Shown here: positions 1-64,000 of the stretch, in pieces
Numbering within the stretch: the first letter of the stretch is position 1
Layout of the letters: each line of letters starts with the position of its first letter
Assembly: GCF_003790525.1 (NCBI RefSeq)
Contig: NZ_CP033635.1
DNA from: Escherichia coli
GTDB taxonomy: Bacteria; Pseudomonadota; Gammaproteobacteria; Enterobacterales; Enterobacteriaceae
Length of the DNA stretch: 64,000 nucleotides
Reading direction: 5' to 3' (one strand)
Program-made: the position numbers and the translations under genes
The notes under the pieces: model-generated
The model's database searches: none
Told to the model about the DNA's origin: nothing
The model's input: the letters and a program-made list of their open reading frames with translations, nothing else

Positions 1-62
1 GTCAGCGTTGAAAACGTACCGGTAAGCGCAGCTACCGCAGTGAGTGCCAGTAACTTTTTCAC
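1..62 (-). CDS. 5' end of a secreted-protein gene (signal peptide MKKLLALTAVAALTGTFSTL...), continues beyond the window start
   Basis: Reverse-strand reading from a GTG at 62..60 gives a typical signal peptide; a GGAGAGG Shine-Dalgarno lies just upstream (revcomp of ~66-72). Product unknown. Confidence 0.35.
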   Translation of the reverse strand, partial: MKKLLALTAVAALTGTFSTL

Positions 63-377
63 AATCCACCTCTCCTGATGTTTCCTTCAGACATATGAAT
101 TTGTCCAATTTTAAGACGGATTTCTCATTGGTAAAATGAATTGTACAGATCGTATCGATCGACAAAGTCGATCGTTAAGCAGAAAAAAGATTTATCGTCA
201 GCGAAGATTTGTTTATGGAAATGACTGAAAAAACGGGTTAAAAAACAGACTGTTCTGTCCATGTGAAACGGGAAGTGACGGGATAAGACGTTATGTGAGG
301 ATTGTTACGGGAAATGCTGTTTTACGTTGTTAAAATGTAACTCCGCAATGAAACTATCCCCTGTGGAGGTCCTGTAA

Positions 378-731
378 ATGAACAAAGCACTCTCTTCCAT
401 TCTGCTCATCTTCGGTATCTGTGCATCATCACTGGCCGCTGAAAAAAACAGAACCGTCAGTTTTCCACGATGTGAAGTACAGGAAGCATCAGCTGTTGCA
501 GCCAGCGTCAAACGGGACTATCTCCAGAAACAGGTATTTCAGTGGAAAGATGATCAGGAAATTCTCGGTCAGCAGCGTCCCGTTGTCTGGGTGAATCTTC
601 GTGAGCCGGTAAATAAAGGTGATAATGTCATCACAGTGCATCTCACTGCCCGTGGAAAGAAAGCAGATATTCAGTATCGTGTGCGCGTTGACTGTAAGAA
701 CGGAAGTGCTACCTGGCAACGCCAGGGATGA
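378..731 (+). CDS. YebF-like small secreted protein (island paralog)
   Basis: 117-aa ORF with signal peptide and conserved motifs (SVKRDY, DCK) resembling E. coli YebF from memory; the neighbourhood is not the K-12 yebF locus. Confidence 0.7.
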   Translation: MNKALSSILLIFGICASSLAAEKNRTVSFPRCEVQEASAVAASVKRDYLQKQVFQWKDDQEILGQQRPVVWVNLREPVNKGDNVITVHLTARGKKADIQYRVRVDCKNGSATWQRQG

Positions 732-777
732 ACGGGTGAAGTTGAATACAGAGCCCGAACGAACGGGCTCTCCATAC

Positions 778-1350
778 TCATCGTATATAACTGAATGCGG
801 TGATGACGTGTTTCACCCCCGCCACGCGACTGGCGATATCAGCAGCAGCCTGTCCTTCCTTCTCTGTAACTCTCCCCATAAGAAAGACTTCACCATTCTC
901 CGTCAGTACCTTTACATCTGACAGTTTCACCCTGCTGCTCTTCAGTAACTGTGCCCGGATTTTTGTGGTCAGCCACGCATCAGTAGCTGTTTTATCAGCC
1001 CGAAGTGGTTTTCCCGTCCTTATTTCATTCCATACCTGCACAGTCCCCTCAACACCATCTGCAATCTGACGGGCTTTTTCACCTGCACTACGGTCTGGTG
1101 CCTGCCCTGTCAGCAGTACAGTGCCCTGGTATGCTGTGACGATGATTCGCGCATCCCCCCTGAGTTGTGAGTCCTTCGACAGCGCACGGCTGACCCTTGC
1201 TTCCAGAATTTCATCATCAATCTGCGTTCCCGCACTTCGGGGGTCCACTGACACTTTAGTACCCACAGCAGCCGTACCGACCAGCGCAGCGGCAACACAA
1301 CCCTGTAACAGCAACAGAGTCGAAAGAAAAGGCAGAAACCAGCGTTGCAT
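778..1350 (-). CDS. DolP/YraP-like BON-domain outer-membrane lipoprotein (island paralog)
   Basis: Lipobox LLLQGC followed by two BON-like repeats; strong resemblance to DolP (YraP). Start placed at the internal ATG (MQRWFLPF...) rather than the upstream ORF-track Met. Confidence 0.7.
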   Translation of the reverse strand: MQRWFLPFLSTLLLLQGCVAAALVGTAAVGTKVSVDPRSAGTQIDDEILEARVSRALSKDSQLRGDARIIVTAYQGTVLLTGQAPDRSAGEKARQIADGVEGTVQVWNEIRTGKPLRADKTATDAWLTTKIRAQLLKSSRVKLSDVKVLTENGEVFLMGRVTEKEGQAAADIASRVAGVKHVITAFSYIR

Positions 1351-1673
1351 GGCAGAATCCTCCACGGTCTGATATCCGGAATTTCGCAGTATGACGGCAG
1401 GAATCAGCCATCACAGATACCACAAGCTTCAGAGAGTAACGAAAACGTTAAAGGAAACGGAAGTGCCTGAATGTAAAGAACGGGGAACCACACAGGGTAT
1501 GGACAAACATAATAACAATAACAGGATGAAAATATTGAATAAAAAATAAAAACCGAGACATCATCATTTGCAGTAATAGCCACCTCCTTACCGAAAAGTG
1601 TGAGTTGCCGGACATTTTTTAAACGCATGATAAGGTCTGATGATACAGTCACCCTGCAACCAGGAGGTACATC

Positions 1674-1967
1674 ATGCGTATACGTGTTTTTGGTTACCGG
1701 CACTGCCCTTCAGTCCATCGCATCATGCATCACGCAACGCGAATCCCCGATGAAATGGAACCGGATGTTGTGTTTATTGATGTCGCGAAGCACAGTGTGA
1801 CGCTGCGGGATATGGCTGACCGTGCAGGCTGCCCGGTGGATAACTTCCCGTGTGTGTTTGTTGATGATGTCTATCTGGAGCCCCTCCACCAGAACCGGGC
1901 AAACCGCACTTTACATACTGCTGAATATTTATTACCGGATATGGACAATCGCTTTCATTCGGGATAA
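1674..1967 (+). CDS. hypothetical protein, possibly glutaredoxin-like fold
   Basis: 97-aa ORF with an N-terminal beta-strand plus CPxx motif (MRIRVFGYRHCPSV) reminiscent of glutaredoxin/NrdH, but without a canonical CxxC; weak call. Confidence 0.3.
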   Translation: MRIRVFGYRHCPSVHRIMHHATRIPDEMEPDVVFIDVAKHSVTLRDMADRAGCPVDNFPCVFVDDVYLEPLHQNRANRTLHTAEYLLPDMDNRFHSG

Positions 1968-2091
1968 AAAATACTGCGCGTTCCTGGTTTATTTTGCGTT
2001 GCTGTCATGACGTGTTTGCCTTCATTGCCGGGATCGCGCACTTTTTGTTATAACTCCCCGGAGGACACTGTCTGTAATCAGATGGAAACCT

Positions 2092-2526
2092 TTATCTCAG
2101 TGATGTCCTGGTTAATACAGAATACTGCCCCGGACCAAGTAACATAATGGCAATCCCCCCCATGAAATACAGCATTTCATTTTCAAGCCCCCACGCCCCT
2201 ACTTCAGTCAGTGTGAAAAACTTCCCTGTTCCGACCAGAAGCGTGGCAACAATCAGTGTCAGCGCATAAATCAGAGCAGCAGGTCTGGTAAATATCCCAA
2301 GAATGATAAGTACCGGAGCCACGATTTCACCAATATACACACCATAGGCAATAAATCCTGGCAAACCAGCATCCTGCAACATTGATATAATCCAGTTGAC
2401 ACCGTGCTCTATTTTGGCCACACCATGGAACAGCATCAATATACCAAATGTCAGTCTCAGCAACAGAAGACCTGTATCCGGGTAGTCTGTCAGTCTGGTA
2501 AAGAACATATTTATTCTTGCTGGCAT
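2092..2526 (-). CDS. DoxX-family inner membrane protein
   Basis: 144-aa hydrophobic ORF with the DoxX-like N-terminal pattern (LLLLRLTFGILMLFHG). Confidence 0.65.
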   Translation of the reverse strand: MPARINMFFTRLTDYPDTGLLLLRLTFGILMLFHGVAKIEHGVNWIISMLQDAGLPGFIAYGVYIGEIVAPVLIILGIFTRPAALIYALTLIVATLLVGTGKFFTLTEVGAWGLENEMLYFMGGIAIMLLGPGQYSVLTRTSLR

Positions 2527-3085
2527 AAAAAACCTCGTTAAACGATAACAGATAATGAAGAAACTATTATCGTTGAGTCGACACCATCAATTGACCAGAT
2601 ATTTCTGACATTCATAATCAAAAAATTTGACAAAACTGTAAACGTTCGCTTTTTATACCAACACAGAATCCACTCAGTCACACAACCTGTATGCGTCATT
2701 TCCTGCTGTTATTTAAAAAATTTCTCACGTAACAGACATTTCAAAAAAACACTAAAAAATACCAGAACAATTAAGATAATATTACGATCAAATAAGTAAA
2801 AGTCTTTTGTCTGTTATTTTTATTTTCTGTGATTACTGTCATTCTTTCACCACTTTAATTAACATCGCATAATAATCCGGGAGGTGGATAAGATATGAAA
2901 ATTAACTATCCTTTACTGGCGCTGGCGTTGAATTATTACCTGTAGAGCTCACTCCGGATGAGCAGAAAGAACCGATGGTGGCTCTTACTCCACTTTTATC
3001 CACTCCTTCACACAGCACTGTCAGTGCAGGTGCCTGAAAGATCTCGTTCCGTCACGGTAAAATGACGCTGGAAAATTCTTCACCA

Positions 3086-3285
3086 GAACTGCTCACTGTG
3101 TTAATTCGTGAACTGACCTGGGGGGAATGCGTGGTACCCTGCTGTACGGACTAATCGGAACCTGTCGGTTGAACGGTATCGATCCGGAAGCGTATCTGCG
3201 CCATATCCTGAACGTTCTACCGGAATGGCCTTCCTGCATGGTTGATGAACTCCTGCCATGGAATATGGTGCTCCCATTGGGGTAA
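3086..3285 (+). mobile_element. IS66-family transposase 3' remnant
   Basis: Translation ...GTLLYGLIGTCRLNGIDPEAYLRHILNVLPEWPSCMVDELLPWNMVLPLG* matches the conserved C-terminal end of IS66-family transposases; no intact upstream ORF. Confidence 0.6.
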
Positions 3286-3411
3286 GCGTCAATACGGCGT
3301 TCGCTTAACTTAACACTTACTTTCAAAGCCTGATATCTGTCCTACGCTTTTCCTCAATACCACATCGCCAGCAGGAAACAACCTAATGCCTGTGTTGGGG
3401 TCTGAATTACT

Positions 3412-3427
3412 AATGATAATCATTTGC
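3412..3427 (+). promoter_or_regulatory. putative Fur box upstream of sitA
   Basis: AATGATAATCATTTGC resembles the Fur consensus GATAATGATAATCATTATC; sit operons are known to be Fur-regulated. Confidence 0.5.
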
Positions 3428-3449
3428 ATTGTGTATAGCTTATGCTATA

Positions 3450-3471
3450 AAACATAGCCGTTGCTATGTTT
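3450..3471 (+). promoter_or_regulatory. putative MntR operator upstream of sitA
   Basis: Near-perfect palindrome AAACATAGC-cgtt-GCTATGTTT, as in MntR sites of mntH/sitA. Confidence 0.55.
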
Positions 3472-3503
3472 GTTCTAATTTTACTCACTATAGGTACTGA
3501 ATT

Positions 3504-4418
3504 ATGCACTCAATAAAAAAAGTAACCATGCTCCTGGGGTGCCTCGCCCTCACCTGCTCGATAGCATTTCAGGCGAGTGCAACTGAAAAATTCAAGGTCA
3601 TTACAACATTTACCATCATCGCAGATATGGCCAAAAACGTGGCTGGAGATGCTGCAGAAGTCTCATCCATAACCAGGCCCGGTGCAGAAATTCATGAGTA
3701 TCAGCCTACCCCTGGCGATATTAAACGTGCGCAGGGGGCACAACTGATTCTCGCCAACGGTATGAATCTGGAATTGTGGTTCCAGCGCTTTTACCAGCAT
3801 CTCAGTGGGGTTCCAGAAGTGATTGTCTCTTCGGGTGTGACGCCAGTAGGGATCACCGAAGGCCCCTACGAGGGAAAACCTAACCCTCATGCCTGGATGT
3901 CGCCAGATAATGCTTTGATTTACGTCGATAATATTCGTGATGCGTTGATAAAATACGATCCGGCAAATGCAAAAACATACCAACGTAATGCCGATACTTA
4001 TAAAGCCAAGATTACCCAAACCCTTGCCCCCCTGCGTAAGCAGATTGCTGAACTCCCTGAGAATAAAAGATGGATGGTCACCAGTGAAGGGGCTTTTTCT
4101 TATCTCGCACGCGATTTGGGGCTAAAAGAGCTTTATCTGTGGCCGATAAATGCCGATCAACAAGGAACACCCCAGCAGGTACGTAAAGTGGTTGATATAG
4201 TGAAGAAAAATAATATCCCAGCGGTATTTAGTGAGAGTACGGTTTCCGATAAACCAGCGCGTCAGGTTGCGCGTGAAACCGGCGCACACTACGGCGGTGT
4301 GCTCTATGTCGATTCCCTGAGCACAGAAAACGGCCCGGTACCTACGTATATCGACCTTCTGAAGGTTACTACCAGTACGCTGGTGCAGGGAATTAAAGCC
4401 GGGAAAAGGGAGAAGTAA
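3504..4418 (+). CDS. sitA: SitA, periplasmic Mn/Fe-binding protein of the SitABCD ABC transporter
   Basis: 304-aa ORF with signal peptide and metal-binding SBP cluster-9 features; matches SitA from memory. Confidence 0.85.
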   Translation: MHSIKKVTMLLGCLALTCSIAFQASATEKFKVITTFTIIADMAKNVAGDAAEVSSITRPGAEIHEYQPTPGDIKRAQGAQLILANGMNLELWFQRFYQHLSGVPEVIVSSGVTPVGITEGPYEGKPNPHAWMSPDNALIYVDNIRDALIKYDPANAKTYQRNADTYKAKITQTLAPLRKQIAELPENKRWMVTSEGAFSYLARDLGLKELYLWPINADQQGTPQQVRKVVDIVKKNNIPAVFSESTVSDKPARQVARETGAHYGGVLYVDSLSTENGPVPTYIDLLKVTTSTLVQGIKAGKREK

Positions 4419-4560
4419 TGATGCAATCTGCGGGTATTGTCGTTAATGGCGTTACTGTCACCTGGCGAAACGGGCAGAAAGCACTGCGCGATGCATCCTT
4501 CACAGTACCAGGCGGATCTATTGCCGCTCTGCTTGGGGTAAACGGTTCCGGTGAAATCGT
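4418..4560 (+). pseudogene. sitB: sitB remnant (ATPase truncated just after the Walker A region)
   Basis: ORF begins like SitB (GIVVNGVTVTWRNGQKALRDASFTVPGGSIAALLGVNGSG) then diverges into unrelated sequence; sitC and sitD are absent. Confidence 0.7.
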
Positions 4561-4900
4561 CTTGACACGTTTCTGGGCTCGTCATCAGCGGTTGTTGCGA
4601 ATGATCGCCGCCCTGCGATGGTTGATTTATTTTATTGCGCCCCGGCGTCTGCCTTGCCAGGTACCGGAGGCGGGCTCTGAAGGACTGAGTAGGGTGAGCG
4701 CGTCAGGCCGCGAAGTACTGACACGGGAGTTTGTGGCAGGCAGTGAAGTCCTGACCAGGGTAAGGGAGGCGCTGACGTGCAGGTCCTGACTGTCAGCCAG
4801 GCGCATGGTGACTGACTTTCTCAATAACCCGCTGTCAGGCGCTCAACGCCCGACAGCAGGCCATGGCCCGGTGTGCAAAGACCTGACGGCAGGTGTTGTG

Positions 4901-5221
4901 TCACCCGGAGAAGGTAAATCCCTCAAGAGGCAGCAGCTCAGCCAGTCGGTCCTCAGGCCACTCCGGCAGGCGCGTCAGTACGTCCGTCAGCCAGGCATGT
5001 GGCTCCAGACCATTACGCTTTGCTGTTTCCAGAAGACTCATTATCTGTGCCGCGCGTTTGCCGGCCATCAGCGAGCCTGCGAATAACCATGCCTTTCGCC
5101 CCAGCGTGACCGGGCGGATGGCTCGTTCGCAGATATTGTTGTCCGGTGGCACAGAGCCATCATCCAGAAAACGGCACAGCTCATCAGGTCGTTTCAGGAT
5201 ATAGCTGATAGCCTTATGCAA
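4901..5221 (-). mobile_element. IS66-family transposase C-terminal remnant
   Basis: 106-aa ORF (...ICERAIRPVTLGRKAWLFAGS...LETAKRNGLEPHAWLTDVLTRLPEW...) matches the IS66-family transposase C-terminus; the 5' part of the gene is missing. Confidence 0.7.
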
Positions 5222-5694
5222 TGGACTGTCTGGCGGACCGCCTGCTCCTGCTCTTGACGGTTTTTTGCCTTGTATATCAGGTTATAGACGAGAAGATTGT
5301 CGTCTTCGTGGTTTCCGTCAGGAAAAGAGAATGCTCAAAAGTGTATAGTAAGGCGGTCAAACGCATTCGCTGAAATAAGATGTGTCACTTCAGCTTTGCG
5401 TTAACACGACTATTTTTCATCACTCAAGCGGTAGTCCCGGTGACTCACACGTATACGAGTCACCGCTTCAGATTTGAGTATCCGAATTTAAATCAGGGAC
5501 ACAATGGAAGAAGCGAACACTTTCGCATCCTCTTCCTGCAATTCGCAGACTGTCACTCTGCGTCCAGTTCCCTCTTTCCTCAGCAGGTACCAACGCCAGG
5601 CTCCCGACAAAGGTTGACCTGAAACGACCAAATACACAGGAAACAAAATACTGTCAGACAGAACGAGGCGTGCTATACATCACGCCTCAATGCT

Positions 5695-6684
5695 TCAGTG
5701 GCTGATTTTTTTCAGCTGTTCTTCACTCAATCCCGTGATTTTCATGATGGTCTGAAGCCCCATTCCTTCAGCCAACATATTACGCGCCGTTTCCAGTTTG
5801 CCTTCCAGTTGTCCTTCGAGTCGCCCTTCGGCACGGCCTTCCATTCTGCCTTCCATTCTGCCTTCTAGCTTACCGCGCTCCATACCCTGGGCAATACCGC
5901 GCTCAAATCCCTTGACTTCCCCTTCCTGCTTCAGTTGTTCAGCCAGTGTCATTATGTTGCCCTCATGCTGTGGCAGCCGCTCCGCCAGCGTCTGCAAAAA
6001 CCTTACCGTCACATGTTCACTGCCGTTCAGCAGATAGTGGAACAGAGCCTTCGCCAGCTCTTCATTCAGTGAAGTCTGTATCAGCTGAACCAGCCTGTCC
6101 ATCTGCAGCATGATGTCGCGGCTGCGGCTGTGTTTCATCAGCAGCGTCAGTGCCCCCATTCGGCGGTGTTGCATTATCTCATCGTCATCCAGTACCGTCA
6201 CGTCCACCAGGTGGAACGGTCTGGTGTAGATTTTAGCAGCAAGTTCCGGATTTCTGAAACACTCCAGCCAGTTCATGCTGTACGGGTACGGGCTCCGCTC
6301 ACCGTGGTAGAATAACAGCGGGATCACCAGCGGCAGCTCATGGTGCTGTTCAAAGTGACGCTGCATCGCCGCCACCGCATATCTGAGCATCCTGAACGCC
6401 ATAAACGCGTTTTCCGTACTCTGGTGTTCCGCGAGGCAATAAATATACCCCTCCTCACCGCTGACGGTCTTCATGCTGAACAGCGCATCGCACGCATACT
6501 GTTTCAGATCCTGGTCCACAAAGGTACAGGGCTCCAGCCGCAGCGTCGACAGATCACACAACTGCCGGTATTCCGCCGGAAGATGCAGTTCAACAAAATC
6601 ACGGGCCACCTCTGCTGAGGCCATAAACGCCCTGAAGGCGGCATCATGCGGCGTGGGCGTATTTTTCTCTTTCCTGCTGCTCAC
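5695..6684 (-). CDS. Rpn-family recombination-promoting nuclease (YhgA-like putative transposase)
   Basis: 329-aa ORF with PDDEXK-like N-terminal region and the characteristic C-terminal EGRxEGR repeat tail of RpnA-E paralogs. Confidence 0.8.
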   Translation of the reverse strand: MSSRKEKNTPTPHDAAFRAFMASAEVARDFVELHLPAEYRQLCDLSTLRLEPCTFVDQDLKQYACDALFSMKTVSGEEGYIYCLAEHQSTENAFMAFRMLRYAVAAMQRHFEQHHELPLVIPLLFYHGERSPYPYSMNWLECFRNPELAAKIYTRPFHLVDVTVLDDDEIMQHRRMGALTLLMKHSRSRDIMLQMDRLVQLIQTSLNEELAKALFHYLLNGSEHVTVRFLQTLAERLPQHEGNIMTLAEQLKQEGEVKGFERGIAQGMERGKLEGRMEGRMEGRAEGRLEGQLEGKLETARNMLAEGMGLQTIMKITGLSEEQLKKISH

Positions 6685-6918
6685 TGTTTATCTCTTCTGA
6701 ACCAGGTAACATTAACAGAACATGTTTCAGGATATCCGCGCAGTGCGGAACATTACGGCTCACCACTGTGACGGCGGATCATCGCCACCCAGTATCCGAC
6801 AGACCCCTTACTTTGTTCGTAAACATCCTTCCTGCCCCCCTGAATCTCCAGACAACCAATATCACTTAAATAAGTGATAGTCTTAATACTAGTTTTTAGA
6901 CTAGTCATTGGAGAACAG

Positions 6919-7284
6919 ATGATTGATGTCTTAGGGCCGGAGAAACGCAGACGGCGTACCACACAGGAAAAGATCGCAATTGTTCAGCAGAGTTTTGAAC
7001 CGGGAATGACGGTCTCCCTTGTAGCCCGGCAACACGGTGTGGCAGCCAGCCAGCTATTTCTCTGGCGCAAGCAATACCAGGAGGGAAGTCTTACTGCTGT
7101 GGCCGCAGGAGAACAGGTCGTTCCTGCCTCTGAACTTGCTGCTGCCATGAAGCAGATTAAAGAACTCCAGCGCCTGCTCGGCAAAAAAACGATGGAAAAT
7201 GAACTCCTCAAAGAAGCCGTTGAATATGGACGGGCAAAAAAGTGGATAGCGCACGCGCCCTTATTGCCCGGGGATGGGGAGTAA
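6919..7284 (+). CDS. insC: IS2 transposase OrfA (InsC)
   Basis: [56 protein letters not shown]... is the IS2 OrfA sequence. Confidence 0.9.
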
Positions 7285-8147
7285 GCTTAGTCAGCCGTTG
7301 TCTCCGGGTGTCGCGTGCGCAGTTGCACGTCATTCTCAGACGAACCGATGACTGGATGGATGGCCGCCGCAGTCGTCACACTGATGATACGGATGTGCTT
7401 CTCCGTATACACCATGTTATCGGAGAGCTGCCCACGTATGGTTATCGTCGGGTATGGGCGCTGCTTCGCAGACAGGCAGAACTTGATGGTATGCCTGCGA
7501 TCAATGCCAAACGTGTTTACCGGATCATGCGCCAGAATGCGCTGTTGCTTGAGCGAAAACCTGCTGTACCGCCATCGAAACGGGCACATACAGGCAGAGT
7601 GGCTGTGAAAGAAAGTAATCAGCGATGGTGCTCTGACGGGTTCGAGTTCCGCTGTGATAACGGAGAAAAACTGCGAGTCACGTTCGCGCTGGACTGCTGT
7701 GACCGTGAGGCACTGCACTGGGCGGTCACTACGGGCGGCTTCAACAGTGAAACAGTACAGGACGTCATGCCAGGAGCGGTGGAACGCCGCTTCGGCAACG
7801 ATCTTCCGGCGTCTCCAGTAGAGTGGCTGACGGATAATGGTTCATGCTACCGGGCTAATGAAACACGGCAGTTTGCCCGGATGTTGGGGCTTGAACCGAA
7901 GAGCACGGCGGTGCGGAGTCCGGAGAGTAACGGCATAGCAGAGAGCTTCGTGAAAACGATAAAGCGTGACTACATCAGTATCATGCCTAAACCAGACGGG
8001 TTAACGGCAGCAAAGAACCTTGCAGAGGCGTTCGAGCATTATAACGAATGGCATCCGCATAGTGCACTGGGTTATCGCTCGCCACGGGAATATCTGCGGC
8101 AGCAGGCCAGTAATGGGTTAAGTGATAACAGGTGTCTGGAAATATAG
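7242..8147 (+). CDS. insD: IS2 transposase OrfB (InsD)
   Basis: 301-aa ORF with integrase-core catalytic region, overlapping orfA in the -1 frame as in IS3-family elements. Confidence 0.9.
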
Positions 8148-8199
8148 GGGCAAATCCACCTGAATCTGAGGCAGCACCTGGCACGGCTGGGACGGAAGT

Positions 8200-8441
8200 C
8201 GCTGTCGTTTTCAAAATCGGTGGAGCTGCATGACAAAGTCATCAGGCATTATCTGAACATAAAACACTATCAATAAGTTGGAGTCATTACCGTGTTCCCG
8301 ACAGACGACTCGGTGAAAAAAGTGGTGTGGCTGGCAATCCAGTCTGCGTCCCAGAAATGGACGATGCCGTTGAAGGACTGGCGAATGGCAATGAGCCGCT
8401 TTATTATCGAGTTCGGTGACCGCCTGGACGGTCACTTCTGA
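8200..8441 (+). mobile_element. IS256-family transposase 3' remnant
   Basis: Translation FPTDDSVKKVVWLAIQSASQKWTMPLKDWRMAMSRFIIEFGDRLDGHF* matches the conserved C-terminal tail of IS256-family transposases; only this tail is present, immediately right of IS2. Confidence 0.5.
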
Positions 8442-8473
8442 GAAAAGGCATTTACACAGAATCCTAAACAGGC

Positions 8474-9211
8474 TCATGTACAGCGCTGTACCGGGCAATG
8501 GGTAATACCGGTCACAACCGGTAACCCCAGAGACAATGCAACTGTTTTTAACGCAATATACTGGCCGGATGTATCACCCCGGGCAGCCTGAAAACACCTT
8601 TCCACCCGGCATTGTCCGTCAGCACTTATCACCCGCCATGTCTGTTGCAATAAATCCACCCGTTGCGAACATTCTTCATCAACCGTGGCACTGACCCGTG
8701 GATGGCAAATGCTCGTCTGGCTGAGCAGCAACAGGCATCGCATTGTTGCTCCTCCATGTTGTTCCCGCAACCAGCGTAATACCACCGGTGGTGCTGGACT
8801 GGCCGTGTGATTACGTTCAGTAATACGCTCGTGCACCTGTCGGTAAAAGGAAGTACAGAATGCATGAATCTGTTGTCCGTTGATGTTTCCTTCTGCCGAA
8901 TGGAGTGTGAAGTGGACGGCCAGCAGACGCGGCCAGTGATCCACCGCCTGCTGAATAAAACGCCGGATTTCCACCGGCTCTGAAAGTACGGTTTCGGTTA
9001 TTTGCACGATTTGATCCCCTTGAATGTTGCTGAACCGGTGTCGGTACGCAGGAAAGCACGCCGAGACCGGTACGATGCCTGTTACAGCGAAGAACGAGGA
9101 ATGACAGACGGGGGCAGCAGGTCGCCAGCACCAGGGACAGGGCTGATTTCCACAATACCAACGCTGGTATTTTGCACATTGCCAGCGTACCGGCATTACA
9201 ACACGTTTCAT
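8474..9211 (-). CDS. YagK/YfjJ-like (inovirus Gp2-like) protein, third tandem copy; possibly degenerate
   Basis: Central region (RLLAVHFTLH...NGQQIHAFCTSFYRQV...) parallels the two upstream paralogs; an internal Met at 9211 would overlap the alpA-like stop (ATGA). The N-terminal region is Cys/Trp-rich and atypical, so a frameshifted pseudogene is possible. Confidence 0.35.
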   Translation of the reverse strand: MKRVVMPVRWQCAKYQRWYCGNQPCPWCWRPAAPVCHSSFFAVTGIVPVSACFPAYRHRFSNIQGDQIVQITETVLSEPVEIRRFIQQAVDHWPRLLAVHFTLHSAEGNINGQQIHAFCTSFYRQVHERITERNHTASPAPPVVLRWLREQHGGATMRCLLLLSQTSICHPRVSATVDEECSQRVDLLQQTWRVISADGQCRVERCFQAARGDTSGQYIALKTVALSLGLPVVTGITHCPVQRCT

Positions 9212-9444
9212 GCTGCTGCCCCTCGTGATGCCTCGATTCGTTGCTGCATCCACTGCTCCACTTCACTTTTGTACCAGCGGCTGCTGCGCCCCAGTTTGAT
9301 GGGTTTAGGGAAATGGCCTTCACTGATCAGCTTGTAAAACCATTTGTCGGTCATACCAGTGAAGCTGGTGATGTAGTTCATGTCGATCAGGGGATCGTCG
9401 GCACGCAGCAATACGCTGTCGTGACCTGTCATTGAGGTCAACAT
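9208..9444 (-). CDS. AlpA-family prophage regulatory protein
   Basis: Contains ...FTGMTDKWFYKLISEGHFPKPIKLGRSSRWYKSEVEQWMQQRIEASRG, the typical AlpA-like helix-turn-helix of integrative islands. The true start is probably the internal Met at 9381. Confidence 0.7.
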   Translation of the reverse strand: MLTSMTGHDSVLLRADDPLIDMNYITSFTGMTDKWFYKLISEGHFPKPIKLGRSSRWYKSEVEQWMQQRIEASRGAAA

Positions 9445-9512
9445 GGTCAGAATGTCCTCTGTGAGATTTATGAATGTTGGGCAAATGCGGGTGAATCTGC
9501 TGAGCTGAGCTT

Positions 9513-10115
9513 TCAGAGCTGGCCTGCTACGGGATACCAGGGATTACCGGCGAGGTAACGGGCTTCCGGATCGCGCACACCACGACGATCGCGGGCGAAA
9601 TCACTGAACGCCCATATCAGCTCTTTGAGTCTCTCTTCGCAGTCCGGTGAACAACTGTCCAGCACCACATCCCGGGTTATCTGTTTCTGGTACGGTGCCG
9701 CTTCACCCGGTGAGGCGAAGCCCAGCACGTTGCTCCAGGCATCCAGAATCAGCCGATCCAGTTCAGGGCCGTCGAAATACTCCTGCCTGACGCACAGCAC
9801 CACGTGGTATTCCGGCTTTTCAGGATGACGTGTCAGGAGCCAGCAGAGGTCACGTCCGGGGGTTGCATTCATCAGGTCACTGACGGTTTCAATAAAGGCC
9901 ATACCGAACCAGGTCCTGCGGCTGCTGAAGGTATTATCGGGTTCCCACGGCAGACGAAGCAGGATACGTCGTATCCGGGAGCCGGACTGCTCACGCAGCG
10001 CACGGTCAAGAACGCCAATAACTTTGTTCTGATACGAGGGCCAGAAGGGTGCCATGCTGTCGTCGAAATAAGAGAAAGTATTCACAGGATATGCTCCGTT
10101 ATGCGCAGCCCACAA
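9513..10115 (-). CDS. YagK/YfjJ-family (inovirus Gp2-like) protein
   Basis: 200-aa ORF paralogous to 10418..11149; the only in-frame start before an upstream stop is a TTG. Confidence 0.5.
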   Translation of the reverse strand: MWAAHNGAYPVNTFSYFDDSMAPFWPSYQNKVIGVLDRALREQSGSRIRRILLRLPWEPDNTFSSRRTWFGMAFIETVSDLMNATPGRDLCWLLTRHPEKPEYHVVLCVRQEYFDGPELDRLILDAWSNVLGFASPGEAAPYQKQITRDVVLDSCSPDCEERLKELIWAFSDFARDRRGVRDPEARYLAGNPWYPVAGQL

Positions 10116-10417
10116 CGCGTCCTGCCCGGGGATGGATGGGCTGACGGGTTACAGGCTGCGGATGAGGTTGATGGAACAGGTGAAGAACCGACGCTGAGCG
10201 GGAATATCAGGGAAGAACATTCAGGGTGAATGAACTCCGTTGACTTCGGTTCACATCATTAAGCAGGGCGGTAAGGTTTTACCGACAGATTGTTTCCGGG
10301 TGCGGAAGCAGATACCGCTGCTGACTTCATGACGGGTTATCAGAATACGGGATAAGGGCATTGGCTGACTCTCTTACCGTGGCATAAGTTCAGGTACCGG
10401 ATACCGTTTTACCGACC

Positions 10418-11149
10418 TCACCTGCCATCCAGCAAACGCCCCGGCCCACGGCTGCAACCATAATTACGCTGACCGGAACCATTATGCTGCTTCGTTTTAT
10501 TTTTCACGAGATAACTGGCTCTGTTCCTGGCTTTCTGCATCGCTGCCACATCACCACGCTTGATCCAGAGAACAGCGGCTTCACCCGGCTTTTTTTCTGA
10601 AGCCTTCCTGGTATCAGAACATCCACCCGACAAAGGCGTGTCATCGGAAGAAGGGCGAGCATCAGACGATGCTGGTTTACGAAAAGGCTTCCACCTGGAA
10701 AAATGGACCAGGCCATCGCCTTGCCAGGGCTCAAGATGCAGAGCGCTGCACCATGCCTCCTGGATCATCGCCGCCAGCGAAGACGGTTCGCTGAAATCCC
10801 CGAGCGAGCACCAGGTATCTTTGTTGAGCAGCAATATCACGTGATAATGTTTCCTGTTTTCTTCCTCTCCGAACTCCCGGCACCAGAAATAACGCAGGCT
10901 GGTTGCATGCACACGCTGACTGGCACGTCGCTTATGCTGCTGGTAAGCCTGGATTTTGGCTTTCAGGGATTCGAAAAAACGAGAAATCACCGCTGAATCC
11001 GGATCGGGATCCATGATGGTGACAGGCATATACTCAGGGAAACGTAAATCCACCCGGATTAACGAGACGGCACGGTGCTGCGACAGGGCACTGTCGAGAA
11101 GGCTGTCAAAACGGGATAACCAGTAAGCATTGTGTATTGGTTGATTCAT
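10418..11149 (-). CDS. YagK/YfjJ-family (inovirus Gp2-like) protein
   Basis: 243-aa ORF with N-terminal ...AVSLIRVDLRFPEYM... motif recalled from CP4-57 YfjJ / CP4-6 YagK. Confidence 0.55.
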   Translation of the reverse strand: MNQPIHNAYWLSRFDSLLDSALSQHRAVSLIRVDLRFPEYMPVTIMDPDPDSAVISRFFESLKAKIQAYQQHKRRASQRVHATSLRYFWCREFGEEENRKHYHVILLLNKDTWCSLGDFSEPSSLAAMIQEAWCSALHLEPWQGDGLVHFSRWKPFRKPASSDARPSSDDTPLSGGCSDTRKASEKKPGEAAVLWIKRGDVAAMQKARNRASYLVKNKTKQHNGSGQRNYGCSRGPGRLLDGR

Positions 11150-11209
11150 GATGAGAGATCTCCGTTGATTTGGATTGACTTCACATCATTAATCACCGCG
11201 GTAAAACTT

Positions 11210-12720
11210 TACGGCATCATGTCATTAAGCAATGCTACAACTCTCTGATTAAGAGTGATTGAAACGGAACAAACCATCCCGGAACGAAAAGATAATCCTG
11301 CACACAGCAGCAAAACACGCAACAACAGCATGAATGGATTTAAAAACGACATGGACGACGAGAAAAGCCTGAAGGGAAAAGGATCCACAGAACATTCGAA
11401 CAAAACACCAGAAACGCAACCAGAACGCTTCCTGGCAATGCAAATCAACAACAACACCAAAACCTACAGCTTAATCACACAACTCAATCACGAATGCGAA
11501 TGACACGTTTAAAACCTGTTTACAGATAACGTCGTAACAAGATCATCCCCATCAGAATCGATTTTCTTATCTTGAGTATGTTACTTTTCAACATACCTAA
11601 ACGATTAACCACCGATAACGTAAATCTCATCTGAATCAAAACACCAAAACCAATCATCACGTTTTCGACAGAAGAAAAACACCACATCATGACAAAAAGA
11701 ATGACCTTACACGGAAAAGAAAAACGTCAGGAATCGTTAATGCATACCTCAATCTGATTGTTATCAAAACATCCAGAAAGTCGTTTAACAGAATCGTCGT
11801 AAGCACATCGAAAAGAACGTCAGATCACCTCAGGAAAGTTCGGGTTGATTTAGCGTAAAGATACTTTTCTCAGCTTAACGTCGAAACACAAACCAAAAAC
11901 CACAAACAACCAAAGCTCAGGAAAGGTTAAACGTCACATCAGTAAAATCGAATAGCAGATTGATTGCTTAAACAGGAAGGATTGTTTTACAGCAGCATTA
12001 AACTGATTTAGTTAACGTAAAATCAGAACTGACAGGTTTACTAACTTGGATGTGTATCAGTTCAAAAATGTGTACAGCAATGCGTAATGAAACACATTTA
12101 AAGGAGATTAATGGGAAAAGTGTGTAAATGCGTAAACATGCACTAATGAATCACTGAAGGAATACATACAAAACGACTTAATGAAAACATAAAAGGACCT
12201 AATGGAAAAGGTGTATATAATACCATATCCGACATTCTCAACATCTTAAGACATCCATGCAGACTGAATGTTGGTTTCAGTTTTTCACGGTAAGCATGAA
12301 TCTTTTCTGTTCAAAAGCAGAGCAGATTTACTCTGGAATTATTTTTCTTACTCCGTATTCTGTACAGCAAAAACTTGTGCTAACTTTACAGCAAACCATC
12401 ATAATCAGCGTCTGTAGTCCCATCGCTTTACCCCATGAAAGTGAATCCATATGATGCGAGAGAGATAAGTCATCGTATCCGGTAAACACTGCTAACCATA
12501 ACATAAGATCATTCAGTCAGTTTTATCTCTGAACTGACGATTATGGCATGCTCATTTATATGGCTCACAGAGGAGTGTTATTATCTGTAAGCTTTAATCA
12601 TCAAATCACATGACCATACCAAACTGGCGCTATATCAGCTCATTTGACACCCCTTCCCTTTAGATTTCTTTATGTGTTTTTTGTCGATAATTAAAATGTA
12701 ATATGAATTTAATATTTTTA
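11210..12720 (+). other. ~1.5 kb non-coding, strand-asymmetric A-rich tract
   Basis: No ORF of 60 aa or more between 11503 and 12257 in any frame; hand counts on sampled 60-nt blocks give roughly 38-45% A versus 12-23% T on the + strand. Confidence 0.6.
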
Positions 12721-12722
12721 CA

Positions 12723-13946
12723 TCATAAACACCATTTAAAACCATTATCCTGAACATCATACAACAATATATTTTTACTAAAGCATGAATTGTATATTTC
12801 TATTAATTCAGGAAAATTATCAGGATTCACCTTTAAATTCACCTGAATGTTACGCCTAATTTCACCCAGCAGTTTTTCATGCGTGAATTTTATTATTTCT
12901 TTATCATAATCTATAAATTCACACATGTTTTTTATGAATTCAAACCCTTTTCCTGTATACAGTTTGATGAATGCCACAAGAGCAAACATTTCAAGATGCA
13001 GCCATAATGCCACGTGAGTTTTTCGCAAAGTATAAAAAATTGAATTCACCTCTTTTTTACTTATTGCTCTTTTGTACTGTGAGTGTGCCAGATTCAGTAG
13101 TGGCAATTCTCTCTCGATAAATGAAAGTGAAAAAGGCGGGTAAATTGATGTCGGAAATATTTTAGGTCTTATGATATTTTCTATTTCCACCATAAATCTA
13201 TCCATAGAAAGAAAATCATTTTCTTTTTTTATTCTGGTATAGAGACCGCCTTTATTTCTTACTGCGACTTTTTTTCGTGCTACCCCCCCCAACACTTCCT
13301 CTAATTGTTTATTTATCTTCGTATCATTAAATACAACCATTCTTCTTATCATCCTGGGAAGGATGATAATATCAGAGCTTGAATCACTTGAACGGTAATT
13401 ATTATTGATCCATGCAACTTCAAGTTGAAGTATCGGAACATTAAATTCTCTGGGGTTAATAACTCTCTGATATTGTTTTTTGTATGCGTTTTTATTAAGA
13501 TATTCTCTGCTGTAGAGAAACTTATAGCAATATAATCTGACAATATCCTTTATGTAAGATTTAAATGAGTCACCTGTAACAGATATATTTTTTCTGCTCA
13601 GTAACTCCTGTGTATTGAGCCATTCCCGTGACCGGAGTACTCCCTTATGAAGACTTTTTCTTACTTGCATTGAACTGCGCAATTGATGTAATATTTTTGC
13701 GTCCTCAACAATTCTCTTTCCCGTTTGATTTCTTGCAGCATCTATTACTCTGTCAAATATCTCCCGGTCCAGACTTTTGTCATATTTACTGATTATACGA
13801 CAAATATTCCTGACCCGACGGTTCTCTTTATTTCGTTTCCATAACTGATAATGATCATCACATAACCTCAGGGCATTTGCCTCATCAAATTCTGAAACAG
13901 GATTGCTGCATTTTTTATTCCGACAGATACCTTTGTTTTTAGCCAT
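12723..13946 (-). CDS. hypothetical protein, 407 aa, very low GC, N-terminal Cys/His cluster
   Basis: Long uninterrupted ORF in a region of roughly 30% GC (hand count on sampled blocks); K/N/I-rich; N-terminus GICRNKKCSNP...LCDDHY suggests a zinc-ribbon-like motif. No family recognised. Confidence 0.6.
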   Translation of the reverse strand: MAKNKGICRNKKCSNPVSEFDEANALRLCDDHYQLWKRNKENRRVRNICRIISKYDKSLDREIFDRVIDAARNQTGKRIVEDAKILHQLRSSMQVRKSLHKGVLRSREWLNTQELLSRKNISVTGDSFKSYIKDIVRLYCYKFLYSREYLNKNAYKKQYQRVINPREFNVPILQLEVAWINNNYRSSDSSSDIIILPRMIRRMVVFNDTKINKQLEEVLGGVARKKVAVRNKGGLYTRIKKENDFLSMDRFMVEIENIIRPKIFPTSIYPPFSLSFIERELPLLNLAHSQYKRAISKKEVNSIFYTLRKTHVALWLHLEMFALVAFIKLYTGKGFEFIKNMCEFIDYDKEIIKFTHEKLLGEIRRNIQVNLKVNPDNFPELIEIYNSCFSKNILLYDVQDNGFKWCL

Positions 13947-14000
13947 ACTCTTCTTCCCGTCAATGGAAAATTTTTCACGTCCATATTACCTGACTGAGAG

Positions 14001-14021
14001 ACCGGATTAATGTGATCCGGT
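14001..14021 (+). promoter_or_regulatory. inverted repeat in the divergent intergenic region
   Basis: ACCGGAT-taatgtg-ATCCGGT perfect 7-bp arms, between the divergent 407-aa ORF and the GTPase gene. Confidence 0.3.
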
Positions 14022-14046
14022 TCAGTGAAATCAACAGGATACCGGT

Positions 14047-14931
14047 ATGTCATTCAGCCATTCTTCCCTTTCCGCACACGTAAAATCACATCTGACCTTT
14101 CTTCCTGAAGAAATACGCCAGAAAATCCTTGAATATCTTCACAGCGTCATTCAGTACGAACCCGTGATTGGCATTATGGGTAAATCCGGTGCCGGAAAAA
14201 GCAGCCTGTGCAATGCCATTTTTCAGTCCCGTGTCTGCGCCACGCATCCACTGAACGGCTGCACCCGTCAGGCTCATCGTCTTACCTTTCAGCCTGGTGA
14301 ACGCAGAATGACGCTCGTCGATCTGCCCGGCACTGGCGAAACACCACAGCATGATCAGGAATACCGGGCACTTTACCGTCAGTTACTGCCCGAACTGGAT
14401 CTGATTATCTGGATCCTGCGTGCTGATGAACGTGCGTATGCTGCCGACATCGCCATGCATCAGTTTTTACTGAATGAAGGTGCCGATCCCTCGCGTTTTC
14501 TGTTTGTTCTCAGCCATGCTGATCGCATCCACCCGGCTGAAGAATGGAACAGCCAGAGCAACACGCCATCCCGTCAGCAGGAACTCTCACTGGCAACAGT
14601 AACAGCCCGGGTGGCAACCCTGTTCCCTTCATCATTTCCGGTACTCCCCATAGCTGCCCCTGCAGGCTGGAATCTTCCGGCATTTGTGTCACTGATGATC
14701 CACGCCCTGCCACCACAGGCAACCAGCACGGTTTATTCGCATATCCGGAATGAAAAGCGCACTGCGCAGGATCAGCAACACGCACAGCAGGCTTTTGGTG
14801 ACGCCATCGGCCAGAGCTTTGACGCGGCCATTGCCCGGTTCAGCTTTCCGGCCTGGATGCTGCAGCTTCTGCGTAAAGCCCGTGATCGCATTATCCGCCT
14901 GCTGGTCACACTGTGGGATCGCCTGTTCTGA
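14047..14931 (+). CDS. YeeP/YfjP/YkfA-family GTPase (50S ribosome-binding GTPase domain)
   Basis: 294-aa ORF with P-loop GIMGKSGAGKSS and overall resemblance to K-12 prophage GTPases YfjP/YeeP. Confidence 0.85.
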   Translation: MSFSHSSLSAHVKSHLTFLPEEIRQKILEYLHSVIQYEPVIGIMGKSGAGKSSLCNAIFQSRVCATHPLNGCTRQAHRLTFQPGERRMTLVDLPGTGETPQHDQEYRALYRQLLPELDLIIWILRADERAYAADIAMHQFLLNEGADPSRFLFVLSHADRIHPAEEWNSQSNTPSRQQELSLATVTARVATLFPSSFPVLPIAAPAGWNLPAFVSLMIHALPPQATSTVYSHIRNEKRTAQDQQHAQQAFGDAIGQSFDAAIARFSFPAWMLQLLRKARDRIIRLLVTLWDRLF

Positions 14932-15116
14932 ATTTCCCCGCTTTTTGACCGGCACAGACGATGACCAGGGAACGCATTTCCGGCGGCTTTACCACAATGC
15001 TGAAGGGCTTTTGGTAAACCTCATTCATTTCATCCATCAGGCAGCGTCTTCTCCGGGAGATGCGGCTTTTTCATTGATTACGTCAGTCAGTCTTAACCAC
15101 TGATAAGGAGCAAAGT

Positions 15117-15935
15117 ATGCGATTAGCCAGTCGTTTTGGTTATGCGAACCAGATACGCCGTGACCGTCCGCTGACACATGAAGAGCTGATGCACCATGTG
15201 CCCGGGATTTTCGGGGAGGATAAGCACACCTCCCGGAGCCGGAACTATACATACATCCCCACCATCACCGTGCTGGAAAGCCTGCAACGGGAAGGCTTTC
15301 AGCCGTTCTTTGCCTGCCAGACCCGCGTGCGTGACCCGGGACGCCGGGGATACACAAAGCACATGCTGCGTCTGCGCCGTGACGGGGAGATAAACGGACA
15401 GCATGTCCCTGAAATCATCCTGCTCAACTCCCATGACGGCACCTCCAGCTACCAGATGCTGCCGGGTTACTTCCGGTTCGTGTGTCAGAACGGATGTGTC
15501 TGTGGTCAGTCTCTCGGAGAGGTGCGTGTCCCGCACCGGGGAGACGTGGTGGACAGGGTCATTGAAGGGGCTTACGAGGTGGTGGGCGTGTTTGACCGGA
15601 TAGAGGAAAAGCGTGATGCCATGCAGTCACTGATTTTACCACCACCGGCTCGTCAGGCGCTGGCACAGGCCGCCCTGACTTACCGTTATGGTGACGAACA
15701 TCAGCCCGTCACCACCGCCGACATTCTGACACCACGACGCCGGGAGGATTACGGTCAGGACCTGTGGAGTGCTTATCAGACCATCCAGGAGAATATGCTG
15801 AAAGGCGGGATTTCCGGTCGCAGTGCAAAAGGAAAACGTATCCATACCCGGGCCATTCACAGCATTGATACCGATATAAAACTCAACCGCGCATTGTGGG
15901 TGATGGCAGAAACGCTGCTGGAGAGCATGCGCTGA
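15117..15935 (+). CDS. DUF932 protein (YfjQ-like)
   Basis: 272-aa ORF closely resembling CP4-57 YfjQ (MRLASRFG...YTYIPTI...FFACQ.RVRD...). Confidence 0.85.
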   Translation: MRLASRFGYANQIRRDRPLTHEELMHHVPGIFGEDKHTSRSRNYTYIPTITVLESLQREGFQPFFACQTRVRDPGRRGYTKHMLRLRRDGEINGQHVPEIILLNSHDGTSSYQMLPGYFRFVCQNGCVCGQSLGEVRVPHRGDVVDRVIEGAYEVVGVFDRIEEKRDAMQSLILPPPARQALAQAALTYRYGDEHQPVTTADILTPRRREDYGQDLWSAYQTIQENMLKGGISGRSAKGKRIHTRAIHSIDTDIKLNRALWVMAETLLESMR

Positions 15936-16016
15936 TGCCGTTTCCCTGAGTGAGGGAATCATTCAGCTTTCGTTCCTGAAAAACACACATTTATTTGTTA
16001 TTTAAGGAGTTATCTC

Positions 16017-16457
16017 ATGAAAACCGTTTCTCAGAATACCCCCACAATTTATTCAGCTACAACACCAGAGAATAATCCGCCTCAGTTGGTTGCCAGCCTC
16101 GTCCCTGATGAACAGCGCATCAGCTTCTGGCCGCAGCATTTTGGCCTCATTCCACAGTGGGTGACCCTGGAGCCCCGTGTCTTCGGCTGGATGGACCGTC
16201 TGTGCGAAGACTACTGCGGTGGTATCTGGAATCTGTACACCCTGAACAACGGCGGCGCATTTATGGCCCCCGAACCGGATGATGATGATGACGAAACATG
16301 GGTACTGTTCAATGCCATGAACGGTAACCGCGCTGAAATGAGCCCGGAAGCCGCCGGCATTGCTGCCTGTCTGATGACGTACAGTCATCATGCCTGTCGT
16401 ACGGAGTGTTATGCCATGACGGTTCATTATTACCGTCTGCGGGATTACGCCCTGTAG
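16017..16457 (+). CDS. antirestriction protein (YfjX/KlcA/ArdB-like)
   Basis: 146-aa ORF with the conserved FWPQHFGLIPQW...GWMDRLCEDYCGGIW motif block. Confidence 0.8.
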   Translation: MKTVSQNTPTIYSATTPENNPPQLVASLVPDEQRISFWPQHFGLIPQWVTLEPRVFGWMDRLCEDYCGGIWNLYTLNNGGAFMAPEPDDDDDETWVLFNAMNGNRAEMSPEAAGIAACLMTYSHHACRTECYAMTVHYYRLRDYAL

Positions 16458-16511
16458 CATCCGGAATGCAGCGCCATTATGCGCATCATTGACTGAAAGG
16501 GGGCCGGAACA

Positions 16512-16988
16512 ATGCAACAGATTTCCTTTCTGCCCGGAGAAATGACAACCAGAGAGCGCAGCCTCATTCAGCGGGCCCTGAAAGCCCTGGACCGCCATCT
16601 TCATGAACCCGGCGTGGCCTTCACCTCCACCCGTGCGGCACGGGAATGGCTGATTCTGAACATGGCGGGACTGGAGCGGGAAGAGTTCCGGGTGCTGTAC
16701 CTGAACAACCAGAATCAGCTGATTGCCGGTGAAACCCTCTTCACCGGCACCATCAACCGCACGGAAGTCCATCCCCGGGAGGTGGTTAAACGCGCCCTGT
16801 ACCACAATGCCGCTGCCGTGGTGCTGGCACACAATCATCCGTCCGGTGAAGTCACACCCGGTAAGGCAGACCGGCTTATCACTGAACGTCTGGTACAGGC
16901 ACTGGCCCTGGTGGATATCCGGGTGCCGGACCATCTGATAATCGGTGGCAGCCGGGTGTTCTCCTTTGCCGAACACGGTCTGCTTTAA
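16512..16988 (+). CDS. RadC-like JAB-domain protein (YeeS/YfjY/YkfG-like)
   Basis: 158-aa ORF with JAMM motif HNHPSG...; typical island position after the antirestriction gene. Confidence 0.85.
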   Translation: MQQISFLPGEMTTRERSLIQRALKALDRHLHEPGVAFTSTRAAREWLILNMAGLEREEFRVLYLNNQNQLIAGETLFTGTINRTEVHPREVVKRALYHNAAAVVLAHNHPSGEVTPGKADRLITERLVQALALVDIRVPDHLIIGGSRVFSFAEHGLL

Positions 16989-17077
16989 TCCGTCACCGTC
17001 ACAACCACCTTCATATTGTCACTTCAGTTTCTCTTTCTCAGCTGTTTCTCACTTTCACATTCAGGAGGACTGTTCTC

Positions 17078-17299
17078 ATGAAAATCGTCACCCGTGGTGA
17101 AGCCATGCGCGTTCACCGTCAGTATCCGTCATCCCGTCTTTTTCCGTTCTGCACCGGTAAGTACCGCTGGCACGGCGGCACTGAGGCGTATACCGGTCGT
17201 GAAGTGCAGGATATCCCCGGCGTACTGGCCGTGTTTGCCGAACGCCGCAAGGACAGTTTTGGCCCGTATGTCCGGCTGATGAGCGTCACCCTGAACTGA
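17078..17299 (+). CDS. DUF987 protein (YeeT/YkfH-like)
   Basis: 73-aa ORF MKIVTRGEAMRVHRQ...; size and position match DUF987 genes of CP4-type islands. Confidence 0.7.
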   Translation: MKIVTRGEAMRVHRQYPSSRLFPFCTGKYRWHGGTEAYTGREVQDIPGVLAVFAERRKDSFGPYVRLMSVTLN

Positions 17300-17303
17300 G
17301 TCA

Positions 17304-17960
17304 GTGGAGATGCTGATGAGCAGCATTATCACCACCACCGTGTATACGCTGAATGAACTTTCCGCCACAGCACGGGAAAAAGCCCGCGGCTGGTACCGTC
17401 AGCATCATGCTGACAGCCGCTGGTATGAAAACGTGTATGAGGACTTCAGGGCGGTCTGTGAGATTGTCGGGATTGTCCTCCGCCAGCGTGTTATCCGGCT
17501 CAGCAGCGGCAGGTTTATGGAAGAGCCGTGCATCTGGTTCAGCGGATTCTGCAGCCAGGGGGACGGAGCCTGTTTTGAAGGGCGCTGGCACTGGCAGCCG
17601 GCAACAGCCAGGCGAGTCCGGGAATATGCCCCGCAGGACCGTGAGCTTCATCGTATCACGGATGCCCTGCAGGCGGTGCAGAAGCATAACTTCCGGCAGT
17701 TACAGGCTGAAATCCGTCACCGGGGACGCTACTGCCATCCGTACAGCATGGATATCACCGTCACCCGGGACAGCCCGACCGGACAGGCAATGACAGCCGG
17801 CGCGGAAACCGTTGTCTGTGACGCCCTGCGGGACCTGGCCTTCTGGTTATACAGTCAACTGGAAAACGAGTACGACTGGCTGACCTCAGATGACGCCGTG
17901 GATGAGGCGCTTCTCATCAACGGATACACCTTCACCGAAGCCGGTCTGCGCGCCGGCTGA
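17304..17960 (+). CDS. hypothetical protein, 218 aa, unrecognised family
   Basis: ORF starts 5 nt after the DUF987 stop and lies between DUF987 and the CbeA-like antitoxin; Cys/Trp/His-rich (CIWFSGFCSQGDGACFEGRWHW). Confidence 0.5.
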   Translation: MEMLMSSIITTTVYTLNELSATAREKARGWYRQHHADSRWYENVYEDFRAVCEIVGIVLRQRVIRLSSGRFMEEPCIWFSGFCSQGDGACFEGRWHWQPATARRVREYAPQDRELHRITDALQAVQKHNFRQLQAEIRHRGRYCHPYSMDITVTRDSPTGQAMTAGAETVVCDALRDLAFWLYSQLENEYDWLTSDDAVDEALLINGYTFTEAGLRAG

Positions 17961-18010
17961 CCCGTCATTGTTAAAACCATTCTTAACCGATTATCAGTGA
18001 GGACTTTATC

Positions 18011-18388
18011 ATGTCAGACACACTCACCGGGACAACGCATCCCGACGACAACAGCGACCGCCCCTGGTGGGGGCTGCCCTGCACCGTGACGCCCTGTTTC
18101 GGTGCCCGTCTGGTGCAGGAGGGTAACCGCCTGCATTACCTTGCAGACCGCGCCGGCATCAGAGGCCGGTTCAGCGACGCAGATGCGTACCACCCGGACC
18201 AGGCCTTTCCGCTGCTGATGAAACAGCTGGAACTCATGCTCACCAGTGGTGAACTCAGTCCCCGCCATCAGCATACCGTCACACTGTATGCGAAAGGGCT
18301 GACCTGCGAAGCCGACACCCTCGGCAGTTGTGGTTACGTGTATATCGCCATTTATCCGACACCGGCAACACCCGGAACCACCGCATAA
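18011..18388 (+). CDS. cbeA: CbeA/YeeU-family type IV antitoxin
   Basis: [52 protein letters not shown]... is near-identical to YeeU/CbeA as recalled. Confidence 0.85.
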
Positions 18389-18434
18389 CCCCGGACAGCA
18401 CTTCTTTATCACCACCTGTTACAGAGTACTTAAG

Positions 18435-18809
18435 ATGAAAACATTCCCCGACACACATGTACGGGCAACATCGCGCTGCCCGTCTCCGGTTGAAATCTGG
18501 CAGACACTGCTCACCCGGTTGCTGGACCAGCACTACGGCCTCACGCTGAATGACACACCGTTCGCCGATGAACGTGTGATTGAACAGCATATTGAGGCAG
18601 GTATTTCACTGTGTGATGCGGTGAACTTTCTCGTGGAAAAATACGCACTGGTGCGTACCGACCAGCCGGGATTCAGTGCCTGCACCCGCTCTCAGTTAAT
18701 CAACAGCATTGATATCCTCCGGGCCCGCCGGGCAACCGGCCTGATGACCCGCAGCCACTACCGAATGGTGAGCAACATCACCCTGGGTAAACACTGTGAG
18801 GTGAAATGA
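18435..18809 (+). CDS. cbtA: CbtA/YeeV-family type IV toxin
   Basis: ...[65 protein letters not shown]... matches CbtA/YeeV. Start set at the ATG at 18435 rather than the longer ORF-track start. Confidence 0.85.
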
Positions 18810-19297
18810 TGAAACTGTCCCTGACGCTGGAAGCAGACAGCGTTAACGTCCGGGCACTGAACATGGGGCGCATTGTCGCTGACGTCGATGGTGTTAATCT
18901 CGCTGAACTGATTAACGTGGTCTGCGATAACGGCTGTTCCCTTCGTGTTGTTGATGAATCTGACCGGACCTCAGCAGACTGCATGCCACCATTTACTGCC
19001 CTTACCGGCATACGCTGCAGTACCGCACATATCACGGAACAGGACAATGCCTGGCTGTACTCGCTGTCGCATCAGACGAATGACAACGGCGAATCAGAAT
19101 GGATTCATTTTACAGGCAGCGGATATCTGTTACGTACTGATGCGTGGTCGTACCCGGCTCTGCGGCTTAAACGCCTGGGGCTGTCAAAAACCTTCCGCCG
19201 TCTGGTTGTCACACTTATCCGGCGTTATGGCGTCAGTCTCATTCATCTGGATGCCGGCGCTGAATGTCTGCCGGGTTTACCCACTTTCGACTGGTAA
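18806..19297 (+). CDS. YeeW-like protein (DUF5983)
   Basis: 163-aa ORF overlapping the cbtA stop, in the position occupied by yeeW in CP4-44. Confidence 0.65.
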
Positions 19298-19316
19298 CCG
19301 GGACAAAAGACACCGT

Positions 19317-19514
19317 ATGAAATCATTAACCACAGAAACGGCACCGGATATTCTGATTGCGTGGCTGCAGGACAATATCGACTGCGGCTCCGGCATTATC
19401 TTCGACAACGATGAGGATAAAACGGATTCGGCAGCACTGCTGCCCTGTATCGAACAGGCCAGAGCGGATATCCGCACCCTGCGCCACCTGCAGCTTCAGC
19501 ACCAGAACCGGTGA
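19317..19514 (+). CDS. DUF957 small protein
   Basis: 65-aa ORF MKSLTTETAPDILIAWLQDNIDCGSGIIFDNDEDKTD..., recalled as the DUF957 family of island ends. Confidence 0.55.
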   Translation: MKSLTTETAPDILIAWLQDNIDCGSGIIFDNDEDKTDSAALLPCIEQARADIRTLRHLQLQHQNR

Positions 19515-19609
19515 GTCTCACTCATCATCTCACTCACCACGATTCATTCCCCTGACGCCAGTCCGAATACGGCTGGCGTTTTCATTTATAAACCACAAGG
19601 AAAAATGTA

Positions 19610-20458
19610 ATGTCTGATATCACAATCCCTTATCCGGAAGCGGTCAACGGACATACGGACGTTATCTGCTCCACAGATATCCGGCACGTTGTGACGGTAC
19701 GGAATGAAGCACTGCAACAAACCGAAAGGGTTATCCGGCAACTGGCAGAAATCTCAGCAATGACAGAAAGCATAGGCGGTAAAACGGCGCGGGACTGGGC
19801 CGTGAAACAGGATTTTCGCTGTGGCTGCTGGCTGATGGAAAAACCGGAAACCGCAATGAAAGCCATCACCCGGAACCTTGACCGTGAAATCTGGCGTGAC
19901 CTGATGCAACGCTCCGGGATGCTGAGTCTGATGGATGCACAGGCGCGTGATGAATGGTACCGTTCACAGGAGGACGATAATTTCCCGGAAATCAGCGAAG
20001 CGAATATCCTGAGCACGTCTGAACAACTGCACCGTAACAGGGATGAAATGGCTGAACGGGGCGTCATCAACCTCTTCAGGGGACTGAGCCGGACGCAAAA
20101 CAGCGGGTCACCCTGTAAATTCGGCAGCAAGATTATCCTCAACAACCTGGTGAAATGGGACTGGTGGGGATTTGGTCTGAACCATGGCCCGCAGGCCGGG
20201 CGGCTTGCCGACCTGGAAAGAATGTTGTATCTGTTCAGTGGTAAACCCATACCCGATTACAGGGACAATATCCTCATTCGTCTGGATGAGCACATCCGGT
20301 CCGTTCAGGGTGAAGCGTGTTATGAAGATGAGATGTTCAGCATCAGATACTTCAGGAAAGGCTCTGCGCATATCACGTTTAAACACCCGGAACTGGTGGA
20401 GAAGCTGAATGCTGTTCTGGCGAAACATTATTCGGTAAAGTTCCATTCTTCTGTATAA
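19610..20458 (+). CDS. hypothetical protein, 282 aa (possibly DUF4942-like)
   Basis: Long ORF with a good SD (AAGGAAAA); family assignment from memory is uncertain. Last gene before the core genome. Confidence 0.5.
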   Translation: MSDITIPYPEAVNGHTDVICSTDIRHVVTVRNEALQQTERVIRQLAEISAMTESIGGKTARDWAVKQDFRCGCWLMEKPETAMKAITRNLDREIWRDLMQRSGMLSLMDAQARDEWYRSQEDDNFPEISEANILSTSEQLHRNRDEMAERGVINLFRGLSRTQNSGSPCKFGSKIILNNLVKWDWWGFGLNHGPQAGRLADLERMLYLFSGKPIPDYRDNILIRLDEHIRSVQGEACYEDEMFSIRYFRKGSAHITFKHPELVEKLNAVLAKHYSVKFHSSV

Positions 20459-20661
20459 ACTTACAGATCACGGGTATTGTGTCTCGTCCTGAACAGGGCC
20501 GACAGGTATACTGCATTCGCTGAGCCATTACAGATAATGCCTCAACTGAGTTCAATCTACCTCCATGTACAACAACAATACGATGGGGGCTACATTGGGG
20601 GCTATACTTTCAAGTAAAACTGATATAACCAAGATTAAACAATAAGATAGAGAATTTTCAC

Positions 20662-20716
20662 CATTCCCCTCTGGGGAGAGGATTAGGGTGAGGGGCGCAA
20701 ACCCGCTCCGGGGCCA
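20662..20716 (+). repeat. GC-rich palindromic repeat-like element upstream of glnP
   Basis: CCATTCCCCTCTGGGGAGAGGATTAGGGTGAGGGGCGCAAACCCGCTCCGGGGCC contains nested inverted repeats resembling E. coli intergenic palindromic units. Confidence 0.3.
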
Positions 20717-20765
20717 TTAATTACCCTGAATTTGATTATTTACACCACGGTAACAGGAACAACAT

Positions 20766-21425
20766 ATGCAGTTTGACTGGAGTGCCATCTGGCCAGCCAT
20801 TCCGCTTCTGATTGAAGGTGCCAAAATGACCCTGTGGATCTCGGTCCTCGGTCTGGCTGGCGGCCTGGTGATCGGATTGCTGGCAGGTTTTGCACGCACC
20901 TTCGGTGGTTGGATAGCCAACCACGTCGCGCTGGTCTTTATTGAAGTGATCCGCGGCACACCTATCGTCGTCCAGGTGATGTTTATCTATTTCGCCCTGC
21001 CGATGGCGTTTAACGACTTACGCATCGACCCGTTTACTGCGGCGGTGGTCACCATCATGATCAACTCTGGCGCGTACATTGCGGAAATCACGCGTGGTGC
21101 GGTGCTGTCTATTCACAAAGGTTTTCGTGAAGCAGGACTGGCGCTCGGTCTTTCACGTTGGGAAACCATTCGCTACGTCATTTTACCGCTGGCACTGCGT
21201 CGTATGCTGCCGCCGCTGGGTAACCAGTGGATCATCAGCATTAAAGACACCTCGCTGTTTATTGTTATCGGTGTGGCGGAACTGACCCGTCAGGGGCAAG
21301 AAATTATTGCCGGTAACTTCCGCGCCCTTGAGATCTGGAGCGCCGTGGCGGTGTTCTATCTGATTATTACCCTGGTGCTGAGCTTTATTCTGCGTCGTCT
21401 GGAAAGAAGGATGAAAATCCTGTGA
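20766..21425 (+). CDS. glnP: glutamine ABC transporter permease GlnP
   Basis: 219-aa ORF matching K-12 GlnP ([15 protein letters not shown]...). Confidence 0.95.
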
Positions 21426-22144
21426 TTGAATTTAAAAACGTCTCCAAGCATTTTGGTCCAACCCAGGTGCTGCACAATATCGATTTGAACATTGCTCAGG
21501 GCGAAGTCGTGGTGATTATCGGGCCGTCCGGTTCCGGTAAATCGACCCTGCTGCGCTGCATCAACAAACTGGAAGAAATCACTTCCGGCGATCTGATTGT
21601 CGATGGCCTGAAGGTTAACGATCCGAAAGTTGACGAGCGCCTGATTCGCCAGGAAGCAGGTATGGTGTTCCAGCAGTTTTACCTCTTCCCGCATCTGACG
21701 GCGCTGGAAAACGTCATGTTTGGTCCGCTACGCGTGCGTGGCGCGAACAAAGAAGAGGCGGAAAAACTGGCGCGTGAGCTGCTGGCGAAAGTCGGTCTGG
21801 CAGAACGTGCACATCACTACCCTTCCGAACTTTCTGGTGGTCAACAGCAGCGTGTGGCGATCGCACGCGCGCTGGCGGTGAAGCCGAAAATGATGCTGTT
21901 TGATGAACCGACTTCCGCTCTTGACCCGGAACTGCGCCATGAAGTGCTGAAGGTTATGCAGGATCTGGCTGAAGAAGGGATGACGATGGTGATCGTGACA
22001 CACGAAATCGGTTTTGCCGAGAAAGTAGCTTCGCGCCTGATCTTTATCGACAAAGGCCGGATTGCGGAAGATGGCGATCCGCAGGTGTTGATCAAGAACC
22101 CACCGAGCCAGCGCTTGCAGGAATTTTTGCAGCACGTCTCTTAA
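21422..22144 (+). CDS. glnQ: glutamine ABC transporter ATP-binding protein GlnQ
   Basis: 240-aa ORF with GTG start overlapping the glnP stop; Walker [10 protein letters not shown] and signature LSGGQQQR. Confidence 0.95.
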
Positions 22145-22260
22145 CTTCTCAGCCTCCCTTTCCCCCGAAAGGGAGGCACACCAGATTCCTCTCATTTAAA
22201 ATCGCCCCTCCTCCAGCATCTATACTTATCTTTTTGCTCTGTTTTCTCACTGGAGGAGTC

Positions 22261-24486
22261 ATGCGGTGGATCCTGTTCATCCTCTTCTGCCTGCTGGGCG
22301 CACCTGCCCACGCGGTATCCATACCCGGCGTTACAACCACAACGACAACGGACTCAACGACTGAACCGGCCCCGGAACCGGATATCGAACAAAAAAAAGC
22401 GGCCTATGGCGCACTGGCGGATGTGCTGGATAATGACACCTCGCGTAAAGAGTTGATCGACCAGTTGCGCACCGTCGCCGCGACGCCCCCGGCAGAACCC
22501 GTACCGAAGATCGTGCCGCCGACGCTGGTTGAAGAGCAAACCGTGCTGCAAAAGGTCACCGAAGTCAGCCGCCATTATGGTGAAGCCCTTTCCGCCCGCT
22601 TCGGGCAACTTTATCGCAATATCACCGGCTCCCCGCATAAGCCGTTTAATCCACAAACCTTCAGCAATGCGTTGACCCATTTTTCAATGTTAGCGGTATT
22701 AGTGTTTGTTTTTTACTGGCTGATTCGCCTGTGCGCACTTCCGCTGTATCGCAAAATGGGCCAGTGGGCGCGGCAAAAAAATCGTGAGCGCAGTAACTGG
22801 TTGCAGCTTCCGGCGATGATTATCGGGGCGTTTATTATCGACCTGCTGTTACTGGCACTGACATTGTTTGTCGGCCAGGTATTAAGCGACAACCTGAATG
22901 CGGGCAGTCGCACCATCGCTTTCCAACAAAGTTTGTTTCTCAACGCCTTTGCCCTGATTGAATTTTTCAAAGCCGTACTACGCCTGATTTTTTGCCCAAA
23001 CGTGGCTGAACTGCGCCCGTTCACGATTCATGACGAGACCGCCCGTTACTGGAGCCGTCGCCTGAGCTGGTTAAGCAGCCTGATTGGCTATGGCCTGATT
23101 GTGGCCGTGCCGATTATCTCTAATCAGGTGAATGTACAGATAGGTGCGCTGGCGAACGTCATCATTATGCTGTGCATGACGGTCTGGGCGCTGTACCTGA
23201 TCTTTCGTAATAAAAAAGAGATTACCCAGCATTTGCTCAACTTCGCGGAGCATTCGCTGGCCTTTTTCAGCCTGTTTATCCGCGCCTTTGCGCTGGTGTG
23301 GCACTGGCTGGCAAGCGCCTATTTTATCGTGCTGTTTTTCTTTTCGTTGTTCGATCCGGGCAACAGCCTGAAATTTATGATGGGTGCAACGGTGCGCAGC
23401 CTGGCGATTATTGGTATCGCAGCATTTGTTTCCGGTATGTTTTCCCGCTGGCTGGCGAAAACCATCACCCTCTCGCCACATACTCAGCGTAACTATCCGG
23501 AGCTGCAAAAACGGTTGAATGGCTGGCTGTCGGCGGCGCTGAAAACGGCGCGTATTCTGACAGTCTGCGTGGCGGTAATGCTGCTGTTGAGCGCATGGGG
23601 ATTGTTCGATTTCTGGAACTGGCTGCAAAACGGCGCGGGGCAGAAAACCGTAGATATCCTGATCCGTATCGCACTCATTCTTTTCTTCTCGGCGGTTGGC
23701 TGGACAGTGCTCGCCAGTTTGATCGAAAACCGGCTGGCTTCGGATATTCATGGCCGCCCGCTACCCAGCGCCCGTACGCGTACCCTGCTGACGCTGTTTC
23801 GTAACGCGCTGGCGGTGATTATCAGTACCATCACCATCATGATTGTGTTGTCGGAAATCGGCGTTAATATCGCGCCATTGCTGGCAGGTGCCGGGGCATT
23901 AGGTCTGGCTATCTCGTTTGGTTCGCAAACGCTGGTGAAAGATATTATCACCGGGGTATTTATTCAGTTTGAAAACGGCATGAACACTGGAGATTTGGTG
24001 ACTATCGGGCCGTTGACCGGCACTGTGGAACGGATGTCGATTCGCTCCGTGGGCGTGCGTCAGGATACCGGGGCGTATCACATCATTCCGTGGTCTTCGA
24101 TAACTACCTTTGCTAACTTCGTCCGCGGCATTGGTTCGGTGGTGGCAAATTACGATGTTGATCGCCATGAAGATGCTGATAAAGCCAATCAGGCACTGAA
24201 AGATGCGGTAGCGGAATTAATGGAAAACGAAGAAATTCGCGGGCTGATTATTGGTGAACCGAATTTTGCCGGGATTGTCGGCTTAAGCAATACCGCGTTT
24301 ACACTGCGTGTTTCGTTCACCACGCTGCCACTCAAACAGTGGACGGTCCGCTTTGCCCTCGACAGCCAGGTGAAAAAACATTTCGACCTGGCGGGCGTTC
24401 GCGCGCCAGTGCAGACTTATCAGGTGCTGCCTGCTCCGGGCGCGACCCCGGCTGAACCGTTGCCGCCGGGGGAACCAACGCTTTAA
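22261..24486 (+). CDS. ybiO: mechanosensitive channel YbiO (MscS family)
   Basis: Matches K-12 YbiO starting [18 protein letters not shown]; start moved to the internal Met relative to the ORF track. Confidence 0.9.
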
Positions 24487-25409
24487 CGCTGGCGATTGAC
24501 AAAACGGCGGCGCTGCTCGTCGTTCATAAAGGTCCAGGCTATAAAGCGGCTCTGCTTTTGCCCCTGGGCCATCTCTTTTTTGACCACTTTCACCGCGCCC
24601 ACTTCCGTCAGAGCACGATACAACGGCGGTAAGTTTTCGCCACGAGATACCAGCGAGGTAAACCACATCACCTGCTTCGCGAAGCCTTTGCTCTCTTCAA
24701 TCATCTTTTTAATAAAAGCGACTTCACCGCCTTCACACCACAACTCCTGTTGCTGACCACCAAAATTCAGTGCATCGTCTTTGTTTAGCCCCAGGTTACG
24801 GCGTTTACGTTCACTACCTGCCCGTGCCGCAGCGGCGGAATCGTGGAATGGCGGGTTACACAAGGTCGCGTCGTATTGCTCGTTTTTATGGATGATGCCG
24901 TTAAAAATCGCCCCACTCTCTTTTTGCCGACGCAGACGAATGGCGCGGTTAAGCCCCGGATTAGCACTGATGATCGCCTGCGCACTGCTTAACGCCTGGC
25001 TGCTGGTTTCACTACCAGTAAAACGCCAGCCATATTCATGTACGCCAATCAGCGGATAAATACAGTTCGCACCAACGCCGATATCCAGAATGCTGGCATT
25101 AGCTAGAATTGATCCTGTTGCTTCTGCCAGTAAATCGGCAAGGTGATGAATATAATCCGCCCGGCCCGGTACTGGTGGGCAGAGAAAACCGTCGGGGATA
25201 TCCCAGTTCGCTACGGCGTAAAAATGGGCCAGCAACGCCTTATTGAGCGCCTTCACCGCCAGCGGATTGGCAAAGTCTACGCTTTGCTCCCCGGCGGGTG
25301 TAAGCGTGAGGAATTGCCTGAGTTCAGGATTGACCTGACAAAGCGTGGCGAGATCGTAGCGGCTGTGATGACGGTTGCGCGGATGCAACCCCGGTTTCTG
25401 GGCGGACAT
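24483..25409 (-). CDS. rlmF: 23S rRNA m6A1618 methyltransferase RlmF
   Basis: Matches RlmF from [20 protein letters not shown]...; the ORF-track upstream extension is rejected. Confidence 0.9.
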
Positions 25410-25684
25410 AGCATTCTCCTTTAAGCAGCGGCGTAAGATACCCGCATAACGCGACAGGGTAAATATCTGGCTGCGTTTATCATTTCTATAAACCTTCACA
25501 TGGCTATGTTTTATGGCAATTCATCATAAAAATCAGCATTATGCATATCATTGATTTGTCTTGTTTTGTAAAAATATATCGTTCAAAAAACAAGCACATC
25601 TCTGTCAATTTTTTGCGTCATTTTCATCGCCCAGGCGACCTACACTTATCAGGCACTACCCGTTGTATTTATGAGGATGTCATT

Positions 25685-25945
25685 ATGAAAAAGTGCCTCA
25701 CACTACTGATTGCCACCGTCCTGAGCGGAATCTCTCTCACGGCTTATGCCGCGCAACCGATGAGTAACCTGGACAGCGGTCAGCTACGGCCCGCCGGTAC
25801 CGTTTCGGCAACTGGCGCATCAAACCTAAGCGATCTGGAGGATAAACTGGCAGAAAAAGCGCGCGAACAAGGCGCGAAAGGTTATGTCATTAATTCCGCA
25901 GGCGGAAATGACCAGATGTTCGGTACTGCAATCATCTACAAATAA
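25685..25945 (+). CDS. mcbA: McbA (YbiM), DUF1471 periplasmic protein
   Basis: 86-aa signal-peptide protein MKKCLTLLIATVLSG...; K-12 synteny. Confidence 0.85.
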   Translation: MKKCLTLLIATVLSGISLTAYAAQPMSNLDSGQLRPAGTVSATGASNLSDLEDKLAEKAREQGAKGYVINSAGGNDQMFGTAIIYK

Positions 25946-26080
25946 CCCCACCAACGTAACTGCATTCGCCTCTGGATGCAGTTTTCGTCCGATTTGTAAG
26001 CAAAAAACATCAAATATGAACGCAATGTAAATAAATGTATTTCTTTTTCGCGCAATGGGTGATAGAAAATCGCGCCAAGT

Positions 26081-26107
26081 GATAATGCTTATCAAAATTA
26101 TTATCAC
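26081..26107 (+). promoter_or_regulatory. putative Fur box in the fiu promoter
   Basis: GATAATGCTTATCAAAATTATTATCAC resembles the Fur consensus; fiu is a known Fur-regulated receptor gene. Confidence 0.55.
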
Positions 26108-26209
26108 TTGCACGAACGCTATCACGAGATTAACAATGGCATCGCATCCGCAGAGATGCTTTCTCGTGGCAGTGAAAATTTCAACATATAAGAAAAAGTC
26201 ACCTGCAAA

Positions 26210-28492
26210 ATGGAAAACAATCGCAATTTCCCTGCCAGACAATTTCATTCGCTCACGTTCTTTGCCGGTCTTTGTATTGGCATCACGCCTGTGGCTCAGG
26301 CTCTCGCCGCCGAAGGGCAAATTAACGCGGATGACACGCTGGTTGTCGAAGCATCAACGCCTTCGCTTTATGCGCCACAACAATCTGCCGATCCGAAATT
26401 CTCGCGTCCGGTAGCGGATACTACCCGCACGATGACGGTGATTTCTGAACAAGTGATTAAAGATCAGGGTGCAACCAACCTTACCGACGCGCTCAAAAAC
26501 GTCCCCGGCGTGGGTGCGTTTTTTGCGGGTGAGAACGGTAACTCCACCACTGGCGACGCCATTTATATGCGTGGTGCCGATACCTCTAACAGTATTTATA
26601 TTGATGGCATTCGCGATATCGGCAGCGTCTCGCGCGACACCTTCAATACCGAGCAGGTCGAAGTGATTAAAGGGCCGTCCGGCACCGACTACGGGCGCAG
26701 CGCACCGACGGGCTCGATCAATATGATCAGCAAGCAGCCGCGCAATGATTCGGGCATTGACGCCTCCGCGAGTATTGGCAGCGCCTGGTTCCGCCGCGGC
26801 ACGCTGGACGTCAATCAGGTCATTGGTGATACCACCGCGGTGCGCCTGAATGTAATGGGCGAAAAAACGCACGATGCCGGACGCGACAAAGTCAAAAATG
26901 AGCGTTACGGCGTCGCCCCTTCTGTCGCTTTTGGCCTTGGTACAGCGAATCGTTTGTATCTTAATTATCTGCATGTCACCCAGCACAACACGCCAGACGG
27001 TGGCATTCCGACTATCGGTTTACCGGGCTATTCTGCCCCATCTGCGGGAACAGCGGCCCTGAATCATTCCGGAAAAGTTGATACGCATAACTTTTACGGC
27101 ACGGATTCCGATTACGACGATTCGACCACCGACACCGCTACCATGCGTTTTGAGCACGACATCAACGATAACACCACCATTCGCAATACTACCCGTTGGT
27201 CGCGCGTGAAGCAGGATTACCTGATGACGGCGATTATGGGTGGGGCGTCGAATATTACCCAGCCCACCAGCGATGTGAATAGCTGGACGTGGTCACGCAC
27301 GGCGAATACCAAAGATGTGAGTAACAAAATTCTCACCAACCAGACCAACCTGACCTCGACGTTCTATACCGGCGCTATCGGTCATGATGTCAGTACCGGC
27401 GTGGAATTTACCCGTGAAACGCAGACTAACTATGGCGTTAATCCGGTGACGTTACCGGCGGTAAATATTTATCATCCTGACAGCAGCATTCATCCCGGCG
27501 GCCTGACGCGCAACGGCGCAAACGCCAATGGTCAGACGGATACCTTCGCAATTTACGCCTTCGATACGCTGCAAATCACCCGTGATTTTGAGCTGAACGG
27601 CGGGATCCGTCTGGATAATTATCATACTGAATATGACAGTGCCACCGCCTGCGGCGGCAGCGGACGCGGTGCCATCACCTGCCCAGCTGGTGTGGCAAAA
27701 GGTTCTCCGGTCACCACCGTCGACACCGCCAGGTCGGGCAATCTGGTGAACTGGAAAGCCGGGGCGCTGTATCACCTGACGGAAAACGGCAATGTCTATA
27801 TTAACTATGCCGTTTCCCAGCAGCCTCCGGGCGGCAACAACTTCGCCCTTGCGCAGTCTGGCAGCGGTAACAGTGCCAACCGCACCGATTTTAAACCGCA
27901 AAAAGCCAACACCAGCGAGATTGGCACCAAATGGCAGGTTCTGGATAAACGCCTGTTGCTCACCGCCGCGCTGTTCCGTACTGATATCGAAAATGAAGTT
28001 GAGCAAAATGATGACGGAACTTACTCGCAATACGGTAAGAAACGCGTCGAAGGCTATGAGATATCCGGGGCCGGGAATATCACCCCCGCGTGGCAGGTGA
28101 TTGGCGGCTATACCCAGCAAAAAGCAACCATCAAAAACGGCAAAGATGTTGCCCAAGATGGTTCCTCATCGCTGCCCTATACGCCGGAGCACGCCTTTAC
28201 CTTATGGAGCCAATATCAGGCAACCGATGATATTTCCGTTGGTGCGGGCGCACGGTATATCGGCAGTATGCATAAAGGTTCTGACGGCGCGGTGGGAACG
28301 CCAGCGTTTACCGAAGGTTATTGGGTCGCCGACGCTAAACTGGGGTATCGGGTTAATCGCAATCTCGACTTCCAGCTAAACGTCTACAACCTGTTTGATA
28401 CCGATTACGTCGCCTCAATCAACAAGAGCGGCTACCGTTATCACCCGGGCGAGCCAAGAACCTTCTTGCTCACGGCCAATATGCATTTCTGA
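26210..28492 (+). CDS. fiu: TonB-dependent catecholate siderophore receptor Fiu
   Basis: 760-aa ORF matching Fiu; TonB box and C-terminal aromatic residue (F). Confidence 0.95.
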
Positions 28493-28533
28493 TTCAGATG
28501 TGGGGCGCAGGCCCCACTTTTTGGAGAACTTGT

Positions 28534-29211
28534 ATGATGTACCACATTCCCGGCGTGCTATCGCCACAGGACGTCGCCCGGTTTCGCGAACAACTGGAAC
28601 AAGCCGAATGGGTGGATGGACGCGTCACCACCGGCGCACAAGGTGCGCAAGTTAAGAACAATCAACAGGTAGACACCCGCAGCACGTTATACGCCGCCCT
28701 GCAAAATGAGGTGCTGAACGCGGTTAATCAACATGCTTTATTCTTTGCCGCGGCCTTGCCGCGTACCCTTTCCACGCCGCTGTTTAATCGCTATCAGAAC
28801 AATGAAACCTATGGTTTCCATGTGGATGGCGCAGTACGCAGCCATCCACAAAACGGCTGGATGCGCACTGACCTTTCTGCCACGCTGTTTTTAAGCGATC
28901 CAGAAAGCTACGACGGCGGCGAACTGGTCGTTAATGACACCTTCGGGCAACATCGGGTAAAACTCCCGGCAGGCGATCTGGTGTTGTATCCCTCCAGCAG
29001 CCTGCATTGCGTGACACCCGTAACCCGCGGCGTGCGAGTGGCATCATTTATGTGGATCCAGTCGATGATCCGCGATGATAAAAAGCGCGCCATGCTGTTT
29101 GAACTGGACAACAATATTCAGTCGCTGAAAAGCCACTACGGCGAAAGTGAAGAGATCCTGTCGCTGCTCAATCTTTATCATAATCTGCTGCGGGAATGGT
29201 CGGAGATCTGA
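28534..29211 (+). CDS. ybiX: PKHD-type Fe(II)/2-oxoglutarate hydroxylase YbiX
   Basis: Matches YbiX from [14 protein letters not shown]... Confidence 0.9.
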
Positions 29212-29284
29212 CGCTTGAACTGCCCGAGTTCGTCCCTATATTAGCTACACTTAACTGTACAAGCATTGATATGGGGAGGACGAT

Positions 29285-29551
29285 ATGGCATCCGGTTGGG
29301 CTAACGATGACGCCGTCAACGAACAGATCAACAGTACAATTGAAGATGCGATTGCTCGTGCCCGGGGTGAAATTCCGCGTGGCGAGAGCCTGTATGAATG
29401 TGAAGAGTGCGGCGCCCCCATCCCGCAGGCCCGTCGGGAAGCCATTCCTGGCGTGCGCTTATGCATTCATTGTCAGCAGGATAAAGATTTACAAAAATCA
29501 GCTTATACAGGATATAATCGCAGAGGTTCGAAAGACAGCCAGTTACGTTAA
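29285..29551 (+). CDS. ybiI: DksA/TraR-type zinc-finger protein YbiI
   Basis: 88-aa ORF with C4 zinc finger CEECGAPIP...CIHCQ. Confidence 0.9.
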   Translation: MASGWANDDAVNEQINSTIEDAIARARGEIPRGESLYECEECGAPIPQARREAIPGVRLCIHCQQDKDLQKSAYTGYNRRGSKDSQLR

Positions 29552-29815
29552 CTACAACTGGCGGGATGTATAGCGAGTATAATTTGTGTTTTGCGTGGCA
29601 TTCCGTGCCTTTAACGCTGTCGTGACTGCCACGCTGCATAAAACAAGTCCATAAGTTCAACAAATAAATGGATTATCAGTATGTTAGATATCAATCAATT
29701 TATTTGAACAAGGCGGTCAATTCTCTTCGATTTTATCTCTCGTAAAAAAACGTGATACTCATCACATCGACGAAACAACGTCACTTATACAAAAATCACC
29801 TGCGAGAGATTAATT

Positions 29816-30076
29816 ATGAAAACTATCAATACTGTTGTTGCTGCTATGGCTCTTTCAACTCTGTCATTTGGCGTGTTCGCGGCGGAACCGGTAACGACAT
29901 CCCAGGCACAGAACATGAATAAAATCGGCGTGGTTTCTGCCGATGGCGCATCCACCCTCGATGCCCTGGAAGCGAAACTGGCTGAGAAAGCCGCGGCGGC
30001 CGGTGCCAGTGGATACAGCATCACTTCTGCCACCAACAACAATAAATTAAGCGGTACTGCGGTAATTTATAAGTAA
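29816..30076 (+). CDS. ybiJ: YbiJ, DUF1471 periplasmic protein
   Basis: 86-aa signal-peptide protein ending ...GTAVIYK; K-12 synteny. Confidence 0.9.
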   Translation: MKTINTVVAAMALSTLSFGVFAAEPVTTSQAQNMNKIGVVSADGASTLDALEAKLAEKAAAAGASGYSITSATNNNKLSGTAVIYK

Positions 30077-30187
30077 TTCGTATGCTAGATCAGGCGTTTA
30101 CGCTACATTCAGCACAAGTATTTCCCTGTCTGTTTGCCGACAGACGCATATGCTCTAACCCTCATTGATCCTATGTTACCCTTGTTT

Positions 30188-30214
30188 GCCCGTCCGCCAC
30201 TGGACGGGCTTTTT

Positions 30215-30217
<3 letters not shown>
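30188..30217 (+). terminator. rho-independent terminator after ybiJ
   Basis: GCCCGTCC-gccactg-GACGGGC hairpin followed by a T-run. Confidence 0.6.
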
Positions 30218-31434
<1,217 letters not shown>

Positions 31435-31440
31435 AAAGAA

Positions 31441-32403
<963 letters not shown>

Positions 32404-32430
32404 TTACGACTCCTTACCTGACTCACATCA

Positions 32431-34581
32431 TTAACGCCGCCGACGGCGTGGGGATTTCGTTTTTTCTTTCTTTTTAACTATACCTTCAGGGACTTCCGGT
32501 TGCTCTATCGGAAATACCGGTAATGCATCCAGTAGCCGCTTGCCGTAGTTTTTGGTGAGCAAGCGTTTATCGTAAATCACCACTTCGCCCCAGCAACCGT
32601 GGCTTCGAATCAGTCGCCCAACCTGCTGAATCAGGTTAAACGAGGCGCTCGGCAGGCTTTGCACCTCAAACGGATAGCGGTTGAGGCTTTTCAGCCATTC
32701 CCCTTCGGTGATCACCACGGGGCTGTCGATGGGCGGAAAAGCGATTTTGTGGATATGCACCTGGCTGAGCAGATCGCCTTTCAGATCAAGCCCTTCGGCA
32801 AATGACTGTAAGCCCACCAGCACGCTGCGCTCACCGTTGGCGACGCGTTTGCGGTGCAGTTCAACTAAACGGTAACGCGGCTGATCGCCCTGCACCAGCA
32901 ACATCAGACGTAAATCCGTCACATAGTCGAGAAAGCGCTGCATCGCCCGTCCGCTGGCAAACAGTACCAACATACCGAGATGTTTTTTGCTCTCCACCTG
33001 CTTACGGAAAAAGGCCGCCATTTCGGCAATATGCTGCTCTTCGTTGTCGAGGGAAGGCTCAACGCGCATCCGGGGAATAACAATTTTGCCCTGTTCGCAG
33101 TGGTTAAAGGGGGAATCCAGCGCCACAAAACGGTCGCCCGCTTTCTCTTTCAGCCCACTCATCTCCTGCAAACGCGAAAAACTGTTCAGCGAACGCAAGG
33201 TTGCGGAGGTAACAATAATGTGCGGAATACTGCGCCACAGCAGCCTTTCCAGTTGGTCGCTAACACGAATACCCACACAGTGAAACCAGAGATGCAGCTG
33301 CCCTTCGCGCTCTTCCCGCGTCGCCCATTTGGTCACCGGCGCACCGGAAGATTGCGCCAGAGACGCCAGCCGCCAGAGTTTGCTTTGCGCCTCGAACATC
33401 CCCAACGCGCGGTTCATCTGCAAAATCAACCGATGCAGGCGTACAATGTCATGGCTGCCGGTTTTCTCACTTAAATCGTTAAGAAATAACTCCGCCAGGC
33501 CACGCAGCATCTCGGTGAGTTTTGCCAGCCGCTGGCAGATCTCCAGTACTTCATCAGGCAGTTCGCCCATCGCAAAACGGTGCTCTGCCTCCTGCCCGGC
33601 AGGCATGTAGAGGTTGAGAATGTTGTTTAACGAGGCGATAAGCTCATACAACTCTTCACAATGGGCATTCAAACGTTCAGGGATCGCCAGCGGCGGGATG
33701 GTCTTCGGGCGAAACTGCTCCATGCAGGTAGCGACCAGTTTCGTGAACAAGTCCAGCTGTAGCCGATACCACGGTGCGGTGATTTCTGCACTCATCTCCA
33801 GCGCATCCCGCGCCACATCCGGCAGGTGATGACCTTCGTCCAGCACCAGCAGTAAATTTTTCGGGTCAGGCAATACGGCTTCGCTTTCCATCGCCGCCAT
33901 CACCAGCGCATGGTTTGCCACCACCACTTCCGCTTCCTGAATCTCCCGACGAGCGACAAAAAACGGGCATTCGCGATAGTAATAACAGTTGCGGTTAAGG
34001 CAACTGGCCTTGTCGGTGCTCAAACGACGCCAGAGATCGTCATCTATAGCGATATCAGTATGATCACGCAGACCATCCCATTTATAAGTGTCGAGATCGC
34101 CCTTCAGCTTCGCACAACGTTTTTGTTCTTCCTGATTGTTCGGCGTCAGTTCGTCGTCAAGAAACGCCAGCAAATCCTGTTGCGTGGGTTCAGTGCTGGC
34201 GAGCGCCGTCAGATTACGCGGACAAACGTAGCGCCCACGCCCAAAAGCGGCAGTGAATTTAAGATCGGGAATGATCTTTTTCAGCAGCGGTAAATCTTTA
34301 CTGTAGATCTGATCCTGCAATGCCACGTTGGCGGTACTCACCACCAGCGTTTTTTGCTCTTCGCGGGCAATGGCGATGCCAGGGATCAAATAGGAGAGCG
34401 TTTTCCCAACGCCAGTGGGGGCTTCAATCGCCAGATGCCGCCCTTCTTCTCCGGCCAGCGTTTTGGCGACGTCCGCAATCATCTGCCGCTGCGGCGCACG
34501 GGGAATAAAGTCGGGGATCTGTTCCTGAAGCGCCTTATACCAGGCGGCAATTTGCGCTTTAAGCGCGGCGGTTAATGCCAT
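32431..34581 (-). CDS. dinG: ATP-dependent DNA helicase DinG
   Basis: 716-aa ORF matching DinG; Fe-S helicase motifs. Confidence 0.95.
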   Translation of the reverse strand: MALTAALKAQIAAWYKALQEQIPDFIPRAPQRQMIADVAKTLAGEEGRHLAIEAPTGVGKTLSYLIPGIAIAREEQKTLVVSTANVALQDQIYSKDLPLLKKIIPDLKFTAAFGRGRYVCPRNLTALASTEPTQQDLLAFLDDELTPNNQEEQKRCAKLKGDLDTYKWDGLRDHTDIAIDDDLWRRLSTDKASCLNRNCYYYRECPFFVARREIQEAEVVVANHALVMAAMESEAVLPDPKNLLLVLDEGHHLPDVARDALEMSAEITAPWYRLQLDLFTKLVATCMEQFRPKTIPPLAIPERLNAHCEELYELIASLNNILNLYMPAGQEAEHRFAMGELPDEVLEICQRLAKLTEMLRGLAELFLNDLSEKTGSHDIVRLHRLILQMNRALGMFEAQSKLWRLASLAQSSGAPVTKWATREEREGQLHLWFHCVGIRVSDQLERLLWRSIPHIIVTSATLRSLNSFSRLQEMSGLKEKAGDRFVALDSPFNHCEQGKIVIPRMRVEPSLDNEEQHIAEMAAFFRKQVESKKHLGMLVLFASGRAMQRFLDYVTDLRLMLLVQGDQPRYRLVELHRKRVANGERSVLVGLQSFAEGLDLKGDLLSQVHIHKIAFPPIDSPVVITEGEWLKSLNRYPFEVQSLPSASFNLIQQVGRLIRSHGCWGEVVIYDKRLLTKNYGKRLLDALPVFPIEQPEVPEGIVKKKEKTKSPRRRRR

Positions 34582-34593
34582 GAGAAAACCTGA

Positions 34594-34613
34594 AATACTG
34601 TATAAACAGCCAA
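34594..34613 (-). promoter_or_regulatory. LexA box of dinG
   Basis: Minus-strand sequence TATTGGCTGTTTATACAGTATTT (CTGT-N8-ACAG) just upstream of the dinG start. Confidence 0.8.
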
Positions 34614-34751
34614 TATTGTGGCATTTTTCGGTTTTCAGGGGTAATGGTTTTTCTGTTTCTGGAAAGCGGCTCGCAATAACGTTTTCTGGCTGTGGGGTTT
34701 TCTCGCAACAGAAGAAACATCATTGCGTAGTAAAAGACAATGCACGCAGGC

Positions 34752-35033
34752 TTATTGCGCTGGTGGCCATTGCAGGGCGGTATGTAAAACACGCAGTACC
34801 GAGAGCGTATCGCCCTCCACTTGGTAGATCAGCACATAATGCGGCCTGACAACGGCTTCATGTGTACCAGCGACTCGTCCGGCCCGGTACATCTCCGGGC
34901 GTTCACAGGCCTGTTCCGCAATGGCTTCAAATTGATTATCAAGGGCTATTGCCGCTAGCGGATTATCTTTACTGATGTATTCCATGATTTGCTCCCTGTC
35001 AGACAGGGACATTGGCTTCCATTCCAGACGCAT
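34752..35033 (-). CDS. RelE/ParE-family type II toxin
   Basis: 93-aa ORF with the ParE-like pattern (...RPHYVLIYQVEGDTLSVLRVLHTA...). Confidence 0.7.
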   Translation of the reverse strand: MRLEWKPMSLSDREQIMEYISKDNPLAAIALDNQFEAIAEQACERPEMYRAGRVAGTHEAVVRPHYVLIYQVEGDTLSVLRVLHTALQWPPAQ

Positions 35034-35473
35034 TAATCCCCCTTCAGCAAGGCTTTTTTACGGGCAGCAAATAGACTTTTGGCCTCTTCATGAGAGAGCG
35101 CCGGGCGTGGATCGTCAATGGCGGCCTGTACCTGTTCACGAAACCAGGCGTCATACGCGGCAGCTTCATGAGCTCGTTTTAATGCCTCTGCCCTGTCTGG
35201 TCGGGTCGTTTTCTTCTGACCGTCCGGGTCGTAATGAGAGGCGTCGACTTCAAACCGGGCAATACCAACATCTTTCAGGTAGTTGACAACCGTTTCCAGC
35301 CGTTTAAACAAGCGAATTTGCCGACTGCGTTGTGCTGCAAGAGGCCGTTCAGTGTGGCCGTATTTCACGGTCAACGACCAGCCTCCCTGGGTGCCAATAA
35401 CGTGTGCTGCATCCACTACGCCAGATTCAACCAGTTTATGTAAGGTTGAGTGATCGATCGTTTCTGGTGCCAT
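35033..35473 (-). CDS. putative cognate antitoxin (146 aa, family uncertain)
   Basis: Immediately upstream of the ParE-like ORF, overlapping by 1 nt; the C-terminal region is helical and charged as in ParD/RHH-type antitoxins, while the N-terminal half is unrecognised. Confidence 0.5.
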   Translation of the reverse strand: MAPETIDHSTLHKLVESGVVDAAHVIGTQGGWSLTVKYGHTERPLAAQRSRQIRLFKRLETVVNYLKDVGIARFEVDASHYDPDGQKKTTRPDRAEALKRAHEAAAYDAWFREQVQAAIDDPRPALSHEEAKSLFAARKKALLKGD

Positions 35474-35629
35474 AATGCGCTAACCTCTTTGTATACGGCA
35501 TGCAATTTATAATTAAAGATAGCGCAATTAATAATAAATTGCAGCACCTTAATCGTAAATTGCCCAGGATAAAATTGCGGTAGAAAGAGATTTGTTGCGA
35601 ATATGCCGGGCATCGCCCGGCATAAAAGA

Positions 35630-36994
35630 TTACTGCGCAGCGGCAGGTTTACGCGGACGGCGACGGCGTTGTTGTTCGCCTGCCGGTTTGGCATCACCAA
35701 GACGACGAGATGTTTTTTCTGCGGGCTTCGCGCTAGCTGATTTCGCACCACCTTCTCCACGGCGTGGTTGCTGTTGACCGCGACCACCACCTTGCCCACG
35801 ACCGCCGCCGCCACGTTGCTGGCGACCGTTCTGGATCGGTTCGGCTTTGATTGACGGGTCCGGCTCATAACCCGGAATCGCAATGCGCGGGATCTCTTTT
35901 TTCAGCAGTTTTTCGATATCACGCAGCAGTTTGTGTTCATCAACACACACCAGCGACAACGCTTCACCGGTAGCAGCCGCACGACCGGTACGCCCGATAC
36001 GGTGGACATAATCTTCCGGTACGTTTGGCAGTTCATAGTTGACCACGTGCGGCAGCTCTTCAATATCCAGGCCGCGCGCAGCGATGTCAGTTGCCACCAG
36101 TACACGAATATCGCCCGATTTAAAATCAGCCAGCGCACGGGTACGCGCACCTTGCGATTTATTGCCGTGGATCGCCGCACTGCGGATGCCATCTTTATTA
36201 AGCTGTTCAGCCAGATGGTTAGCGCCATGTTTGGTACGGGTAAACACCAGCACCTGCTGCCAGTTCCCTTTCCCAATCATATGCGACAGCAATTCGCGTT
36301 TGCGTTTCTTATCGACAAAGTGAACGTGCTGGGTCACCTGATCAGACGCAGTATTGCGGCGTGCCACTTCGATTTCCAGCGGGTTGTGCAACAGTTTTTC
36401 CGCCAGGGCTTTAATATCGTCAGAGAAGGTCGCGGAGAACAACAGGTTCTGGCGCTTCGCTGGCAGTTTTGTTAACACGCGACGGATATCGTGGATAAAG
36501 CCCATGTCGAGCATGCGGTCAGCTTCATCAAGGACGAGGATTTCAACCTGATCCAGCTTCACTGCATTTTGATGTTCCAGGTCCAGCAGACGTCCCGGCG
36601 TTGCCACCAGCACATCAACGCCGCCGCGCAACTTCATCATTTGTGGGTTAATGCTGACACCGCCAAACACCACCAGCGAACGAATGTTCAGGTATTTGCT
36701 GTAATCACGGACGTTTTCGCCAATCTGCGCCGCCAGTTCACGGGTCGGGGTAAGAATGAGCGCACGTACCGGACGACGCCCTTTGGCGTGCGGCTGGCGA
36801 GTGATCAGGTGTTGCAACAGCGGCAGCGTAAAGCCCGCTGTTTTGCCGGTGCCGGTCTGGGCGCTGGCCATCAGGTCGCGGCCTTCCAACACCGCAGGGA
36901 TCGCCTGCTGCTGAATAGGGGTGGGTTCACGGTAACCCTGCTCGGCAACGGCGCGCAGGATATCAGGGCTTAAACCCAAAGAATCGAAAGACAT
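35630..36994 (-). CDS. rhlE: ATP-dependent RNA helicase RhlE
   Basis: 454-aa DEAD-box ORF ([15 protein letters not shown]) with a basic C-terminal tail; matches RhlE. Confidence 0.95.
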
Positions 36995-37222
36995 AACTAC
37001 TCCGAACCGCCCCGACCGTTACCGGTGTAGTTTTCAGGGAGATACTGAAAAGGAAAATGACAAAAACCACAATGTCATGAGGGAGCGGAGTGTAGCAGTT
37101 TTTGTGACGCAGCGCATAAATTATCCCTGCGACTGGCGTAGCTAAAATTCTTAGCCATACTGGACAACTCCCCTATGGAGTCATAATCTTAATCAATCAT
37201 TTGATTAAGAATGGACTGTGCG

Positions 37223-40613
<3,391 letters not shown>

Positions 40614-40621
<8 letters not shown>

Positions 40622-41747
40622 TCCGATCCTGTCCTGGCGTCGCGTGCGGGCACTGTGCGTCAAAGAGACGCGGCAGATCGTTCGCGATCCGAGTAGCTGG
40701 CTGATTGCGGTAGTGATCCCACTGCTACTGCTGTTTATTTTTGGATACGGCATTAACCTCGACTCCAGCAAGCTGCGGGTCGGGATATTGCTGGAACAGC
40801 GTAGCGAAGCGGCGCTGGATTTCACCCACACCATGACCGGTTCGCCCTACATCGACGCCACCATCAGCGATAACCGTCAGGAACTGATCGCCAAAATGCA
40901 GGCGGGGAAAATTCGCGGTCTGGTGGTTATTCCCGTGGATTTCGCCGAACAGATGGAGCGCGCCAGCGCCACCGCACCGATTCAGGTGATCACCGACGGC
41001 AGTGAGCCGAATACCGCTAACTTTGTGCAGGGGTATGTCGAAGGGATCTGGCAGATCTGGCAAATGCAGCGAGCGGAGGATAACGGGCAGACTTTTGAAC
41101 CGCTTATTGATGTACAAACCCGCTACTGGTTTAACCCGGCGGCGATTAGCCAGCACTTTATTATCCCCGGTGCGGTGACCATTATCATGACGGTCATCGG
41201 CGCGATTCTCACCTCGCTGGTGGTGGCGCGAGAATGGGAACGCGGCACCATGGAGGCTCTGCTCTCTACGGAGATTACCCGCACGGAACTGCTACTGTGT
41301 AAGCTGATCCCTTATTATTTTCTCGGGATGCTGGCGATGCTGCTGTGTATGCTGGTGTCAGTGTTTATTCTCGGCGTGCCGTATCGTGGGTCACTGCTGA
41401 TTCTGTTTTTTATCTCCAGCCTGTTTTTACTCAGTACCCTGGGGATGGGGCTGCTGATTTCCACGATTACCCGCAACCAGTTCAATGCCGCTCAGGTCGC
41501 TCTGAACGCGGCTTTTCTGCCGTCGATTATGCTTTCCGGCTTTATATTTCAGATAGACAGTATGCCCGCGGTGATCCGCGCGGTGACGTACATTATTCCC
41601 GCACGTTATTTCGTCAGCACCCTGCAAAGCCTGTTCCTCGCCGGGAATATTCCGGTGGTACTGGTGGTGAACGTGCTGTTTTTGATCGCTTCGGCGGTGA
41701 TGTTTATCGGCCTGACGTGGCTGAAAACCAAACGTCGGCTGGATTAG
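40614..41747 (+). CDS. ybhS: ABC-2 family permease YbhS
   Basis: Matches YbhS from [16 protein letters not shown]... Confidence 0.9.
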
Positions 41748-41757
41748 GGAGAAGAGC

Positions 41758-42864
41758 ATGTTTCATCGCTTATGGACGTTAATCCGCAAAGAGTTGCAGT
41801 CGCTGCTGCGCGAACCGCAAACCCGCGCAATTCTGATTTTACCCGTGCTGATTCAGGTGATCCTGTTCCCGTTCGCCGCCACGCTGGAAGTGACCAACGC
41901 CACCATCGCCATCTACGATGAAGATAACGGCGAGCATTCGGTGGAACTTACTCAACGTTTTGCCCGCGCCAGCGCCTTTACCCATGTGCTGCTGCTGAAA
42001 AGCCCGCAGGAGATCCGCCCGACCATCGACACACAAAAGGCGTTACTCCTGGTGCGTTTCCCGGCTGACTTCTCGCGCAAACTGGATACCTTCCAGACCG
42101 CGCCGTTACAGTTGATCCTAGACGGGCGTAACTCCAACAGTGCGCAAATTGCCGCCAACTACCTGCAACAGATCGTCAAAAATTATCAGCAGGAGCTGCT
42201 GGAAGGAAAACCGAAACCCAACAACAGCGAGCTGGTGGTACGCAACTGGTATAACCCGAATCTCGACTACAAATGGTTTGTGGTGCCGTCGCTGATCGCC
42301 ATGATCACCACTATCGGCGTAATGATCGTCACGTCACTTTCCGTCGCCCGCGAACGTGAACAAGGTACGCTCGATCAGTTACTGGTTTCGCCGCTCACCA
42401 CCTGGCAGATATTTATCGGCAAAGCCGTACCTGCGTTAATTGTCGCCACGTTTCAGGCCACCATTGTGCTGGCGATTGGTATCTGGGCGTATCAAATCCC
42501 CTTCGCCGGATCGCTGGCGCTGTTCTACTTTACGATGGTGATTTACGGTTTATCGCTGGTGGGATTCGGTCTGTTGATTTCATCACTCTGTTCAACACAA
42601 CAACAGGCGTTTATCGGCGTGTTTGTCTTTATGATGCCCGCCATTCTTCTTTCCGGTTACGTTTCGCCGGTGGAAAACATGCCAGTATGGCTGCAAAACC
42701 TGACGTGGATTAACCCTATTCGCCACTTTACGGACATTACCAAGCAGATTTATTTGAAGGATGCGAGTCTGGATATTGTGTGGAATAGTTTGTGGCCGCT
42801 ACTGGTGATAACGGCCACGACAGGGTCAGCGGCGTACGCGATGTTTAGACGCAAGGTGATGTAA
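41758..42864 (+). CDS. ybhR: ABC-2 family permease YbhR
   Basis: 368-aa ORF matching YbhR. Confidence 0.9.
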
Positions 42865-43236
42865 TTTTTTATCTTTCGCCAGCAAAGACACTACCGCCGG
42901 GCCAGCAAGGATTGCCAGCCCTGCAATTGCCAGCAAAAAGTTGTTTTCCAGTACACGGGACAACAGCCACAGCACAATCAGCGCTGCGCCAAAATACCAG
43001 GTCGTGGTCAGCTCTTCCAGCACGTCTGCCACCTCACGCCAGCGTTGCTCGGGGTGGCGCTGAAACACCAGCATCATCACTACCGTGACACAATACAGTG
43101 CGCATAATCCCACGCCGACGTGAACCAGAGTCTTACTCATCCAGCCCACCACCAGCAGCGCCACTACCAGTAAATGCAACATAATCTGCCAGCAACTTAG
43201 GCCAGTTGCGACACGAACACGTTGTTGCCACTTCAT
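42826..43236 (-). CDS. ybhQ: inner membrane protein YbhQ
   Basis: 136-aa hydrophobic ORF; K-12 synteny. Confidence 0.85.
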
Positions 43237-43368
43237 GGCTTCTCTCCTGAAGAATTTATCTCTACTTATTCAGAGTACCGAACTTTACGGAAAATTCCGT
43301 AAGACCGCACCTTTTTGTGACGCCGACTACACTATTTCAATGAGATAAGAGGCAAAGACAGGAAAATT

Positions 43369-44130
43369 ATGCCCGATCAAACACAACAATTTTCGTTCAA
43401 GGTGCTCACCATCAATATTCACAAAGGCTTTACCGCGTTTAACCGACGCTTCATTTTGCCGGAACTTCGCGACGCCGTGCGTACCGTCAGTGCCGATATT
43501 GTTTGCCTGCAGGAAGTGATGGGCGCGCACGAAGTTCATCCGCTGCATGTGGAAAACTGGCCCGATACCTCGCACTACGAGTTTCTCGCCGACACCATGT
43601 GGAGCGATTTCGCCTACGGTCGCAATGCCGTATACCCGGAAGGACATCACGGTAATGCGGTTCTTTCACGTTATCCCATTGAACATTATGAGAATCGTGA
43701 TGTTTCGGTCGATGGTGCGGAAAAGCGCGGCGTGCTCTACTGCCGCATTGTGCCGCCGATGACCGGGAAAGCGATTCATGTGATGTGCGTACATCTGGGC
43801 CTGCGTGAGGCGCACCGTCAGGCGCAGCTTGCGATGCTCGCCGAATGGGTGAATGAGCTGCCGGACGGCGAACCGGTATTGGTGGCGGGTGATTTCAACG
43901 ACTGGCGGCAAAAAGCTAATCATCCGTTAAAAGTGCAGGCCGGGCTGGATGAGATATTTACCCGCGCCCACGGACGCCCGGCGCGCACGTTTCCGGTGCA
44001 ATTTCCTCTACTACGACTGGACAGGATCTACGTCAAAAATGCCAGCGCCAGCGCGCCAACCGCGTTGCCGCTGCGGACATGGCGACACCTTTCTGATCAT
44101 GCCCCTTTAAGTGCGGAGATTCATTTATGA
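43369..44130 (+). CDS. ybhP: endonuclease/exonuclease/phosphatase family protein YbhP
   Basis: 253-aa ORF matching YbhP. Confidence 0.9.
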
Positions 44131-45368
44131 AATGTAGCTGGCGCGAAGGCAATAAGATCCAGTTGCTGGAAAACGGCGAGCAATATTATCCCGCGGTGTT
44201 TAAGGCGATTGGCGAGGCGCAAGAACGCATCATTCTTGAAACGTTTATCTGGTTTGAGGATGACGTCGGCAAACAGCTGCATGCGGCGCTACTGGCAGCA
44301 GCGCAACGCGGGGTGAAAGCGGAAGTCTTGCTGGATGGCTACGGTTCGCCGGATCTCAGCGATGAGTTTGTCAATGAACTGACGGCAGCTGGCGTGGTAT
44401 TTCGCTACTACGATCCCCGCCCGCGCCTTTTTGGTATGCGCACCAATGTGTTTCGCCGGATGCATCGCAAAATTGTGGTGATCGACGCGCTTATCGCCTT
44501 TATTGGCGGGCTGAATTACTCCGCCGAGCATATGTCCAGCTACGGTCCAGAGGCCAAACAGGATTACGCGGTACGCCTTGAAGGGCCGATTGTTGAAGAT
44601 ATCCTCCAGTTTGAACAGGAAAATCTGCCAGGACAGAGCGCGGCCCGACGCTGGTGGCGACGTCATCACAAAGCGGAAGAAAATCGCCAGCCGGGAGAAG
44701 CGCAGGTATTGCTGGTCTGGCGCGATAACGAAGAACATCGCGATGATATCGAACGTCACTATCTGAAAATGCTCACTCAGGCGCGGCGAGAAGTGATTAT
44801 CGCCAACGCCTACTTCTTCCCCGGCTATCGATTTTTACACGCCTTGCGTAAAGCGGCACGGCGCGGGGTGCGGATCAAACTGATCATTCAGGGCGAACCG
44901 GATATGCCGATTGTCAGAGTCGGTGCGCGTTTGCTGTATAACTATCTGGTTAAAGGCGGCGTTCAGGTGTTTGAGTACCGCCGCCGTCCGCTACATGGCA
45001 AAGTGGCATTGATGGACGATCACTGGGCGACGGTAGGATCCAGTAATCTCGATCCGCTCAGTTTGTCACTGAATCTCGAAGCAAATGTCATCATCCACGA
45101 TCGTCATTTTAACCAGACGCTGCGTGATAATCTGAACGGCATTATCGCCGCAGATTGTCAGCAGGTGGATGAGACCATGCTGCCGAAACGCACCTGGTGG
45201 AATCTGACCAAAAGCGTGCTGGCCTTCCACTTTTTACGCCACTTCCCGGCGCTGGTCGGCTGGCTTCCGGCACACACGCCACGTCTGGCGCAGGTTGATC
45301 CCCCCGCACAACCGACAATGGAAACGCAGGATCGGGTAGAAACTGAAAACACGGGGGTAAAACCCTGA
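44127..45368 (+). CDS. clsB: cardiolipin synthase B (ClsB/YbhO)
   Basis: 413-aa ORF with two HKD motifs ([17 protein letters not shown]). Confidence 0.9.
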
Positions 45369-46324
45369 TGAGTAAATCACACCCGCGCTGGCGCTTAGCA
45401 AAGAAACTCCTCACCTGGCTGTTTTTTATCGCGGTGATTGTGTTACTGGTGGTCTACGCCAAAAAAGTGGACTGGGAAGAGGTCTGGAAGGTCATCCGCG
45501 ACTACAATCGCGTTGCGCTGCTTAGTGCGGTCGGGCTGGTGGTCGTCAGTTATCTGATTTACGGTTGCTACGACCTGCTCGCCCGTTTCTACTGCGGTCA
45601 CAAACTGGCGAAGCGCCAGGTGATGCTGGTGTCGTTTATCTGCTACGCCTTCAACCTGACACTCAGTACCTGGGTCGGCGGCATTGGTATGCGCTATCGT
45701 TTGTACTCCCGGCTAGGGTTACCGGGCAGCACTATTACGCGGATTTTCTCGCTCAGTATTACCACCAACTGGCTGGGCTATATTTTGCTGGCAGGGATTA
45801 TCTTTACCGCAGGCGTGGTGGAGCTGCCGGACCACTGGTATGTCGATCAAACCACGCTGCGCATTCTCGGCATTGGCTTACTGATGATTATCGCGGTTTA
45901 TTTGTGGTTTTGCGCTTTCGCGAAGCACCGCCATATGACCATCAAAGGACAAAAACTGGTGCTGCCTTCATGGAAATTCGCCCTCGCCCAAATGCTGATT
46001 TCCAGTGTTAACTGGATGGTAATGGGGGCGATTATCTGGCTGTTACTTGGTCAAAGCGTGAACTATTTCTTTGTACTGGGCGTGTTACTGGTTAGTAGTA
46101 TTGCTGGCGTCATCGTGCATATTCCAGCGGGGATTGGTGTGCTGGAAGCGGTGTTTATCGCGCTACTGGCTGGGGAGCATACATCCAAGGGCACAATTAT
46201 CGCCGCCCTACTCGCTTACCGTGTGCTGTATTACTTTATCCCGCTGCTGCTGGCGCTGGTTTGCTATCTGGTACTGGAAAGCCAGGCGAAGAAGCTGCGG
46301 GCGAAAAATGAAGCGGCGATGTGA
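45368..46324 (+). CDS. ybhN: inner membrane protein YbhN
   Basis: 318-aa hydrophobic ORF overlapping the clsB stop; K-12 synteny. Confidence 0.9.
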   Translation: MSKSHPRWRLAKKLLTWLFFIAVIVLLVVYAKKVDWEEVWKVIRDYNRVALLSAVGLVVVSYLIYGCYDLLARFYCGHKLAKRQVMLVSFICYAFNLTLSTWVGGIGMRYRLYSRLGLPGSTITRIFSLSITTNWLGYILLAGIIFTAGVVELPDHWYVDQTTLRILGIGLLMIIAVYLWFCAFAKHRHMTIKGQKLVLPSWKFALAQMLISSVNWMVMGAIIWLLLGQSVNYFFVLGVLLVSSIAGVIVHIPAGIGVLEAVFIALLAGEHTSKGTIIAALLAYRVLYYFIPLLLALVCYLVLESQAKKLRAKNEAAM

Positions 46325-46359
46325 AGTATAGTTAAGTTCTTTAGTATGTGCATTTACGG

Positions 46360-47073
46360 CTAATGAAAAAACCGCGTATGCCTTTGCCAGACAAGCGTTA
46401 TAGCTATAGCGGCAAGAATCCCAAAGAAGCCGATAAAATAGTAATAGAGTGTTAATGCACCTATAAAAGCACAACGAACCGGACTCCATAATTCTTCACT
46501 ATGGCATTTTCCTGCCAGTTCAAGGAGCTTATTTCGTCCATGCGAGATAATGCCTGACCATAAGACAATCATTAAGCAACTTATTACCCAAATGGGTCGT
46601 TCACTCATTAATGTGGCATTCACGATGATTACCAGGGCCAACCCTGTCAACGTCATCATAATGGTAAAACGGTGAGAGCCAGGATCAACATTGAATAATA
46701 AACCAGCCAGCATACTGATAAAAAACATCGCGCCCGCTGTGCTGAATACGACGATAATGGCAGATACAGGCGCTAAACTCGCAACGACAATCGCCACCAA
46801 AGAGATTAAAAACAAATATATTACGCCCGCGATGGCGGTATTTATCTTGTTGATATCTTTACTTAAGCCATACATAGAAAGTAATAATAATCCTATAGCA
46901 ATATACATTTCCGGTGAATCATATTTTGTTGCCGTAATTTCGAGATACTTAGCGCCCCAGGCCAGCCCTGCGGTTGCCACCAAACCCAAAGCGGTAATGA
47001 GCCATATGCCGTTTAATATCCTGGCTTCGTGCTGAAAATCTAATTTATTGCTATTTTGCGAGTATGATTCCAT
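46360..47073 (-). CDS. ybhM: BAX inhibitor-1 family membrane protein YbhM
   Basis: Matches YbhM from MESYSQNSNKLDF...; the ORF-track N-terminal extension is rejected. Confidence 0.85.
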   Translation of the reverse strand: MESYSQNSNKLDFQHEARILNGIWLITALGLVATAGLAWGAKYLEITATKYDSPEMYIAIGLLLLSMYGLSKDINKINTAIAGVIYLFLISLVAIVVASLAPVSAIIVVFSTAGAMFFISMLAGLLFNVDPGSHRFTIMMTLTGLALVIIVNATLMSERPIWVISCLMIVLWSGIISHGRNKLLELAGKCHSEELWSPVRCAFIGALTLYYYFIGFFGILAAIAITLVWQRHTRFFH

Positions 47074-47279
47074 TCTTTTAGTTGTCCTCAGAAAAAACAT
47101 TAATATTCACCATCAATAAATTTAAAACCACGCATACAAAATACTTTTGCATTTATGGATACAGAAAACACTTCCGCTCGGCCATAAGGCATATTTTATA
47201 CCTGGTACTTGTTAAGTGTCGTTTTTAGTAAGAAAAAAAATCCCGACACATGGCCGGGATATTGATGGTGAAAAAAGAA

Positions 47280-47984
47280 TTAACGGCGGTTGCCGAAGAT
47301 CCGCAGCAACATCAGGAACAGGTTGATGAAGTCCAGATACAAGGTCAACGCGCCAAGAATGGAATATTTGCGCAGGTTCGACGTGTCGCGGGTATCAATC
47401 TGCTCACCCATATTTTTCAGTTTCTGGGTGTCATACGCCGTCAATCCGACAAAGACAATCACGCCGATGTATGTGACTGCCCACATCAACGCTTCGCTTT
47501 TCAGCCAGAAGTTGACCAGCGATGCCAGCACAATGCCGATCAACGCCATAAACAGCATATTGCCGAAACCACTTAGATCGCGCTTCGTGGTGTAACCGTA
47601 CAGGCTCATTGCGCCGAACATCCCGGCAGTAACGACGAAAGTACTGGCGATAGAAGCAGCGGTATAGACAATGAAAATACTGGAAAGCGTCAGGCCAGTC
47701 AGCGCGGAATAAAGCATAAAGAGCATCGTCGTTACACCTGCGCTCAGCTTTTGAATCATCGCTGATAACACAATAACCAGAGCTAATTGTGCTATTACCA
47801 GACCAATTAAAAAGATGCGGTTGGTGAATAATAGCTCCATAACGGCCGCGGAATTAGCCGCATACCAGGCAACAAACGCAGTAAGCAGCAAGCCTACTGT
47901 CATCCAGCCATAGACCTGTGCCATATAGGTTTGCAGGCCAGTTCGGGTTTGTACGATTGAATCAGAACGTGGGAATCTGTCCAT
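47280..47984 (-). CDS. ybhL: BAX inhibitor-1 family membrane protein YbhL
   Basis: Matches YbhL from MDRFPRSDSIVQTRTGLQTYMAQ...; start at the ATG at 47984. Confidence 0.85.
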   Translation of the reverse strand: MDRFPRSDSIVQTRTGLQTYMAQVYGWMTVGLLLTAFVAWYAANSAAVMELLFTNRIFLIGLVIAQLALVIVLSAMIQKLSAGVTTMLFMLYSALTGLTLSSIFIVYTAASIASTFVVTAGMFGAMSLYGYTTKRDLSGFGNMLFMALIGIVLASLVNFWLKSEALMWAVTYIGVIVFVGLTAYDTQKLKNMGEQIDTRDTSNLRKYSILGALTLYLDFINLFLMLLRIFGNRR

Positions 47985-48120
47985 GACGATCTCCTGAAGA
48001 TATAAGGAATATCTTAAGGATACTGCAAAATGATGAGGCTGTGCATCGACGCAGCGTAAACGCATATACTGAGCGGTGAAATTGCCGGACGCAGCGGTGC
48101 CTTATCCGGCTAACAAAAAA

Positions 48121-48573
48121 CTACCAGCGTTTTGCCGCCTGCTGATCGCTCTCCCGAGCTTCGACCCAGCGGTCGCCTTCCGGCGTGGCTTCGCGCTTCC
48201 AGAACGGTGCGCGGGTTTTGAGATAATCCATAATAAACTGCCCGGCTTCAAACGCACTGCTGCGATGCGCACTGGTGACACCGACAAAAACGATTTCATC
48301 GCCCGGCCATAATTCCCCGATGCGGTGAATCACCGTGACGCGCCCCAGCGGCCAGCGGTTACGCGCTTCATCGACAATTTCTGCCAGTGCTTTTTCAGTC
48401 ATCCCCGGATAGTGTTCGAGGGTTAATGCTTTGACGCTGTCGCCAAGGTTATGGTTGCGCACCTTACCGGTAAAGGTGACTACCGCACCGTCTTCATCAC
48501 GCTCCGCCAGCCACGGATACTCTTCTCCTACGCTGAACGGCTGCGGGCCGATAACAATTTTGGTTTCTGCCAT
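48121..48573 (-). CDS. moaE: molybdopterin synthase catalytic subunit MoaE
   Basis: 150-aa ORF matching MoaE. Confidence 0.95.
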   Translation of the reverse strand: MAETKIVIGPQPFSVGEEYPWLAERDEDGAVVTFTGKVRNHNLGDSVKALTLEHYPGMTEKALAEIVDEARNRWPLGRVTVIHRIGELWPGDEIVFVGVTSAHRSSAFEAGQFIMDYLKTRAPFWKREATPEGDRWVEARESDQQAAKRW

Positions 48574-48574
48574 C

Positions 48575-48820
48575 TTAACCTCCGGTTACCGGCGGGAAGA
48601 AAGCCACTTCGTCGCCGTCAGTCAGCGGATGGTCAAAACTCACCAGCGTCTGGTTGACAGCAGCCAGCAATTTGCCATCTTCCAGCGCCAGCGCCCAGCG
48701 ATCGCTCTGCGCAGCCAGATGTTGGCGTAACGCTTCAACGGTTGGGAAATCCGCAGCTACTTCGGTTGCATCTGTTCCCACCAACTCGCGCACCTGGGCG
48801 AAAAAAAGAACTTTAATCAT
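48575..48820 (-). CDS. moaD: molybdopterin synthase sulfur-carrier subunit MoaD
   Basis: 81 aa from [13 protein letters not shown]... to the C-terminal GG. Confidence 0.95.
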
Positions 48821-49298
48821 CCGCTTCCACCTTAAAGTCACCCGACTTGCCGCCGCTCTTCGCCAGCAAACGTACCGGACCAATCACCATATCTTTTTGC
48901 ACCGCTTTGCACATGTCATAAATGGTCAGCGCCGCCACGGAGGCCGCGGTTAATGCTTCCATTTCGACACCGGTTTTCCCGGTCAGGCGGCATAAGGTTT
49001 CTATACGTACCCGATTGTGCTCCGGCTCAGCCTGTAAATTGACTTCAACTTTGCTGAGCATCAGCGGGTGACACAGCGGGATCAGATCCCAGGTGCGTTT
49101 TGCCGCCTGAATACCGGCAATACGCGCAGTGGCAAATACGTCGCCTTTGTGGTGGCGACCATCAATAATCATCGCCAGCGTCTCGCTGCGCATGGTGACA
49201 AAGGCTTCGGCGCGCGCTTCACGCACGGTTTCCGCTTTGGCGGAGACATCCACCATGTGCGCTTCGCCAGCGGCGTTGATATGGGTCAGTTGCGACAT
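48813..49298 (-). CDS. moaC: cyclic pyranopterin monophosphate synthase MoaC
   Basis: 161-aa ORF matching MoaC. Confidence 0.95.
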
Positions 49299-49300
49299 AC

Positions 49301-49813
49301 TTATTTCTTCAAATGTGGATGGAAATTACACGGACGCGTACGGGCATCCAGCTGCGGCGCAATGATATTTTCCCATGCGGTACGGCACGCTTTGGTCGAA
49401 CCCGGCATGGCGAAAATCAGCGTTTTGTTAGCGACGCCCGCTACCGCACGAGATTGCAACGTGGAAGTGCCAATCTCTTCGAACGACAACATCCGGAACA
49501 CTTCACCAAAACCTTCAACTTCACGGTCGAACAACGGCAGCAGCGCTTCGGGAGCCTGATCTCCTTCCGTCAGGCCAGTACCACCCGTAATCAACACCAC
49601 TTGTACATCGTCGCTGGCGATCCACGCAGATACCTGAGCGCGAATAGCGTAGCGGTTTTCTTTCACAATGGCTTTATCGACAACGTGATGGCCCGCTTCT
49701 TGCGCCGAGTCGCGCAGATAGTGACCGGAGGTATCGTCTTCTTCACCGCGACGATTAGAAACCGTAAGAATAGCAATACGGGTCGGGATAAATTCAGTGC
49801 TTACCTGACTCAT
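49301..49813 (-). CDS. moaB: molybdenum cofactor biosynthesis protein MoaB
   Basis: 170-aa ORF matching MoaB. Confidence 0.95.
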
Positions 49814-49834
49814 CTGATCTCTCCTTTTGACGTT

Positions 49835-50824
49835 TTAGCCACCAATGTACGATAAGTTTTGCGTAATACCGGTGTTGTTTTGATGCAGGAAATGGGTCTG
49901 TTTTTTCTCCCGCAGCGCCGCTGAAATACGCGCTTCCAGCGCCTGTTGCTGGGTATCGTCTTCCAGCAGATCGCGCAGGTTAACGCCGCCTTCACCAAAC
50001 AGGCAGAGATGGAGTTTACCAATGGAGGAAACGCGCAGGCGGTTGCAAGTGGCGCAGAAGTCTTTTTCATACGGCATGATAAGGCCAATCTCTCCGGCGT
50101 AATCCGGATGACAAAAGACTTGCGCGGGACCGTCGCTGCGTTGACGTAATTGGTGGATCCAGCCGCGACGCAGTAGCTCGTCACGCAGAACCTGACCAGA
50201 GATGTGATGCTTACGGAAGAGCTCGCTGCCCTCGCCCGTTTCCATCAATTCGATGAAACGCAGCTGGATAGGGCGATGCTGGATCCAGTTCAGAAAGGTG
50301 TCGAGCTGATGATGATTAACATCACGCATCAGCACGGTATTGACTTTGACCTTCTCAAAACCGGCCTCAAATGCAGCATCGATTCCTGCCATGACCTGGT
50401 TGAATTTATCCTGCCCGGTAATGGCATGAAACTGGCGGGCGTCCAGACTATCAACGCTGACGTTGATGCCAGTAAGTCCAGCATCGCGCCAGTTCGCCAC
50501 ATCGCGTTCCAGACGGTAACCATTGGTGGTGACAGCAATCTGGCGGATAGCGTCGTTTTCTCGCACAGCGGCGATGATATCGGTAAAGTCGCGGCGTAAA
50601 GACGGCTCACCGCCCGTCAGACGGACTTTTTCGGTGCCCAGACTGGCGAAGGCGCGCGTAACCCGGCGAATTTCATCGACGGTAAGAAAGCCTTTATTGG
50701 TGACGCCGCTCGGTTTGTAGCCATCCGGCAGGCAGTAGGTGCAACGAAAGTTACACACATCGGTAATCGACAGGCGCAAGTAGTAAAACTTACGCGCAAA
50801 TGCATCAGTCAGTTGTGAAGCCAT
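49835..50824 (-). CDS. moaA: GTP 3',8-cyclase MoaA (radical SAM)
   Basis: Matches MoaA from [31 protein letters not shown]...; the ORF-track upstream extension reads through the leader and is rejected. Confidence 0.95.
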
Positions 50825-50827
50825 GTA

Positions 50828-50965
50828 CACCTTTCCAGATACGGGAGGCGAAGTCATTTCTTCCTTCGCCCTGGTGGCAATCTTTACGAGCATTGTCACG
50901 GCCAAAGCACCGTATCAGTTGACCCAGGTGCAGAGGCTAGAGTGTTTAGTGGTTAAGCCGATACT
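50828..50965 (-). ncRNA. Moco (molybdenum cofactor) riboswitch in the moaA leader
   Basis: Position directly upstream of moaA, where the E. coli Moco RNA motif is known to lie; the minus-strand leader is GC-rich with paired segments (e.g. GGCGAAGGAAG...CTTCGCC). Boundaries approximate. Confidence 0.55.
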
Positions 50966-51160
50966 AGCGTGTAAATGAGATTTTTACCATCCACACTTTC
51001 GCTATGTAATCATGTATATAGCGTCATGATCGTGCTATTTCGCTACAGAATAAGGGAAAATGGCGGTTTTACTTTGATATACATCATCAGGAAGGCATAG
51101 CGTACATCGTCCTTTAGAGGTAGAAGAAAATAGTTTGTATCCTCAATATTGGCAGGTTAA

Positions 51161-52129
<969 letters not shown>

Positions 52130-52166
52130 CACGAAGCCGGAAGAATATTCCGGCTTCGTCATCTTG

Positions 52167-54188
52167 TCACGACGCGGCAATAAACAGCTCACGCAGCTGA
52201 TGCAACTGGTCACGAATTTGCGCCGCTTCTTCGAACTCCAGATTCTGCGCGTGTTGCATCATCAACCCTTCCAGTTCATGGATCTTCTGCTGCAACGCTT
52301 TAGGCGACATATCCATCGGCACATTATCTGGCTCAACAATCGGGCGCGATTTTCCTCTGCCCTTCGCTTTGGTTTTGGCAATGTTCTGCCCCAGCGCCAG
52401 GATATCGACCACTTTCTTGTTCAAGCCTTGCGGCGTAATGCCGTGTTCCTCGTTGTACTTCTGCTGTTTCTCGCGGCGACGTTCGGTTTCGCCAATCGCT
52501 TTCGCCATTGATGGGGTGATCTTATCGCCGTAGAGAATCGCTTTACCGTTAACGTTACGTGCCGCACGACCAATGGTCTGGATCAACGAACGTTCGGAAC
52601 GCAGGAAGCCTTCTTTGTCAGCGTCGAGGATCGCCACCAGCGACACTTCCGGCATATCCAGACCTTCGCGCAGTAAGTTGATCCCTACCAATACGTCGAA
52701 CTCACCCAGACGCAAGTCGCGGATAATCTCCATACGTTCGACGGTGTCGATATCTGAGTGAAGATAACGCACGCGCTCACCGTGTTCTTCGAGATATTCA
52801 GTGAGATCTTCCGCCATCCGCTTGGTCAGAGTTGTAACCAGTACGCGTTCGTTAATTGCCGCTCGCTGACGAATCTCCGATAGAAGATCATCGACCTGTG
52901 TCGCTACCGGACGCACTTCAATAATCGGGTCAAGTAAGCCTGTTGGACGCACCACCTGATCCACCACATCGCCGCCGGATTTTTCCAGCTCGTAATTACC
53001 CGGCGTCGCCGAAACATAGATGGTTTGCGGCGCTAATGCTTCGAACTCTTCAAATTTCAGCGGACGGTTATCCAGCGCTGATGGCAGGCGGAAGCCGTAC
53101 TCCACCAGCGTCTCTTTACGCGCCCGGTCACCGCGATACATGCCGCCAATTTGCGGAATGGTAACGTGAGATTCATCGACGACCAGCAGCCCATCGGCAG
53201 GCAGGTAATCAAACAGCGTCGGCGGTGGCTCACCCGGTCCACGACCGGAGAGGAAGCGCGAGTAGTTTTCAATCCCCGAACAGTAGCCCAGCTCGTTCAT
53301 CATCTCCAGATCAAACTGGGTACGCTGGGTCAGCCGCTGCTCTTCCAGCAGTTTGTTGTTTTCCAACAGCACCTTGCGTCTGGCAGCCAGTTCTTCTTTA
53401 ATTTCTTCCATCGCCTGCACAATGCGCTCGCGCGGTGTGACGTAGTGCGTTTTCGGGTAGATGGTAAAACGTGGAATAGTGGAAACAATCTGCCCGGTGA
53501 GCGGATCAAATAACGACAATCGTTCCACTTCCTCGTCAAACAGTTCCACGCGAAGTGCAATGTCATCCGATTCTGCCGGGAAGATGTCAATCACCTCCCC
53601 ACGAACGCGGAAAGTACCGCGCTGGAAGGCTTGATCATTACGAGCGTATTGCAGCTCCGCCAGTCGACGCAGGATCGCGCGCTGATCGATAATCATACCG
53701 ACCGTAAGATGGAGCATCATCTTGAGATATAAATCAGGATCGCCCAGACCATAAATCGCGGAAACCGATGCCACCACAACCACATCACGCCGCTCCAGCA
53801 TCGCTTTGGTGGCGGACAAACGCATCTGCTCGATATGTTCGTTTACCGAGGCATCTTTCTCAATGAAGGTGTCGGAACTCGGTACATAGGCTTCCGGCTG
53901 ATAATAGTCGTAGTAGGAGACGAAATACTCCACCGCGTTTTCCGGGAAGAATTCTTTCATTTCGCCATACAACTGGGCCGCCAGCGTTTTGTTGGGCGCA
54001 AGTACCATGGTAGGGCGCTGAAGGTCAGCAATGACATTGGCAATGGTGAAGGTTTTCCCGGAGCCAGTCACGCCAAGTAACGTCTGGTGCGCCAGGCCAT
54101 CTTCCAGCCCCTCTTCGAGACGTCGAATCGCCTCTGGCTGATCGCCAGAAGGTTTAAAAGCGGAATTCAGTTTGAACGGTTTACTCAT
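52167..54188 (-). CDS. uvrB: excinuclease ABC subunit B UvrB
   Basis: 673-aa ORF matching UvrB. Confidence 0.97.
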
Positions 54189-54261
54189 GAGTCGCTACCT
54201 GAAGGAGTTGGGCGGGCAGGTATGTAATTTTACTCGTCGTACTTAATTATGCCAACAAATT

Positions 54262-54280
54262 ATACTGGATAAAAAAACAG
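54262..54280 (-). promoter_or_regulatory. LexA box of uvrB
   Basis: Minus-strand CTGTTTTTTTATCCAGTA (CTGT-N8-CCAG), the classic uvrB SOS box. Confidence 0.8.
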
Positions 54281-54766
54281 TTTCTCACCATAATATTTCT
54301 GTTACAGCGTAAACTCCGCTGTCAATCATGAGCAAAATTTACTCTGTGGCGAGATAAAACTCCGGCCTTACCGGGTTATCCCCAAAGCAACGGCTTTTTT
54401 AACATTTGTCAAGATGATTGATGACAGTTTTATGGCAAGAGATGCCTGTTCAGTGACTGCCATTGCAATTATCTAACCTGTTAAAAAATAAAAAATATTT
54501 CTTTGAGCCGTCTTTAACGCCAATTCGCGTGCAAGCCGCGTATTCTCTCGCTTGCCTCGTGTTTTCTAACTCTAATACACATGGTTATCCACAGGAATAG
54601 TGGATAACTGTCTGCAGCCCCTATCCCCCGCCGCCTGGGCAATTCCCACATTCACCGCATGATGCGGAGGTAAAATTTTTTTCGTGATTTTTTTAGAATT
54701 TAATTGGTTAAATTGCAGTCAATCGAAGACGCGATCTCGCTCGCAATTTAACCAAGTACAGGATGA

Positions 54767-55444
54767 CTACATTAAGGCAAGATTGATGTACTTTCCGGTT
54801 GCCGCATTTTCTGGATTTTCTGCAAGCCAGGGAATTTCGCCCAGCAGCGGAGCGGGAATCATGCGGGTGAGCGTGGTCATATATTCAGCGTGACGTTTTC
54901 CCGGAGGCGTGACATCATTCGCCACCCAACCCGCCAGAGTCAGTCCGGCGTGTTGTATTGCCTGTGCCGTCAACATCGCGTGATTAATACAGCCGAGTTT
55001 CACACCAACTACCAGTATCACCGGCAGTTGTTCCTGTGTTACCCAATCCGCAAAAGTGAAAGTGTCAGAAAGCGGCGTAAACCAGCCGCCAGCACCTTCC
55101 ACTAACACCCAGTCAGCCTGTTGTTCAAGCGCGCGTAATCCGGCGCTCATTACCAATGATTCTATCGGCCTGCCCTCTTGTGCGCTGATGATGTGCGGCG
55201 AAGTGGGTTCTGCGAAGGTGTAAGGATTTACCGTTGCGTAATCCAGCTGCAGGCTGCTGTTGCGCTGTAACGCCAGCGCGTCGCTATTACGTAAGCCTTC
55301 CGGGATCTTTTCGCTGCCAGAGGCGACCGGTTTATAACCTGCCGTCCGGTAGCCTACTGCCTTTGCGGCTTGTAAAAGTGCACAACTGGCGACGGTTTTC
55401 CCCACTTCGGTATCCGTTCCGGTGACAAAATAACGTTTACTCAC
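54767..55444 (-). CDS. bioD: dethiobiotin synthetase BioD
   Basis: Matches BioD ([17 protein letters not shown]...); start assigned to a GTG (ORF track begins 6 nt upstream at a TTG). Confidence 0.9.
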
Positions 55445-56192
55445 GAGCAATCACTCCCAAAAAAAGATGATACGTCAGAGGATATCGCCCCTGTTTTTGT
55501 GGCCAGGCCAGTTGCAATCGCTGCAACTGCGAACGCGTTAATATCCGCGGGTCGCGCCCTTCATGAAGATGCGTGGCACCGATGCCTTTCAGCGAACGCA
55601 TGGCACTGAGCGCATCATCAAACCACAGCGTGATGGGCTGAATATGATGTTGATAATGCAGGCCGTTCAGCGACTGTTCGATTTCATCTGGCGGTAAAAA
55701 GCGATTAGCATGCGGGCGCTCGTCCACCGCCTGCCACGCCTGATGTAATTCAGGGAGCGATCCCTGCACCAGCGTGGTAAACGCGACCACGCCTCCGGGG
55801 CGCACCACCCTGTATAGCTCGCGGAGTGCCGTGGATAAATTACCGCACCACTGTACCGCGAGATTGCTCCATGCAAGATCGAAGGTTGCAGTCGCTAACG
55901 GCAGGGATTCGATATCTCCCGCCAGATAATGGTCTGCGGCATCCTTCTGGCGTGCCTGAACAAGCATTGGCGGAGAGAGATCTAACGCCGTCACCTGCGC
56001 GTGACGTTCCCGCCAGTGGCGGCTCATCCAGCCAGGTCCACAACCCGCATCCAGTACGTGGGTGTATTTACGCTGTGGGAGCATTGCCAGTAAGACGTCA
56101 GCACTCTGGCGCTGTAGATCCGCATGTTGCTCATAGTGCGCGGCTGCCCGACCAAATGCCGCTGCAATGGCTTGTTTATTAACCGTTGTCAT
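55437..56192 (-). CDS. bioC: malonyl-ACP O-methyltransferase BioC
   Basis: Matches BioC from M(T/A)[15 protein letters not shown]...; SAM-binding motif LDAGCGPG. Confidence 0.9.
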
Positions 56193-57333
56193 GCAGCACC
56201 TCCAGCAGACGGTCGATATCCTGCATTTCATGCGCGGCGGTTAGTGTTAAGCGCAGTCGCGCAGTACCAGCAGGTACGGTTGGCGGGCGAATCGCCGTGA
56301 CCCAGCAACCTTGCTGGCGCAGTTTTTCTGCCAGTTGTAACGCACGGCTGTTATCACCGACGATCAATGGCTGGATGGCGCTCCATGAATCAGCAAGCGT
56401 AAACGGCAAATCCTGCACTCCGGCACGAAAACGCGTAATGAGTGCCGCCAGTTTTTCGCGCCGTGCATCACCCTCATCACTGCGAATGACCGCCAGCGAC
56501 GCACGTAATGCCTGCGCCTGAGCGGGCGGCATACTGGTGCTGTAGATAAGATGGCGGGCGAATTGCAGCAGATAATCCGCCACCGTATTGGAGCAAAGCA
56601 CCGCTGCCCCGCTGACGCCAAATCCTTTGCCAAAAGTCACCACCAGCAATTCTGGTTTTACCTTTTGCAGCCAGCAGCTGCCACGCCCCTGCTCCCCGAT
56701 AACGCCCGTGCCGTGGGCGTCATCGACCATCAACCAGCCATCGTGCTGTTGCGTTACCTGCTGGATTTCCTCCAGTGGCGCACTATCGCCGTCCATGCTG
56801 AACACGCCTTCTGTCACTACCAGTTGCTGCCCCGGACAGGGGGAAGCAAGCAGTCGCGCCAGATGAGTGACATCGTTATGAGCAAAACGGCGAAGCGGCG
56901 ACGGGCTTAAACTTGCAGCCTCCAGCAATGAGGCATGGCTAAGCCGGTCGGCAACAATACGGTCCTCTTTCGCCATCATCGCGGTAATAACTGCCTGGTT
57001 AGCGGCAAAACCAGAGATAAACAGCAGTGCCCGCGAATAGCCCAGCCACTCGGCCAGTTCTTCTTCCAGCGCCTGATGCGCCACGCTATAACCGCTGACG
57101 TGACCGGAGCCGCCGCTACCGACGCCAAATTGCTCCGCACTCAGCTTCCAGGCACGGATAATTTGCGGATGATGGCTTAAACCTAAATAATCGTTACTGG
57201 AAAAGTTCAGATAATGGCGATCGTCCGCCACCAGCCAGCGTCCGGCTCCTTGCGCCACTGGATAACGGCGACGCAGGGCATCGGCAGCACGCCGCGCATC
57301 GAGCGCCGCGTTGATTTTCTCCTGCCAGCTCAT
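56179..57333 (-). CDS. bioF: 8-amino-7-oxononanoate synthase BioF
   Basis: 384-aa ORF matching BioF. Confidence 0.95.
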
Positions 57334-58370
57334 AGTGCTGCCGCGTTGTAATATTCGTCAGTGTCCGGGGTCATCAGCGCCTGCTCCAGACGCTGCTGTT
57401 GTTCGTTATCGCCCGCCAGCACGGCAGTTTGCTGCGGATTTAGCCCCAGTTTGCGGAACAGTTGCAGGTCTTTATCTTCTTCCGGATTCGGCGTGGTCAG
57501 CAGTTTGCAACCGTAGAAAATCGAGTTTGCGCCAGCCATAAAGCACATCGCCTGAGTCTGTTCGTTCATCTGCTCGCGTCCGGCAGAAAGGCGTACGTAA
57601 GAGGTCGGCATCATGATCCGCGCAACTGCAATGGTGCGAATAAAATCAAAGGCATCGACATCATCGTTATCAGCAAGCGGCGTGCCTTTCACCTTCACCA
57701 GCATGTTGATTGGTACGCTTTCCGGCGGCGTTGGCAGGTTTGCCAGTTGCAGCAATAATCCGGCGCGATCTTTTACTGTTTCGCCTAAGCCCACAATGCC
57801 GCCCGAGCAGACTTTGATCCCGGCGTCGCGCACTTTTTCCAGCGTATCGAGGCGTTCCTGATAGGTACGCGTGGTGATGATATTGCCGTAAAACTCCGGC
57901 GAGGTGTCGAGGTTGTGGTTGTAGTAATCCAGCCCGGCGTTCGCAAGGCGCTGCGCCTGAGATTCACTCAACGTACCCAGCGTCATACACGCCTCCAGCC
58001 CCATCGCTTTTACTCCCTGCACCATTTGTTCCAGGTAGGGCATATCGCGTTCGTGGGGATTCTTCCACGCCGCGCCCATGCAGAAGCGCGTCGATCCTGC
58101 CGCTTTCGCTTTGCGCGCCGACTCCAGCACCTGTTCAACTTCCATCAACCGCTCGGCTTCCAGCCCGGTTTTGTAGCGCGAGCTTTGCGGGCAGTATTTG
58201 CAATCTTCCGGACAAGCTCCGGTCTTAATCGACAGCAAAGTGCTGACCTGCACCTGACGTGGATCGAAATGCTGACGATGCACCTGCTGCGCTTCAAACA
58301 GCAGATCCAGCAACGGTTTTTCAAATAATTCTGTGACTTGCGACAATGTCCAGCGTGGGCGGTGAGCCAT
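57330..58370 (-). CDS. bioB: biotin synthase BioB
   Basis: 346-aa radical-SAM ORF (CPEDCKYC) matching BioB. Confidence 0.97.
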
Positions 58371-58410
58371 AGGGCTTCTCCAAAACGTGTTTTTTGTTGT
58401 TAATTCGGTG

Positions 58411-58450
58411 TAGACTCGTAAACCTAAATCTTTTCAATTTGGTTTACAAG
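58411..58450 (+). promoter_or_regulatory. bio operator (BirA binding site) between divergent bioB and bioA
   Basis: 40-bp imperfect palindrome GTAGACTCGTAAACCTAAATCTTTTCAATTTGGTTTACAAG, matching the known bioO. Confidence 0.85.
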
Positions 58451-58456
58451 TCGATT

Positions 58457-59746
58457 ATGACAACGGACGATCTTGCCTTTGACCAACGCCATATCTGGCA
58501 CCCATACACATCCATGACCTCCCCGCTACCGGTTTATCCGGTGGCGAGCGCCGAGGGTTGCGAGCTAATTTTGTCTGACGGCAGACGCCTTGTTGACGGT
58601 ATGTCGTCCTGGTGGGCGGCGATCCACGGTTACAATCACCCGCAGCTTAATGCGGCGATGAAATCGCAAATTGATGCTATGTCGCATGTGATGTTTGGCG
58701 GTATCACCCATGCGCCCGCCATTGAGCTGTGCCGCAAATTGGTGGCAATGACGCCGCAACCGCTGGAGTGCGTTTTTCTCGCGGACTCCGGCTCCGTAGC
58801 GGTAGAAGTGGCGATGAAAATGGCGTTGCAGTACTGGCAGGCCAAAGGCGAAGCGCGCCAGCGTTTTCTGACCTTCCGCAATGGTTATCATGGCGATACC
58901 TTTGGCGCGATGTCGGTGTGCGATCCGGACAACTCAATGCACAGCCTGTGGAAAGGCTATCTGCCAGAAAACTTGTTTGCTCCCGCCCCGCAAAGCCGCC
59001 TGGATGGTGAATGGGATGAACGCGATATGGTGGGCTTTGCCCGCCTGATGGCGGCGCATCGTCATGAAATCGCCGCAGTGATCATTGAACCGATTGTCCA
59101 GGGCGCAGGCGGGATGCGCATCTACCATCCGGAATGGTTAAAACGAATCCGCAAAATGTGCGATCGCGAAGGTATCTTGCTGATTGCCGACGAGATCGCC
59201 ACCGGATTTGGTCGTACCGGCAAACTGTTTGCCTGTGAACATGCAGAAATCGCGCCGGATATTTTGTGTCTCGGTAAAGCCTTAACCGGCGGCACAATGA
59301 CCCTTTCCGCCACGCTCACCACGCGCGAGGTTGCGGAAACCATCAGTAACGGCGAAGCCGGCTGCTTTATGCATGGGCCAACTTTTATGGGCAATCCGCT
59401 GGCCTGCGCAGCAGCAAACGCCAGCCTGGCGATTCTCGAATCTGGCGACTGGCAGCATCAGGTGGCGGCTATTGAAGGGCAGCTACGCGAGCAACTTGCC
59501 CCCACCTGTGACGCCGAAATGGTTGCCGATGTGCGCGTACTGGGGGCAATCGGCGTGGTCGAAACCACTCGTCCGGTGAATATGGCAGCGCTGCAAAAAT
59601 TCTTTGTCGAACAGGGTGTCTGGATCCGGCCTTTTGGCAAACTGATTTACCTGATGCCGCCCTATATTATTCTCCCGCAACAGTTGCAGCGTCTGACCGC
59701 AGCGGTTAATCGTGCGGTGCAGGATGAAACATTTTTTTGCCAATAA
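58457..59746 (+). CDS. bioA: adenosylmethionine-8-amino-7-oxononanoate aminotransferase BioA
   Basis: Matches BioA from [20 protein letters not shown]... Confidence 0.95.
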
Positions 59747-59804
59747 CGGGAAGTTAGCGTGAGGGTTTCTGGCTACACTTTCTGCAAACAAGAAAGGAGG
59801 GCTC

Positions 59805-60281
59805 ATGAAACTCATCAGTAATGATTTACGCGATGGCGATAAGTTGCCACATCGTCATGTCTTTAACGGCATGGGTTACGATGGCGATAATATTTCACCG
59901 CATCTGGCGTGGGATGATGTTCCTGTGGGAACGAAAAGTTTTGTTGTCACCTGCTACGACCCGGATGCGCCAACCGGCTCCGGCTGGTGGCACTGGGTAG
60001 TTGTTAATTTACCCGCTGATACCCGTGTATTACCGCAAGGGTTTGGCTCTGGTCTGGTAGCAATGCCAGACGGCGTTTTGCAGACGCGTACCGACTTTGG
60101 TAAAACCGGGTACGATGGTGCAGCGCCGCCGAAAGGCGAAACCCATCGCTACATTTTTACCGTTCACGCGCTGGATGTAGAACGTATTGATGTCGATGAA
60201 GGTGCCAGCGGCGCGATGGTCGGGTTTAACGTTCATTTCCACTCTCTGGCGAGTGCCTCGATTACTGCGATGTTTAGTTAA
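59805..60281 (+). CDS. ybhB: PEBP-family protein YbhB
   Basis: 158-aa ORF matching YbhB. Confidence 0.9.
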   Translation: MKLISNDLRDGDKLPHRHVFNGMGYDGDNISPHLAWDDVPVGTKSFVVTCYDPDAPTGSGWWHWVVVNLPADTRVLPQGFGSGLVAMPDGVLQTRTDFGKTGYDGAAPPKGETHRYIFTVHALDVERIDVDEGASGAMVGFNVHFHSLASASITAMFS

Positions 60282-60432
60282 TCACTCTGCCAGATGGCGC
60301 AATGCCATCTGGTATCACTTAAAGGTATTAAAAACAACTTTTTGTCTTTTTACCTTCCCGTTTCGCTCAAGTTAGTATAAAAAAGCAGGCTTCAACGGAT
60401 TCATTTTTCTATTTCATAGCCCGGAGCAACCT

Positions 60433-61716
60433 GTGAACACATTTTCAGTTTCCCGTCTGGCGCTGGCATTGGCTTTTGGCGTGACGCTGACCGCCTGTAG
60501 CTCAACACCGCCCGATCAACGTCCTTCTGATCAAACCGCGCCAGGTACCTCTTCTCGCCCGATTCTGTCGGCAAAAGAAGCGCAGAATTTCGATGCTCAA
60601 CACTATTTTGCATCCCTGACACCAGGTGCTGCAGCGTGGAATCCTTCCCCGATTACCCTGCCTGCACAACCTGACTTTGTTGTCGGCCCGGCGGGTACTC
60701 AAGGTGTAACGCATACCACGATTCAGGCGGCGGTAGATGCGGCAATTATCAAGCGTACCAACAAGCGCCAGTATATTGCCGTGATGCCTGGTGAGTATCA
60801 GGGAACGGTGTATGTCCCTGCCGCTCCGGGTGGAATTACTCTGTACGGTACAGGTGAAAAACCGATTGATGTGAAGATTGGGCTTTCCCTTGATGGTGGC
60901 ATGAGCCCTGCCGACTGGCGTCACGACGTCAACCCGCGCGGCAAATATATGCCAGGTAAACCGGCGTGGTATATGTACGATAGCTGCCAGAGTAAACGCA
61001 GCGACAGTATCGGTGTTCTCTGCTCTGCGGTCTTCTGGTCACAAAACAATGGCCTGCAACTGCAAAACCTGACCATCGAAAACACGCTGGGCGATAGCGT
61101 AGATGCGGGTAACCATCCGGCGGTGGCACTGCGTACTGATGGCGACAAAGTGCAGATCAATAACGTCAACATTCTCGGTCGTCAGAACACCTTCTTTGTC
61201 ACCAACAGCGGTGTGCAGAACCGTCTGGAAACCAACCGTCAGCCGCGTACGCTGGTGACCAACAGCTATATTGAAGGGGATGTGGATATCGTTTCTGGTC
61301 GCGGCGCAGTGGTGTTCGATAACACCGAATTCCGCGTGGTGAACTCCCGTACCCAGCAAGAAGCGTATGTGTTTGCACCGGCTACGCTGTCCAACATTTA
61401 CTACGGTTTCCTCGCCGTAAACAGCCGTTTCAATGCTTCCGGTGATGGCGTGGCGCAACTGGGCCGCTCGCTGGATGTTGATGCCAATACCAACGGTCAG
61501 GTAGTGATCCGTGATAGCGCCATCAACGAAGGTTTTAACACGGCGAAACCGTGGGCCGATGCGGTGATTTCCAATCGTCCGTTTGCGGGTAATACTGGCA
61601 ACGTTGATGATAACGACGAAGTACAGCGCAATCTGAATGACACTAACTACAACCGCATGTGGGAATACAATAACCGCGGCGTGGGTAGCAAAGTGGTTGC
61701 AGAGGCGAAGAAGTAA
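60433..61716 (+). CDS. ybhC: YbhC, outer-membrane lipoprotein (pectinesterase-like fold)
   Basis: 427-aa ORF with lipoprotein signal (LTACSS); matches YbhC. Confidence 0.9.
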   Translation: MNTFSVSRLALALAFGVTLTACSSTPPDQRPSDQTAPGTSSRPILSAKEAQNFDAQHYFASLTPGAAAWNPSPITLPAQPDFVVGPAGTQGVTHTTIQAAVDAAIIKRTNKRQYIAVMPGEYQGTVYVPAAPGGITLYGTGEKPIDVKIGLSLDGGMSPADWRHDVNPRGKYMPGKPAWYMYDSCQSKRSDSIGVLCSAVFWSQNNGLQLQNLTIENTLGDSVDAGNHPAVALRTDGDKVQINNVNILGRQNTFFVTNSGVQNRLETNRQPRTLVTNSYIEGDVDIVSGRGAVVFDNTEFRVVNSRTQQEAYVFAPATLSNIYYGFLAVNSRFNASGDGVAQLGRSLDVDANTNGQVVIRDSAINEGFNTAKPWADAVISNRPFAGNTGNVDDNDEVQRNLNDTNYNRMWEYNNRGVGSKVVAEAKK

Positions 61717-61750
61717 AAAAAGAAAACCCGATAGTCTGAACCATCGGGTT
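61712..61750 (-). terminator. rho-independent terminator after ybhJ
   Basis: On the minus strand, AACCCGATGG-ttcagact-ATCGGGTT hairpin followed by a T-rich run. Confidence 0.55.
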
Positions 61751-61760
61751 AATGAAACTG

Positions 61761-61788
61761 GGCGCTATATTTCATAGCGCCTTTTTTT
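61761..61788 (+). terminator. rho-independent terminator after ybhC
   Basis: GGCGCTAT-atttc-ATAGCGCC hairpin followed by TTTTTTT. Confidence 0.65.
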
Positions 61789-64000
61789 ACATCTGACGGT
61801 TTTTATTGAAGTTAATCAAACTACCCGCCTTGATAATCTCGCGCTCTTCGGCCGTCAGGCTTTCCATGTAAAGCGTAATTTCCGTTACCGGCGCATCTTC
61901 ATGGATCACATAACCTTTAAACGTCGTACCCGGATTATCCAGTGCCGCTTTAATGCCAGGGATGTAAATGTAATCCCCCACTTCAAAGGTTGGCGCTTCC
62001 GCCATCTGCAGCGGTAACATCCCCCAGTTGATGACGTTAGAACGATAGCGTTTAGTCGCGTACTCCTCGGCAATATTCGCCAGACCGCCAATCACACGCT
62101 GACAACTCGCCGCCTGTTCACGCGCAGAACCATCGCCTGGTTTCACCGCATAGACCATACTGCCAATTTCAGTTTGCAGCGGATCAATATGCTCCTGACC
62201 AGCAATCTGCTTAATGCGCGCAAACACCTCTGTCAGCTCGCTGACATTTCCCGCCAGACGCTGATTTTCCAGCTCGGCAGTCGCTTTACTTCTGCCAACA
62301 TAACCTGGATCGCGGCGTGACAGAGTAAACTCCGCCAGACCAATCGGATTTGAACGATATGAAGAGGTTTCACCGGAAGGAATCAGTTCGTCGGTGGTGG
62401 TCACTTCGTCGAGGATCTTCGAGCACACTTTGAGGACGATATTGTCAGTCAGCGCACCCAATTCTGGCCAGTCTTTAATGTTCGGTCCGTAAATCAGCGG
62501 TTGCTGGGTCGCCCCTTTCACAAAGCCCTGATAAACACGGTTTTTATACGGCGTTACATCGAAGGCGTACTCCGGCACGTTGTCCCAGCAATCCAGCTCG
62601 CTGGCAGAGGTTAAATAGCCACCGTTTGCCGCAGTCGCAGCGATAGAACGAGCGTCCATCAACGCCACCGCTGACATCTGCCCATTAGCTGGCTTAGAGC
62701 CTTCGCGGTTCGGGAAGTTACGCGTGGTGTGGCGAATACTCAAACCGTTATTGATTGGTGTATCGCCCGCGCCAAAGCATGGGCCGCAGAACGCGGTTCT
62801 GATGATTGCGCCTGCGCCAATCAAATCTGCTACCACACCTTTTTTGGCGAGATCCATAAACACGGGCTGTGATGACGGGTAAACCGCTAACGAGAAGGTG
62901 TCATTGCCACAGGATTGACCGCGCAGTGCATTCGCCGCCGCGATGACGTTTTCGTAGTTACCGCCAGAACAGCCCGCGATAATCCCCTGCTGCACTTTCA
63001 GGCGACCGTTTTCGACTTTATCCAGCAGCGAGAGTTTGGCTTTACCGTGCGCCACGCGCTCGGACTCAATTTCAATCTCACGCAGAATGTCGGTCAGGTT
63101 CTGGTTCAGCGTGTCGATTTCATACACGTTGCTCGGGTGAAACGGCAGCGCAATCATTGGTTTGATGGCGCTTAAATCAACGCTGATGCAGCCATCGTAG
63201 TACGCCATCGGTTGAGGGTTAAGCTGGCAGTAATCCTGGCCGCGACCGTGCAGCGCCAGCCAGTTATGGACTTCTTCATCGGTTTGCCAGACAGAACTTA
63301 AACAGGTCGTTTCAGTGGTCATCACGTCAACGCTGTTACGGAAATCGGTAGAGAGCGCAGCAACACCGGGACCTACGAATTCCATCACTTTGTTTTTGAC
63401 GTAGCCGTTTTTGAACACGGCACCGATGATAGCCAGCGCAACATCCTGTGGCCCCACATACGGCGCAGGTTTTCCGGTCAAATGCACCGCAACAACTCCC
63501 GGATAGTCGATATCCCAGGTGTCATTAAGCAGCTGTTTTACCAACTCACCGCCACCCTCACCGACTGCCATTGTCCCTAATGCACCGTAACGGGTATGGC
63601 TGTCTGACCCGAGAATCATTTTGCCGCCGCCCGCCATCATTTCACGCATATATTGATGGATGACCGCAATATGCGGTGGCACAAAAATACCGCCATAACG
63701 TTGCGCTGCCGATAAGCCAAAAATATGGTCATCGCCATTAATAGTACCGCCGACGGCGCAGAGTGAGTTATGGCAGTTGGTCAGCACATACGGCAGCGGG
63801 AAACGTTCCATACCGGACGCTTTAGCGGTCTGTACAATACCAACAAAGGTAATATCGTGAGAGGCTAATGAATCAAACTTAATTTTAAGTTTATCCATAT
63901 TACCAGACGTATTATGAGAAGAGAGAATAGACCAGGCAATAGTGCCTTTTTTGGCTTCTTCTTTTTTAATTTCACCGGTGAAATGTTCTTCGGCAATTAT
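61787..64000 (-). CDS. ybhJ: YbhJ, aconitase-family protein; 5' end beyond the window
   Basis: The ORF continues in frame to the window edge (revcomp of 63899-64000 reads ...[42 protein letters not shown]...). Confidence 0.9.

Follow-up and report, generated by a model that had tools for sequence, protein, structure and literature searches.

In E. coli K-12, the CP4 elements are sited at tRNA or tmRNA genes (thrW, ssrA). Non-tRNA sites of pathogenicity islands have been described in uropathogenic E. coli, namely gln (glnP-glnH) and ula (ulaE-ulaD), together with integrases described as insertion-site-specific (Biggel et al., 2020, Nat Commun, PMC7686366). Separately, the intrastrand-triplex motif TMECO was defined in work that found neither integrases nor transposases near TMECOs and left the cause of local variability open (Holder et al., 2015, NAR, PMC4666352). 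Literature searches turned up no relevant work tying integrases or islands to BoxC or TMECO.

The gln operon is thus an already published pathogenicity-island site, and the structure in the stretch of DNA analysed here (64,000 nucleotides, referred to as the window) is a routine island. It resembles the published gln islands in its chromosomal site, in a predicted integrase at one end and in its mosaic, variable cargo (PMC7686366). It differs from them in that the pap operon and other classical virulence operons are lacking from the part within the window, where sitA and a sitB stub are all that is present. With the K-12 elements CP4-6, CP4-44 and CP4-57 it shares a predicted P4-type integrase with an arm-binding domain and, in the same order and orientation, AlpA, YagK/YfjJ, a YeeP/YkfA-like GTPase, DUF932, antirestriction, RadC-like, DUF987, CbeA/CbtA and DUF5983/DUF957/DUF4942 genes. 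Unlike the K-12 CP4 elements, it is inserted in a palindromic repeat between two genes of one operon.

Alignment to K-12 MG1655 places the edge of the island at 20664/20665. From 20665 to 64000 the window is colinear with K-12 at 97-98% identity, the sole larger gap being 34680-35603, and no K-12 match is found to the left of 20665. This lack of a K-12 match, together with homology to the island arms in CM2 and OZ039352.1, identifies window 1-20664 as the right-hand end, 20.7 kb long, of a genomic island of the P4-integrase type, whose left ~6.2 kb, including attL and int, is predicted to lie outside the window. From 20665 onward the window is 100% identical to SMS-3-5, and its first 101 bp there (20665-20765, plus strand) are retained from the native glnH-glnP spacer of 138 bp. 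The break point lies 38 bp downstream of the glnH stop codon, within the BoxC/TMECO palindromic repeat of the spacer. The preliminary description had rightly seen an accessory island left of glnP and K-12 order to its right; its placement of the edge at 20765, adjoining the glnP start codon, is rejected in favour of the boundary 101 bp upstream.

Both downstream genes of the operon, glnP (20766-21425) and glnQ (21422-22144) on the plus strand, are intact, with 219/219 and 240/240 positions matched to the NCBIfam equivalogs NF007028 and NF007027 above the curated cut-offs. They are severed from the glnH promoters: island DNA parts glnP from the position of glnH, and the contiguity of glnHPQ under those promoters is not kept. 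As first noted, glnH is absent from its expected position, and no portion of K-12 glnH is matched anywhere within the 64-kb window; likewise, ARAGORN finds zero tRNA genes in the window and no integrase occurs among the island ORFs there. Of 5426 complete E. coli genomes, 18 share this identical island/glnP junction and 5401 have an uninterrupted spacer. With this recurrence in 18 genomes, the junction is neither a chance feature nor an assembly artefact. Among complete E. coli genomes, most relatives lack the island and carry the precise empty site.

The left part of the island begins with a paralogue of the YebF family of secreted proteins (378-731, plus strand; NCBIfam NF041240, 115 bits, above cut-off), the exact protein also adjoining glnH-int in several assemblies. 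It is followed on the minus strand by a DolP/BON-domain lipoprotein paralogue (778-1350; NCBIfam NF008247, 279 bits; PGAP 'dolP' in CM2) and a DoxX-family membrane protein (2092-2526; PGAP and Pfam PF07681 on the identical protein). The plus-strand segment 3504-4567, with NCBIfam metal-binding SBP matches, holds an intact sitA (3504-4418) and then a 5' fragment of sitB of about 50 codons, which matches the SitB equivalog NF011630 at positions 1-50 of 274 only; PGAP annotates 'sitA' plus partial sitB in both CM2 and LH50-c. Two minus-strand features come next, a C-terminal fragment of an IS66-family transposase (4901-5221; NF033517 positions 304-387 of 387 only) and an Rpn-family recombination-promoting nuclease/putative transposase (5695-6684; TIGR01784, 175.7 bits, above cut-off). 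An IS2 with intact orfA and orfB (6832-8158, plus strand; NF006928 and NF006918 full-length) then precedes IS1 and IS256 fragments, also annotated in CM2, that reach to 8475.

To the right of this point, an AlpA-family regulator/excisionase-like protein (9208-9444; Pfam PF05930, E = 2.6e-10), a YagK/YfjJ-family ('inovirus Gp2 family') protein (10418-11149; PF11726 YagK_YfjJ_C on the exact protein, PGAP name in H1) and a 407-aa hypothetical protein (12723-13946) are encoded on the minus strand. The last of these, an ORF in a low-GC (33-35%) segment, has no family match and is frameshifted in H1 and CM2. On the plus strand follow genes for a GTPase (14047-14931), DUF932 (15117-15935), an antirestriction protein (16017-16457), a RadC-like protein (16512-16988) and DUF987 (17078-17299), all carrying PGAP names on H1/CM2, with additional NCBIfam matches for the GTPase and the RadC-like protein; H1 and CM2 DNA is 94-99% identical across 14047-17299. 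The CbeA/YeeU antitoxin (18011-18388; Pfam PF06154, PGAP), the CbtA toxin (18435-18809; Pfam PF06755, PGAP), DUF5983 (18806-19297; PGAP), DUF957 (about 19357-19617; PGAP) and DUF4942 (19610-20458; Pfam PF13708, PGAP) complete the series and are co-oriented with glnP. An Rfam scan of the island returned nothing. The AlpA-type regulator and the CP4-type conserved module are thereby confirmed (Pfam AlpA, CbtA, CbeA and DUF4942; RadC and GTPase), and the contents named in the preliminary description, from IS remnants through AlpA and YagK/YfjJ-like genes to a CP4-type module, are all present.

Comparison with relatives indicates that the two parts are arms of a longer island. Across window 1-8475, identity is 99.9% to the CM2 island's left arm and 99.965% to OZ039352.1, in which glnH-int lies to the left, and window 8476-20696 is 95-99.5% identical to the CM2 right arm. 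In the CM2 record the match to window 939-8475 ends at 1734537 and the match from window 8476 onward starts at 1800098, marking 8475/8476 as a joint where ~66 kb of CM2-type cargo is missing. The island here is a shortened mosaic, predicted to total about 27 kb: its two arms, left and right, are those of a ~92-kb CM2/OZ039352-type island and meet at 8475/8476 beside IS fragments. This variant is absent from the complete genomes searched (the closest, LH50-c, reaches 87% and lies at another locus), the joint does not occur in the relatives found by exact YebF and DoxX protein look-ups, and the exact YagK/YfjJ protein is found only on contigs of 5-7 kb. We further note that the same island family occupies many sites and that arms are shuffled between its islands.

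At the other end of the island, the annotation of each of the 18 genomes that share the junction places glnH next to a P4-type tyrosine integrase of 397 aa (Arm-DNA-bind_3, Phage_int_M and Phage_integrase, PF13356 + PF22022 + PF00589; matching PRK09692). The assemblies with the 99.9% identical left arm also carry this integrase, and a full-length 248-aa glnH adjoins the same left arm in 7-8 assemblies, drafts included. The order in 23CRST013 is glnH, int, about 40 kb, DUF4942, glnP. In the near-identical relatives, 6162 bp separate the equivalent of window position 1 from the stop codon of glnH, which puts attL and glnH 6.1-6.2 kb leftward. An integrase end beyond the left edge, as had been proposed, is what these relatives display.

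The point of insertion is further defined by the attachment site. The 20.4-20.8 kb interval, where att sites or direct repeats had been envisaged, contains at 20665-20678 (plus strand) the attR copy of a 14-bp core, TCCCCTCTGGGGAG. This core was read directly at both junctions of the H1 island, attL and attR of 23CRST013, and is single in the empty SMS-3-5 site. A second att copy was not detected when 1-21500 was searched for repeats, in line with an attL outside the window. Just inside the island, at 20584-20605 (plus strand), two tandem TGGGGGCTAY motifs are candidate arm-type integrase binding sites of attR; the motif occurs nowhere else in the 64 kb, where 0.1 matches would be expected. 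Relatives carry the same pair on their attL side, upstream of int, and both pairs may be arm-type sites.

The core forms part of a BoxC/TMECO type-A repeat that served as attB, of which the window keeps the right part only (20665-20699, plus strand). Both SMS-3-5 and K-12 carry the complete element, CCCTCTCCCCT(C/A)TGGGGAGAGGATTAGGGTGAGGG, at their empty site. A regular expression for the type-A motif (C-rich block, loop, G-rich block, TTA, G-rich block) matches both empty sites as well as TMECO 9 (fabI-ycjD) and TMECO 13 (alx-sstT) of Holder et al. (2015, PMC4666352), where members of this island family are also inserted. The glnH-glnP copy has GGA instead of GGG in the second block and is absent from the K-12 table of that study, and RNA folding of the empty spacer yields a 9-bp hairpin only. 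In contrast to that study, which found no integrases near TMECOs, the repeat acts here as an attachment site. Integration at a tRNA or tmRNA 3' end, typical of P4-type integrases, is not seen here, where attB is an intergenic BoxC/TMECO repeat and the window has no tRNA; such a target is not strictly defining for these integrases. The ula site was considered as another BoxC and rejected, as it is part of the ulaE gene, at the 5' end, and only mimics the core.

These comparisons make it very likely that the window contains a P4-type (CP4-like) island inserted site-specifically in the glnH-glnP spacer, with glnH displaced leftward and not lost. In this model, the tyrosine integrase would recombine the core TCCCC-N3-GGGGAG, that is, the BoxC/TMECO hairpin 38 bp past the glnH stop, placing glnH-attL-int at the far end and leaving attR-glnPQ at the near one, with the window starting inside the island. 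Judging by the near-identical relatives, the remaining ~6.2 kb leftward would encode an outer-membrane protein, a hypothetical protein, EcsC, an ISAs1 fragment, a TPR protein and int, followed by attL and an intact glnH. The predicted attL junction joins CCCTCTCCCCTCTGGGGAGG to ATCTATTGATATC, with the glnH stop 38 bp further on, and the attP of the excised circle is predicted to contain TTTTCACCATTCCCCTCTGGGGAGGATCTATTG. Both glnH and int are very probably present in this genome, with glnH intact ~6 kb beyond the left edge. Of the two fates first offered for glnH, deleted or displaced, displacement is the one that fits an insertion 38 bp past its stop codon, with a clean core duplication read in 23CRST013.

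The island may have arrived, together with its gln flanks, on a large chromosomal segment acquired from a carrier strain through homologous recombination, and not by de novo integration; we consider this route unlikely, but it deserves some weight. The junction is identical in distant genomes, the glnP-ybiO core flank is 100% identical to several unrelated strains, and the arm shuffling within this many-site family also points that way, but segment transfer concerns the arrival route only and leaves the identity of the structure unchanged.

Integration as described could also have been followed by IS-mediated inversion or transposition that moved the left arm, int and glnH, leaving the operon halves megabases apart. 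The window island does bear IS2 and several IS fragments, and CP182371 shows that the adjacency of the glnH and glnPQ ends is not guaranteed: its island is split, with glnH-int positioned at 2.57 Mb, 1.6 Mb away from the glnP end (4.19 Mb), and its homology to the window stops at the IS2 ends. However, the standard left arm continues on both sides of the window IS2, with 1-8475 unbroken at 99.9%, and in 17 of the 18 complete genomes the two ends are on the same strand at a distance of 40-115 kb, making such a move here quite improbable. IS rearrangement is a real secondary risk, as CP182371 illustrates, but, contrary to one of the first suggestions, it is not the cause of the junction itself. 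Least probable of all is a deletion of glnH, with or without the integrase end, leaving the strain without the periplasmic glutamine-binding protein as the preliminary description had offered as one option: the window has no glnH and deletions do occur in the island, as the one at 8475/8476 attests, but the glnP junction is an exact attR with 101 bp of spacer kept, the left arm shows no interruption as far as the edge of the window, and glnH is missing in 0/18 complete genomes and in none of the further assemblies with the arm at the gln site.

Beyond the gln site, the same integrase is found at five or more further loci, of which no fewer than three are BoxC/TMECO repeats, and the attL sequence is identical at six loci. 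Whereas integrases of the published islands were described as site-specific (PMC7686366), one genome has the identical protein, WP_001131672.1, encoded at glnH and a second has it at lptG. We tentatively suggest, at somewhat less than even confidence, that the integrase has no single attachment site and recognises the CCCC-N3-GGGG hairpin of BoxC/TMECO repeats along with look-alikes such as the ulaE 5' end. With a dispersed repeat as its attachment site, one integrase could therefore seed islands at many loci. If so, each E. coli genome would offer dozens of possible landing sites, and part of the unexplained 'genetic instability' at TMECO loci would have a concrete mechanism; targeting of this kind would also create repeats for large inversions (as seen in CP182371).

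Multi-site recognition would also mean that glnPQ expression at the gln site hangs on read-through from island genes. A scan of 19500-21000 by a crude consensus test found no sigma-70-like promoter and no terminator-like site between DUF4942 and glnP. We infer that any transcription of glnPQ, ~27 kb from the glnH promoters, would arise as read-through out of the co-oriented genes running from cbeA-cbtA to DUF4942, and high-affinity glutamine uptake in carriers would then hinge on island transcription reading into glnPQ. The insertion physically splits a three-gene transporter operon in these carriers, which make up 0.3% of complete genomes.

A megablast comparison with 5426 complete E. coli genomes puts the start of core homology in the window at position 20665 instead of the glnP start codon, and the 101 bp preceding glnP are therefore native spacer. 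The preliminary description had placed an island directly against glnP; the island stands, while its boundary moves from 20765 to 20665. The colinearity with K-12 that it reported from glnP rightwards is borne out over 20665-64000, with 97-98% identity (local BLAST against MG1655 800000-849900), with the core genes in the order glnP, glnQ, ybiO, rlmF and so on to bio, ybhC and ybhJ. Both glnP (20766-21425) and glnQ (21422-22144) match NCBIfam equivalogs over their full length. It was also right about what is missing: K-12 glnH has no match anywhere in the window by local BLAST, ARAGORN finds no tRNA in the window, and no integrase is present among its island ORFs. The empty-site genome SMS-3-5 shows 100% identity with the window sequence from 20665 on. 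Its glnH-glnP spacer measures 138 bp, and glnH ends 38 bp short of the point corresponding to 20665, which places the insertion in the spacer and not in glnH.

We further note that island DNA adjoins glnP exactly as in the window in 18 complete genomes of the same megablast set, and that glnH is annotated directly beside a tyrosine integrase in all 18. One of these relatives, 23CRST013, is 99.5% identical to the window across the junction and has the order dps, glnH, 397-aa integrase, ~40 kb of island, DUF4942, glnP; its GlnH (WP_000843866.1) is the same protein as in SMS-3-5. These observations, together with the break in the spacer, argue against the loss of glnH raised earlier, since in the relatives the gene lies intact past the far island end with the att site duplicated. 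They agree with the other option, displacement, and we infer that glnH in the window's own genome has been displaced, not lost. A secondary rearrangement that moved the glnH-int end away from the glnP end is possible in principle, because in NZ_CP182371.1 a distance of 1.6 Mb separates the two ends (glnH-int at 2566345-2568145, island and glnP at 4193879-4197879), and the match to the window stops at the IS2 ends. This suggests a large IS2-associated inversion parting glnH from glnPQ in that genome; the IS2 of the window, however, is flanked left and right by the standard sequence, which speaks against such a rearrangement here. None of the relatives supports an outright deletion of glnH.

Two of the 20 genomes with an interrupted glnH-glnP locus are not accounted for by the gln island. 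FORC_042 (NZ_CP025318.1) matches only the first 318 bases, the glnH part, of a glnH-glnP query (3380566-3380883), and its locus is interrupted in some other way than by this island.

The empty spacer contains a hairpin with a 9-bp stem, CCTCTCCCC-TCT-GGGGAGAGG. The hairpin belongs to a 35-bp element, CCCTCTCCCCT(C/A)TGGGGAGAGGATTAGGGTGAGGG, found in the empty sites of SMS-3-5 and K-12, that fits the BoxC or 'TMECO type A' repeat (Holder et al., 2015; PMC4666352). Alignment of the 23CRST013 junctions with the empty site identifies a 14-bp core, TCCCCTCTGGGGAG, that is single in the empty site and present at both island ends; its attR copy occupies 20665-20678 in the window. 23CRST013 carries at glnH the same integrase protein that CM2 carries at lptG|yjgR, and an identical attL (…CCCCTnTGGGGAGG|ATCTATTGATATC), read in records L004 and L009-L028, occurs at six chromosomal loci: glnH, lptG, fabI-ycjD, alx-sstT, a ytfQ-like binding-protein gene beside ppa, and a DUF1287 gene. 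Two of these, fabI-ycjD and alx-sstT, appear in the published K-12 table as TMECO 9 and TMECO 13. Judged by sequence, the attachment site of this island family is the BoxC/TMECO type-A repeat (window 20665-20699; L002 7996-8030; L007 47192-47226; L038 806-840; L039 1164-1199).

At the ula site, an integrase 85% identical uses CTCCCCGCCGGGGAG, a sequence within the 5′ end of ulaE (L040 1500-1530, NZ_CP156706.1). This sequence only resembles the core and is not a BoxC repeat. At this insertion ulaE is annotated with 816 nt, and K-12 ulaE is presumably longer. Biggel et al. (2020; PMC7686366) count the gln operon among the six sites where papGII pathogenicity islands integrate; because the site is published and the junction occurs in 18 RefSeq genomes, the gln-site island is already known as a kind. 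As a structure the island is ordinary and its site is published; the biology of its attachment site is modestly interesting. Holder et al. (2015; PMC4666352) found no integrases near TMECOs and left their local instability unexplained, and a non-exhaustive literature search found no paper linking BoxC/TMECO repeats to integrases. The presence of one integrase protein at two loci and of one attL at six, and the look-alike ula site, seem less noted so far.

The integrase carries Arm-DNA-bind_3, Phage_int_M and Phage_integrase domains, a P4-type architecture, and matches PRK09692. The only two TGGGGGCTAY motifs in the window (20584-20605) lie 60-80 bp inside attR, and a second pair lies directly upstream of int at attL in relatives; these pairs are candidate arm-type sites. 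CM2 keeps the chromosomal loop TTT at attL and has TAT at attR, a pattern that would fit strand exchange right of the hairpin loop, within GGGGAG.

The island genes had been correctly listed. Cargo comprises a YebF paralogue, a DolP paralogue, DoxX, sitA with a sitB stub, and an Rpn nuclease, interspersed with an IS66 fragment, IS2, an IS1 fragment and an IS256 fragment. Regulatory and hypothetical genes encode a UCP030791 protein, AlpA, YagK/YfjJ and a low-GC 407-aa protein, and a CP4-type module in one orientation encodes GTPase, DUF932, antirestriction, RadC-like, DUF987, CbeA, CbtA, DUF5983, DUF957 and DUF4942 proteins. The 407-aa ORF, without family match, falls in a low-GC stretch (12000-14000, 33-35%); it is intact in the window and LH50-c and frameshifted in 23CRST013 and CM2.

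Over window 1-8475, identity is 99.9% with the CM2 island's left arm and 99.965%, with 3 mismatches, with OZ039352.1. Left of this arm, OZ039352.1 and seven other assemblies carry genes for an outer-membrane protein, a hypothetical protein, EcsC and a TPR protein, then int, attL and a 248-aa glnH product, with an ISAs1 fragment also called in several of the eight; in these relatives the counterpart of window position 1 is separated from the glnH stop by 6162 bp. For window 8476-20696 the match is to the CM2 island's right arm, and the joint between the two arms adjoins the fragments of IS1 and IS256 that follow IS2. Because the ~66 kb of cargo that CM2 carries between the arms (S6 autotransporter, lld genes, carbohydrate genes) is absent, the alignments make the window's island a shortened mosaic of ~27 kb.

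Transcription of glnHPQ starts from promoters upstream of glnH, and the island puts ~27 kb between these and glnPQ here, and 40-115 kb in relatives. A consensus scan of 19500-21000 gave no sigma-70-like promoter, nor did it show a terminator-like site from DUF4942 to glnP, and the final island genes, starting at 14047, lie on the glnP strand. Weak read-through expression of glnPQ is predicted as the likeliest state.

The sole larger gap in K-12 colinearity by local BLAST is 34680-35603, between dinG and rhlE, where K-12 has ybiA. The window, like 23CRST013, instead has a toxin-antitoxin pair on the minus strand, a RelE/ParE-family toxin (34752-35033) and a PaaA2-family antitoxin (35033-35473). 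A known element, the molybdenum cofactor riboswitch RF01055 (103 bits), lies at 50812-50956 in the moaA-ybhK intergenic region on the minus strand, that of moaA.

What the first reader, a model, noticed from the sequence alone, without database searches (positions are those of the whole stretch)
378..2526. Island-borne paralogs of core envelope genes (YebF-like, DolP-like, DoxX, glutaredoxin-like)
The left end of the window encodes divergent second copies of envelope or secreted proteins rather than phage genes: a YebF-like protein, a DolP/YraP-like BON lipoprotein and a DoxX membrane protein. This suggests a mosaic island part derived from another enterobacterial chromosome, and a possible envelope-stress or secretion accessory set.
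Basis: partly seen in the sequence, partly recalled or inferred. Interest (0 to 1): 0.4.

Follow-up and report, generated by a model that had tools for sequence, protein, structure and literature searches.

The report
Island-borne extra yebF and dolP copies
A rare E. coli genomic island carries diverged extra copies of two cell-envelope genes (yebF, dolP) beside a DoxX membrane protein and a degenerate glutaredoxin-like gene; this is ordinary mosaic island cargo with no identifiable donor species, not a new system.

Summary
The four ORFs are real and lie where stated: YebF-like 378-731(+), DolP-like 778-1350(-), Grx-like 1674-1967(+), DoxX 2092-2526(-). They sit in accessory DNA. The block is whole in only 16 of 5,426 complete E. 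coli genomes, mostly from poultry. It is flanked by IS and sit remnants, and core genes resume near 20,665.

YebF-like (51-52% identity) and DolP-like (62%) are intact paralogs that keep their export signals and key residues. DoxX is only about 30% identical to E. coli YqjF and YphA, so it is not a second copy of a core gene. The Grx-like gene is a near-orphan Grx1 derivative with CPSV in place of CPYC, and this allele has a frameshifted tail.

No donor species was found. The closest relatives of all four proteins (their 90% clusters) are E. coli only, and island DolP branches outside the Enterobacteriaceae plus Yersiniaceae core clade. The genes alternate strands, and at least the Grx-like and YebF-like genes recur without the others in other contexts. 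The block is therefore a collage with an envelope and redox theme, not an operon. Interest is low.

The parts
1..62 (-). 5' end (signal peptide) of a beta-barrel outer-membrane protein gene, cut by the window edge.
   Evidence: In CM2 the same sequence is the start of a 249-aa 'outer membrane protein'. Its Pfam hits are OMP_b-brl 5.1e-19 and OmpW.
378..731 (+). YebF-like secreted protein of 117 aa. It has a signal peptide ending SLA|AE, and the Cys32/Cys106 pair is conserved.
   Evidence: Family hits. It is 51-52% identical to core YebF and matches PDB 2lqv at 1.3e-27. Cysteine positions are. dN/dS is 0.06 against the CFSAN061770 copy, from only 6 differences.
750..771 (.). GC-rich 8-bp hairpin (AGAGCCCG-aacgaa-CGGGCUCU) between the convergent yebF-like and dolP-like stop codons. 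It is probably a shared transcript-end structure, but it has no T-run.
   Evidence: Sequence. Fold energy is -19 kcal/mol with z = -3.3. The terminator scan did not call it.
778..1350 (-). DolP-like dual-BON outer-membrane lipoprotein of 190 aa with the lipobox LLLQGC. The phospholipid-binding residues corresponding to W127 and L137 are conserved.
   Evidence: Family hits. It is 62% identical to core DolP and matches PDB 7a2d at 1.2e-62. Key residues were mapped against PMC7806268. dN/dS is 0.16-0.22.
1351..1673 (.). AT-rich (42% GC) divergent intergenic region between the dolP-like and Grx-like genes; presumed promoters.
   Evidence: GC content. No sigma-70-like or sigma-E-like consensus was found here.
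1674..1967 (+). Grx1-derived thioredoxin-fold gene with a degenerate active site (CPSV). This 97-aa allele has a 1-nt deletion near 1885 that replaces the conserved 83-aa C-terminus (…PPEPGKPHFTYC).
   Evidence: Only about 4 real relatives exist among 1.84 billion representative proteins.
2092..2526 (-). DoxX-family inner-membrane protein of 144 aa.
   Evidence: Pfam DoxX 2.1e-19. It is about 30% identical to K-12 YqjF and YphA. The nearest copy outside E. coli is 71.6% identical, on a Phytobacter plasmid beside a flavodoxin-family gene.
3093..3326 (.). IS66-family transposase remnant that bounds the block on the right.
   Evidence: Annotation of the 99.9%-identical CM2 stretch and the ORFs.
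3504..4564 (+). Intact sitA followed by a truncated sitB: a remnant of the sitABCD Mn/Fe transporter.
   Evidence: The full sitABCD follows the block in CFSAN061770.
1..20665 (.). Accessory mosaic island. Core E. coli chromosome (glnP, glnQ, ybiO and onward) starts near 20,665.
   Evidence: CM2 matches only window 1-8475.

Best explanation
Window 378-2526 is a collage of four separately transcribed cargo genes inside a mosaic, IS-scarred E. coli genomic island.

Two genes are intact, selectively maintained paralogs of core envelope genes, and they most likely work as the core proteins do:
- The DolP-like lipoprotein would be exported by Sec and Lol to the inner leaflet of the outer membrane. 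There its second BON domain would bind anionic phospholipid and support outer-membrane and BAM integrity.
- The YebF-like protein would be Sec-exported, form its disulfide bond, and be released through porins.

The other two genes are not second copies of E. coli core genes:
- The DoxX protein belongs to a subfamily seen elsewhere in Enterobacteriaceae next to a flavodoxin-like reductase. Its presumed role is quinone-linked redox chemistry.
- The Grx-like gene is a near-orphan, catalytically degenerate Grx1 derivative. In this window its tail is frameshifted.

The set has an envelope and redox theme but is not one machine. It gives the host at most redundant or niche-specific envelope and redox functions.

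Shown here: gene identities, island context, coexistence with the core copies, retention of key residues, absence of a donor. Inferred: the biochemical roles and any fitness benefit.
For: - **Identities and thresholds:**
- **Divergence from core copies:**
- **Accessory distribution:** the block is whole in 16 of 5,426 genomes, while core yebF and dolP are universal. Both coexist in CM2.
- **Island features:** an integrase and IS remnants. GC3 is 43-51% in the block genes against 61-63% in window core genes.
- **Functional integrity:** the lipobox, W127 and L137, and the YebF cysteine pair are retained. dN/dS is 0.06-0.22. The exact proteins occur on 453 to more than 999 contigs, all named E. 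coli.
- **No operon:** the genes alternate strands.
- **Independent distribution:** Grx-like relatives (58-68% identical) sit next to katG-like and sodC-like genes or next to a TonB-dependent receptor. A related DolP (68%) sits on an ICE. A related DoxX (72%) sits beside a flavodoxin-family gene. A YebF-like remnant occurs alone in about 890 genomes.
Against: - No expression or phenotype data exist.
- The dN/dS values rest on only 6-18 substitutions per comparison.
- The N-terminal half of the DolP lipid-binding helix has changed (G120D, E121K, S123A, N124T, T126A), so binding could differ.
- The Grx-like allele here is frameshifted. Other strains carry a frameshifted DoxX, a YebF-like gene without its signal peptide, and an IS-split outer-membrane protein gene. 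That pattern suggests weak selection on parts of the block.
Confidence: 0.7

Rival explanations
1. The genes form a coordinated envelope and oxidative-stress 'hardening' module. On this reading the outer-membrane protein, YebF-like, DolP-like, Grx-like, DoxX and neighbouring Sit Mn/Fe uptake genes are selected together in gut- or poultry-associated E. coli.
For: - The same order (YebF, DolP, Grx, DoxX, sitA) recurs in CM2, CFSAN061770 and LH50-c.
- In LH50-c and Ch1 the block abuts a deacetylase, GT4, CptA and LpxM cluster that is about 90% identical to the one on pO157-type plasmids.
- A Grx-like relative lies next to catalase-peroxidase and Cu/Zn superoxide dismutase genes.
- Most hosts are chicken isolates.
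Against: - The genes alternate strands and share no detected regulatory motif beyond chance level.
- Individual members are lost or broken in different strains.
- The Grx-like and YebF-like genes occur without the other members elsewhere.
- The segment 782-1965 (dolP plus grx) is simply absent from related YebF-bearing islands.
Confidence: 0.15
2. The block is decaying hitch-hiker DNA with no current function. It would be kept only by linkage to the island and by the short time since acquisition.
For: - It is flanked by IS66 and solute-binding-protein remnants and by a truncated sitB.
- The Grx-like gene is frameshifted here.
- DoxX is frameshifted in CFSAN061770, and the outer-membrane protein gene there is split by an IS21 element.
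- The YebF-like gene is truncated in Ch1, LH50-c and about 890 other genomes.
Against: - The yebF-like and dolP-like genes here are full length and keep their signals and key residues.
- Synonymous changes outnumber non-synonymous ones.
- Identical proteins are seen on hundreds of contigs.
Confidence: 0.12
3. One reading: the block is a recently transferred piece of another enterobacterial species' chromosome, that is, that species' own yebF and dolP.
For: - Family membership is clear, and GC3 differs from E. coli core genes.
- DoxX has a 72% relative in Phytobacter and 54% relatives in Klebsiella.
Against: - No DolP relative above 69% and no YebF or Grx relative outside E. coli was found in the 5.8 billion-protein search, and for the Grx-like protein also none in the 1.84 billion-representative search.
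- One genome per species (100,044 species) gave only hits of 54% or less, although that scan is limited by its peptide patterns.
- Island DolP is as far from Klebsiella and Salmonella (62%) as from Yersinia (61%), and it branches basal to all of them.
- In core genomes yebF and dolP are not neighbours.
Confidence: 0.05
4. The YebF-like protein, possibly together with the DolP-like protein, is an exclusion or immunity factor that serves the mobile element. For example it could occupy porins or act like the YebF-fold colicin M immunity protein, protecting against colicins or phages.
For: - NCBI's family name 'YebF_not_Cmi' reflects the structural kinship of YebF with the colicin M immunity protein.
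- K-12 YebF leaves the cell through OmpF and OmpC (background knowledge, not checked here).
- Diverged DolP paralogs recur on mobile elements, including an ICE.
Against: - The protein passes the 'not Cmi' equivalog cut-off.
- It has a cleavable signal peptide rather than a membrane anchor.
- It does not match solved Cmi chains at E<=0.01.
- No toxin gene is adjacent.
- None of the four proteins hits PADLOC.
Confidence: 0.04

Closest known systems
E. coli DolP (YraP), a dual-BON outer-membrane lipoprotein (PDB 7A2D; PMC7806268, PMC8081527)
   Same: It has the same length and the same lipobox (LLLQGC) and two BON domains, and it passes the NCBIfam equivalog cut-off. W127, L137, T130, K131, R133 and Q135 of the phospholipid-binding helix are conserved.
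   Different: It is only 62% identical and branches outside the Enterobacteriaceae plus Yersiniaceae core DolP clade. It lies in an island instead of the diaA-dolP-yraQ context. The start of the lipid-binding helix has changed (G120D, E121K, S123A, N124T, T126A). No sigma-E-like promoter was found.
E. coli YebF, a small secreted protein (PDB 2LQV)
   Same: It has a Pfam YebF domain, the same size, a cleavable signal peptide and a conserved cysteine pair.
   Different: It is 51-52% identical. It is not next to yebG and purT but convergent with a dolP paralog. Its close relatives are found only in E. coli accessory DNA, and many of them are truncated.
E. coli glutaredoxin 1 (GrxA; PDB 1GRX)
   Same: GrxA is the best sequence-profile match and the best structural match. 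The beta-alpha-beta-alpha-beta core and the cis-Pro position (FPCVF against VPQIF) are retained.
   Different: Identity is 29% and the score is far below the family cut-off. The active site is CPSV instead of CPYC. The GG glutathione-binding motif and the C-terminal helix are missing. The ancestral form ends in a Pro-rich tail with a terminal Cys, and this allele is frameshifted.
DoxX family (PF07681), including E. coli YqjF and YphA
   Same: It has a Pfam DoxX domain well above threshold and the size of a small multi-pass membrane protein.
   Different: It is about 30% identical to YqjF and YphA. Its closest non-E. coli relative (72%) is in a DoxX plus flavodoxin-family pair on a Phytobacter plasmid; that partner gene is absent here.
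ICE-borne DolP paralogs of E. coli (for example P0017, beside a TraI_2 relaxase and an integrase)
   Same: This is also a full-length DolP copy carried by a mobile element in addition to the core gene. It is found in 26 of 5,426 complete genomes.
   Different: It is only 68% identical to the window's DolP-like protein and forms a separate lineage. It has no YebF, Grx or DoxX neighbours.

Membership tests
YebF family (Pfam PF13995; NCBIfam NF041240 YebF_not_Cmi) | Profile score above the curated cut-off. | tested here: met
   Pfam scored 93.5 bits against 27. NF041240 scored 115.2 against 110. The older model NF010224 scored 120.5 against 147, which is below its cut-off.
YebF family | Cleavable Sec signal peptide and the conserved disulfide cysteine pair. 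| tested here: met
   The N-terminus reads MNKALSSILLIFGICASSLA|AE. C32 and C106 align with C35 and C108 of K-12 YebF. The signal peptide was judged by eye, not with a predictor.
YebF family | Release into the medium through OmpF/OmpC. | not testable with these tools
   This needs a secretion assay.
DolP (NCBIfam NF008247 equivalog) | Profile score above the equivalog cut-off, with two BON domains. | tested here: met
   The score was 279.4 bits against 184. Pfam found two BON stretches. PDB 7a2d matched at 1.2e-62.
DolP | Lipoprotein signal (lipobox) with outer-membrane sorting. | tested here: met
   The lipobox LLLQG-C is identical to that of K-12, and the +2 residue is Val, not Asp.
DolP | The BON2 alpha-1 anionic-phospholipid determinants W127 and L137. 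| tested here: met
   Both are conserved, as are T130, K131, R133 and Q135. G120, E121, S123, N124, T126 and S134 have changed (residues from PMC7806268). Actual binding was not tested.
DolP | Core-genome ortholog in the diaA-dolP-yraQ context under sigma-E control. | tested here: not met
   The gene lies in an island. The true ortholog is present elsewhere in CM2. No sigma-E-like consensus lies upstream (a weak test). It is therefore a paralog, not the ortholog.
Glutaredoxin (GrxA family, NF008401 / TIGR02183) | Profile score above the cut-off. | tested here: not met
   The scores were 32.2 bits against 84 and 26.5 against 106.5.
Glutaredoxin | CPYC (or CGFS) active site and the glutathione-binding GG motif. 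| tested here: not met
   The active site is CPSV and the GG motif is replaced by EP.
Glutaredoxin / thioredoxin fold | A beta-alpha-beta-alpha-beta-beta-alpha fold. | tested here: inconclusive
   The AlphaFold2 model has pLDDT 68. It shows beta-alpha-beta-alpha-beta and then a disordered tail. Its best PDB match is 1grx (E=1.9e-4, TM 0.57).
DoxX (Pfam PF07681) | Profile score above the gathering threshold. | tested here: met
   The score was 70.4 bits against 23.6.
Second copy of an E. coli core DoxX gene (yqjF or yphA) | Close similarity to the host's own gene. | tested here: not met
   Identity is 31% and 30% over partial alignments.
Genomic island | Patchy distribution, atypical composition, mobility genes, and insertion into a conserved backbone. 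| tested here: met
   The block is whole in 16 of 5,426 genomes. GC is 47% against 52.9%. A tyrosine integrase lies at the island edge in CM2 and CFSAN061770, at different chromosomal sites. IS remnants are present. The core resumes at about 20,665. No tRNA lies in the window.

The most novel reading that the evidence does not exclude
E. coli mobile elements may carry their own deep-branching lineages of DolP and YebF. This island type is seen in about 19 complete genomes, and a separate ICE type of DolP in 26. On this reading the copies are not redundant. They would be element-serving envelope modifiers: they could buffer outer-membrane or BAM stress caused by the element's surface and transfer machinery, or they could occupy porins to exclude colicins, phages or rival elements.
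Probability: 0.07. Interest if true: 0.55.

Novelty: new member of a known kind. Interest (0 to 1): 0.2.

Why it matters
The practical point is annotation. RefSeq names these genes 'yebF' and 'dolP' exactly like the core genes. They are in fact 51-62% identical paralogs on a rare island, so pan-genome or essentiality analyses could confuse them with the core copies.

Biologically the block is a modest example of mobile DNA carrying extra copies of envelope-maintenance genes. DolP matters for outer-membrane integrity, BAM function and virulence. If the island or ICE copies were shown to complement or modify core DolP function, they would be natural variants for dissecting its lipid-binding helix.

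Otherwise this is ordinary mosaic island cargo.

Tried and rejected
- **Donor search.** The genome-contig scan (one genome per species) gave only Pasteurellaceae and more distant hits at 54% or less. That scan depends on exact 8-residue peptide patterns, so it is weak negative evidence. The 5.8 billion-protein searches found no relative above 69% outside the E. coli clusters. The exhaustive phmmer search for the Grx-like protein found about 4 true relatives.
- **Plasmid or phage origin.** There are no real plasmid or phage copies. The 'plasmid' hits are mislabelled chromosome pieces that carry core dolP or yebF.
- **A sigma-E promoter upstream of dolP-like.** No match to GGAACTT-N15-17-TCAAA was found. 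The sigma-70 scan was at chance level.
- **Structured RNAs.** None were found.
- **Shared regulatory repeats.** Only short, chance-level matches were found.
- **Anti-phage defence.** None of the four proteins hits PADLOC.
- **Literature.** No paper combines these genes or describes island copies of yebF or dolP.
- **An error of my own, corrected.** I first took the window to be strain CM2 throughout. One search showed that CM2 matches only window 1-8475. The annotation, including a second YebF pseudogene, belongs to CM2 and not to this window.
Full report
**What is there**

Window 378-2526 holds four ORFs on alternating strands.

- **YebF-like, 378-731(+), 117 aa.** It matches Pfam YebF at 7.9e-27 and passes the NCBIfam 'YebF_not_Cmi' equivalog cut-off, 115.2 bits against 110. 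It matches the solved YebF structure 2lqv at 1.3e-27.
- **DolP-like, 778-1350(-), 190 aa.** The ATG at 1350 has a GGAGGA Shine-Dalgarno sequence. It passes the DolP equivalog cut-off, 279.4 bits against 184, with two BON stretches. It matches the solved YraP/DolP structure 7a2d at 1.2e-62.
- **Grx-like, 1674-1967(+), 97 aa.** It has no Pfam hit. It gives a significant but sub-threshold match to the GrxA family, 32.2 bits against 84, E=8.8e-8.
- **DoxX, 2092-2526(-), 144 aa.** It is a clear Pfam DoxX protein.

A GC-rich 8-bp hairpin at 750-771 lies between the convergent yebF-like and dolP-like stop codons (-19 kcal/mol, z = -3.3). It has no T-run, and the terminator scan did not call it.

**How diverged the copies are**

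- YebF-like is 51% identical to K-12 YebF.
- DolP-like is 62% identical to K-12 DolP.
- DoxX is only about 30% identical to the two K-12 DoxX proteins, YqjF and YphA.
- The Grx-like protein is 29% identical to GrxA over its first 65 residues.

'Divergent second copy of a core gene' therefore fits yebF and dolP. It fits the Grx-like gene loosely and does not fit DoxX.

**Island context**

- The first 3 kb is found whole in only 16 of 5,426 complete E. coli genomes, mostly poultry isolates, and always on chromosomes.
- Strain CM2 matches window 1-8475 at 99.9% but not beyond. No complete genome contains the whole window arrangement.
- In CM2 the block lies about 6 kb from a tyrosine integrase that follows lptG. 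There it is preceded by an EcsC-family gene, a hypothetical gene and a beta-barrel outer-membrane protein gene whose first 62 bases are window 1-62. It is followed by an IS66 remnant, sitA and a truncated sitB.
- In CFSAN061770 the same series starts with an integrase next to ulaF and continues into a full sitABCD.
- In the window the accessory DNA ends near 20,665. After that, glnP, glnQ, ybiO and further core genes match many E. coli genomes at 100%.
- Block GC is 47% against 52.9% for the core part. GC3 is 43-51% in the block genes against 61-63% in glnP, glnQ and ybiO.
- The block is absent from plasmid and phage collections. The apparent plasmid hits are mislabelled chromosome fragments that carry the core genes.

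Core yebF and dolP are present at 95% identity or more in 5,425 of 5,426 genomes, at 10,852 places. CM2 carries the block and also has dolP in the rsmI-lpoA-yraN-diaA-dolP-yraQ context and yebF in the purT-yebG-yebF-yebE context. These are 62% and 52% identical to the island copies. The island genes are therefore extra copies, not the organism's only ones. The window's own source genome could not be checked, because it is not in the collection.

**Origin**

No donor was found.

- Among 5.8 billion proteins, the nearest relatives of DolP-like outside its own 99% clusters are 67-69% identical E. coli proteins. After those come the core DolPs of all Enterobacteriaceae, and of Yersinia and Serratia, at 60-65%.
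- One of the 69% relatives, P0017, lies on an integrative conjugative element next to a TraI_2 relaxase and an integrase. Genes of that type occur in 26 of 5,426 complete genomes.
- In a neighbour-joining tree the window's DolP branches outside both the Enterobacteriaceae plus Yersiniaceae core clade and the ICE group. It is 61% identical to K-12, 62% to Klebsiella and Salmonella, 61% to Yersinia ruckeri and 54% to Haemophilus ducreyi.
- YebF-like has only six related clusters, all from E. coli where named.
- The Grx-like protein has 14 related clusters in the indexed search, all E. coli, and about four real relatives among 1.84 billion representatives in an exhaustive phmmer search.
- All named members of the four 90% clusters are E. 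coli. The exact proteins occur on 453 to more than 999 contigs.
- A scan of one genome per species found nothing closer than 54%. That scan needs exact 8-residue peptides, so it is weak evidence.

The idea of a piece of another enterobacterial chromosome is therefore not supported. Either the source is an unsampled deep lineage, or these copies have evolved fast on mobile elements.

**Functional integrity**

- **DolP-like.** It keeps the K-12 lipobox (LLLQGC, with Val at +2). The eLife structure paper identifies W127 and L137 as most critical for phospholipid binding and septal localisation, and both are retained. T130, K131, R133 and Q135 are also retained. The N-terminal part of the helix has changed: G120D, E121K, S123A, N124T, T126A and S134A.
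- **YebF-like.** It keeps a cleavable signal peptide and the cysteine pair.
- **Selection.** Between strains, synonymous changes outnumber non-synonymous ones. dN/dS is 0.16-0.22 for dolP-like and 0.06 for yebF-like. The counts are small, at 6-18 differences per comparison.
- **Decay elsewhere.** In CFSAN061770, DoxX is frameshifted and the outer-membrane protein gene is split by an IS21 element. In Ch1 and LH50-c, the YebF-like gene has lost its signal peptide.

**The Grx-like gene**

- Relatives at 57-68% identity are all 83 aa long and end in a conserved …EPLPPxPGxPxYTxC.
- CFSAN061770 has this form. The window allele lacks one T near 1885, which replaces the last 12 residues with 26 unrelated ones.
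- Both alleles are common: 868 contigs against 677 plus 247.
- An AlphaFold2 model of the 83-aa form (pLDDT 68) shows beta-alpha-beta-alpha-beta followed by a disordered tail. Its best PDB match is E. coli glutaredoxin 1, 1grx, at E=1.9e-4 and TM 0.57.
- The active site is CPSV rather than CPYC, and the GG glutathione-binding motif is lost.
- It is best described as a degenerate Grx1 derivative of unknown activity.

**Is it one system?**

Probably not.

- The four genes alternate strands.
- No shared promoter or operator stood out.
- No structured RNA is present.
- None of the four proteins hits anti-phage defence models.
- The genes also travel apart. Grx-like relatives sit next to catalase-peroxidase and Cu/Zn-SOD genes or next to a TonB-dependent receptor and TraU remnants, and only window 1567-1928 is shared with them.
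- The DoxX relative in Phytobacter is paired with a flavodoxin-family gene.
- About 890 genomes carry only a truncated YebF-like remnant, in an island next to ynjA. There the sequence jumps from window 781 to the homolog of window 1966, so the dolP and grx genes are missing.

There is still a thematic association. In LH50-c and Ch1 the block directly follows a TPR, lpxM, cptA, GT4-glycosyltransferase and polysaccharide-deacetylase cluster. That deacetylase is about 90% identical to one found on hundreds of E. coli and Shigella virulence plasmids. On an enterohaemolysin plasmid the order is the same: deacetylase, GT4, cptA. From memory this is the pO157 ecf operon, and a related shf(SfpgdA)-…-msbB2 locus is described in PMC7355660. 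The island family thus tends to collect envelope-remodelling and redox or metal genes, but by accretion.

**Verdict**

- The most likely mechanism is that each product acts as its family does. The DolP-like protein would be an outer-membrane lipoprotein that binds anionic phospholipid. The YebF-like protein would be a Sec-exported protein released through porins. DoxX would be a membrane redox protein.
- Any benefit would be redundant or niche-specific.
- This is a new member of known kinds and of low interest.
- The most novel reading still open is that mobile elements keep their own DolP and YebF lineages for their own benefit. It has low probability.

Noticed in passing
L001:17717-18373 (CM2, about 2.3 kb left of window position 1; outside the window): The EcsC-family gene at the left of the block matches the PADLOC phage-defence candidate PDC-S29 at E=9.5e-86. 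It could be a single-gene defence candidate travelling with the block.
   Followed up: no
window 1880-1967: The Grx-like gene in this window lacks one T near 1885 compared with CFSAN061770 and with the conserved 83-aa reading frame of distant relatives. This gives a 97-aa product with an unrelated tail. Both alleles are common in E. coli assemblies.
   Followed up: yes
L014:8001-8576 (E. coli contig DBLGDT010000004.1): A second, separate lineage of extra DolP copies (68% identical to the window's, 71% to K-12's) sits on an integrative conjugative element, near a TraI_2 relaxase, a UvrD-like helicase and an integrase. Related genes occur in 26 of 5,426 complete genomes, with up to 3 copies per genome.
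   Followed up: partly
L021:2411-8287 (LH50-c) and L019:1-5287 (Ch1): In these strains the YebF-DolP-Grx-DoxX block directly follows a TPR, lpxM, cptA, GT4 and polysaccharide-deacetylase cluster. The deacetylase is about 90% identical to one on hundreds of E. coli and Shigella virulence plasmids, and the gene order matches an ehxA plasmid. From memory this is probably the pO157 ecf operon.
   Followed up: partly
L004:8001-8618 (SCU-115) and about 890 other E. coli genomes: A truncated YebF-family gene (84% DNA identity to window 241-781) lies in an integrase-bearing island next to ynjA. It has decayed PEtN-transferase, GT4 and deacetylase genes on one side and a cytochrome b562 gene on the other. 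The dolP and grx segment (window 782-1965) is absent there.
   Followed up: partly
window 3504-4564: sitA is intact, but sitB is cut after about 49 codons and is followed by IS66 and RelE remnants. The Mn/Fe transporter next to the block is therefore non-functional in this strain. CFSAN061770 has sitABC with a sitD pseudogene.
   Followed up: no
window 20500-20800: The island abuts the start of glnP. No glnH is seen between the island's DUF4942 gene and glnP, either here or in strain 23CRST013. The glnHPQ operon therefore appears to be interrupted or displaced by the island.
   Followed up: no
window 1517-1531 (+) and 2699-2713 (-): A 15-nt motif, AATAACAGGATGAAA against AATAACAGCAGGAAA (13 of 15 identical), lies about 145-185 nt upstream of both the Grx-like and the DoxX start codons, in the same orientation relative to each gene. 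It could be chance in AT-rich DNA.
   Followed up: no
L025:1391-6047 (metagenome-assembled contig, SRR33065492): The most distant Grx-like relative (57% identical, 83 aa) lies beside a 723-aa catalase-peroxidase gene and a Cu/Zn superoxide dismutase gene. This hints at an oxidative-stress association for this orphan family.
   Followed up: no
window 8475 onward: No complete E. coli genome in the collection contains the window's arrangement. CM2 matches 1-8475, LH50-c matches 241-20431 in pieces, and 23CRST013 matches 5900-45000. The island in the source strain is thus a distinct mosaic of known segments.
   Followed up: partly

What the first reader, a model, noticed from the sequence alone, without database searches (positions are those of the whole stretch)
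3086..5221. sitA with intact Fur/MntR operators but truncated sitB, bracketed by inverted IS66-family transposase tails
sitA is complete and preceded by recognisable Fur and MntR operator motifs. sitB breaks off just after its N-terminal nucleotide-binding region and sitCD are missing. Two IS66-family transposase C-terminal fragments lie on opposite strands on either side (3086-3285 and 4901-5221), implying IS-mediated deletion. The result is a still-regulated but transport-incompetent remnant, or an orphan metal-binding protein.
Basis: partly seen in the sequence, partly recalled or inferred. Interest (0 to 1): 0.45.

Follow-up and report, generated by a model that had tools for sequence, protein, structure and literature searches.

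The report
Decayed sit operon: sitA kept
This is an ordinary decayed copy of the E. coli manganese/iron uptake operon sitABCD in a genomic island: only the binding-protein gene sitA and its metal-responsive promoter survive, and sitB is fused at a 7-base overlap to the tip of a dead IS66-type insertion sequence.

Summary

- **sitA** (3504-4418) is intact. It keeps a 15/19 Fur box (3409-3427) and a perfect MntR palindrome (3450-3471).
- **sitB** keeps only 45 codons. It breaks inside the Walker A motif (GVNGSG|K), not after it.
- **sitC and sitD** are absent from the 64 kb window.
- **IS66-family transposase tails** lie on both sides, on opposite strands.

- The two tails come from different IS66 subgroups and share no DNA similarity.
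- The upstream relic (2903-3320) also sits in front of intact sitABCD operons in other strains. It played no part in the loss.
- The break is a single junction. sitB is joined, across a shared GTTCCGG (4545-4551), to a point 5 bp inside the end of the downstream relic (4545 to about 5258).
- In strain AR_0085 the same relic keeps its full end and lies next to an unrelated gene, while that strain's sitABCD is intact.

The best reading is microhomology-mediated illegitimate recombination at an IS end. It fused the left part of a sit island to the right part of another island.

Nine complete E. coli genomes, mostly from poultry, share the exact junction, and RefSeq already marks sitB as a pseudogene there. 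The closest of them also has an intact sitABCD beside uspF.

This is ordinary and of low interest.

The parts
2903..3126 (+). Upstream IS66-family relic, part 1: 3' two-thirds of a tnpA-like gene. It has stop codons and lacks the left end.
   Evidence: 85.8% DNA match to tnpA of an IS682-type element, mapping to L013 3201-3424 inside tnpA 3005-3430. The translation contains stops.
3129..3320 (+). Upstream IS66-family relic, part 2: last ~52 codons of an ISEc23/IS682-like tnpC plus a degenerate right terminal repeat (...ACACTTAC against ...ACGCTTAC).
   Evidence: Pfam IS66_C 2.8e-15. About 83% DNA match to the ISEc23 tnpC 3' end. Alignment to ISEc23/IS682 ends. The same relic precedes intact sitABCD in other strains.
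3321..3503 (+). sit promoter/operator region. Homology to the common uspF-linked sit locus begins at 3321.
   Evidence: hits H18-H25 start at query 522, which is window 3321. Alignment.
3409..3427 (+). Fur-box-like site ACTAATGATAATCATTTGC, 15/19 to GATAATGATAATCATTATC.
   Evidence: 2 sites at >=15/19 in 64 kb, 0.25 expected in shuffles. The core TAATGATAATCATTT is invariant across sit locus types.
3450..3471 (+). MntR-box-like perfect palindrome AAACATAGC-CGTT-GCTATGTTT.
   Evidence: unique in the window, none in shuffles. Invariant across sit locus types.
3504..4418 (+). sitA: intact periplasmic Mn/Fe substrate-binding protein, 304 aa, with a signal-peptide-like N-terminus.
   Evidence: Identical to the RefSeq-annotated SitA WP_112047416.1 locus in Br_112_kylling.
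4418..4551 (+). sitB remnant: the first 45 codons, ending inside Walker A (GVNGSG). The ORF then reads on into IS-derived sequence up to a stop at 4789.
   Evidence: RefSeq marks the equivalent as an incomplete pseudogene.
4545..4551 (.). Junction microhomology GTTCCGG, shared by sitB and the terminal repeat of the downstream IS66-family relic.
   Evidence: Three-way comparison of intact sitB (L008), the window, and the AR_0085 relic with a complete end (L007).
4552..4900 (-). Non-coding 3' tail of the downstream IS66-family relic (ISEc49-like group). It lacks its terminal 5 nt.
   Evidence: 78% match to complete elements. Termini and an 8-bp target duplication were defined in L005. 99.4% match to the AR_0085 relic.
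4901..5258 (-). C-terminal ~115 codons of the downstream IS66-family tnpC. It is truncated at its 5' side.
   Evidence: Pfam DDE_Tnp_IS66 9.8e-19 and IS66_C 7e-18. NCBIfam transpos_IS66 positions 299-387 of 387. DNA homology to full tnpC runs to about 5255.
5262..5373 (+). 3' fragment of a relE/stbE-type toxin gene, fused to the truncated tnpC. This is a second illegitimate junction.
   Evidence: RefSeq annotation of the identical locus. Sequence comparison with the full-length relE of 23CRST013.

Best explanation
The region is the decayed left end of a sitABCD cassette carried on an integrative genomic island that lies between glnH and glnP.

**What happened.** One illegitimate recombination event joined sitB codon 45 to a point 5 bp inside the terminal inverted repeat of an already defective ISEc49-like IS66-family element. 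The joint used a 7-bp match, GTTCCGG. That match is part of a wider resemblance between the sitB P-loop coding sequence GTAAACGGTTCCGG and the IS end GTAATGTTCCGG. Everything between the two points was lost: the rest of sitB, sitC, sitD and whatever lay beyond. The result welds the left part of the sit island to the right part of a CP4-like island module (relE', rpn, inovirus Gp2-like, yeeP-like GTPase, antirestriction, cbtA/yeeU).

**What the upstream relic is.** It is older baggage of the sit island and is unrelated to the loss.

**What remains.** The Fur/MntR-controlled promoter and sitA are untouched. SitA is probably still made and exported under iron or manganese limitation. It cannot drive uptake on its own. 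Where a second sitABCD exists, as in the closest complete genome, it could serve as an extra binding protein for that transporter.

**Shown:** the anatomy, the junction sequence, the ancestral states in other strains, and the second operon in the proxy genome.

**Inferred:** the mechanism (microhomology-mediated joining, possibly started by a break at the IS end), the order of events, and expression of SitA.
For: - Homology to intact sitB stops at 4551. Identity is 199/200 to the left of the junction and 45/200, a chance level, to the right.
- Homology to the AR_0085 relic starts at 4545, with 196/200 identity to the right.
- In AR_0085 the relic end reads GTCATGTTCCGG. That is 11/12 to the GTAATGTTCCGG terminus of complete relatives, whose ends are fixed by an 8-bp target duplication GCATTTAT. 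There it abuts the C-terminus of an unrelated ABC ATPase.
- AR_0085 also carries intact sitABCD with the same upstream relic.
- The relic in AR_0085 already has the same tnpC/relE' truncation. It was therefore dead before it became joined to sitB.
- Nine complete genomes share the junction.
- The window to the right of the junction follows the AR_0085 and 23CRST013 island module and then core genes glnP, glnQ, ybiO and fiu.
- The promoter and operators are identical to those of intact loci.
- SitA is full length with its ligand motifs.
- An intact second sitABCD lies beside uspF in Br_112_kylling.
Against: - The ancestral arrangement on which the deletion acted is not observed. In AR_0085 the two partners are about 179 kb apart and the sit island sits at a different chromosomal site (ulaD/E), so the event may have been an inter-element recombination rather than a simple deletion.
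- A junction only 5 bp from an IS end is unlikely for a random deletion. This suggests some transposase or IS-end involvement that cannot be demonstrated here.
- Expression of sitA, and any interaction with a paralogous SitCD, is untested.
- The window's own genome is not among the complete RefSeq genomes, so a second sit locus is shown only in a proxy.
Confidence: 0.8

Rival explanations
1. Deletion by homologous recombination between the two flanking IS66-family copies, which is the reading the first reader implied.
For: Both flanks carry IS66 C-terminal domains.
Against: - There is no DNA similarity between the two tails, and only 42% aa identity over 43 residues.
- The upstream relic is unchanged at intact sitABCD loci.
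- The copies are inverted, so recombination between them would invert the segment, not delete it.
- The break lies at the end of the downstream relic and in sitB, not within the upstream relic.
Confidence: 0.02
2. The ISEc49-like element transposed directly into sitB. A later IS-adjacent deletion then removed its left part together with distal sitB and sitCD.
For: - IS66-family elements insert widely, and a complete relative shows standard ends and an 8-bp duplication.
- The region shows other IS66-associated deletions, for example strains that break at window 5042 next to a full IS66.
Against: - The sitB joint lacks the terminal 5 nt of the IS (GTCAT/GTAAT) and has sitB sequence in their place.
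- The same relic, with the same internal truncation, exists in AR_0085 with a complete end inserted in a different gene. The relic therefore predates its junction with sitB and could not have transposed by itself.
Confidence: 0.1
3. The apparent truncation is a sequencing or assembly artefact, and an intact sitBCD follows in reality.
For: None beyond the general possibility.
Against: - Sequence after 4551 is unrelated to sitB rather than frameshifted (45/200 identity).
- The identical junction occurs in nine independently assembled complete genomes.
- No sitBCD sequence occurs elsewhere in the window.
Confidence: 0.01
4. sitA is retained under selection as a stand-alone periplasmic metal-binding protein, or as a second binding protein for the paralogous SitBCD. 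It is not a neutral remnant awaiting decay.
For: - The ORF, signal sequence, ligand motifs and operators are intact in all nine genomes.
- SitA is 297/304 aa identical to the SitA of the intact uspF-linked operon in the proxy genome.
Against: - The nine genomes are 99.8-100% identical across the locus. Too little time has passed for decay to show.
- There is no expression or binding data.
- One carrier chromosome has no second sitA-like site (GPEC1040).
Confidence: 0.25

Closest known systems
sitABCD (Salmonella SPI-1-linked; Shigella and ExPEC/APEC chromosomal and ColV-plasmid copies): Mn2+/Fe2+ ABC importer repressed by Fur and MntR
   Same: - sitA, its promoter and both operator motifs are conserved. 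DNA identity is 94.7% to the common uspF-linked E. coli locus and 97.7-98.7% to island-type intact loci.
- Repression of sitABCD by Fur and MntR is documented for Salmonella (PMC8970401, which cites Ikeda et al. 2005).
   Different: Only 45 codons of sitB remain, and sitC and sitD are gone. This locus alone cannot encode a transporter.
Yersinia pestis YfeA (PDB 5UXS), a cluster A-I metal substrate-binding protein
   Same: The alignment covers residues 24-297 at E = 5e-124. The His/His/Glu/Asp ligand motifs are conserved.
   Different: YfeA is encoded with its YfeBCD(E) partners. Here the partners at the locus are missing.
IS66 family insertion sequences (ISEc23/IS682 group upstream; ISEc49-like group downstream)
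   Same: Both relics carry IS66 transposase C-terminal domains. The downstream group has ends GTAAT(A/G)TTCCGG and an 8-bp target duplication in a complete relative.
   Different: Both copies here are dead fragments. They lack tnpB, most of tnpC and one or both ends. They belong to different subgroups and do not form a composite transposon.
Short-homology (microhomology) illegitimate recombination and IS-adjacent deletions in enterobacterial genomic islands
   Same: The joint falls at a 7-bp shared sequence beside an IS terminus. Neighbouring strains show further IS66-adjacent deletions.
   Different: The IS terminus itself is not preserved, which a transposase-made adjacent deletion would predict. 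Five terminal bases are lost.

Membership tests
SitA / cluster A-I metal substrate-binding protein (Pfam PF01297 ZnuA) | Full-length SBP domain | tested here: met
   Pfam ZnuA at 289 bits (cut-off 29), covering profile positions 1-262 of 263. YfeA 5UXS at 5e-124 over residues 24-297.
SitA / cluster A-I metal substrate-binding protein (Pfam PF01297 ZnuA) | His, His, Glu, Asp metal ligands and an N-terminal export signal | tested here: met
   The motifs EIHEY, PHAWM, SEGAF and VDSL are present and aligned to the same YfeA motifs. A hydrophobic N-terminus MHSIKKVTMLLGCLALTCSIAFQASA is visible in the sequence. The identity of the ligands rests on established knowledge of the family.
Functional SitABCD ABC importer | ATPase SitB with Walker A lysine, Q-loop, signature motif, Walker B and H-loop | tested here: not met
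   The ORF shares only 45 residues with SitB and ends at GVNGSG before the K-S/T. Pfam finds no ABC_tran domain. The NCBIfam SitB model is matched at positions 1-50 of 274, scoring 72.5 bits against a cut-off of 393.
Functional SitABCD ABC importer | Permease genes sitC and sitD adjacent | tested here: not met
   blastn of an intact operon against the whole window matches only up to 4559, of which the true homology ends at 4551.
Fur/MntR-regulated promoter | Fur box and MntR inverted repeat upstream of sitA | tested here: met
   A 15/19 Fur match and a perfect 9-N4-9 palindrome, both conserved across locus types. The MntR consensus is recalled from the literature, not retrieved here.
Fur/MntR-regulated promoter | Repressor binding and metal-dependent transcription | not testable with these tools
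   Needs reporter fusions or footprinting. Regulation is documented for the Salmonella homologue only (PMC8970401).
IS66-family insertion sequence (active element) | tnpA, tnpB and full-length DDE tnpC between terminal inverted repeats, with an 8-bp target duplication | tested here: not met
   The upstream relic has only partial tnpA and the last ~52 codons of tnpC. The downstream relic has only the last ~115 codons and a tail lacking 5 terminal nt. Neither has a target duplication.
IS66-family insertion sequence (derivation) | Sequence homology to IS66-family transposase | tested here: met
   Pfam DDE_Tnp_IS66 and IS66_C. NCBIfam transpos_IS66. DNA matches to annotated ISEc23, IS682 and ISEc49-like elements.
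Composite transposon | Two copies of the same IS bracketing the cargo, with usable outer ends | tested here: not met
   The flanking relics are from different subgroups with no DNA similarity. Both are truncated on their outer sides, and their preserved right ends face inward.

The most novel reading that the evidence does not exclude
The P-loop-coding stretch of sitB (GTAAACGGTTCCGG) acted as a pseudo-end for an ISEc49-like IS66 element whose terminus reads GTAATGTTCCGG. On this reading the fusion was promoted by the IS end, through transposase-induced breakage followed by microhomology repair, rather than being a random deletion. The surviving sitA, still under Fur/MntR control, would be kept because it supplies extra binding protein to the paralogous uspF-linked SitBCD.
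Probability: 0.15. Interest if true: 0.3.

Novelty: already known. Interest (0 to 1): 0.1.

Why it matters
It matters little beyond annotation hygiene.

- Typing schemes that score 'sitA present' as a virulence marker would count this locus even though it encodes no transporter. In such strains, sit function depends on another copy.
- It is a clean, fully resolved example of island decay. The ancestral states of both partners are visible in other genomes, and the join is a 7-bp microhomology at an IS end.
- It shows that inverted IS fragments bracketing a gene need not be the cause of an adjacent deletion.

Tried and rejected
- **sitBCD displaced elsewhere in the window, for example by inversion:** none found.
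- **DNA similarity between the two IS tails, or other copies in the window:** none found.
- **The window's own genome among complete RefSeq E. coli:** the sit region matches nine genomes at >=99.8%. Window 8000-14000 has no match better than about 95%, and the window departs from the best proxy after the IS2 at about 8158. A second sit locus could therefore be checked only in a proxy.
- **Terminal inverted repeats of the complete relative by automatic repeat finding:** this failed. They were found by reading the ends and the 8-bp duplication.
- **Literature:** the primary paper on the sit promoter (Ikeda 2005, PMC545731) is not held. A search for the MntR box sequence and for truncated sitA/sitB with IS66 gave nothing relevant.
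- **Rfam scan of 2000-7000:** nothing above threshold.
- **Consensus promoter scan:** it did not pick up the sitA promoter. A TTGCAT-16-TATAAA candidate at 3424-3451, overlapped by both boxes, is my own reading.
- **The ABC ATPase fragment next to the relic in AR_0085 as a displaced piece of sitB:** rejected. Its translation (ADHYLVMSRGAIIRQGKGEDMETDGGRGLVSI) is unlike the SitB C-terminus.
Full report
**What is in the sequence**

The window is E. coli chromosome. ORF listing and domain searches give the following picture.

- sitA is a complete 304-aa ORF at 3504-4418. It matches Pfam ZnuA over the full length at 4.6e-86.
- A 123-aa ORF at 4418-4789 has no Pfam domain.
- Two short ORFs carry the IS66 C-terminal domain. 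One is at 3127-3285 on the plus strand (2.8e-15). The other is at 4901-5221 on the minus strand, with DDE_Tnp_IS66 at 9.8e-19 and IS66_C at 7e-18.
- SitA matches Yersinia YfeA (PDB 5UXS) at 5e-124 across residues 24-297 and keeps the EIHEY, PHAWM, SEGAF and VDSL ligand motifs.

**Operators**

- A 15/19 match to the Fur consensus lies at 3409-3427. Only two sites that good occur in the 64 kb, against 0.25 expected in shuffles.
- A perfect AAACATAGC-N4-GCTATGTTT palindrome lies at 3450-3471. It is unique in the window and absent from shuffles.
- Both motifs are identical in strains with an intact island-type operon. They are invariant in the more distant uspF-linked sit locus, which is 94.7% identical.
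- That sitABCD is repressed by Fur and MntR is documented for Salmonella (PMC8970401).
- The MntR consensus itself is from my own recollection, because the primary paper is not held.

**The break in sitB**

- An intact operon from strain CFSAN061770 aligns to the window only as far as 4559. Nothing from distal sitB, sitC or sitD occurs anywhere else in the window.
- Base-by-base comparison puts the true end of sitB homology at 4551. The last few bases of the BLAST alignment are a gapped artefact.
- The remnant is 45 codons and ends GVNGSG, before the Walker A lysine.
- The NCBIfam SitB model is matched at positions 1-50 of 274 only.

**The upstream IS66 relic**

- It is larger than reported. 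Window 2903-3126 matches the 3' two-thirds of an IS682-type tnpA at 85.8%.
- Window 3129-3320 matches the last part of an ISEc23/IS682-type tnpC and its right end. That end is degenerate here...ACACTTAC against ...ACGCTTAC.
- Homology with the common uspF-linked sit locus starts exactly at 3321.
- The same relic, in the same place, precedes intact sitABCD in CFSAN061770, AR_0085 and 23CRST013.
- It is therefore old baggage of the sit island and is not connected with the loss of sitBCD.

**The downstream IS66 relic**

- The sequence from about 4552 to about 5255 matches complete IS66-family elements of the ISEc49-like group at about 78%. This covers a 350-nt non-coding tail and then the last ~115 codons of tnpC on the minus strand.
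- In a complete relative (strain SCU-308) the ends are GTAATATTCCGG... and ...CCGGAACATTAC. They are flanked by an 8-bp target duplication, GCATTTAT.
- The right side of the relic is itself a junction. tnpC homology stops near 5258, and a 3' piece of a relE/stbE toxin gene starts near 5262.

**The informative comparison: strain AR_0085**

- AR_0085 carries the same relic at 99.4% identity, with the same tnpC/relE' truncation and the same rpn neighbour.
- There its end reads GTCATGTTCCGGTGAAATCG. That is 11/12 to the family terminus.
- It abuts the C-terminus of an unrelated ABC ATPase.
- AR_0085 also has an intact island-type sitABCD elsewhere.

The three sequences line up as follows:

| Sequence | Left of overlap | Shared | Right of overlap |
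|---|---|---|---|
| Intact sitB | ...GGGGTAAACG | GTTCCGG | AAAATCG... |
| Window | ...GGGGTAAACG | GTTCCGG | TGAAATCG... |
| AR_0085 relic | ...CCGCCGTCAT | GTTCCGG | TGAAATCG... |

- To the left of the overlap the window is 199/200 identical to sitB and 53/200 to the relic flank.
- To the right it is 196/200 identical to the relic and 45/200 to sitB.
- The joint is therefore a 7-bp microhomology located 5 bp inside the IS terminus.
- By my own rough calculation, seven or more shared bases at a random joint have a probability of a few in ten thousand.
- The sitB P-loop coding sequence GTAAACGGTTCCGG also resembles the whole IS end GTAATGTTCCGG.

**Mechanism**

I conclude that the loss was a single illegitimate, microhomology-mediated recombination between sitB and the end of a relic that was already dead.

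- It was not recombination between the two IS66 tails. They share no DNA similarity, are 42% identical over 43 aa, and are inverted.
- It was not a clean transposition into sitB, because the terminal 5 nt are missing.
- The joint lies very close to an IS end. This suggests that a break at that end, made by a transposase supplied in trans, may have started the event. That step is inference.

**Context**

- Right of the junction the window follows the AR_0085 and 23CRST013 island module: relE', rpn, an IS2 insertion, an inovirus Gp2-like gene, a GTPase, DUF932 and an antirestriction gene.
- 23CRST013 aligns to the window from about 8640, and in that genome the module continues through radC and yeeU/cbtA to DUF4942 genes and then core glnP, glnQ, ybiO, fiu, dinG, rhlE and ybhF. 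By that alignment the window reaches glnP at roughly 20.6 kb.
- In the best proxy genome, Br_112_kylling, the left part begins with an integrase next to glnH.
- The locus is thus a chimeric island between glnH and glnP. Its left part derives from the sit island, which sits at ulaD/ulaE in AR_0085 and 23CRST013.
- The ancestral configuration on which the event acted is not observed.

**Distribution and redundancy**

- Nine complete genomes carry the identical sitA-sitB' junction at >=99.8% identity. Most are from chickens on several continents. RefSeq already annotates sitB there as an incomplete pseudogene.
- Eight of the nine chromosomes have at least one more sitA-like site.
- In Br_112_kylling I located that site. 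It is an intact sitABCD beside uspF, and its SitA is 297/304 aa identical to this one.
- The window's own genome is not in the complete RefSeq set, so this check is by proxy.

**Verdict**

- The object is an ordinary, already annotated pseudogenised operon in a decaying genomic island.
- The only mildly unusual point is how cleanly the microhomology joint at the IS end can be resolved.

Noticed in passing
window 1 to ~20600; L001 3041-3259; L008 5096-5329; L015 12350-13329: The island family carrying sit sits inside operons rather than at a tRNA gene. In the Br_112_kylling/window lineage it lies between glnH and glnP, which splits glnHPQ. In AR_0085 and 23CRST013 it lies at the ulaD/ulaE boundary. 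The integrase alleles differ between the two sites (WP_001131672.1 against WP_053287687.1). The target sites were not examined.
   Followed up: partly
window 5042; L004 8243-10706: Five complete genomes (strain 135, PK-F-10122, GPEC1040, TUM9803, HCM-27C-1) share the window sequence only up to 5042. There a full IS66 element follows (tnpA, tnpB, frameshifted tnpC). In Br_112_kylling that element lies about 9 kb further on. This looks like a second, independent IS66-adjacent deletion in the same region.
   Followed up: partly
window 5695-6684 (minus strand), especially 5791-5865: The Rpn/YhgA-like gene has a C-terminal run of E-G-R/K-type repeats (GRMEGRMEGRAEGRLEGQLEGKLE). Alignment to Br_112_kylling needs overlapping pieces here, which indicates repeat copy-number variation between strains.
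   Followed up: no
window 6874-8158: An IS2 copy (orfA/orfB) is inserted just right of rpn. The window and its best proxy genome diverge immediately after it. In the proxy the glnP-side core genes lie about 1.6 Mb away, consistent with an IS-mediated chromosomal rearrangement in that strain.
   Followed up: partly
window 3270-3288 and 4526-4544: The sitB P-loop coding stretch (GCTCTGCTTGGGGTAAACG) is 79% identical to the inner part of the upstream IS66 right end (GCTCCCATTGGGGTAAGCG). This is probably chance. It is a second resemblance between this sitB segment and IS66-family ends.
   Followed up: no
window 4552-4900; L005 4182-4325: The 350-nt region downstream of tnpC in this IS66 subgroup is conserved among relatives. 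RefSeq annotates a 47-aa hypothetical ORF on the opposite strand there. The region contains GAAGTnCTGAC-like repeats. Its function is unknown.
   Followed up: no
window 26081-26099 (minus strand): This is the only other >=15/19 Fur-box match in the window. It lies just upstream of the ORF at 26210-28492, which corresponds to fiu, a known iron-regulated receptor gene.
   Followed up: no

Follow-up and report, generated by a model that had tools for sequence, protein, structure and literature searches.

The question raised by this locus is how a copy of IS2 came to lie among remnants of other insertion sequences, and whether the resulting pile shaped the gene losses on either side of it. The earlier note, made from the sequence alone, had described an apparently intact IS2 directly followed by the last ~50 codons of an IS256-family transposase gene, and had seen in this pile, together with nearby IS66 fragments, a recombination hotspot that probably shaped the deletions in sitBCD and on the glnH side. 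The window, by which we mean the whole analyzed stretch of 64,000 nucleotides, is E. coli chromosomal DNA. It matches the chicken strain CM2 at 99.9% identity over positions 1-8475, and from 8476 to 57332 it runs colinear with strain Br_112_kylling (Br_112); the source E. coli is probably poultry-associated. The host region is a CP4-like genomic island, which reads from the left sitA, a sitB stub, IS66 fragments, a RelE fragment, an Rpn-family gene and the IS pile, and continues on the right with a hypothetical gene, an HTH gene, a further hypothetical gene and Gp2/YagK, then YeeU/CbtA, and finally DUF4942. The DUF4942 gene abuts glnP, glnH is absent, and glnQ, ybiO, rlmF and fiu follow, and farther on moa, uvrB and bio genes. 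The Rpn-family gene (5695-6684, minus strand), encoding a recombination-promoting nuclease or putative transposase (NCBIfam TIGR01784, E = 1.7e-51; RpnA, E = 1.9e-90), is the left neighbor of the pile and lies outside it; RefSeq annotates it in CM2, Br_112 and LH50-c.

The IS2 itself (IS3 family; 6828-8158, plus strand) is intact in its coding capacity. It aligns to IS2A of E. coli K-12 over 1331 bp with no indels and 43 mismatches (96.8% identity), and shows 100% identity with the CM2 and Br_112 copies, for which RefSeq annotates an intact IS2 transposase with a programmed frameshift. It has the length (~1.33 kb) and the two overlapping ORFs of its family, with orfA at 6919-7284, the orfB frame at 7242-8147 and, at the A6G slippery site AAAAAAG (7236-7242), the -1 frameshift that gives OrfAB. 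The products of orfA and orfB matched the NCBIfam models for IS2 TnpA and TnpB along their entire length, with scores exceeding the curated cut-offs (275.8 bits against a cut-off of 229 for TnpA, and 711.8 bits against 597 for TnpB). The right end is canonical as well. IRR (8118-8158) is a 41-bp repeat ending in CA-3' with the tip ...GGGGCAAATCCA, the sole IRR match within the window being ...ATATAGGGGCAAATCCA at 8142-8158, and its one substitution relative to K-12 (nt 1305) is common to CM2, Br_112 and Ch1, all of which are identical to the window here. As far as both ORFs and IRR are concerned, the description of this IS2 as intact was borne out.

The left end is another matter, since the terminus that had been taken as complete has lost its tip TAGA to host CTTC. 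An ungapped comparison with K-12 IS2A, together with an alignment to LH50-c, identifies the 42-bp IRL (6828-6869, plus strand) as a hybrid. Whereas a canonical 42-bp IRL starts with TAGACTGG, the tip here is CTTCCTGC: nt 1-4 are CTTC (TAGA in IS2A), nt 8 is C (G in IS2A), and nt 9-42 are canonical. Both nt 1-4 and nt 8 are those of an IS2-free host allele. In terms of provenance, nt 1-4 derive from the host and nt 14 onward from IS2, with nt 5-13 ambiguous; the inner protein-binding domain (nt 12-42) is unaltered, although nt 12-13, where host and IS2 agree, could have come from either. Nt 8 is not diagnostic, because a natural G8C variant of IS2 (TAGACTGCCCCCC) with a normal TAGA tip occurs on 10 plasmids, and the crossover interval is therefore in register and within nt 5-13.

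Inspection of the IS2 flanks for a 5-bp target-site duplication, the check suggested in the earlier note, found none, the element being preceded by ACATC and followed by CCTGA. Control copies of IS2 do carry 5-bp duplications, namely ATTAC in K-12, ATCAC in L004, CCGAT in pSTM2 and CTGAA in an ETEC plasmid. Because the canonical IRL tip and the target duplication are both missing, this copy is best described as fused to host DNA, and not as an intact inserted IS2. Among 5,426 complete E. coli genomes, CM2 and Br_112 alone contain a 35-mer of the hybrid IRL, in both cases at this locus, and a 34-mer of it had zero matches in metagenome contigs. This confinement of the hybrid tip to one locus is suggestive of an immobile copy.

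The host side of the fusion can be read in LH50-c, which matches the window at 99% over 241-6852 and has no IS2 there; after its Rpn gene comes a UvrD-like/ankyrin helicase pseudogene. From the alignment with LH50-c (L007 9194-12101), the last ~33 codons of this helicase gene persist in the window as a 3' remnant at 6753-6852 (minus strand). The alignment extends 25 bases into what would be the IS2 IRL, and the native sequence over these bases is CTTCCTGCCCCCCAGAATCTCCAGAATG. Within it lies a 21-mer, corresponding to window positions 6832-6852 and thus within the helicase remnant, in which 19 of 21 positions are identical to IRL nt 5-25. In LH50-c this stretch reads ...CATCCTTCCTGCCCCCCAGAATCTCCAGAATG... 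within the helicase coding sequence (ILEILGGRK; ...PPYILEILGGRKDVYEQ...). When IRL nt 5-25 was searched at up to three mismatches, the LH50-c 21-mer was the sole match in the 18-kb locus, and none of 200 shuffles gave one. The helicase allele at 99% identity or above was found only in LH50-c, and paralogous helicase genes with 82-85% identity occur in ~100 genomes. In the three paralogous genes that we read, the homologous coding stretch is kept and becomes progressively less IS2-like. We considered that the 21-mer might be a relic of a former IS2 and ruled this out, since it is in-frame helicase coding sequence and its diverged paralogues are less IS2-like. The IRL-like 21-mer is therefore a native host look-alike of the IS2 left end.

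In transposase-mediated strand transfer, it is the very tip of the IS end that is joined to the target DNA. An in-register fusion lying inside the IRL therefore points to homology-driven recombination over a short homology, and not to transposition. For the same reason, we rejected the look-alike as a surrogate end for the transposase as the direct cause of the fusion, since strand transfer would give IRR beside the look-alike, or would mobilize the intervening DNA.

What such a left end would mean for the activity of the element can be considered in light of the work on IS2 by Lewis et al. (2012; PMC3299598), in which IRR is the sole donor end in step I, the IRL takes part in circle formation solely as the recipient, and the abutted ends of the minicircle are the active substrate. 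In the domain layout given there, the inner protein-binding domain of the IRL spans nt 12-42 with the cleavage domain outside it, and mutations in the outer A element of the IRL leave minicircle formation undiminished (PMC3299598). With an intact transposase, the donor end IRR and the binding domain of the IRL, the window copy would probably still be capable of circle formation, while its altered cleavage domain may block or impair cleavage at the left end and re-insertion.

On its right, the IS2 does not lie directly against the IS256-family tail as had been supposed, because a 133-bp stub of IS1 (8159-8291, plus strand) intervenes. This stub corresponds to nt 636-768 of IS1A, comprising the final 37 codons of insB together with the right inverted repeat, for which a terminal repeat match lies at 8265-8291, and is 100% identical to the IS1A of Br_112 (Pfam DDE_Tnp_IS1, E = 1.1e-15). 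A complete IS1 has 768 bp, both terminal repeats and insA/insB, and only a fragment of this is present. The IS256-family tail that follows was correctly recognized, and is a stub of IS1414 (8292-8475, plus strand; nt 1132-1315 of 1315), 100% identical at the DNA level to a complete copy. It contains the last 49 transposase codons (8292-8441), then the 3' non-coding part and the right terminus ...AAACAGGCTC; the fragment thus runs beyond 8441, where the earlier note ended it, to its terminus at 8475. Since the 49-aa tail gave no Pfam or NCBIfam match, being too short a peptide, the assignment to IS1414 rests on DNA identity. The complete reference element has 1315 bp and an 8-bp duplication (TGTAATGA), and IS1414 is known with an embedded astA (PMC12585946). 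Of the features of the family (1315 bp, terminal repeats, a 402-aa DDE transposase, astA and an 8-bp target duplication), the window has a fragment only, and it lacks astA, which lies at about nt 785-900 of the element. The RefSeq annotation of CM2 gives the same series of IS2, IS1 fragment and IS256 fragment. Both the IS1 and the IS1414 stubs are functionally dead.

These two stubs are part of a widespread module. Many genomes, most of them from poultry, contain the IS1/IS1414 junction at 8291/8292 with 100% identity, and in these a complete IS1A and the IS1414 tail lie beside sigma-HTH and YadA-like genes. There is no IS1 duplication at this junction, and the 5' part of IS1414 is already missing. 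The IS1A::IS1414 junction is old and of single origin. By comparison, the IS2/IS1 junction at 8158/8159 is contiguous only in CM2 among the E. coli genomes searched, and PLSDB plasmids contained none.

The three lineages, namely the window, CM2 and Br_112, share the hybrid left junction and differ in what follows to the right. The window and Br_112 are identical as far as 8158, the right end of IS2, exactly where Br_112 switches to unrelated DNA, beginning with a TRAP-permease fragment. CM2 is identical up to 8475, the tip of IS1414, beyond which it has sigma-HTH and YadA-like genes that are absent from the window. As these breakpoints coincide with IS ends, the IS ends are real rearrangement breakpoints, and to that extent the characterization of the region as a recombination hotspot is supported by the synteny of both strains ending exactly there. 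Further support comes from the IS2 of Ch1, which has the TRAP right flank of Br_112 with a canonical IRL, another left flank and no duplication. This copy is a mosaic, K-12-like over nt 88-358 and window-like over nt 359-1331, and IS2 copies can therefore serve as portable homology for exchange between one IS2 and another.

No other genome among 5,426 complete ones shares the junction at 8475/8476, which is unique to the window. Compared with Br_112 and CM2, 5,310 bp (L011 6321-11630) are missing from the window, and its positions 8476-9079 correspond to Br_112 L011 11631-12234 at 99.8% identity. The gap extends from the exact IS1414 tip, with a 2-bp AT overlap, to 17 nt inside the next island gene, and the missing DNA holds a sigma-HTH gene, a YadA-like gene, two gene fragments, an IS1 and a ProQ/FinO gene. 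The truncated island gene (8476-9007, minus strand), a hypothetical gene orthologous to WP_001167455.1, has lost its last 17 nt at this junction, and the junction with the IS1414 tip supplies it with a stop codon (8474-8476).

Taken together, from the observed anatomy of the locus, the native origin of its IRL-like site and the breakpoints between strains, we infer the order of events and the recombination mechanism as a history of four steps, in which we place moderate confidence. In a first step, IS1A would have come to lie at nt 1131/1132 of IS1414, beside the sigma-HTH/YadA-like module, with loss of the 5' 1131 bp of IS1414. In a second step, the right end of IS2 would have been joined to nt 636 of IS1, most simply by ordinary insertion at nt 635/636. 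In a third step, the IS2 IRL would have recombined with the helicase 21-mer through their short homology (19-20 of 21 bp), in register and with the crossover within nt 5-13, deleting the helicase gene, the 5' part of IS1 and all intervening DNA, and leaving an IS2 with host DNA as its four outermost bases and without a target duplication. In a fourth step, confined to the window, a 5.3-kb deletion would have run from the exact right tip of IS1414 into the next island gene.

Several observations weigh against this history. Its presumed precursor, an IS2 in an intact IS1 with a CCTGA duplication (...GCATAACCTGA joined to TAGACTGG), was found in none of the E. coli genomes and PLSDB plasmids, and the reciprocal product of the third step was found in no record. 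Crossovers within a block of 5-9 bp, where the homology is imperfect and 21 bp long, are also rare. Moreover, in Br_112 the hybrid IS2 has another right flank, and IS1A is intact at a different place; to account for this, one or more additional exchanges between IS2 copies, or a horizontal replacement, must be assumed, and the order of steps two and three is uncertain. In IS1, IRR is followed by the 9-mer CCTGAATCT, which is identical to IRL nt 12-20; the four-step history treats this as a coincidence.

Alternatively, IS2 may have inserted normally at the helicase look-alike, followed by a slippage deletion and later by exchange of its flanks through IS2 x IS2 recombination. In this scenario, CCAGA or CCTGA would have been duplicated, so that the flank CTGCCCCCC.GA and the true IRL CTGGCCCCCTGA formed direct repeats 16 bp apart; loss of one repeat and of TAGA by replication slippage would have produced the hybrid tip, and the right flanks (IS1 in the window and CM2, the TRAP-permease fragment in Br_112) would have been acquired afterward. 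Such a course yields the same in-register product and accounts for one hybrid IS2 with two different right flanks, and it draws on a process that is documented by the Ch1 mosaic and the shared TRAP flank. IS2 targets of the CTGAA type also exist; however, these examples were chosen by their similarity to the query and are silent on preference. An IS2 preference for CCTGAAT-like targets was itself dropped as a candidate, the plasmid matches being query-selected ordinary insertions (CCGAT, CTGAA). Weighing further against insertion and slippage, three events are needed, IS2 would have had to insert precisely where the host DNA resembles its own end, and IRR beside helicase sequence (GGGGCAAATCCA abutting CCAGAATCTCCAGAATG) occurs in no record, LH50-c alone having the allele at 99% identity or above. 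We therefore regard this course of events as possible but unlikely.

A further scenario starts from an excised IS2 minicircle, whose IRL would have undergone one homologous crossover with the chromosomal 21-mer and so brought the circle into the chromosome; the abutted right junction would have been resolved afterward. The reciprocal junction of IRR, spacer and IRL' would be highly reactive, and attacks by the right end on nearby DNA would produce variable flanks and no duplication. This would explain the in-register fusion and the fact that the variable right flanks start exactly at the IRR tip, and it is in keeping with the formation of circles by IS2, the activity of their abutted ends and the role of IRR as sole step I donor (PMC3299598). 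However, the reciprocal junction (IRR-N-TAGACTGGCCCCCAGAATCTCCAGAATG) was nowhere among the records searched, ordinary recombination explains every observation equally, and there is no citable experimental precedent for the homologous integration of IS2 circles, which makes this origin improbable. Equally little weight can be given to the broader idea that a host coding mimic of the IS2 left end acts as a homology 'landing pad', for example for a minicircle, and that the resulting junction drove the rearrangements at the right end in CM2, the window and Br_112. If this were true, chance look-alikes of inverted repeats in genes would be predictable hotspots for the capture of copy-out-paste-in IS elements and for later deletions.

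Assembly artifacts at repeats might in principle account for one or more of the junctions, and it is the 8475/8476 junction, absent from all other genomes in the set of 5,426 complete ones and located at the edge of a multi-copy repeat, where the sequence by itself leaves room for a mis-join. However, independently assembled complete genomes also show the junctions at 6827/6828, 8158/8159 and 8291/8292, and the window passes without a break through a multicopy IS2 of 1.3 kb, which speaks for an assembly that is finished or built from long reads. We consider artifacts very improbable. The reading of an intact, normally inserted IS2 lying directly against an IS256-family remnant has in its favor the undamaged coding capacity and IRR and the proximity of an IS256-family tail, but it is refuted by the 133-bp IS1 stub, the host-replaced IRL tip and the lack of a target duplication, and it has next to no chance of being correct.

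A separate question is whether the pile accounts for the gene losses around it. LH50-c is without IS2, IS1 and IS1414 at this place, yet it has the same sitA, the same 147-nt sitB stub and the same IS66 and RelE fragments. On the other side, the DUF4942-glnP junction lies ~12 kb to the right of the pile and is colinear in Br_112, in which there is no IS2 there and IS1A is intact. Since the changes in sitBCD and on the glnH side are thus found also in genomes without the pile, the pile is not their cause, contrary to what had been proposed. The IS66 fragments mentioned at the outset are real, being C-terminal pieces of TnpC at 3127-3285 (plus strand) and 4901-5221 (minus strand). These two inverted fragments bracket the sitA-sitB' segment, and are more obvious suspects for the sit deletion.

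The locus is therefore of interest mainly as a record, in which three IS elements document successive deletions in an island that contains part of the sit iron/manganese transporter operon. It would also provide a natural example of how short-homology recombination may leave an IS copy that lacks a target duplication and ends in a terminus that is not canonical. Both annotation pipelines and readers who score such a copy as 'intact' will overlook the fused IS2 tip. Outside of correct annotation the significance is small, apart from correcting the idea that the pile caused the loss of sitBCD or glnH.

In comparison with known systems, the locus is a layered scar of the known elements IS2, IS1A and IS1414 in an island, and as such is already known biology. 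The window IS2 resembles K-12 IS2A in length, register, orfA/orfB, the A6G -1 frameshift and the IRR tip, but differs from it in the host-derived nt 1-4 of the IRL, C8, the lack of a duplication and the fusion to a native IRL-like sequence. With the widespread IS1A::IS1414 module, it shares at 100% identity the same junction of IS1 nt 768 to IS1414 nt 1132 and the IS1414 tail, whereas the window IS1 is cut at nt 636 by IS2 and 5.3 kb beyond the IS1414 tip are deleted.

Adjacent deletions mediated by IS elements, nested scars and homologous recombination between IS copies are textbook behavior of IS1, IS2 and the IS256 family. The breakpoints at IS termini, the flanks shuffled between strains and the mosaic IS2 are all in line with such deletions; by contrast, the left IS2 junction is set inward from the tip of the repeat by a few bases, where the host look-alike lies. 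Targeting of sequences resembling inverted repeats offers a second comparison. Loot et al. 2002 reportedly described a target-specificity switch in IS911, with targeting of IR-like sequences. For IS30, targeting of IR-like sequences is likewise reported (PMC9333248). The resemblance of host DNA to an IS end at the site of the event is common to IS3-family and IS30 targeting and to the present locus. However, whereas such targeting places the IS beside the look-alike, with a junction of abutted ends, here the look-alike replaces the element's own IRL tip in register, and this fusion, in register, between IS2 and host DNA that resembles its end is the only mildly unusual point of the locus.

An earlier note held that the pile of insertion sequences at IS2, together with IS66 fragments 2–4 kb away, probably shaped the deletion in sitBCD. 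Two C-terminal fragments of an IS66-family TnpC, one on the plus strand (3127–3285) and one on the minus strand (4901–5221), are mutually inverted and enclose sitA together with a 147-nt stub of sitB, which is truncated after about 48 codons, near position 4560. This arrangement is common to the related E. coli strains LH50-c, CM2, and Br_112, and the loss of sitBCD is likely due to the IS66 TnpC fragments rather than to the IS2 pile. At the right edge of the island (about 20450–20790), a DUF4942 gene is joined straight to glnP, without glnH, and the same junction is also found in Br_112.

The comparison between the window and Br_112 was colinear apart from three short intervals unaligned to that strain, namely 46641–46956 (about 316 bp, near the region of ybhN and a hypothetical gene), 11877–12211 and 15936–16070. 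The alignment with Br_112 overlaps by 75 bp at 12-bp tandem repeats (5791–5865) inside an Rpn-family gene (5695–6684), where the repeats code for the EGR/MEGR-rich C-terminal part of the protein. The copy number of these repeats appears to vary among strains; the annotated Rpn CDS is 1059 nt long in Br_112, whereas it is 930 nt in CM2 and LH50-c. On the other side of the pile, a hypothetical island gene (8474–9007), orthologous to WP_001167455.1, is missing its final 17 nt, and its stop codon now spans the junction with the IS1414 tip (8474–8476).

The IS1 sequence directly 3′ of the IS2 right end starts with the 9-mer CCTGAATCT (8159–8167), which also occurs at 6839–6847, corresponding to nt 12–20 of the IS2 left inverted repeat (IRL), the opening bases of its protein-binding domain. 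As a result, IS2 nt 21–1331 are bracketed by direct repeats. By a rough, post-hoc estimate, the probability of such a coincidence by chance is about 3e-4.

In strain Ch1, an IS2 (2750–4080 of the Ch1 locus) without target duplication is a mosaic, in which nt 88–358 are K-12-like and nt 359–1331 are identical to the window copy, while its right flank is a TRAP permease fragment common to Br_112. This mosaic is direct evidence for homologous exchange between IS2 copies. Among IS2 elsewhere, the IRL sequence TAGACTGCCCCCCTGAATC (G8C), whose TAGA tip is normal, is carried by plasmid p124_C (2497–2530 of the plasmid locus) and nine further E. coli plasmids, and is a natural variant; in all three plasmids examined, this IS2 sits within another IS3-family fragment, adjoining an N-6 DNA methylase gene.

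What the first reader, a model, noticed from the sequence alone, without database searches (positions are those of the whole stretch)
8474..11149. Three tandem YagK/YfjJ-like paralogs with alpA nested between them, one with a TTG start and one possibly degenerate
Tandem triplication of an inovirus Gp2-like (replication-initiator family) gene is unusual. The middle copy (9513-10115) has only a TTG as possible start before an upstream stop. The third copy (8474-9211) overlaps the alpA stop in an ATGA arrangement but has an atypical Cys/Trp-rich N-terminal region, so this may be a family undergoing duplication and decay.
Basis: partly seen in the sequence, partly recalled or inferred. Interest (0 to 1): 0.35.

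Follow-up and report, generated by a model that had tools for sequence, protein, structure and literature searches.

The report
Conserved island module of Rep-like paralogs
This is an ordinary, very common backbone module of E. coli genomic islands, made of one intact and two catalytically degenerate rolling-circle-initiator-like genes around the regulator alpA; it is not a recent gene triplication in decay, and the odd Cys/Trp-rich 'N-terminus' is a separate, unannotated zinc-ribbon-like mini-gene.

Summary
The ORFs exist, but two of the three start coordinates are wrong. ORF1 (10418-11149) is a clear YagK/YfjJ (inovirus Gp2-like) protein with HYH and YxxK motifs.

ORF2 starts at GTG 10085, not TTG 10115; this codon is ATG in 59 of 61 relatives. 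It is a divergent YagK/YfjJ homologue (hhalign 97.5%, E 7.6e-12) that lacks the first His and the Tyr.

ORF3 proper starts at GTG 9007. It belongs to another family (PF27752/UCP030791) that is remotely similar to the same domain (hhalign 85.5%, E 5.7e-6) and has none of the catalytic residues.

The Cys/Trp-rich stretch is a separate small zinc-ribbon-like ORF overlapping the alpA stop (ATGA). It has its own stop in about 62 of 90 related loci and is fused in frame to ORF3 here.

The three genes share no DNA similarity and 16-24% protein identity. dN/dS is 0.19-0.33. The ORF2-alpA-ORF3 block matches 2829 of 5426 complete E. coli genomes.

So the paralogy is ancient and maintained, not a recent triplication in decay. 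Function is untested. I infer an AlpA-controlled excision/replication module, with a conserved leader element ahead of both ORF1 and ORF2.

The parts
11150..11215 (-). Leader element A. It runs from the imperfect palindrome CCGTAAAGTTTTACCG through TTAATGATGTGAA to GTCAATCCAAATCAACGGAG (which includes the SD), directly upstream of the ORF1 ATG.
   Evidence: Repeat families D1-D4. The conserved core is aligned across 46 unique variants. The motif lies 43 nt before the ORF1 start in 27 of 27 loci.
10418..11149 (-). ORF1: canonical YagK/YfjJ ('inovirus Gp2 family') protein of 243 aa, with RVDLR, HYH (HUH-like) and YLVK..K motifs.
   Evidence: PF11726 at E 1.9e-37 and PF23343 REP_ORF2-G2P at 2.3e-7. 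Weak matches to PHROG 'replication initiation protein' families. The motifs are invariant or nearly so in the family alignment A3. 243 aa in 25 of 27 relatives; dN/dS 0.32.
10219..10285 (-). Leader element B: a second copy of the same roughly 55-65 nt element (CGGTAAAACCTTACCG ... TTAATGATGTGAA ... GTCAACGGAG), about 135 nt upstream of the ORF2 start.
   Evidence: 75-82% identical to element A. Conserved while its flanks vary. Present 177-222 nt before ORF2 in 57 of 57 loci, and it stays with ORF2 when cargo separates ORF1 from ORF2.
9513..10085 (-). ORF2: divergent YagK/YfjJ paralogue of 190 aa with a GTG start. The HUH position reads EYH, and the position of the catalytic Tyr is Asp.
   Evidence: The start position is ATG in 59 of 61 relatives, with a GGAG/GGAA SD. 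hhalign to the ORF1 family gives 97.5%, E 7.6e-12. The A2 HMM hits K-12 YfjJ at 1.2e-10. P0193 matches PF11726 at 1.4e-10. Motif comparison. dN/dS 0.19, and 186-205 aa in 61 of 61 loci.
9208..9444 (-). alpA: AlpA/Vis-type HTH regulator of 78 aa.
   Evidence: PF05930 at E 2e-10. PHROG 'excisionase and transcriptional regulator' at 6e-10. dN/dS 0.04.
9122..9211 (-). Conserved 30-codon core of a small unannotated zinc-ribbon-like ORF (MKRVVMPVRWQCAK[C/Y]QRWYCGNQPCPWCWR). Its ATG overlaps the alpA stop (ATGA). In this window Cys15 is Tyr, and the ORF has no stop of its own and runs on into the ORF3 frame.
   Evidence: Alignment A5. 30-51 aa with its own stop in about 62 of 90 loci, fused in 12 of 90, and disrupted by an out-of-frame deletion in 13 of 90. 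For codons 1-17, pN/pS is 0.35 in frame against about 1.0 in the other two frames. No match in Pfam, NCBIfam, PHROGs or PADLOC.
9008..9121 (-). Spacer between the mini-ORF core and the ORF3 start. It is open in frame here, but its length and frame are not conserved.
   Evidence: The distance from the mini-ORF ATG to the ORF3 GTG is 203-285 nt, with frame classes 0:38, 2:20, 1:4. Indels are visible in A5. Extended translations do not match between variants.
8474..9007 (-). ORF3: PF27752 / 'UCP030791' family protein, 177 aa here and 182 aa in intact copies, with a GTG start. It is a remote relative of the N-terminal ~125 residues of the YagK/YfjJ domain, with no HUH histidines and no Tyr segment.
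   Evidence: 99% identical to PGAP-annotated 182-aa proteins. Precomputed PF27752 on homologues. hhalign gives 53.5% against A3 and 85.5% (E 5.7e-6) against A7. The AF2 model has pLDDT 66 with a Rep/palm-like alpha-beta fold. dN/dS 0.33.
8292..8475 (+). Right-end remnant of IS1414 (IS256 family), abutting and replacing the last five codons of ORF3.
   Evidence: 100% identical over 184 nt to the IS1414 end in L003. Similarity to uninterrupted E. coli loci starts at 8476.

Best explanation
The region is the conserved regulatory/replication-type backbone of a very common family of E. coli genomic islands of the CP4-57/PAI type.

It holds two co-directional units, each headed by the same roughly 55-nt leader element.
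- Unit 1 is ORF1, a YagK/YfjJ protein that keeps the motifs expected of an HUH (Rep-like) single-strand nuclease: RVDLR, HYH and YxxK.
- Unit 2 is ORF2, alpA, a small zinc-ribbon-like ORF and ORF3.

ORF2 and ORF3 are ancient, strongly diverged paralogues of the same domain. Both have lost the catalytic residues yet are kept under purifying selection.

Shown here: homology, motif loss, selection, prevalence, gene starts, the separate mini-ORF and the duplicated leader.

Inferred, not shown:
- AlpA, a known activator or antiterminator type of island regulator, acts at the shared leader and drives both units.
- ORF1 nicks DNA to start replication or mobilisation of the excised island.
- ORF2 and ORF3 act as non-catalytic DNA-binding or partner subunits.

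In this particular window the copy is slightly eroded. The ORF2 start is GTG rather than ATG, the mini-ORF has Cys15Tyr and is fused to ORF3, and the ORF3 3' end is cut by IS1414.

The confidence of 0.7 applies to the descriptive part (a conserved module of ancient paralogues, not a recent triplication). The mechanistic steps listed as inferred are much less certain.
For: - ORF1: PF11726 at E 1.9e-37 and PF23343 at 2.3e-7. Weak PHROG replication-initiator matches. Motifs invariant or nearly so in A3.
- ORF2: hhalign 97.5%, E 7.6e-12. Its HMM hits YfjJ at 1.2e-10, ORF1 at 3.4e-7 and YagK at 1e-3. P0193 bridges to PF11726.
- Motif loss in ORF2 and ORF3.
- No DNA similarity among the three genes.
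- dN/dS is 0.32, 0.19, 0.04 and 0.33 for ORF1, ORF2, alpA and ORF3, and most copies are intact.
- The ORF2-alpA-ORF3 block is present in every one of the 90 related loci whose contig is long enough. ORF1 is either adjacent or separated by 2-9 kb of cargo.
- Prevalence: 2829 of 5426 genomes match, 1213 of them over at least 80% of the block.
- The leader element precedes 27 of 27 ORF1 genes and 57 of 57 ORF2 genes.
- Literature: Gp2-like and alpA genes are core genes of tmRNA-site islands in Pseudomonas (10.1101/2024.08.29.610337). The Shigella SRL PAI has several Gp2-family ORFs and a Vis/AlpA gene (PMC6980539). A Pseudomonas regulator named AlpA loads at a promoter-embedded element and acts as an antiterminator (PMC7969949, PMC9371919).
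Against: - I found no experimental function for any YagK/YfjJ protein, so HUH activity of ORF1 rests on motifs and weak profile matches only.
- The consensus scan found no sigma-70 promoter in either leader.
- The mini-ORF is disrupted in 13 of 90 loci and carries Cys15Tyr here.
- The 90 comparison loci were selected by the mini-ORF DNA pattern. They describe this module type only and are not phylogenetically independent.
Confidence: 0.7

Rival explanations
1. One reading: a recent local tandem triplication of one Gp2-like gene, with the middle and third copies now decaying into pseudogenes.
For: The three genes are adjacent, co-directional and related. A roughly 65-nt leader is duplicated at 75-82% identity. 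In this window ORF2 has a non-ATG start, and the ORF3 end is cut by an IS.
Against: There is no DNA similarity between the coding sequences, and protein identity is 16-24%. The ORF2 profile is closer to K-12 YfjJ than to its neighbour ORF1. dN/dS is 0.19-0.33 and most copies are full length. The same three distinct families recur in more than a thousand genomes.
Confidence: 0.04
2. ORF3 (PF27752/UCP030791) is not homologous to YagK/YfjJ. The similarity is a chance or compositional match between two small alpha-beta proteins, so only two paralogues are present.
Against: The same alignment register, covering motif I, the W.RE...LLL strand and the LIQQAW helix, comes back from BLASTP, from hhalign against A3 and from hhalign against A7. 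Probability rises to 85.5% (E 5.7e-6) with a broader profile. Rep-type proteins appear among the fold hits. PGAP names some members 'inovirus Gp2 family' or 'YagK/YfjJ domain-containing'.
Confidence: 0.17
3. The two leader elements are not promoters or operators but the DNA targets (hairpin plus nick site, i.e. origins) of the ORF1 Rep-like nuclease. As direct repeats that bracket ORF1 and variable cargo, they could define a rolling-circle-mobilised segment.
For: Each element has a palindrome (CGGTAAA-N-TTTACCG) followed by a conserved run, as HUH substrates often do. The two copies are direct repeats flanking ORF1, and in many loci 2-9 kb of cargo lies between them. No sigma-70 consensus was found in them.
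Against: Element A includes the ORF1 SD and abuts its ATG. Element B always travels with ORF2, at 177-222 nt. That is what a shared promoter/leader would look like. Cargo also sits outside the bracket, downstream of ORF3. I searched for no excised circles or empty sites.
Confidence: 0.15
4. In this window the 245-codon ORF from ATG 9211 is a genuine fusion protein: an N-terminal zinc ribbon joined to the ORF3 domain, translationally coupled to alpA.
For: The frame is open from 9211 to 8474. The same fused form occurs in 12 of 90 loci, and some gene callers call it as 250-aa proteins, e.g. P0065 with 226 member sequences.
Against: The linker frame and length are not conserved. Most loci terminate the mini-ORF after 30-51 codons. 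The internal GTG with its SD is universally kept. PGAP annotates only the short form. The fused variant here also carries Cys15Tyr in the first CxxC.
Confidence: 0.2

Closest known systems
YfjJ and YagK of the E. coli K-12 cryptic prophages CP4-57 and CP4-6 (Pfam PF11726, 'inovirus Gp2 family protein')
   Same: ORF1 is a full-length member. It matches PF11726 at E 1.9e-37 and shares the RVDL, HYH and Y..K..K motifs with YfjJ and YagK. ORF2 is a divergent member. As in CP4-57, the gene lies in an island next to alpA.
   Different: K-12 has one copy per island, in the order alpA-yfjI-yfjJ. Here the order is ORF1-ORF2-alpA-miniORF-ORF3, with two extra paralogues that lack the catalytic residues. 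ORF1 also carries a roughly 45-residue low-complexity insertion.
HUH (Rep-type) rolling-circle initiators and relaxases, e.g. Pfam PF23343 REP_ORF2-G2P and the SIRV1 ORF119 Rep
   Different: No nicking activity, origin or replicating form is known for this family. ORF2 and ORF3 lack the His pair and the Tyr. Profile searches of the PDB by sequence found no solved relative.
AlpA / Vis family regulators (CP4-57 AlpA, P4 Vis; P. aeruginosa AlpA antiterminator)
   Same: The 78-aa protein matches PF05930 at E 2e-10 and 'excisionase and transcriptional regulator' PHROGs. It sits in an integrative island, as those regulators do.
   Different: Its targets here are unknown. The P. aeruginosa AlpA-binding motif GGGACG-N5-GGTA (PMC7969949) is not evident in the leader elements. 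No integrase lies within the fetched flanks downstream of ORF3.
Gp2-like plus alpA core genes of tmRNA-site genomic islands in Pseudomonas, and of the Shigella SRL PAI
   Same: A Gp2-like gene and alpA co-occur as conserved island core genes. The SRL PAI is annotated with several Gp2-family ORFs and a Vis/AlpA gene (10.1101/2024.08.29.610337; PMC6980539).
   Different: These are different hosts and island families. Those papers give annotation only, so the arrangement and the degenerate paralogues cannot be compared in detail.

Membership tests
YagK/YfjJ (Pfam PF11726) - ORF1 | Match to the PF11726 HMM above the gathering score (25.8 bits) over most of the profile | tested here: met
   129.2 bits, E 1.9e-37, profile positions 2-170 of 170.
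YagK/YfjJ (Pfam PF11726) - ORF2 | Match to the PF11726 HMM above the gathering score | tested here: not met
   11.6 bits, E 0.27. Only 4 of 11 family members give any match.
YagK/YfjJ (Pfam PF11726) - ORF2 | Homology to family members shown by profile or transitive evidence | tested here: met
   hhalign of A2 against A3 gives 97.5%, E 7.6e-12 over 115 columns. The A2 HMM hits YfjJ at 1.2e-10. P0193 is 36% identical to ORF2 (E 4.7e-17) and scores 41.8 bits on PF11726.
YagK/YfjJ (Pfam PF11726) - ORF3 | Match to the PF11726 HMM above the gathering score | tested here: not met
   No match at E up to 10 for the window protein or any of the 16 family members.
YagK/YfjJ (Pfam PF11726) - ORF3 | Remote homology by profile-profile comparison and fold | tested here: inconclusive
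   hhalign gives 53.5% (E 1.3e-4) against A3 and 85.5% (E 5.7e-6) against A7, in the same register. The model has pLDDT 66, with Rep-like proteins among otherwise generic fold hits. AFDB was not available.
HUH endonuclease / Rep superfamily | His-hydrophobic-His metal-binding motif on a central beta strand | tested here: met
   For ORF1 only. K100-H101-Y102-H103 is nearly invariant in A3. ORF2 has E-Y-H and ORF3 has M-R-C at these columns, so the feature is not met for ORF2 or ORF3.
HUH endonuclease / Rep superfamily | Catalytic Tyr (YxxK-type motif) downstream of the HUH motif | tested here: met
   For ORF1 only. Y213, L214, K216 and K220 are invariant in A3. The ORF2 subfamily has Asp at this column, and ORF3 lacks the segment altogether.
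HUH endonuclease / Rep superfamily | Metal-dependent ssDNA cleavage with a covalent 5'-phosphotyrosine intermediate at a defined origin | not testable with these tools
   This needs biochemistry. I found no paper reporting it for YagK/YfjJ.
AlpA / Phage_AlpA (PF05930) | Match to the PF05930 HMM above the gathering score (21 bits) | tested here: met
   40.8 bits, E 2e-10.
PF27752 / 'UCP030791 family putative phage-derived protein' - ORF3 | Membership of the family as annotated by Pfam (precomputed) and PGAP | tested here: met
   Met by proxy. P0063 is 99% identical to ORF3, and all 120 listed homologues carry precomputed PF27752. PGAP names WP_001167455.1 'UCP030791 family'. The model is not in the local Pfam copy, so no score could be computed.

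The most novel reading that the evidence does not exclude
The module is a 'one enzyme plus two pseudo-enzymes' system. An intact HUH Rep-like nuclease (ORF1) works with two catalytically dead paralogues (ORF2, ORF3), an AlpA regulator and a previously unannotated zinc-ribbon microprotein that is translationally coupled to alpA. The twice-repeated hairpin-containing leader serves as the common control or nick site for excision-coupled replication or mobilisation of a very widespread class of E. coli pathogenicity and fitness islands.
Probability: 0.2. Interest if true: 0.5.

Novelty: new member of a known kind. Interest (0 to 1): 0.25.

Why it matters
- These islands carry many E. coli virulence, fitness and defence cargoes, yet how they excise, replicate or move is poorly understood, and YagK/YfjJ proteins are still of unknown function.
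- ORF2 is annotated only as 'hypothetical protein'. Recognising it as a degenerate member of the family improves annotation.
- The 'long' ORF3 is two genes, one of them an unannotated zinc-ribbon mini-ORF. This also improves annotation.
- Both units share one conserved leader element, which gives concrete targets for experiments: nicking assays, AlpA binding and TSS mapping.
- As a genome-scan finding, however, it is an ordinary and extremely common island backbone.

Tried and rejected
- Direct Pfam and NCBIfam scans of ORF2 and ORF3 gave nothing useful.
- An exhaustive phmmer search of ORF2 against 1.84 billion representatives found only its own narrow family plus two distant full-length relatives, and no canonical YagK/YfjJ.
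- Profile searches of PDB sequences with A2, A3 and A4 gave no hits at E up to 10.
- The single-sequence AlphaFold model of ORF2 was poor (pLDDT 52.7), so I did not use it for fold search.
- The afdb50 fold library was unavailable.
- A genome-contig scan and a viral-contig scan for ORF3 relatives gave only 2 loci and 1 locus, all close relatives, so they did not deepen the alignment.
- A viral-contig scan for the mini-ORF pattern gave none.
- Exact look-up of two mini-ORF peptides found neither in the protein collection.
- Rfam found no RNA family in 8000-13000.
- The promoter/terminator consensus scan found no more sites than shuffles would give.
- PADLOC found no defence-system match except a weak alpA-like HTH hit.
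- K-12 CP4-57 has no comparable mini-ORF after alpA.
- Literature searches for YfjJ/YagK function, UCP030791, PF27752 and the peptide found only annotation-level mentions.
- Rejected idea: the zinc ribbon in P0098 (PF11682) does not explain the Cys-rich region. It is a C-terminal fusion to a different downstream gene.
- Rejected idea: ORF2 once started at the ATG inside leader B (10218). That ATG is absent from most variants and is out of frame.
Full report
**What is in the sequence**

Between 8474 and 11149 all relevant ORFs lie on the minus strand. The order of transcription is ORF1 (10418-11149), ORF2, alpA (9208-9444), ORF3.
- alpA matches Pfam Phage_AlpA (PF05930) at E 2e-10.
- ORF1 matches YagK_YfjJ_C (PF11726) at E 1.9e-37 and REP_ORF2-G2P (PF23343) at E 2.3e-7.
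- ORF1 also gives weak matches to PHROG 'replication initiation protein' families.
- Neither ORF2 nor ORF3 matches PF11726 directly. ORF2 scores E 0.27, and ORF3 gives nothing even at E 10.

**Gene starts**

Ten codons downstream, at 10085, is a GTG preceded by GGAG at 8 nt.
- In 59 of 61 related loci this codon is ATG, with the same GGAG/GGAA.
- PGAP starts the gene there in E. coli genomes.
- The two distant full-length relatives, P0193 and P0199, begin at the same alignment column.

- ORF3 proper starts at GTG 9007. This codon is GTG in 62 of 62 relatives and is preceded by a purine-rich SD-like run.
- PGAP annotates 182-aa proteins from this start that are 99% identical to the window's.
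- The distance from the ATG that overlaps the alpA stop to this GTG varies from 203 to 285 nt. It falls in all three frame classes (38, 20 and 4 loci).
- Translations of the extension do not match between variants.

**The Cys/Trp-rich stretch**

The first 30 codons after the ATGA overlap are conserved: MKRVVMPVRWQCAK(C/Y)QRWYCGNQPCPWCWR. In about 62 of the 90 loci examined they form a separate ORF of 30-51 codons with its own stop.
- The layout CxxC...CxxC looks like a zinc ribbon.
- In codons 1-17, which my search pattern did not constrain, pN/pS is 0.35 in this frame and about 1.0 in the other two. Segregating sites by codon position number 4, 5 and 10. The sample is small and not independent, but this looks like coding sequence.
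- The ORF is not annotated by PGAP and matches no family in Pfam, NCBIfam, PHROGs or PADLOC.
- In the window, as in 12 of 90 loci, a 1-nt difference removes its stop, so it runs in frame into ORF3. The window also has Tyr in place of the second Cys.
- In 13 of 90 loci an out-of-frame deletion destroys the ORF. Its functional status is therefore probable, not certain.

**Are the three genes paralogues?**

For ORF2 the answer is yes.
- BLASTP against ORF1 gives 24% identity over 121 residues (E 0.002 for the single comparison).
- hhalign of the ORF2 family (A2) against the ORF1 family (A3) gives 97.5% probability, E 7.6e-12.
- An HMM built from the ORF2 family finds K-12 YfjJ at E 1.2e-10, the neighbouring ORF1 at 3.4e-7 and YagK at 1e-3.
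- P0193 is 36% identical to ORF2 (E 4.7e-17) and scores 41.8 bits on PF11726, above the 25.8-bit cut-off.
- The ORF2 family is very narrow. An exhaustive search of 1.84 billion representatives found only E. coli-type sequences and those two distant relatives.

For ORF3 the answer is probably yes, but remotely.
- Its close relatives carry a separate Pfam family, PF27752, which is not in the local library.
- PGAP names them variously 'UCP030791 family', 'YagK/YfjJ domain-containing' or 'inovirus Gp2 family'.
- hhalign against the ORF1 family gives 53.5% (E 1.3e-4). Against a broader ORF1+YfjJ+YagK+ORF2 profile (A7) it gives 85.5% (E 5.7e-6). Both are in the register already hinted at by BLASTP.
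- ORF2 against ORF3 directly is not significant (E 0.15).
- An AlphaFold model of ORF3 built from the shallow family alignment has pLDDT 66 and pTM 0.64, with alpha-beta-alpha-beta-beta-alpha-beta-alpha order.
- Foldseek against BFVD gives weak hits that include rudivirus Rep, parvovirus NS1 and an 'Inovirus Gp2' model.
- The AFDB library was unavailable.

**Catalytic motifs**

In the ORF1 family the columns R-V-D-L-R, K-H-Y-H and Y-L-x-K-x-x-x-K are invariant or nearly so. K-12 YfjJ and YagK share them. H-Y-H fits the HUH pattern and YxxK fits a catalytic-Tyr motif; this reading rests on my general knowledge of HUH nucleases.

The ORF2 subfamily has E/C/F-Y-H at the HUH columns and Asp at the Tyr column. 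ORF3 has M/I-R-C and lacks the C-terminal segment altogether. ORF2 and ORF3 are therefore predicted to be non-catalytic. No paper I could find reports a function for YagK/YfjJ.

**Recent triplication and decay?**

No.
- The three coding sequences share no DNA similarity beyond chance words.
- Across the related loci most copies are full length: ORF1 is 243 aa in 25 of 27, ORF2 is 186-205 aa in 61 of 61, and ORF3 is 182 aa in 40 of 59 with most others 166-183 aa.
- Median pairwise dN/dS is 0.32 for ORF1, 0.19 for ORF2, 0.04 for alpA and 0.33 for ORF3.
- The ORF2-alpA-ORF3 block is present in every one of the 90 loci whose contig reaches far enough. ORF1 lies either directly upstream or 4-10 kb upstream, with cargo in between. 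One example is E. coli LH50-c, where an acyltransferase, a hydrolase and a YfjI-family gene sit between them.
- The 90 loci were chosen by the mini-ORF DNA pattern, so they describe this module type only.
- Independently, megablast of the ORF2-alpA-ORF3 block finds matches in 2829 of 5426 complete E. coli genomes. 1213 of them cover at least 80% of the block, with a median of two places per genome and up to eight.
- K-12 CP4-57 and CP4-6 have the simpler single-copy arrangement.

**Local erosion in this window**
- The ORF2 start is GTG instead of ATG.
- The mini-ORF has Cys15Tyr and is fused to ORF3.
- ORF3 loses its last five codons to an IS1414 end at 8292-8475, which is 100% identical to IS1414 in strain TUM1886. 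An IS2 lies just beyond it.

**A shared leader element**

The 65 nt immediately upstream of the ORF1 ATG (11150-11215) recur at 10219-10285, about 135 nt upstream of the ORF2 start, at 75-82% identity.
- Across 46 unique variants the conserved core is CGGTAAA-N-TTACCGC..TG.TTAATGATGTGAA..GTCAACGGAG, while the flanks vary.
- The TTAATGATGTGAA motif lies 43 nt before ORF1 in 27 of 27 loci and 177-222 nt before ORF2 in 57 of 57 loci. It stays with ORF2 when cargo separates the two genes.
- A leader kept at this level next to genes that are only about 20% identical implies a functional cis element.
- My preferred reading is a common promoter/operator, since TGnTTAATG resembles an extended -10 box and a palindrome lies just upstream. 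That would make ORF1 and ORF2-alpA-miniORF-ORF3 two co-regulated units, possibly controlled by AlpA.
- The consensus scan did not call a sigma-70 promoter there, and Rfam finds nothing.
- The alternative is a hairpin plus nick site for the ORF1 nuclease. Direct repeats bracketing ORF1 and its cargo fit that idea, so I keep it as a rival.

**How it most likely works (inference)**

AlpA-family proteins activate excision functions in CP4-57-type elements. A Pseudomonas regulator named AlpA loads at a promoter-embedded element and acts as a processive antiterminator (PMC7969949, PMC9371919). Gp2-like and alpA genes are core genes of other integrative islands (10.1101/2024.08.29.610337; PMC6980539).

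I therefore propose three steps:
- AlpA switches on both leader-headed units.
- ORF1 nicks island DNA to start replication or mobilisation after excision.
- ORF2, ORF3 and the zinc-ribbon peptide are non-catalytic DNA-binding or partner components.

None of these steps was or could be tested here.

**Verdict**

Paralogy holds; recent triplication and decay do not. The module is a common, already annotated island backbone.

The modestly new points are:
- ORF2 belongs to the YagK/YfjJ family and has lost its catalytic residues.
- The 'long' ORF3 splits into a mini-ORF and ORF3 proper.
- One leader element is duplicated ahead of both units.

Interest is low to moderate.

Noticed in passing
window 9122-9211 (-): An unannotated, conserved, zinc-ribbon-like mini-ORF (30-51 codons in relatives) whose ATG overlaps the alpA stop. 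It matches no family in Pfam, NCBIfam, PHROGs or PADLOC. In this window it is fused in frame to ORF3 and carries Cys15Tyr.
   Followed up: yes
window 11150-11215 and 10219-10285 (-): A conserved roughly 55-65 nt element with a palindrome (CGGTAAA-N-TTTACCG) and TTAATGATGTGAA. It occurs twice per island, before ORF1 (27 of 27 loci) and before ORF2 (57 of 57 loci). Its function is unknown; it could be a promoter/operator or a nick site.
   Followed up: partly
window 8292-8475 and about 6832-8160: An IS1414 (IS256-family) right-end remnant abuts the ORF3 3' end. An IS2-like element (orfA 6874-7284, orfB 7242-8147) lies immediately beyond it, and an Rpn-family nuclease gene at 5695-6684. The native downstream neighbour of ORF3, a ProQ/FinO-like gene in other loci, is missing here.
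   Followed up: partly
L004 (E. coli LH50-c) 11500-19179: A variant island with about 6 kb of cargo (acyltransferase, alpha/beta hydrolase, YfjI-family protein, a frameshifted hypothetical gene) between ORF1 and the ORF2-alpA-ORF3 block. The frameshifted gene at 12314-12879 gives very weak hits to the ORF1 and ORF2 profiles (E 0.12-0.74) and may be a further decayed paralogue.
   Followed up: no
window 12723-13946 (-) and 11150-12722: A 407-aa ORF with no Pfam or PADLOC match lies between the module and the YfjP-like GTPase gene (14047-14931). It is separated from ORF1 by about 1.5 kb with no ORF over 83 aa. PGAP annotates a doubtful 82-aa low-complexity 'hypothetical protein' there (11255-11503, + strand) in relatives.
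   Followed up: no
proteins P0013, P0018: Some assemblies encode 286-287-aa products in which ORF2 is fused to the alpA domain (PF05930). These are presumably frameshift or stop-loss variants joining the two genes.
   Followed up: no
ORF1, residues about 150-195 (window about 10565-10700): E. coli-type ORF1 proteins carry a roughly 45-residue Ser/Pro/Asp-rich insertion between the HUH region and the Tyr motif. It is absent from the 189-195-aa homologues of other genera (Rouxiella, Serratia, Providencia).
   Followed up: no
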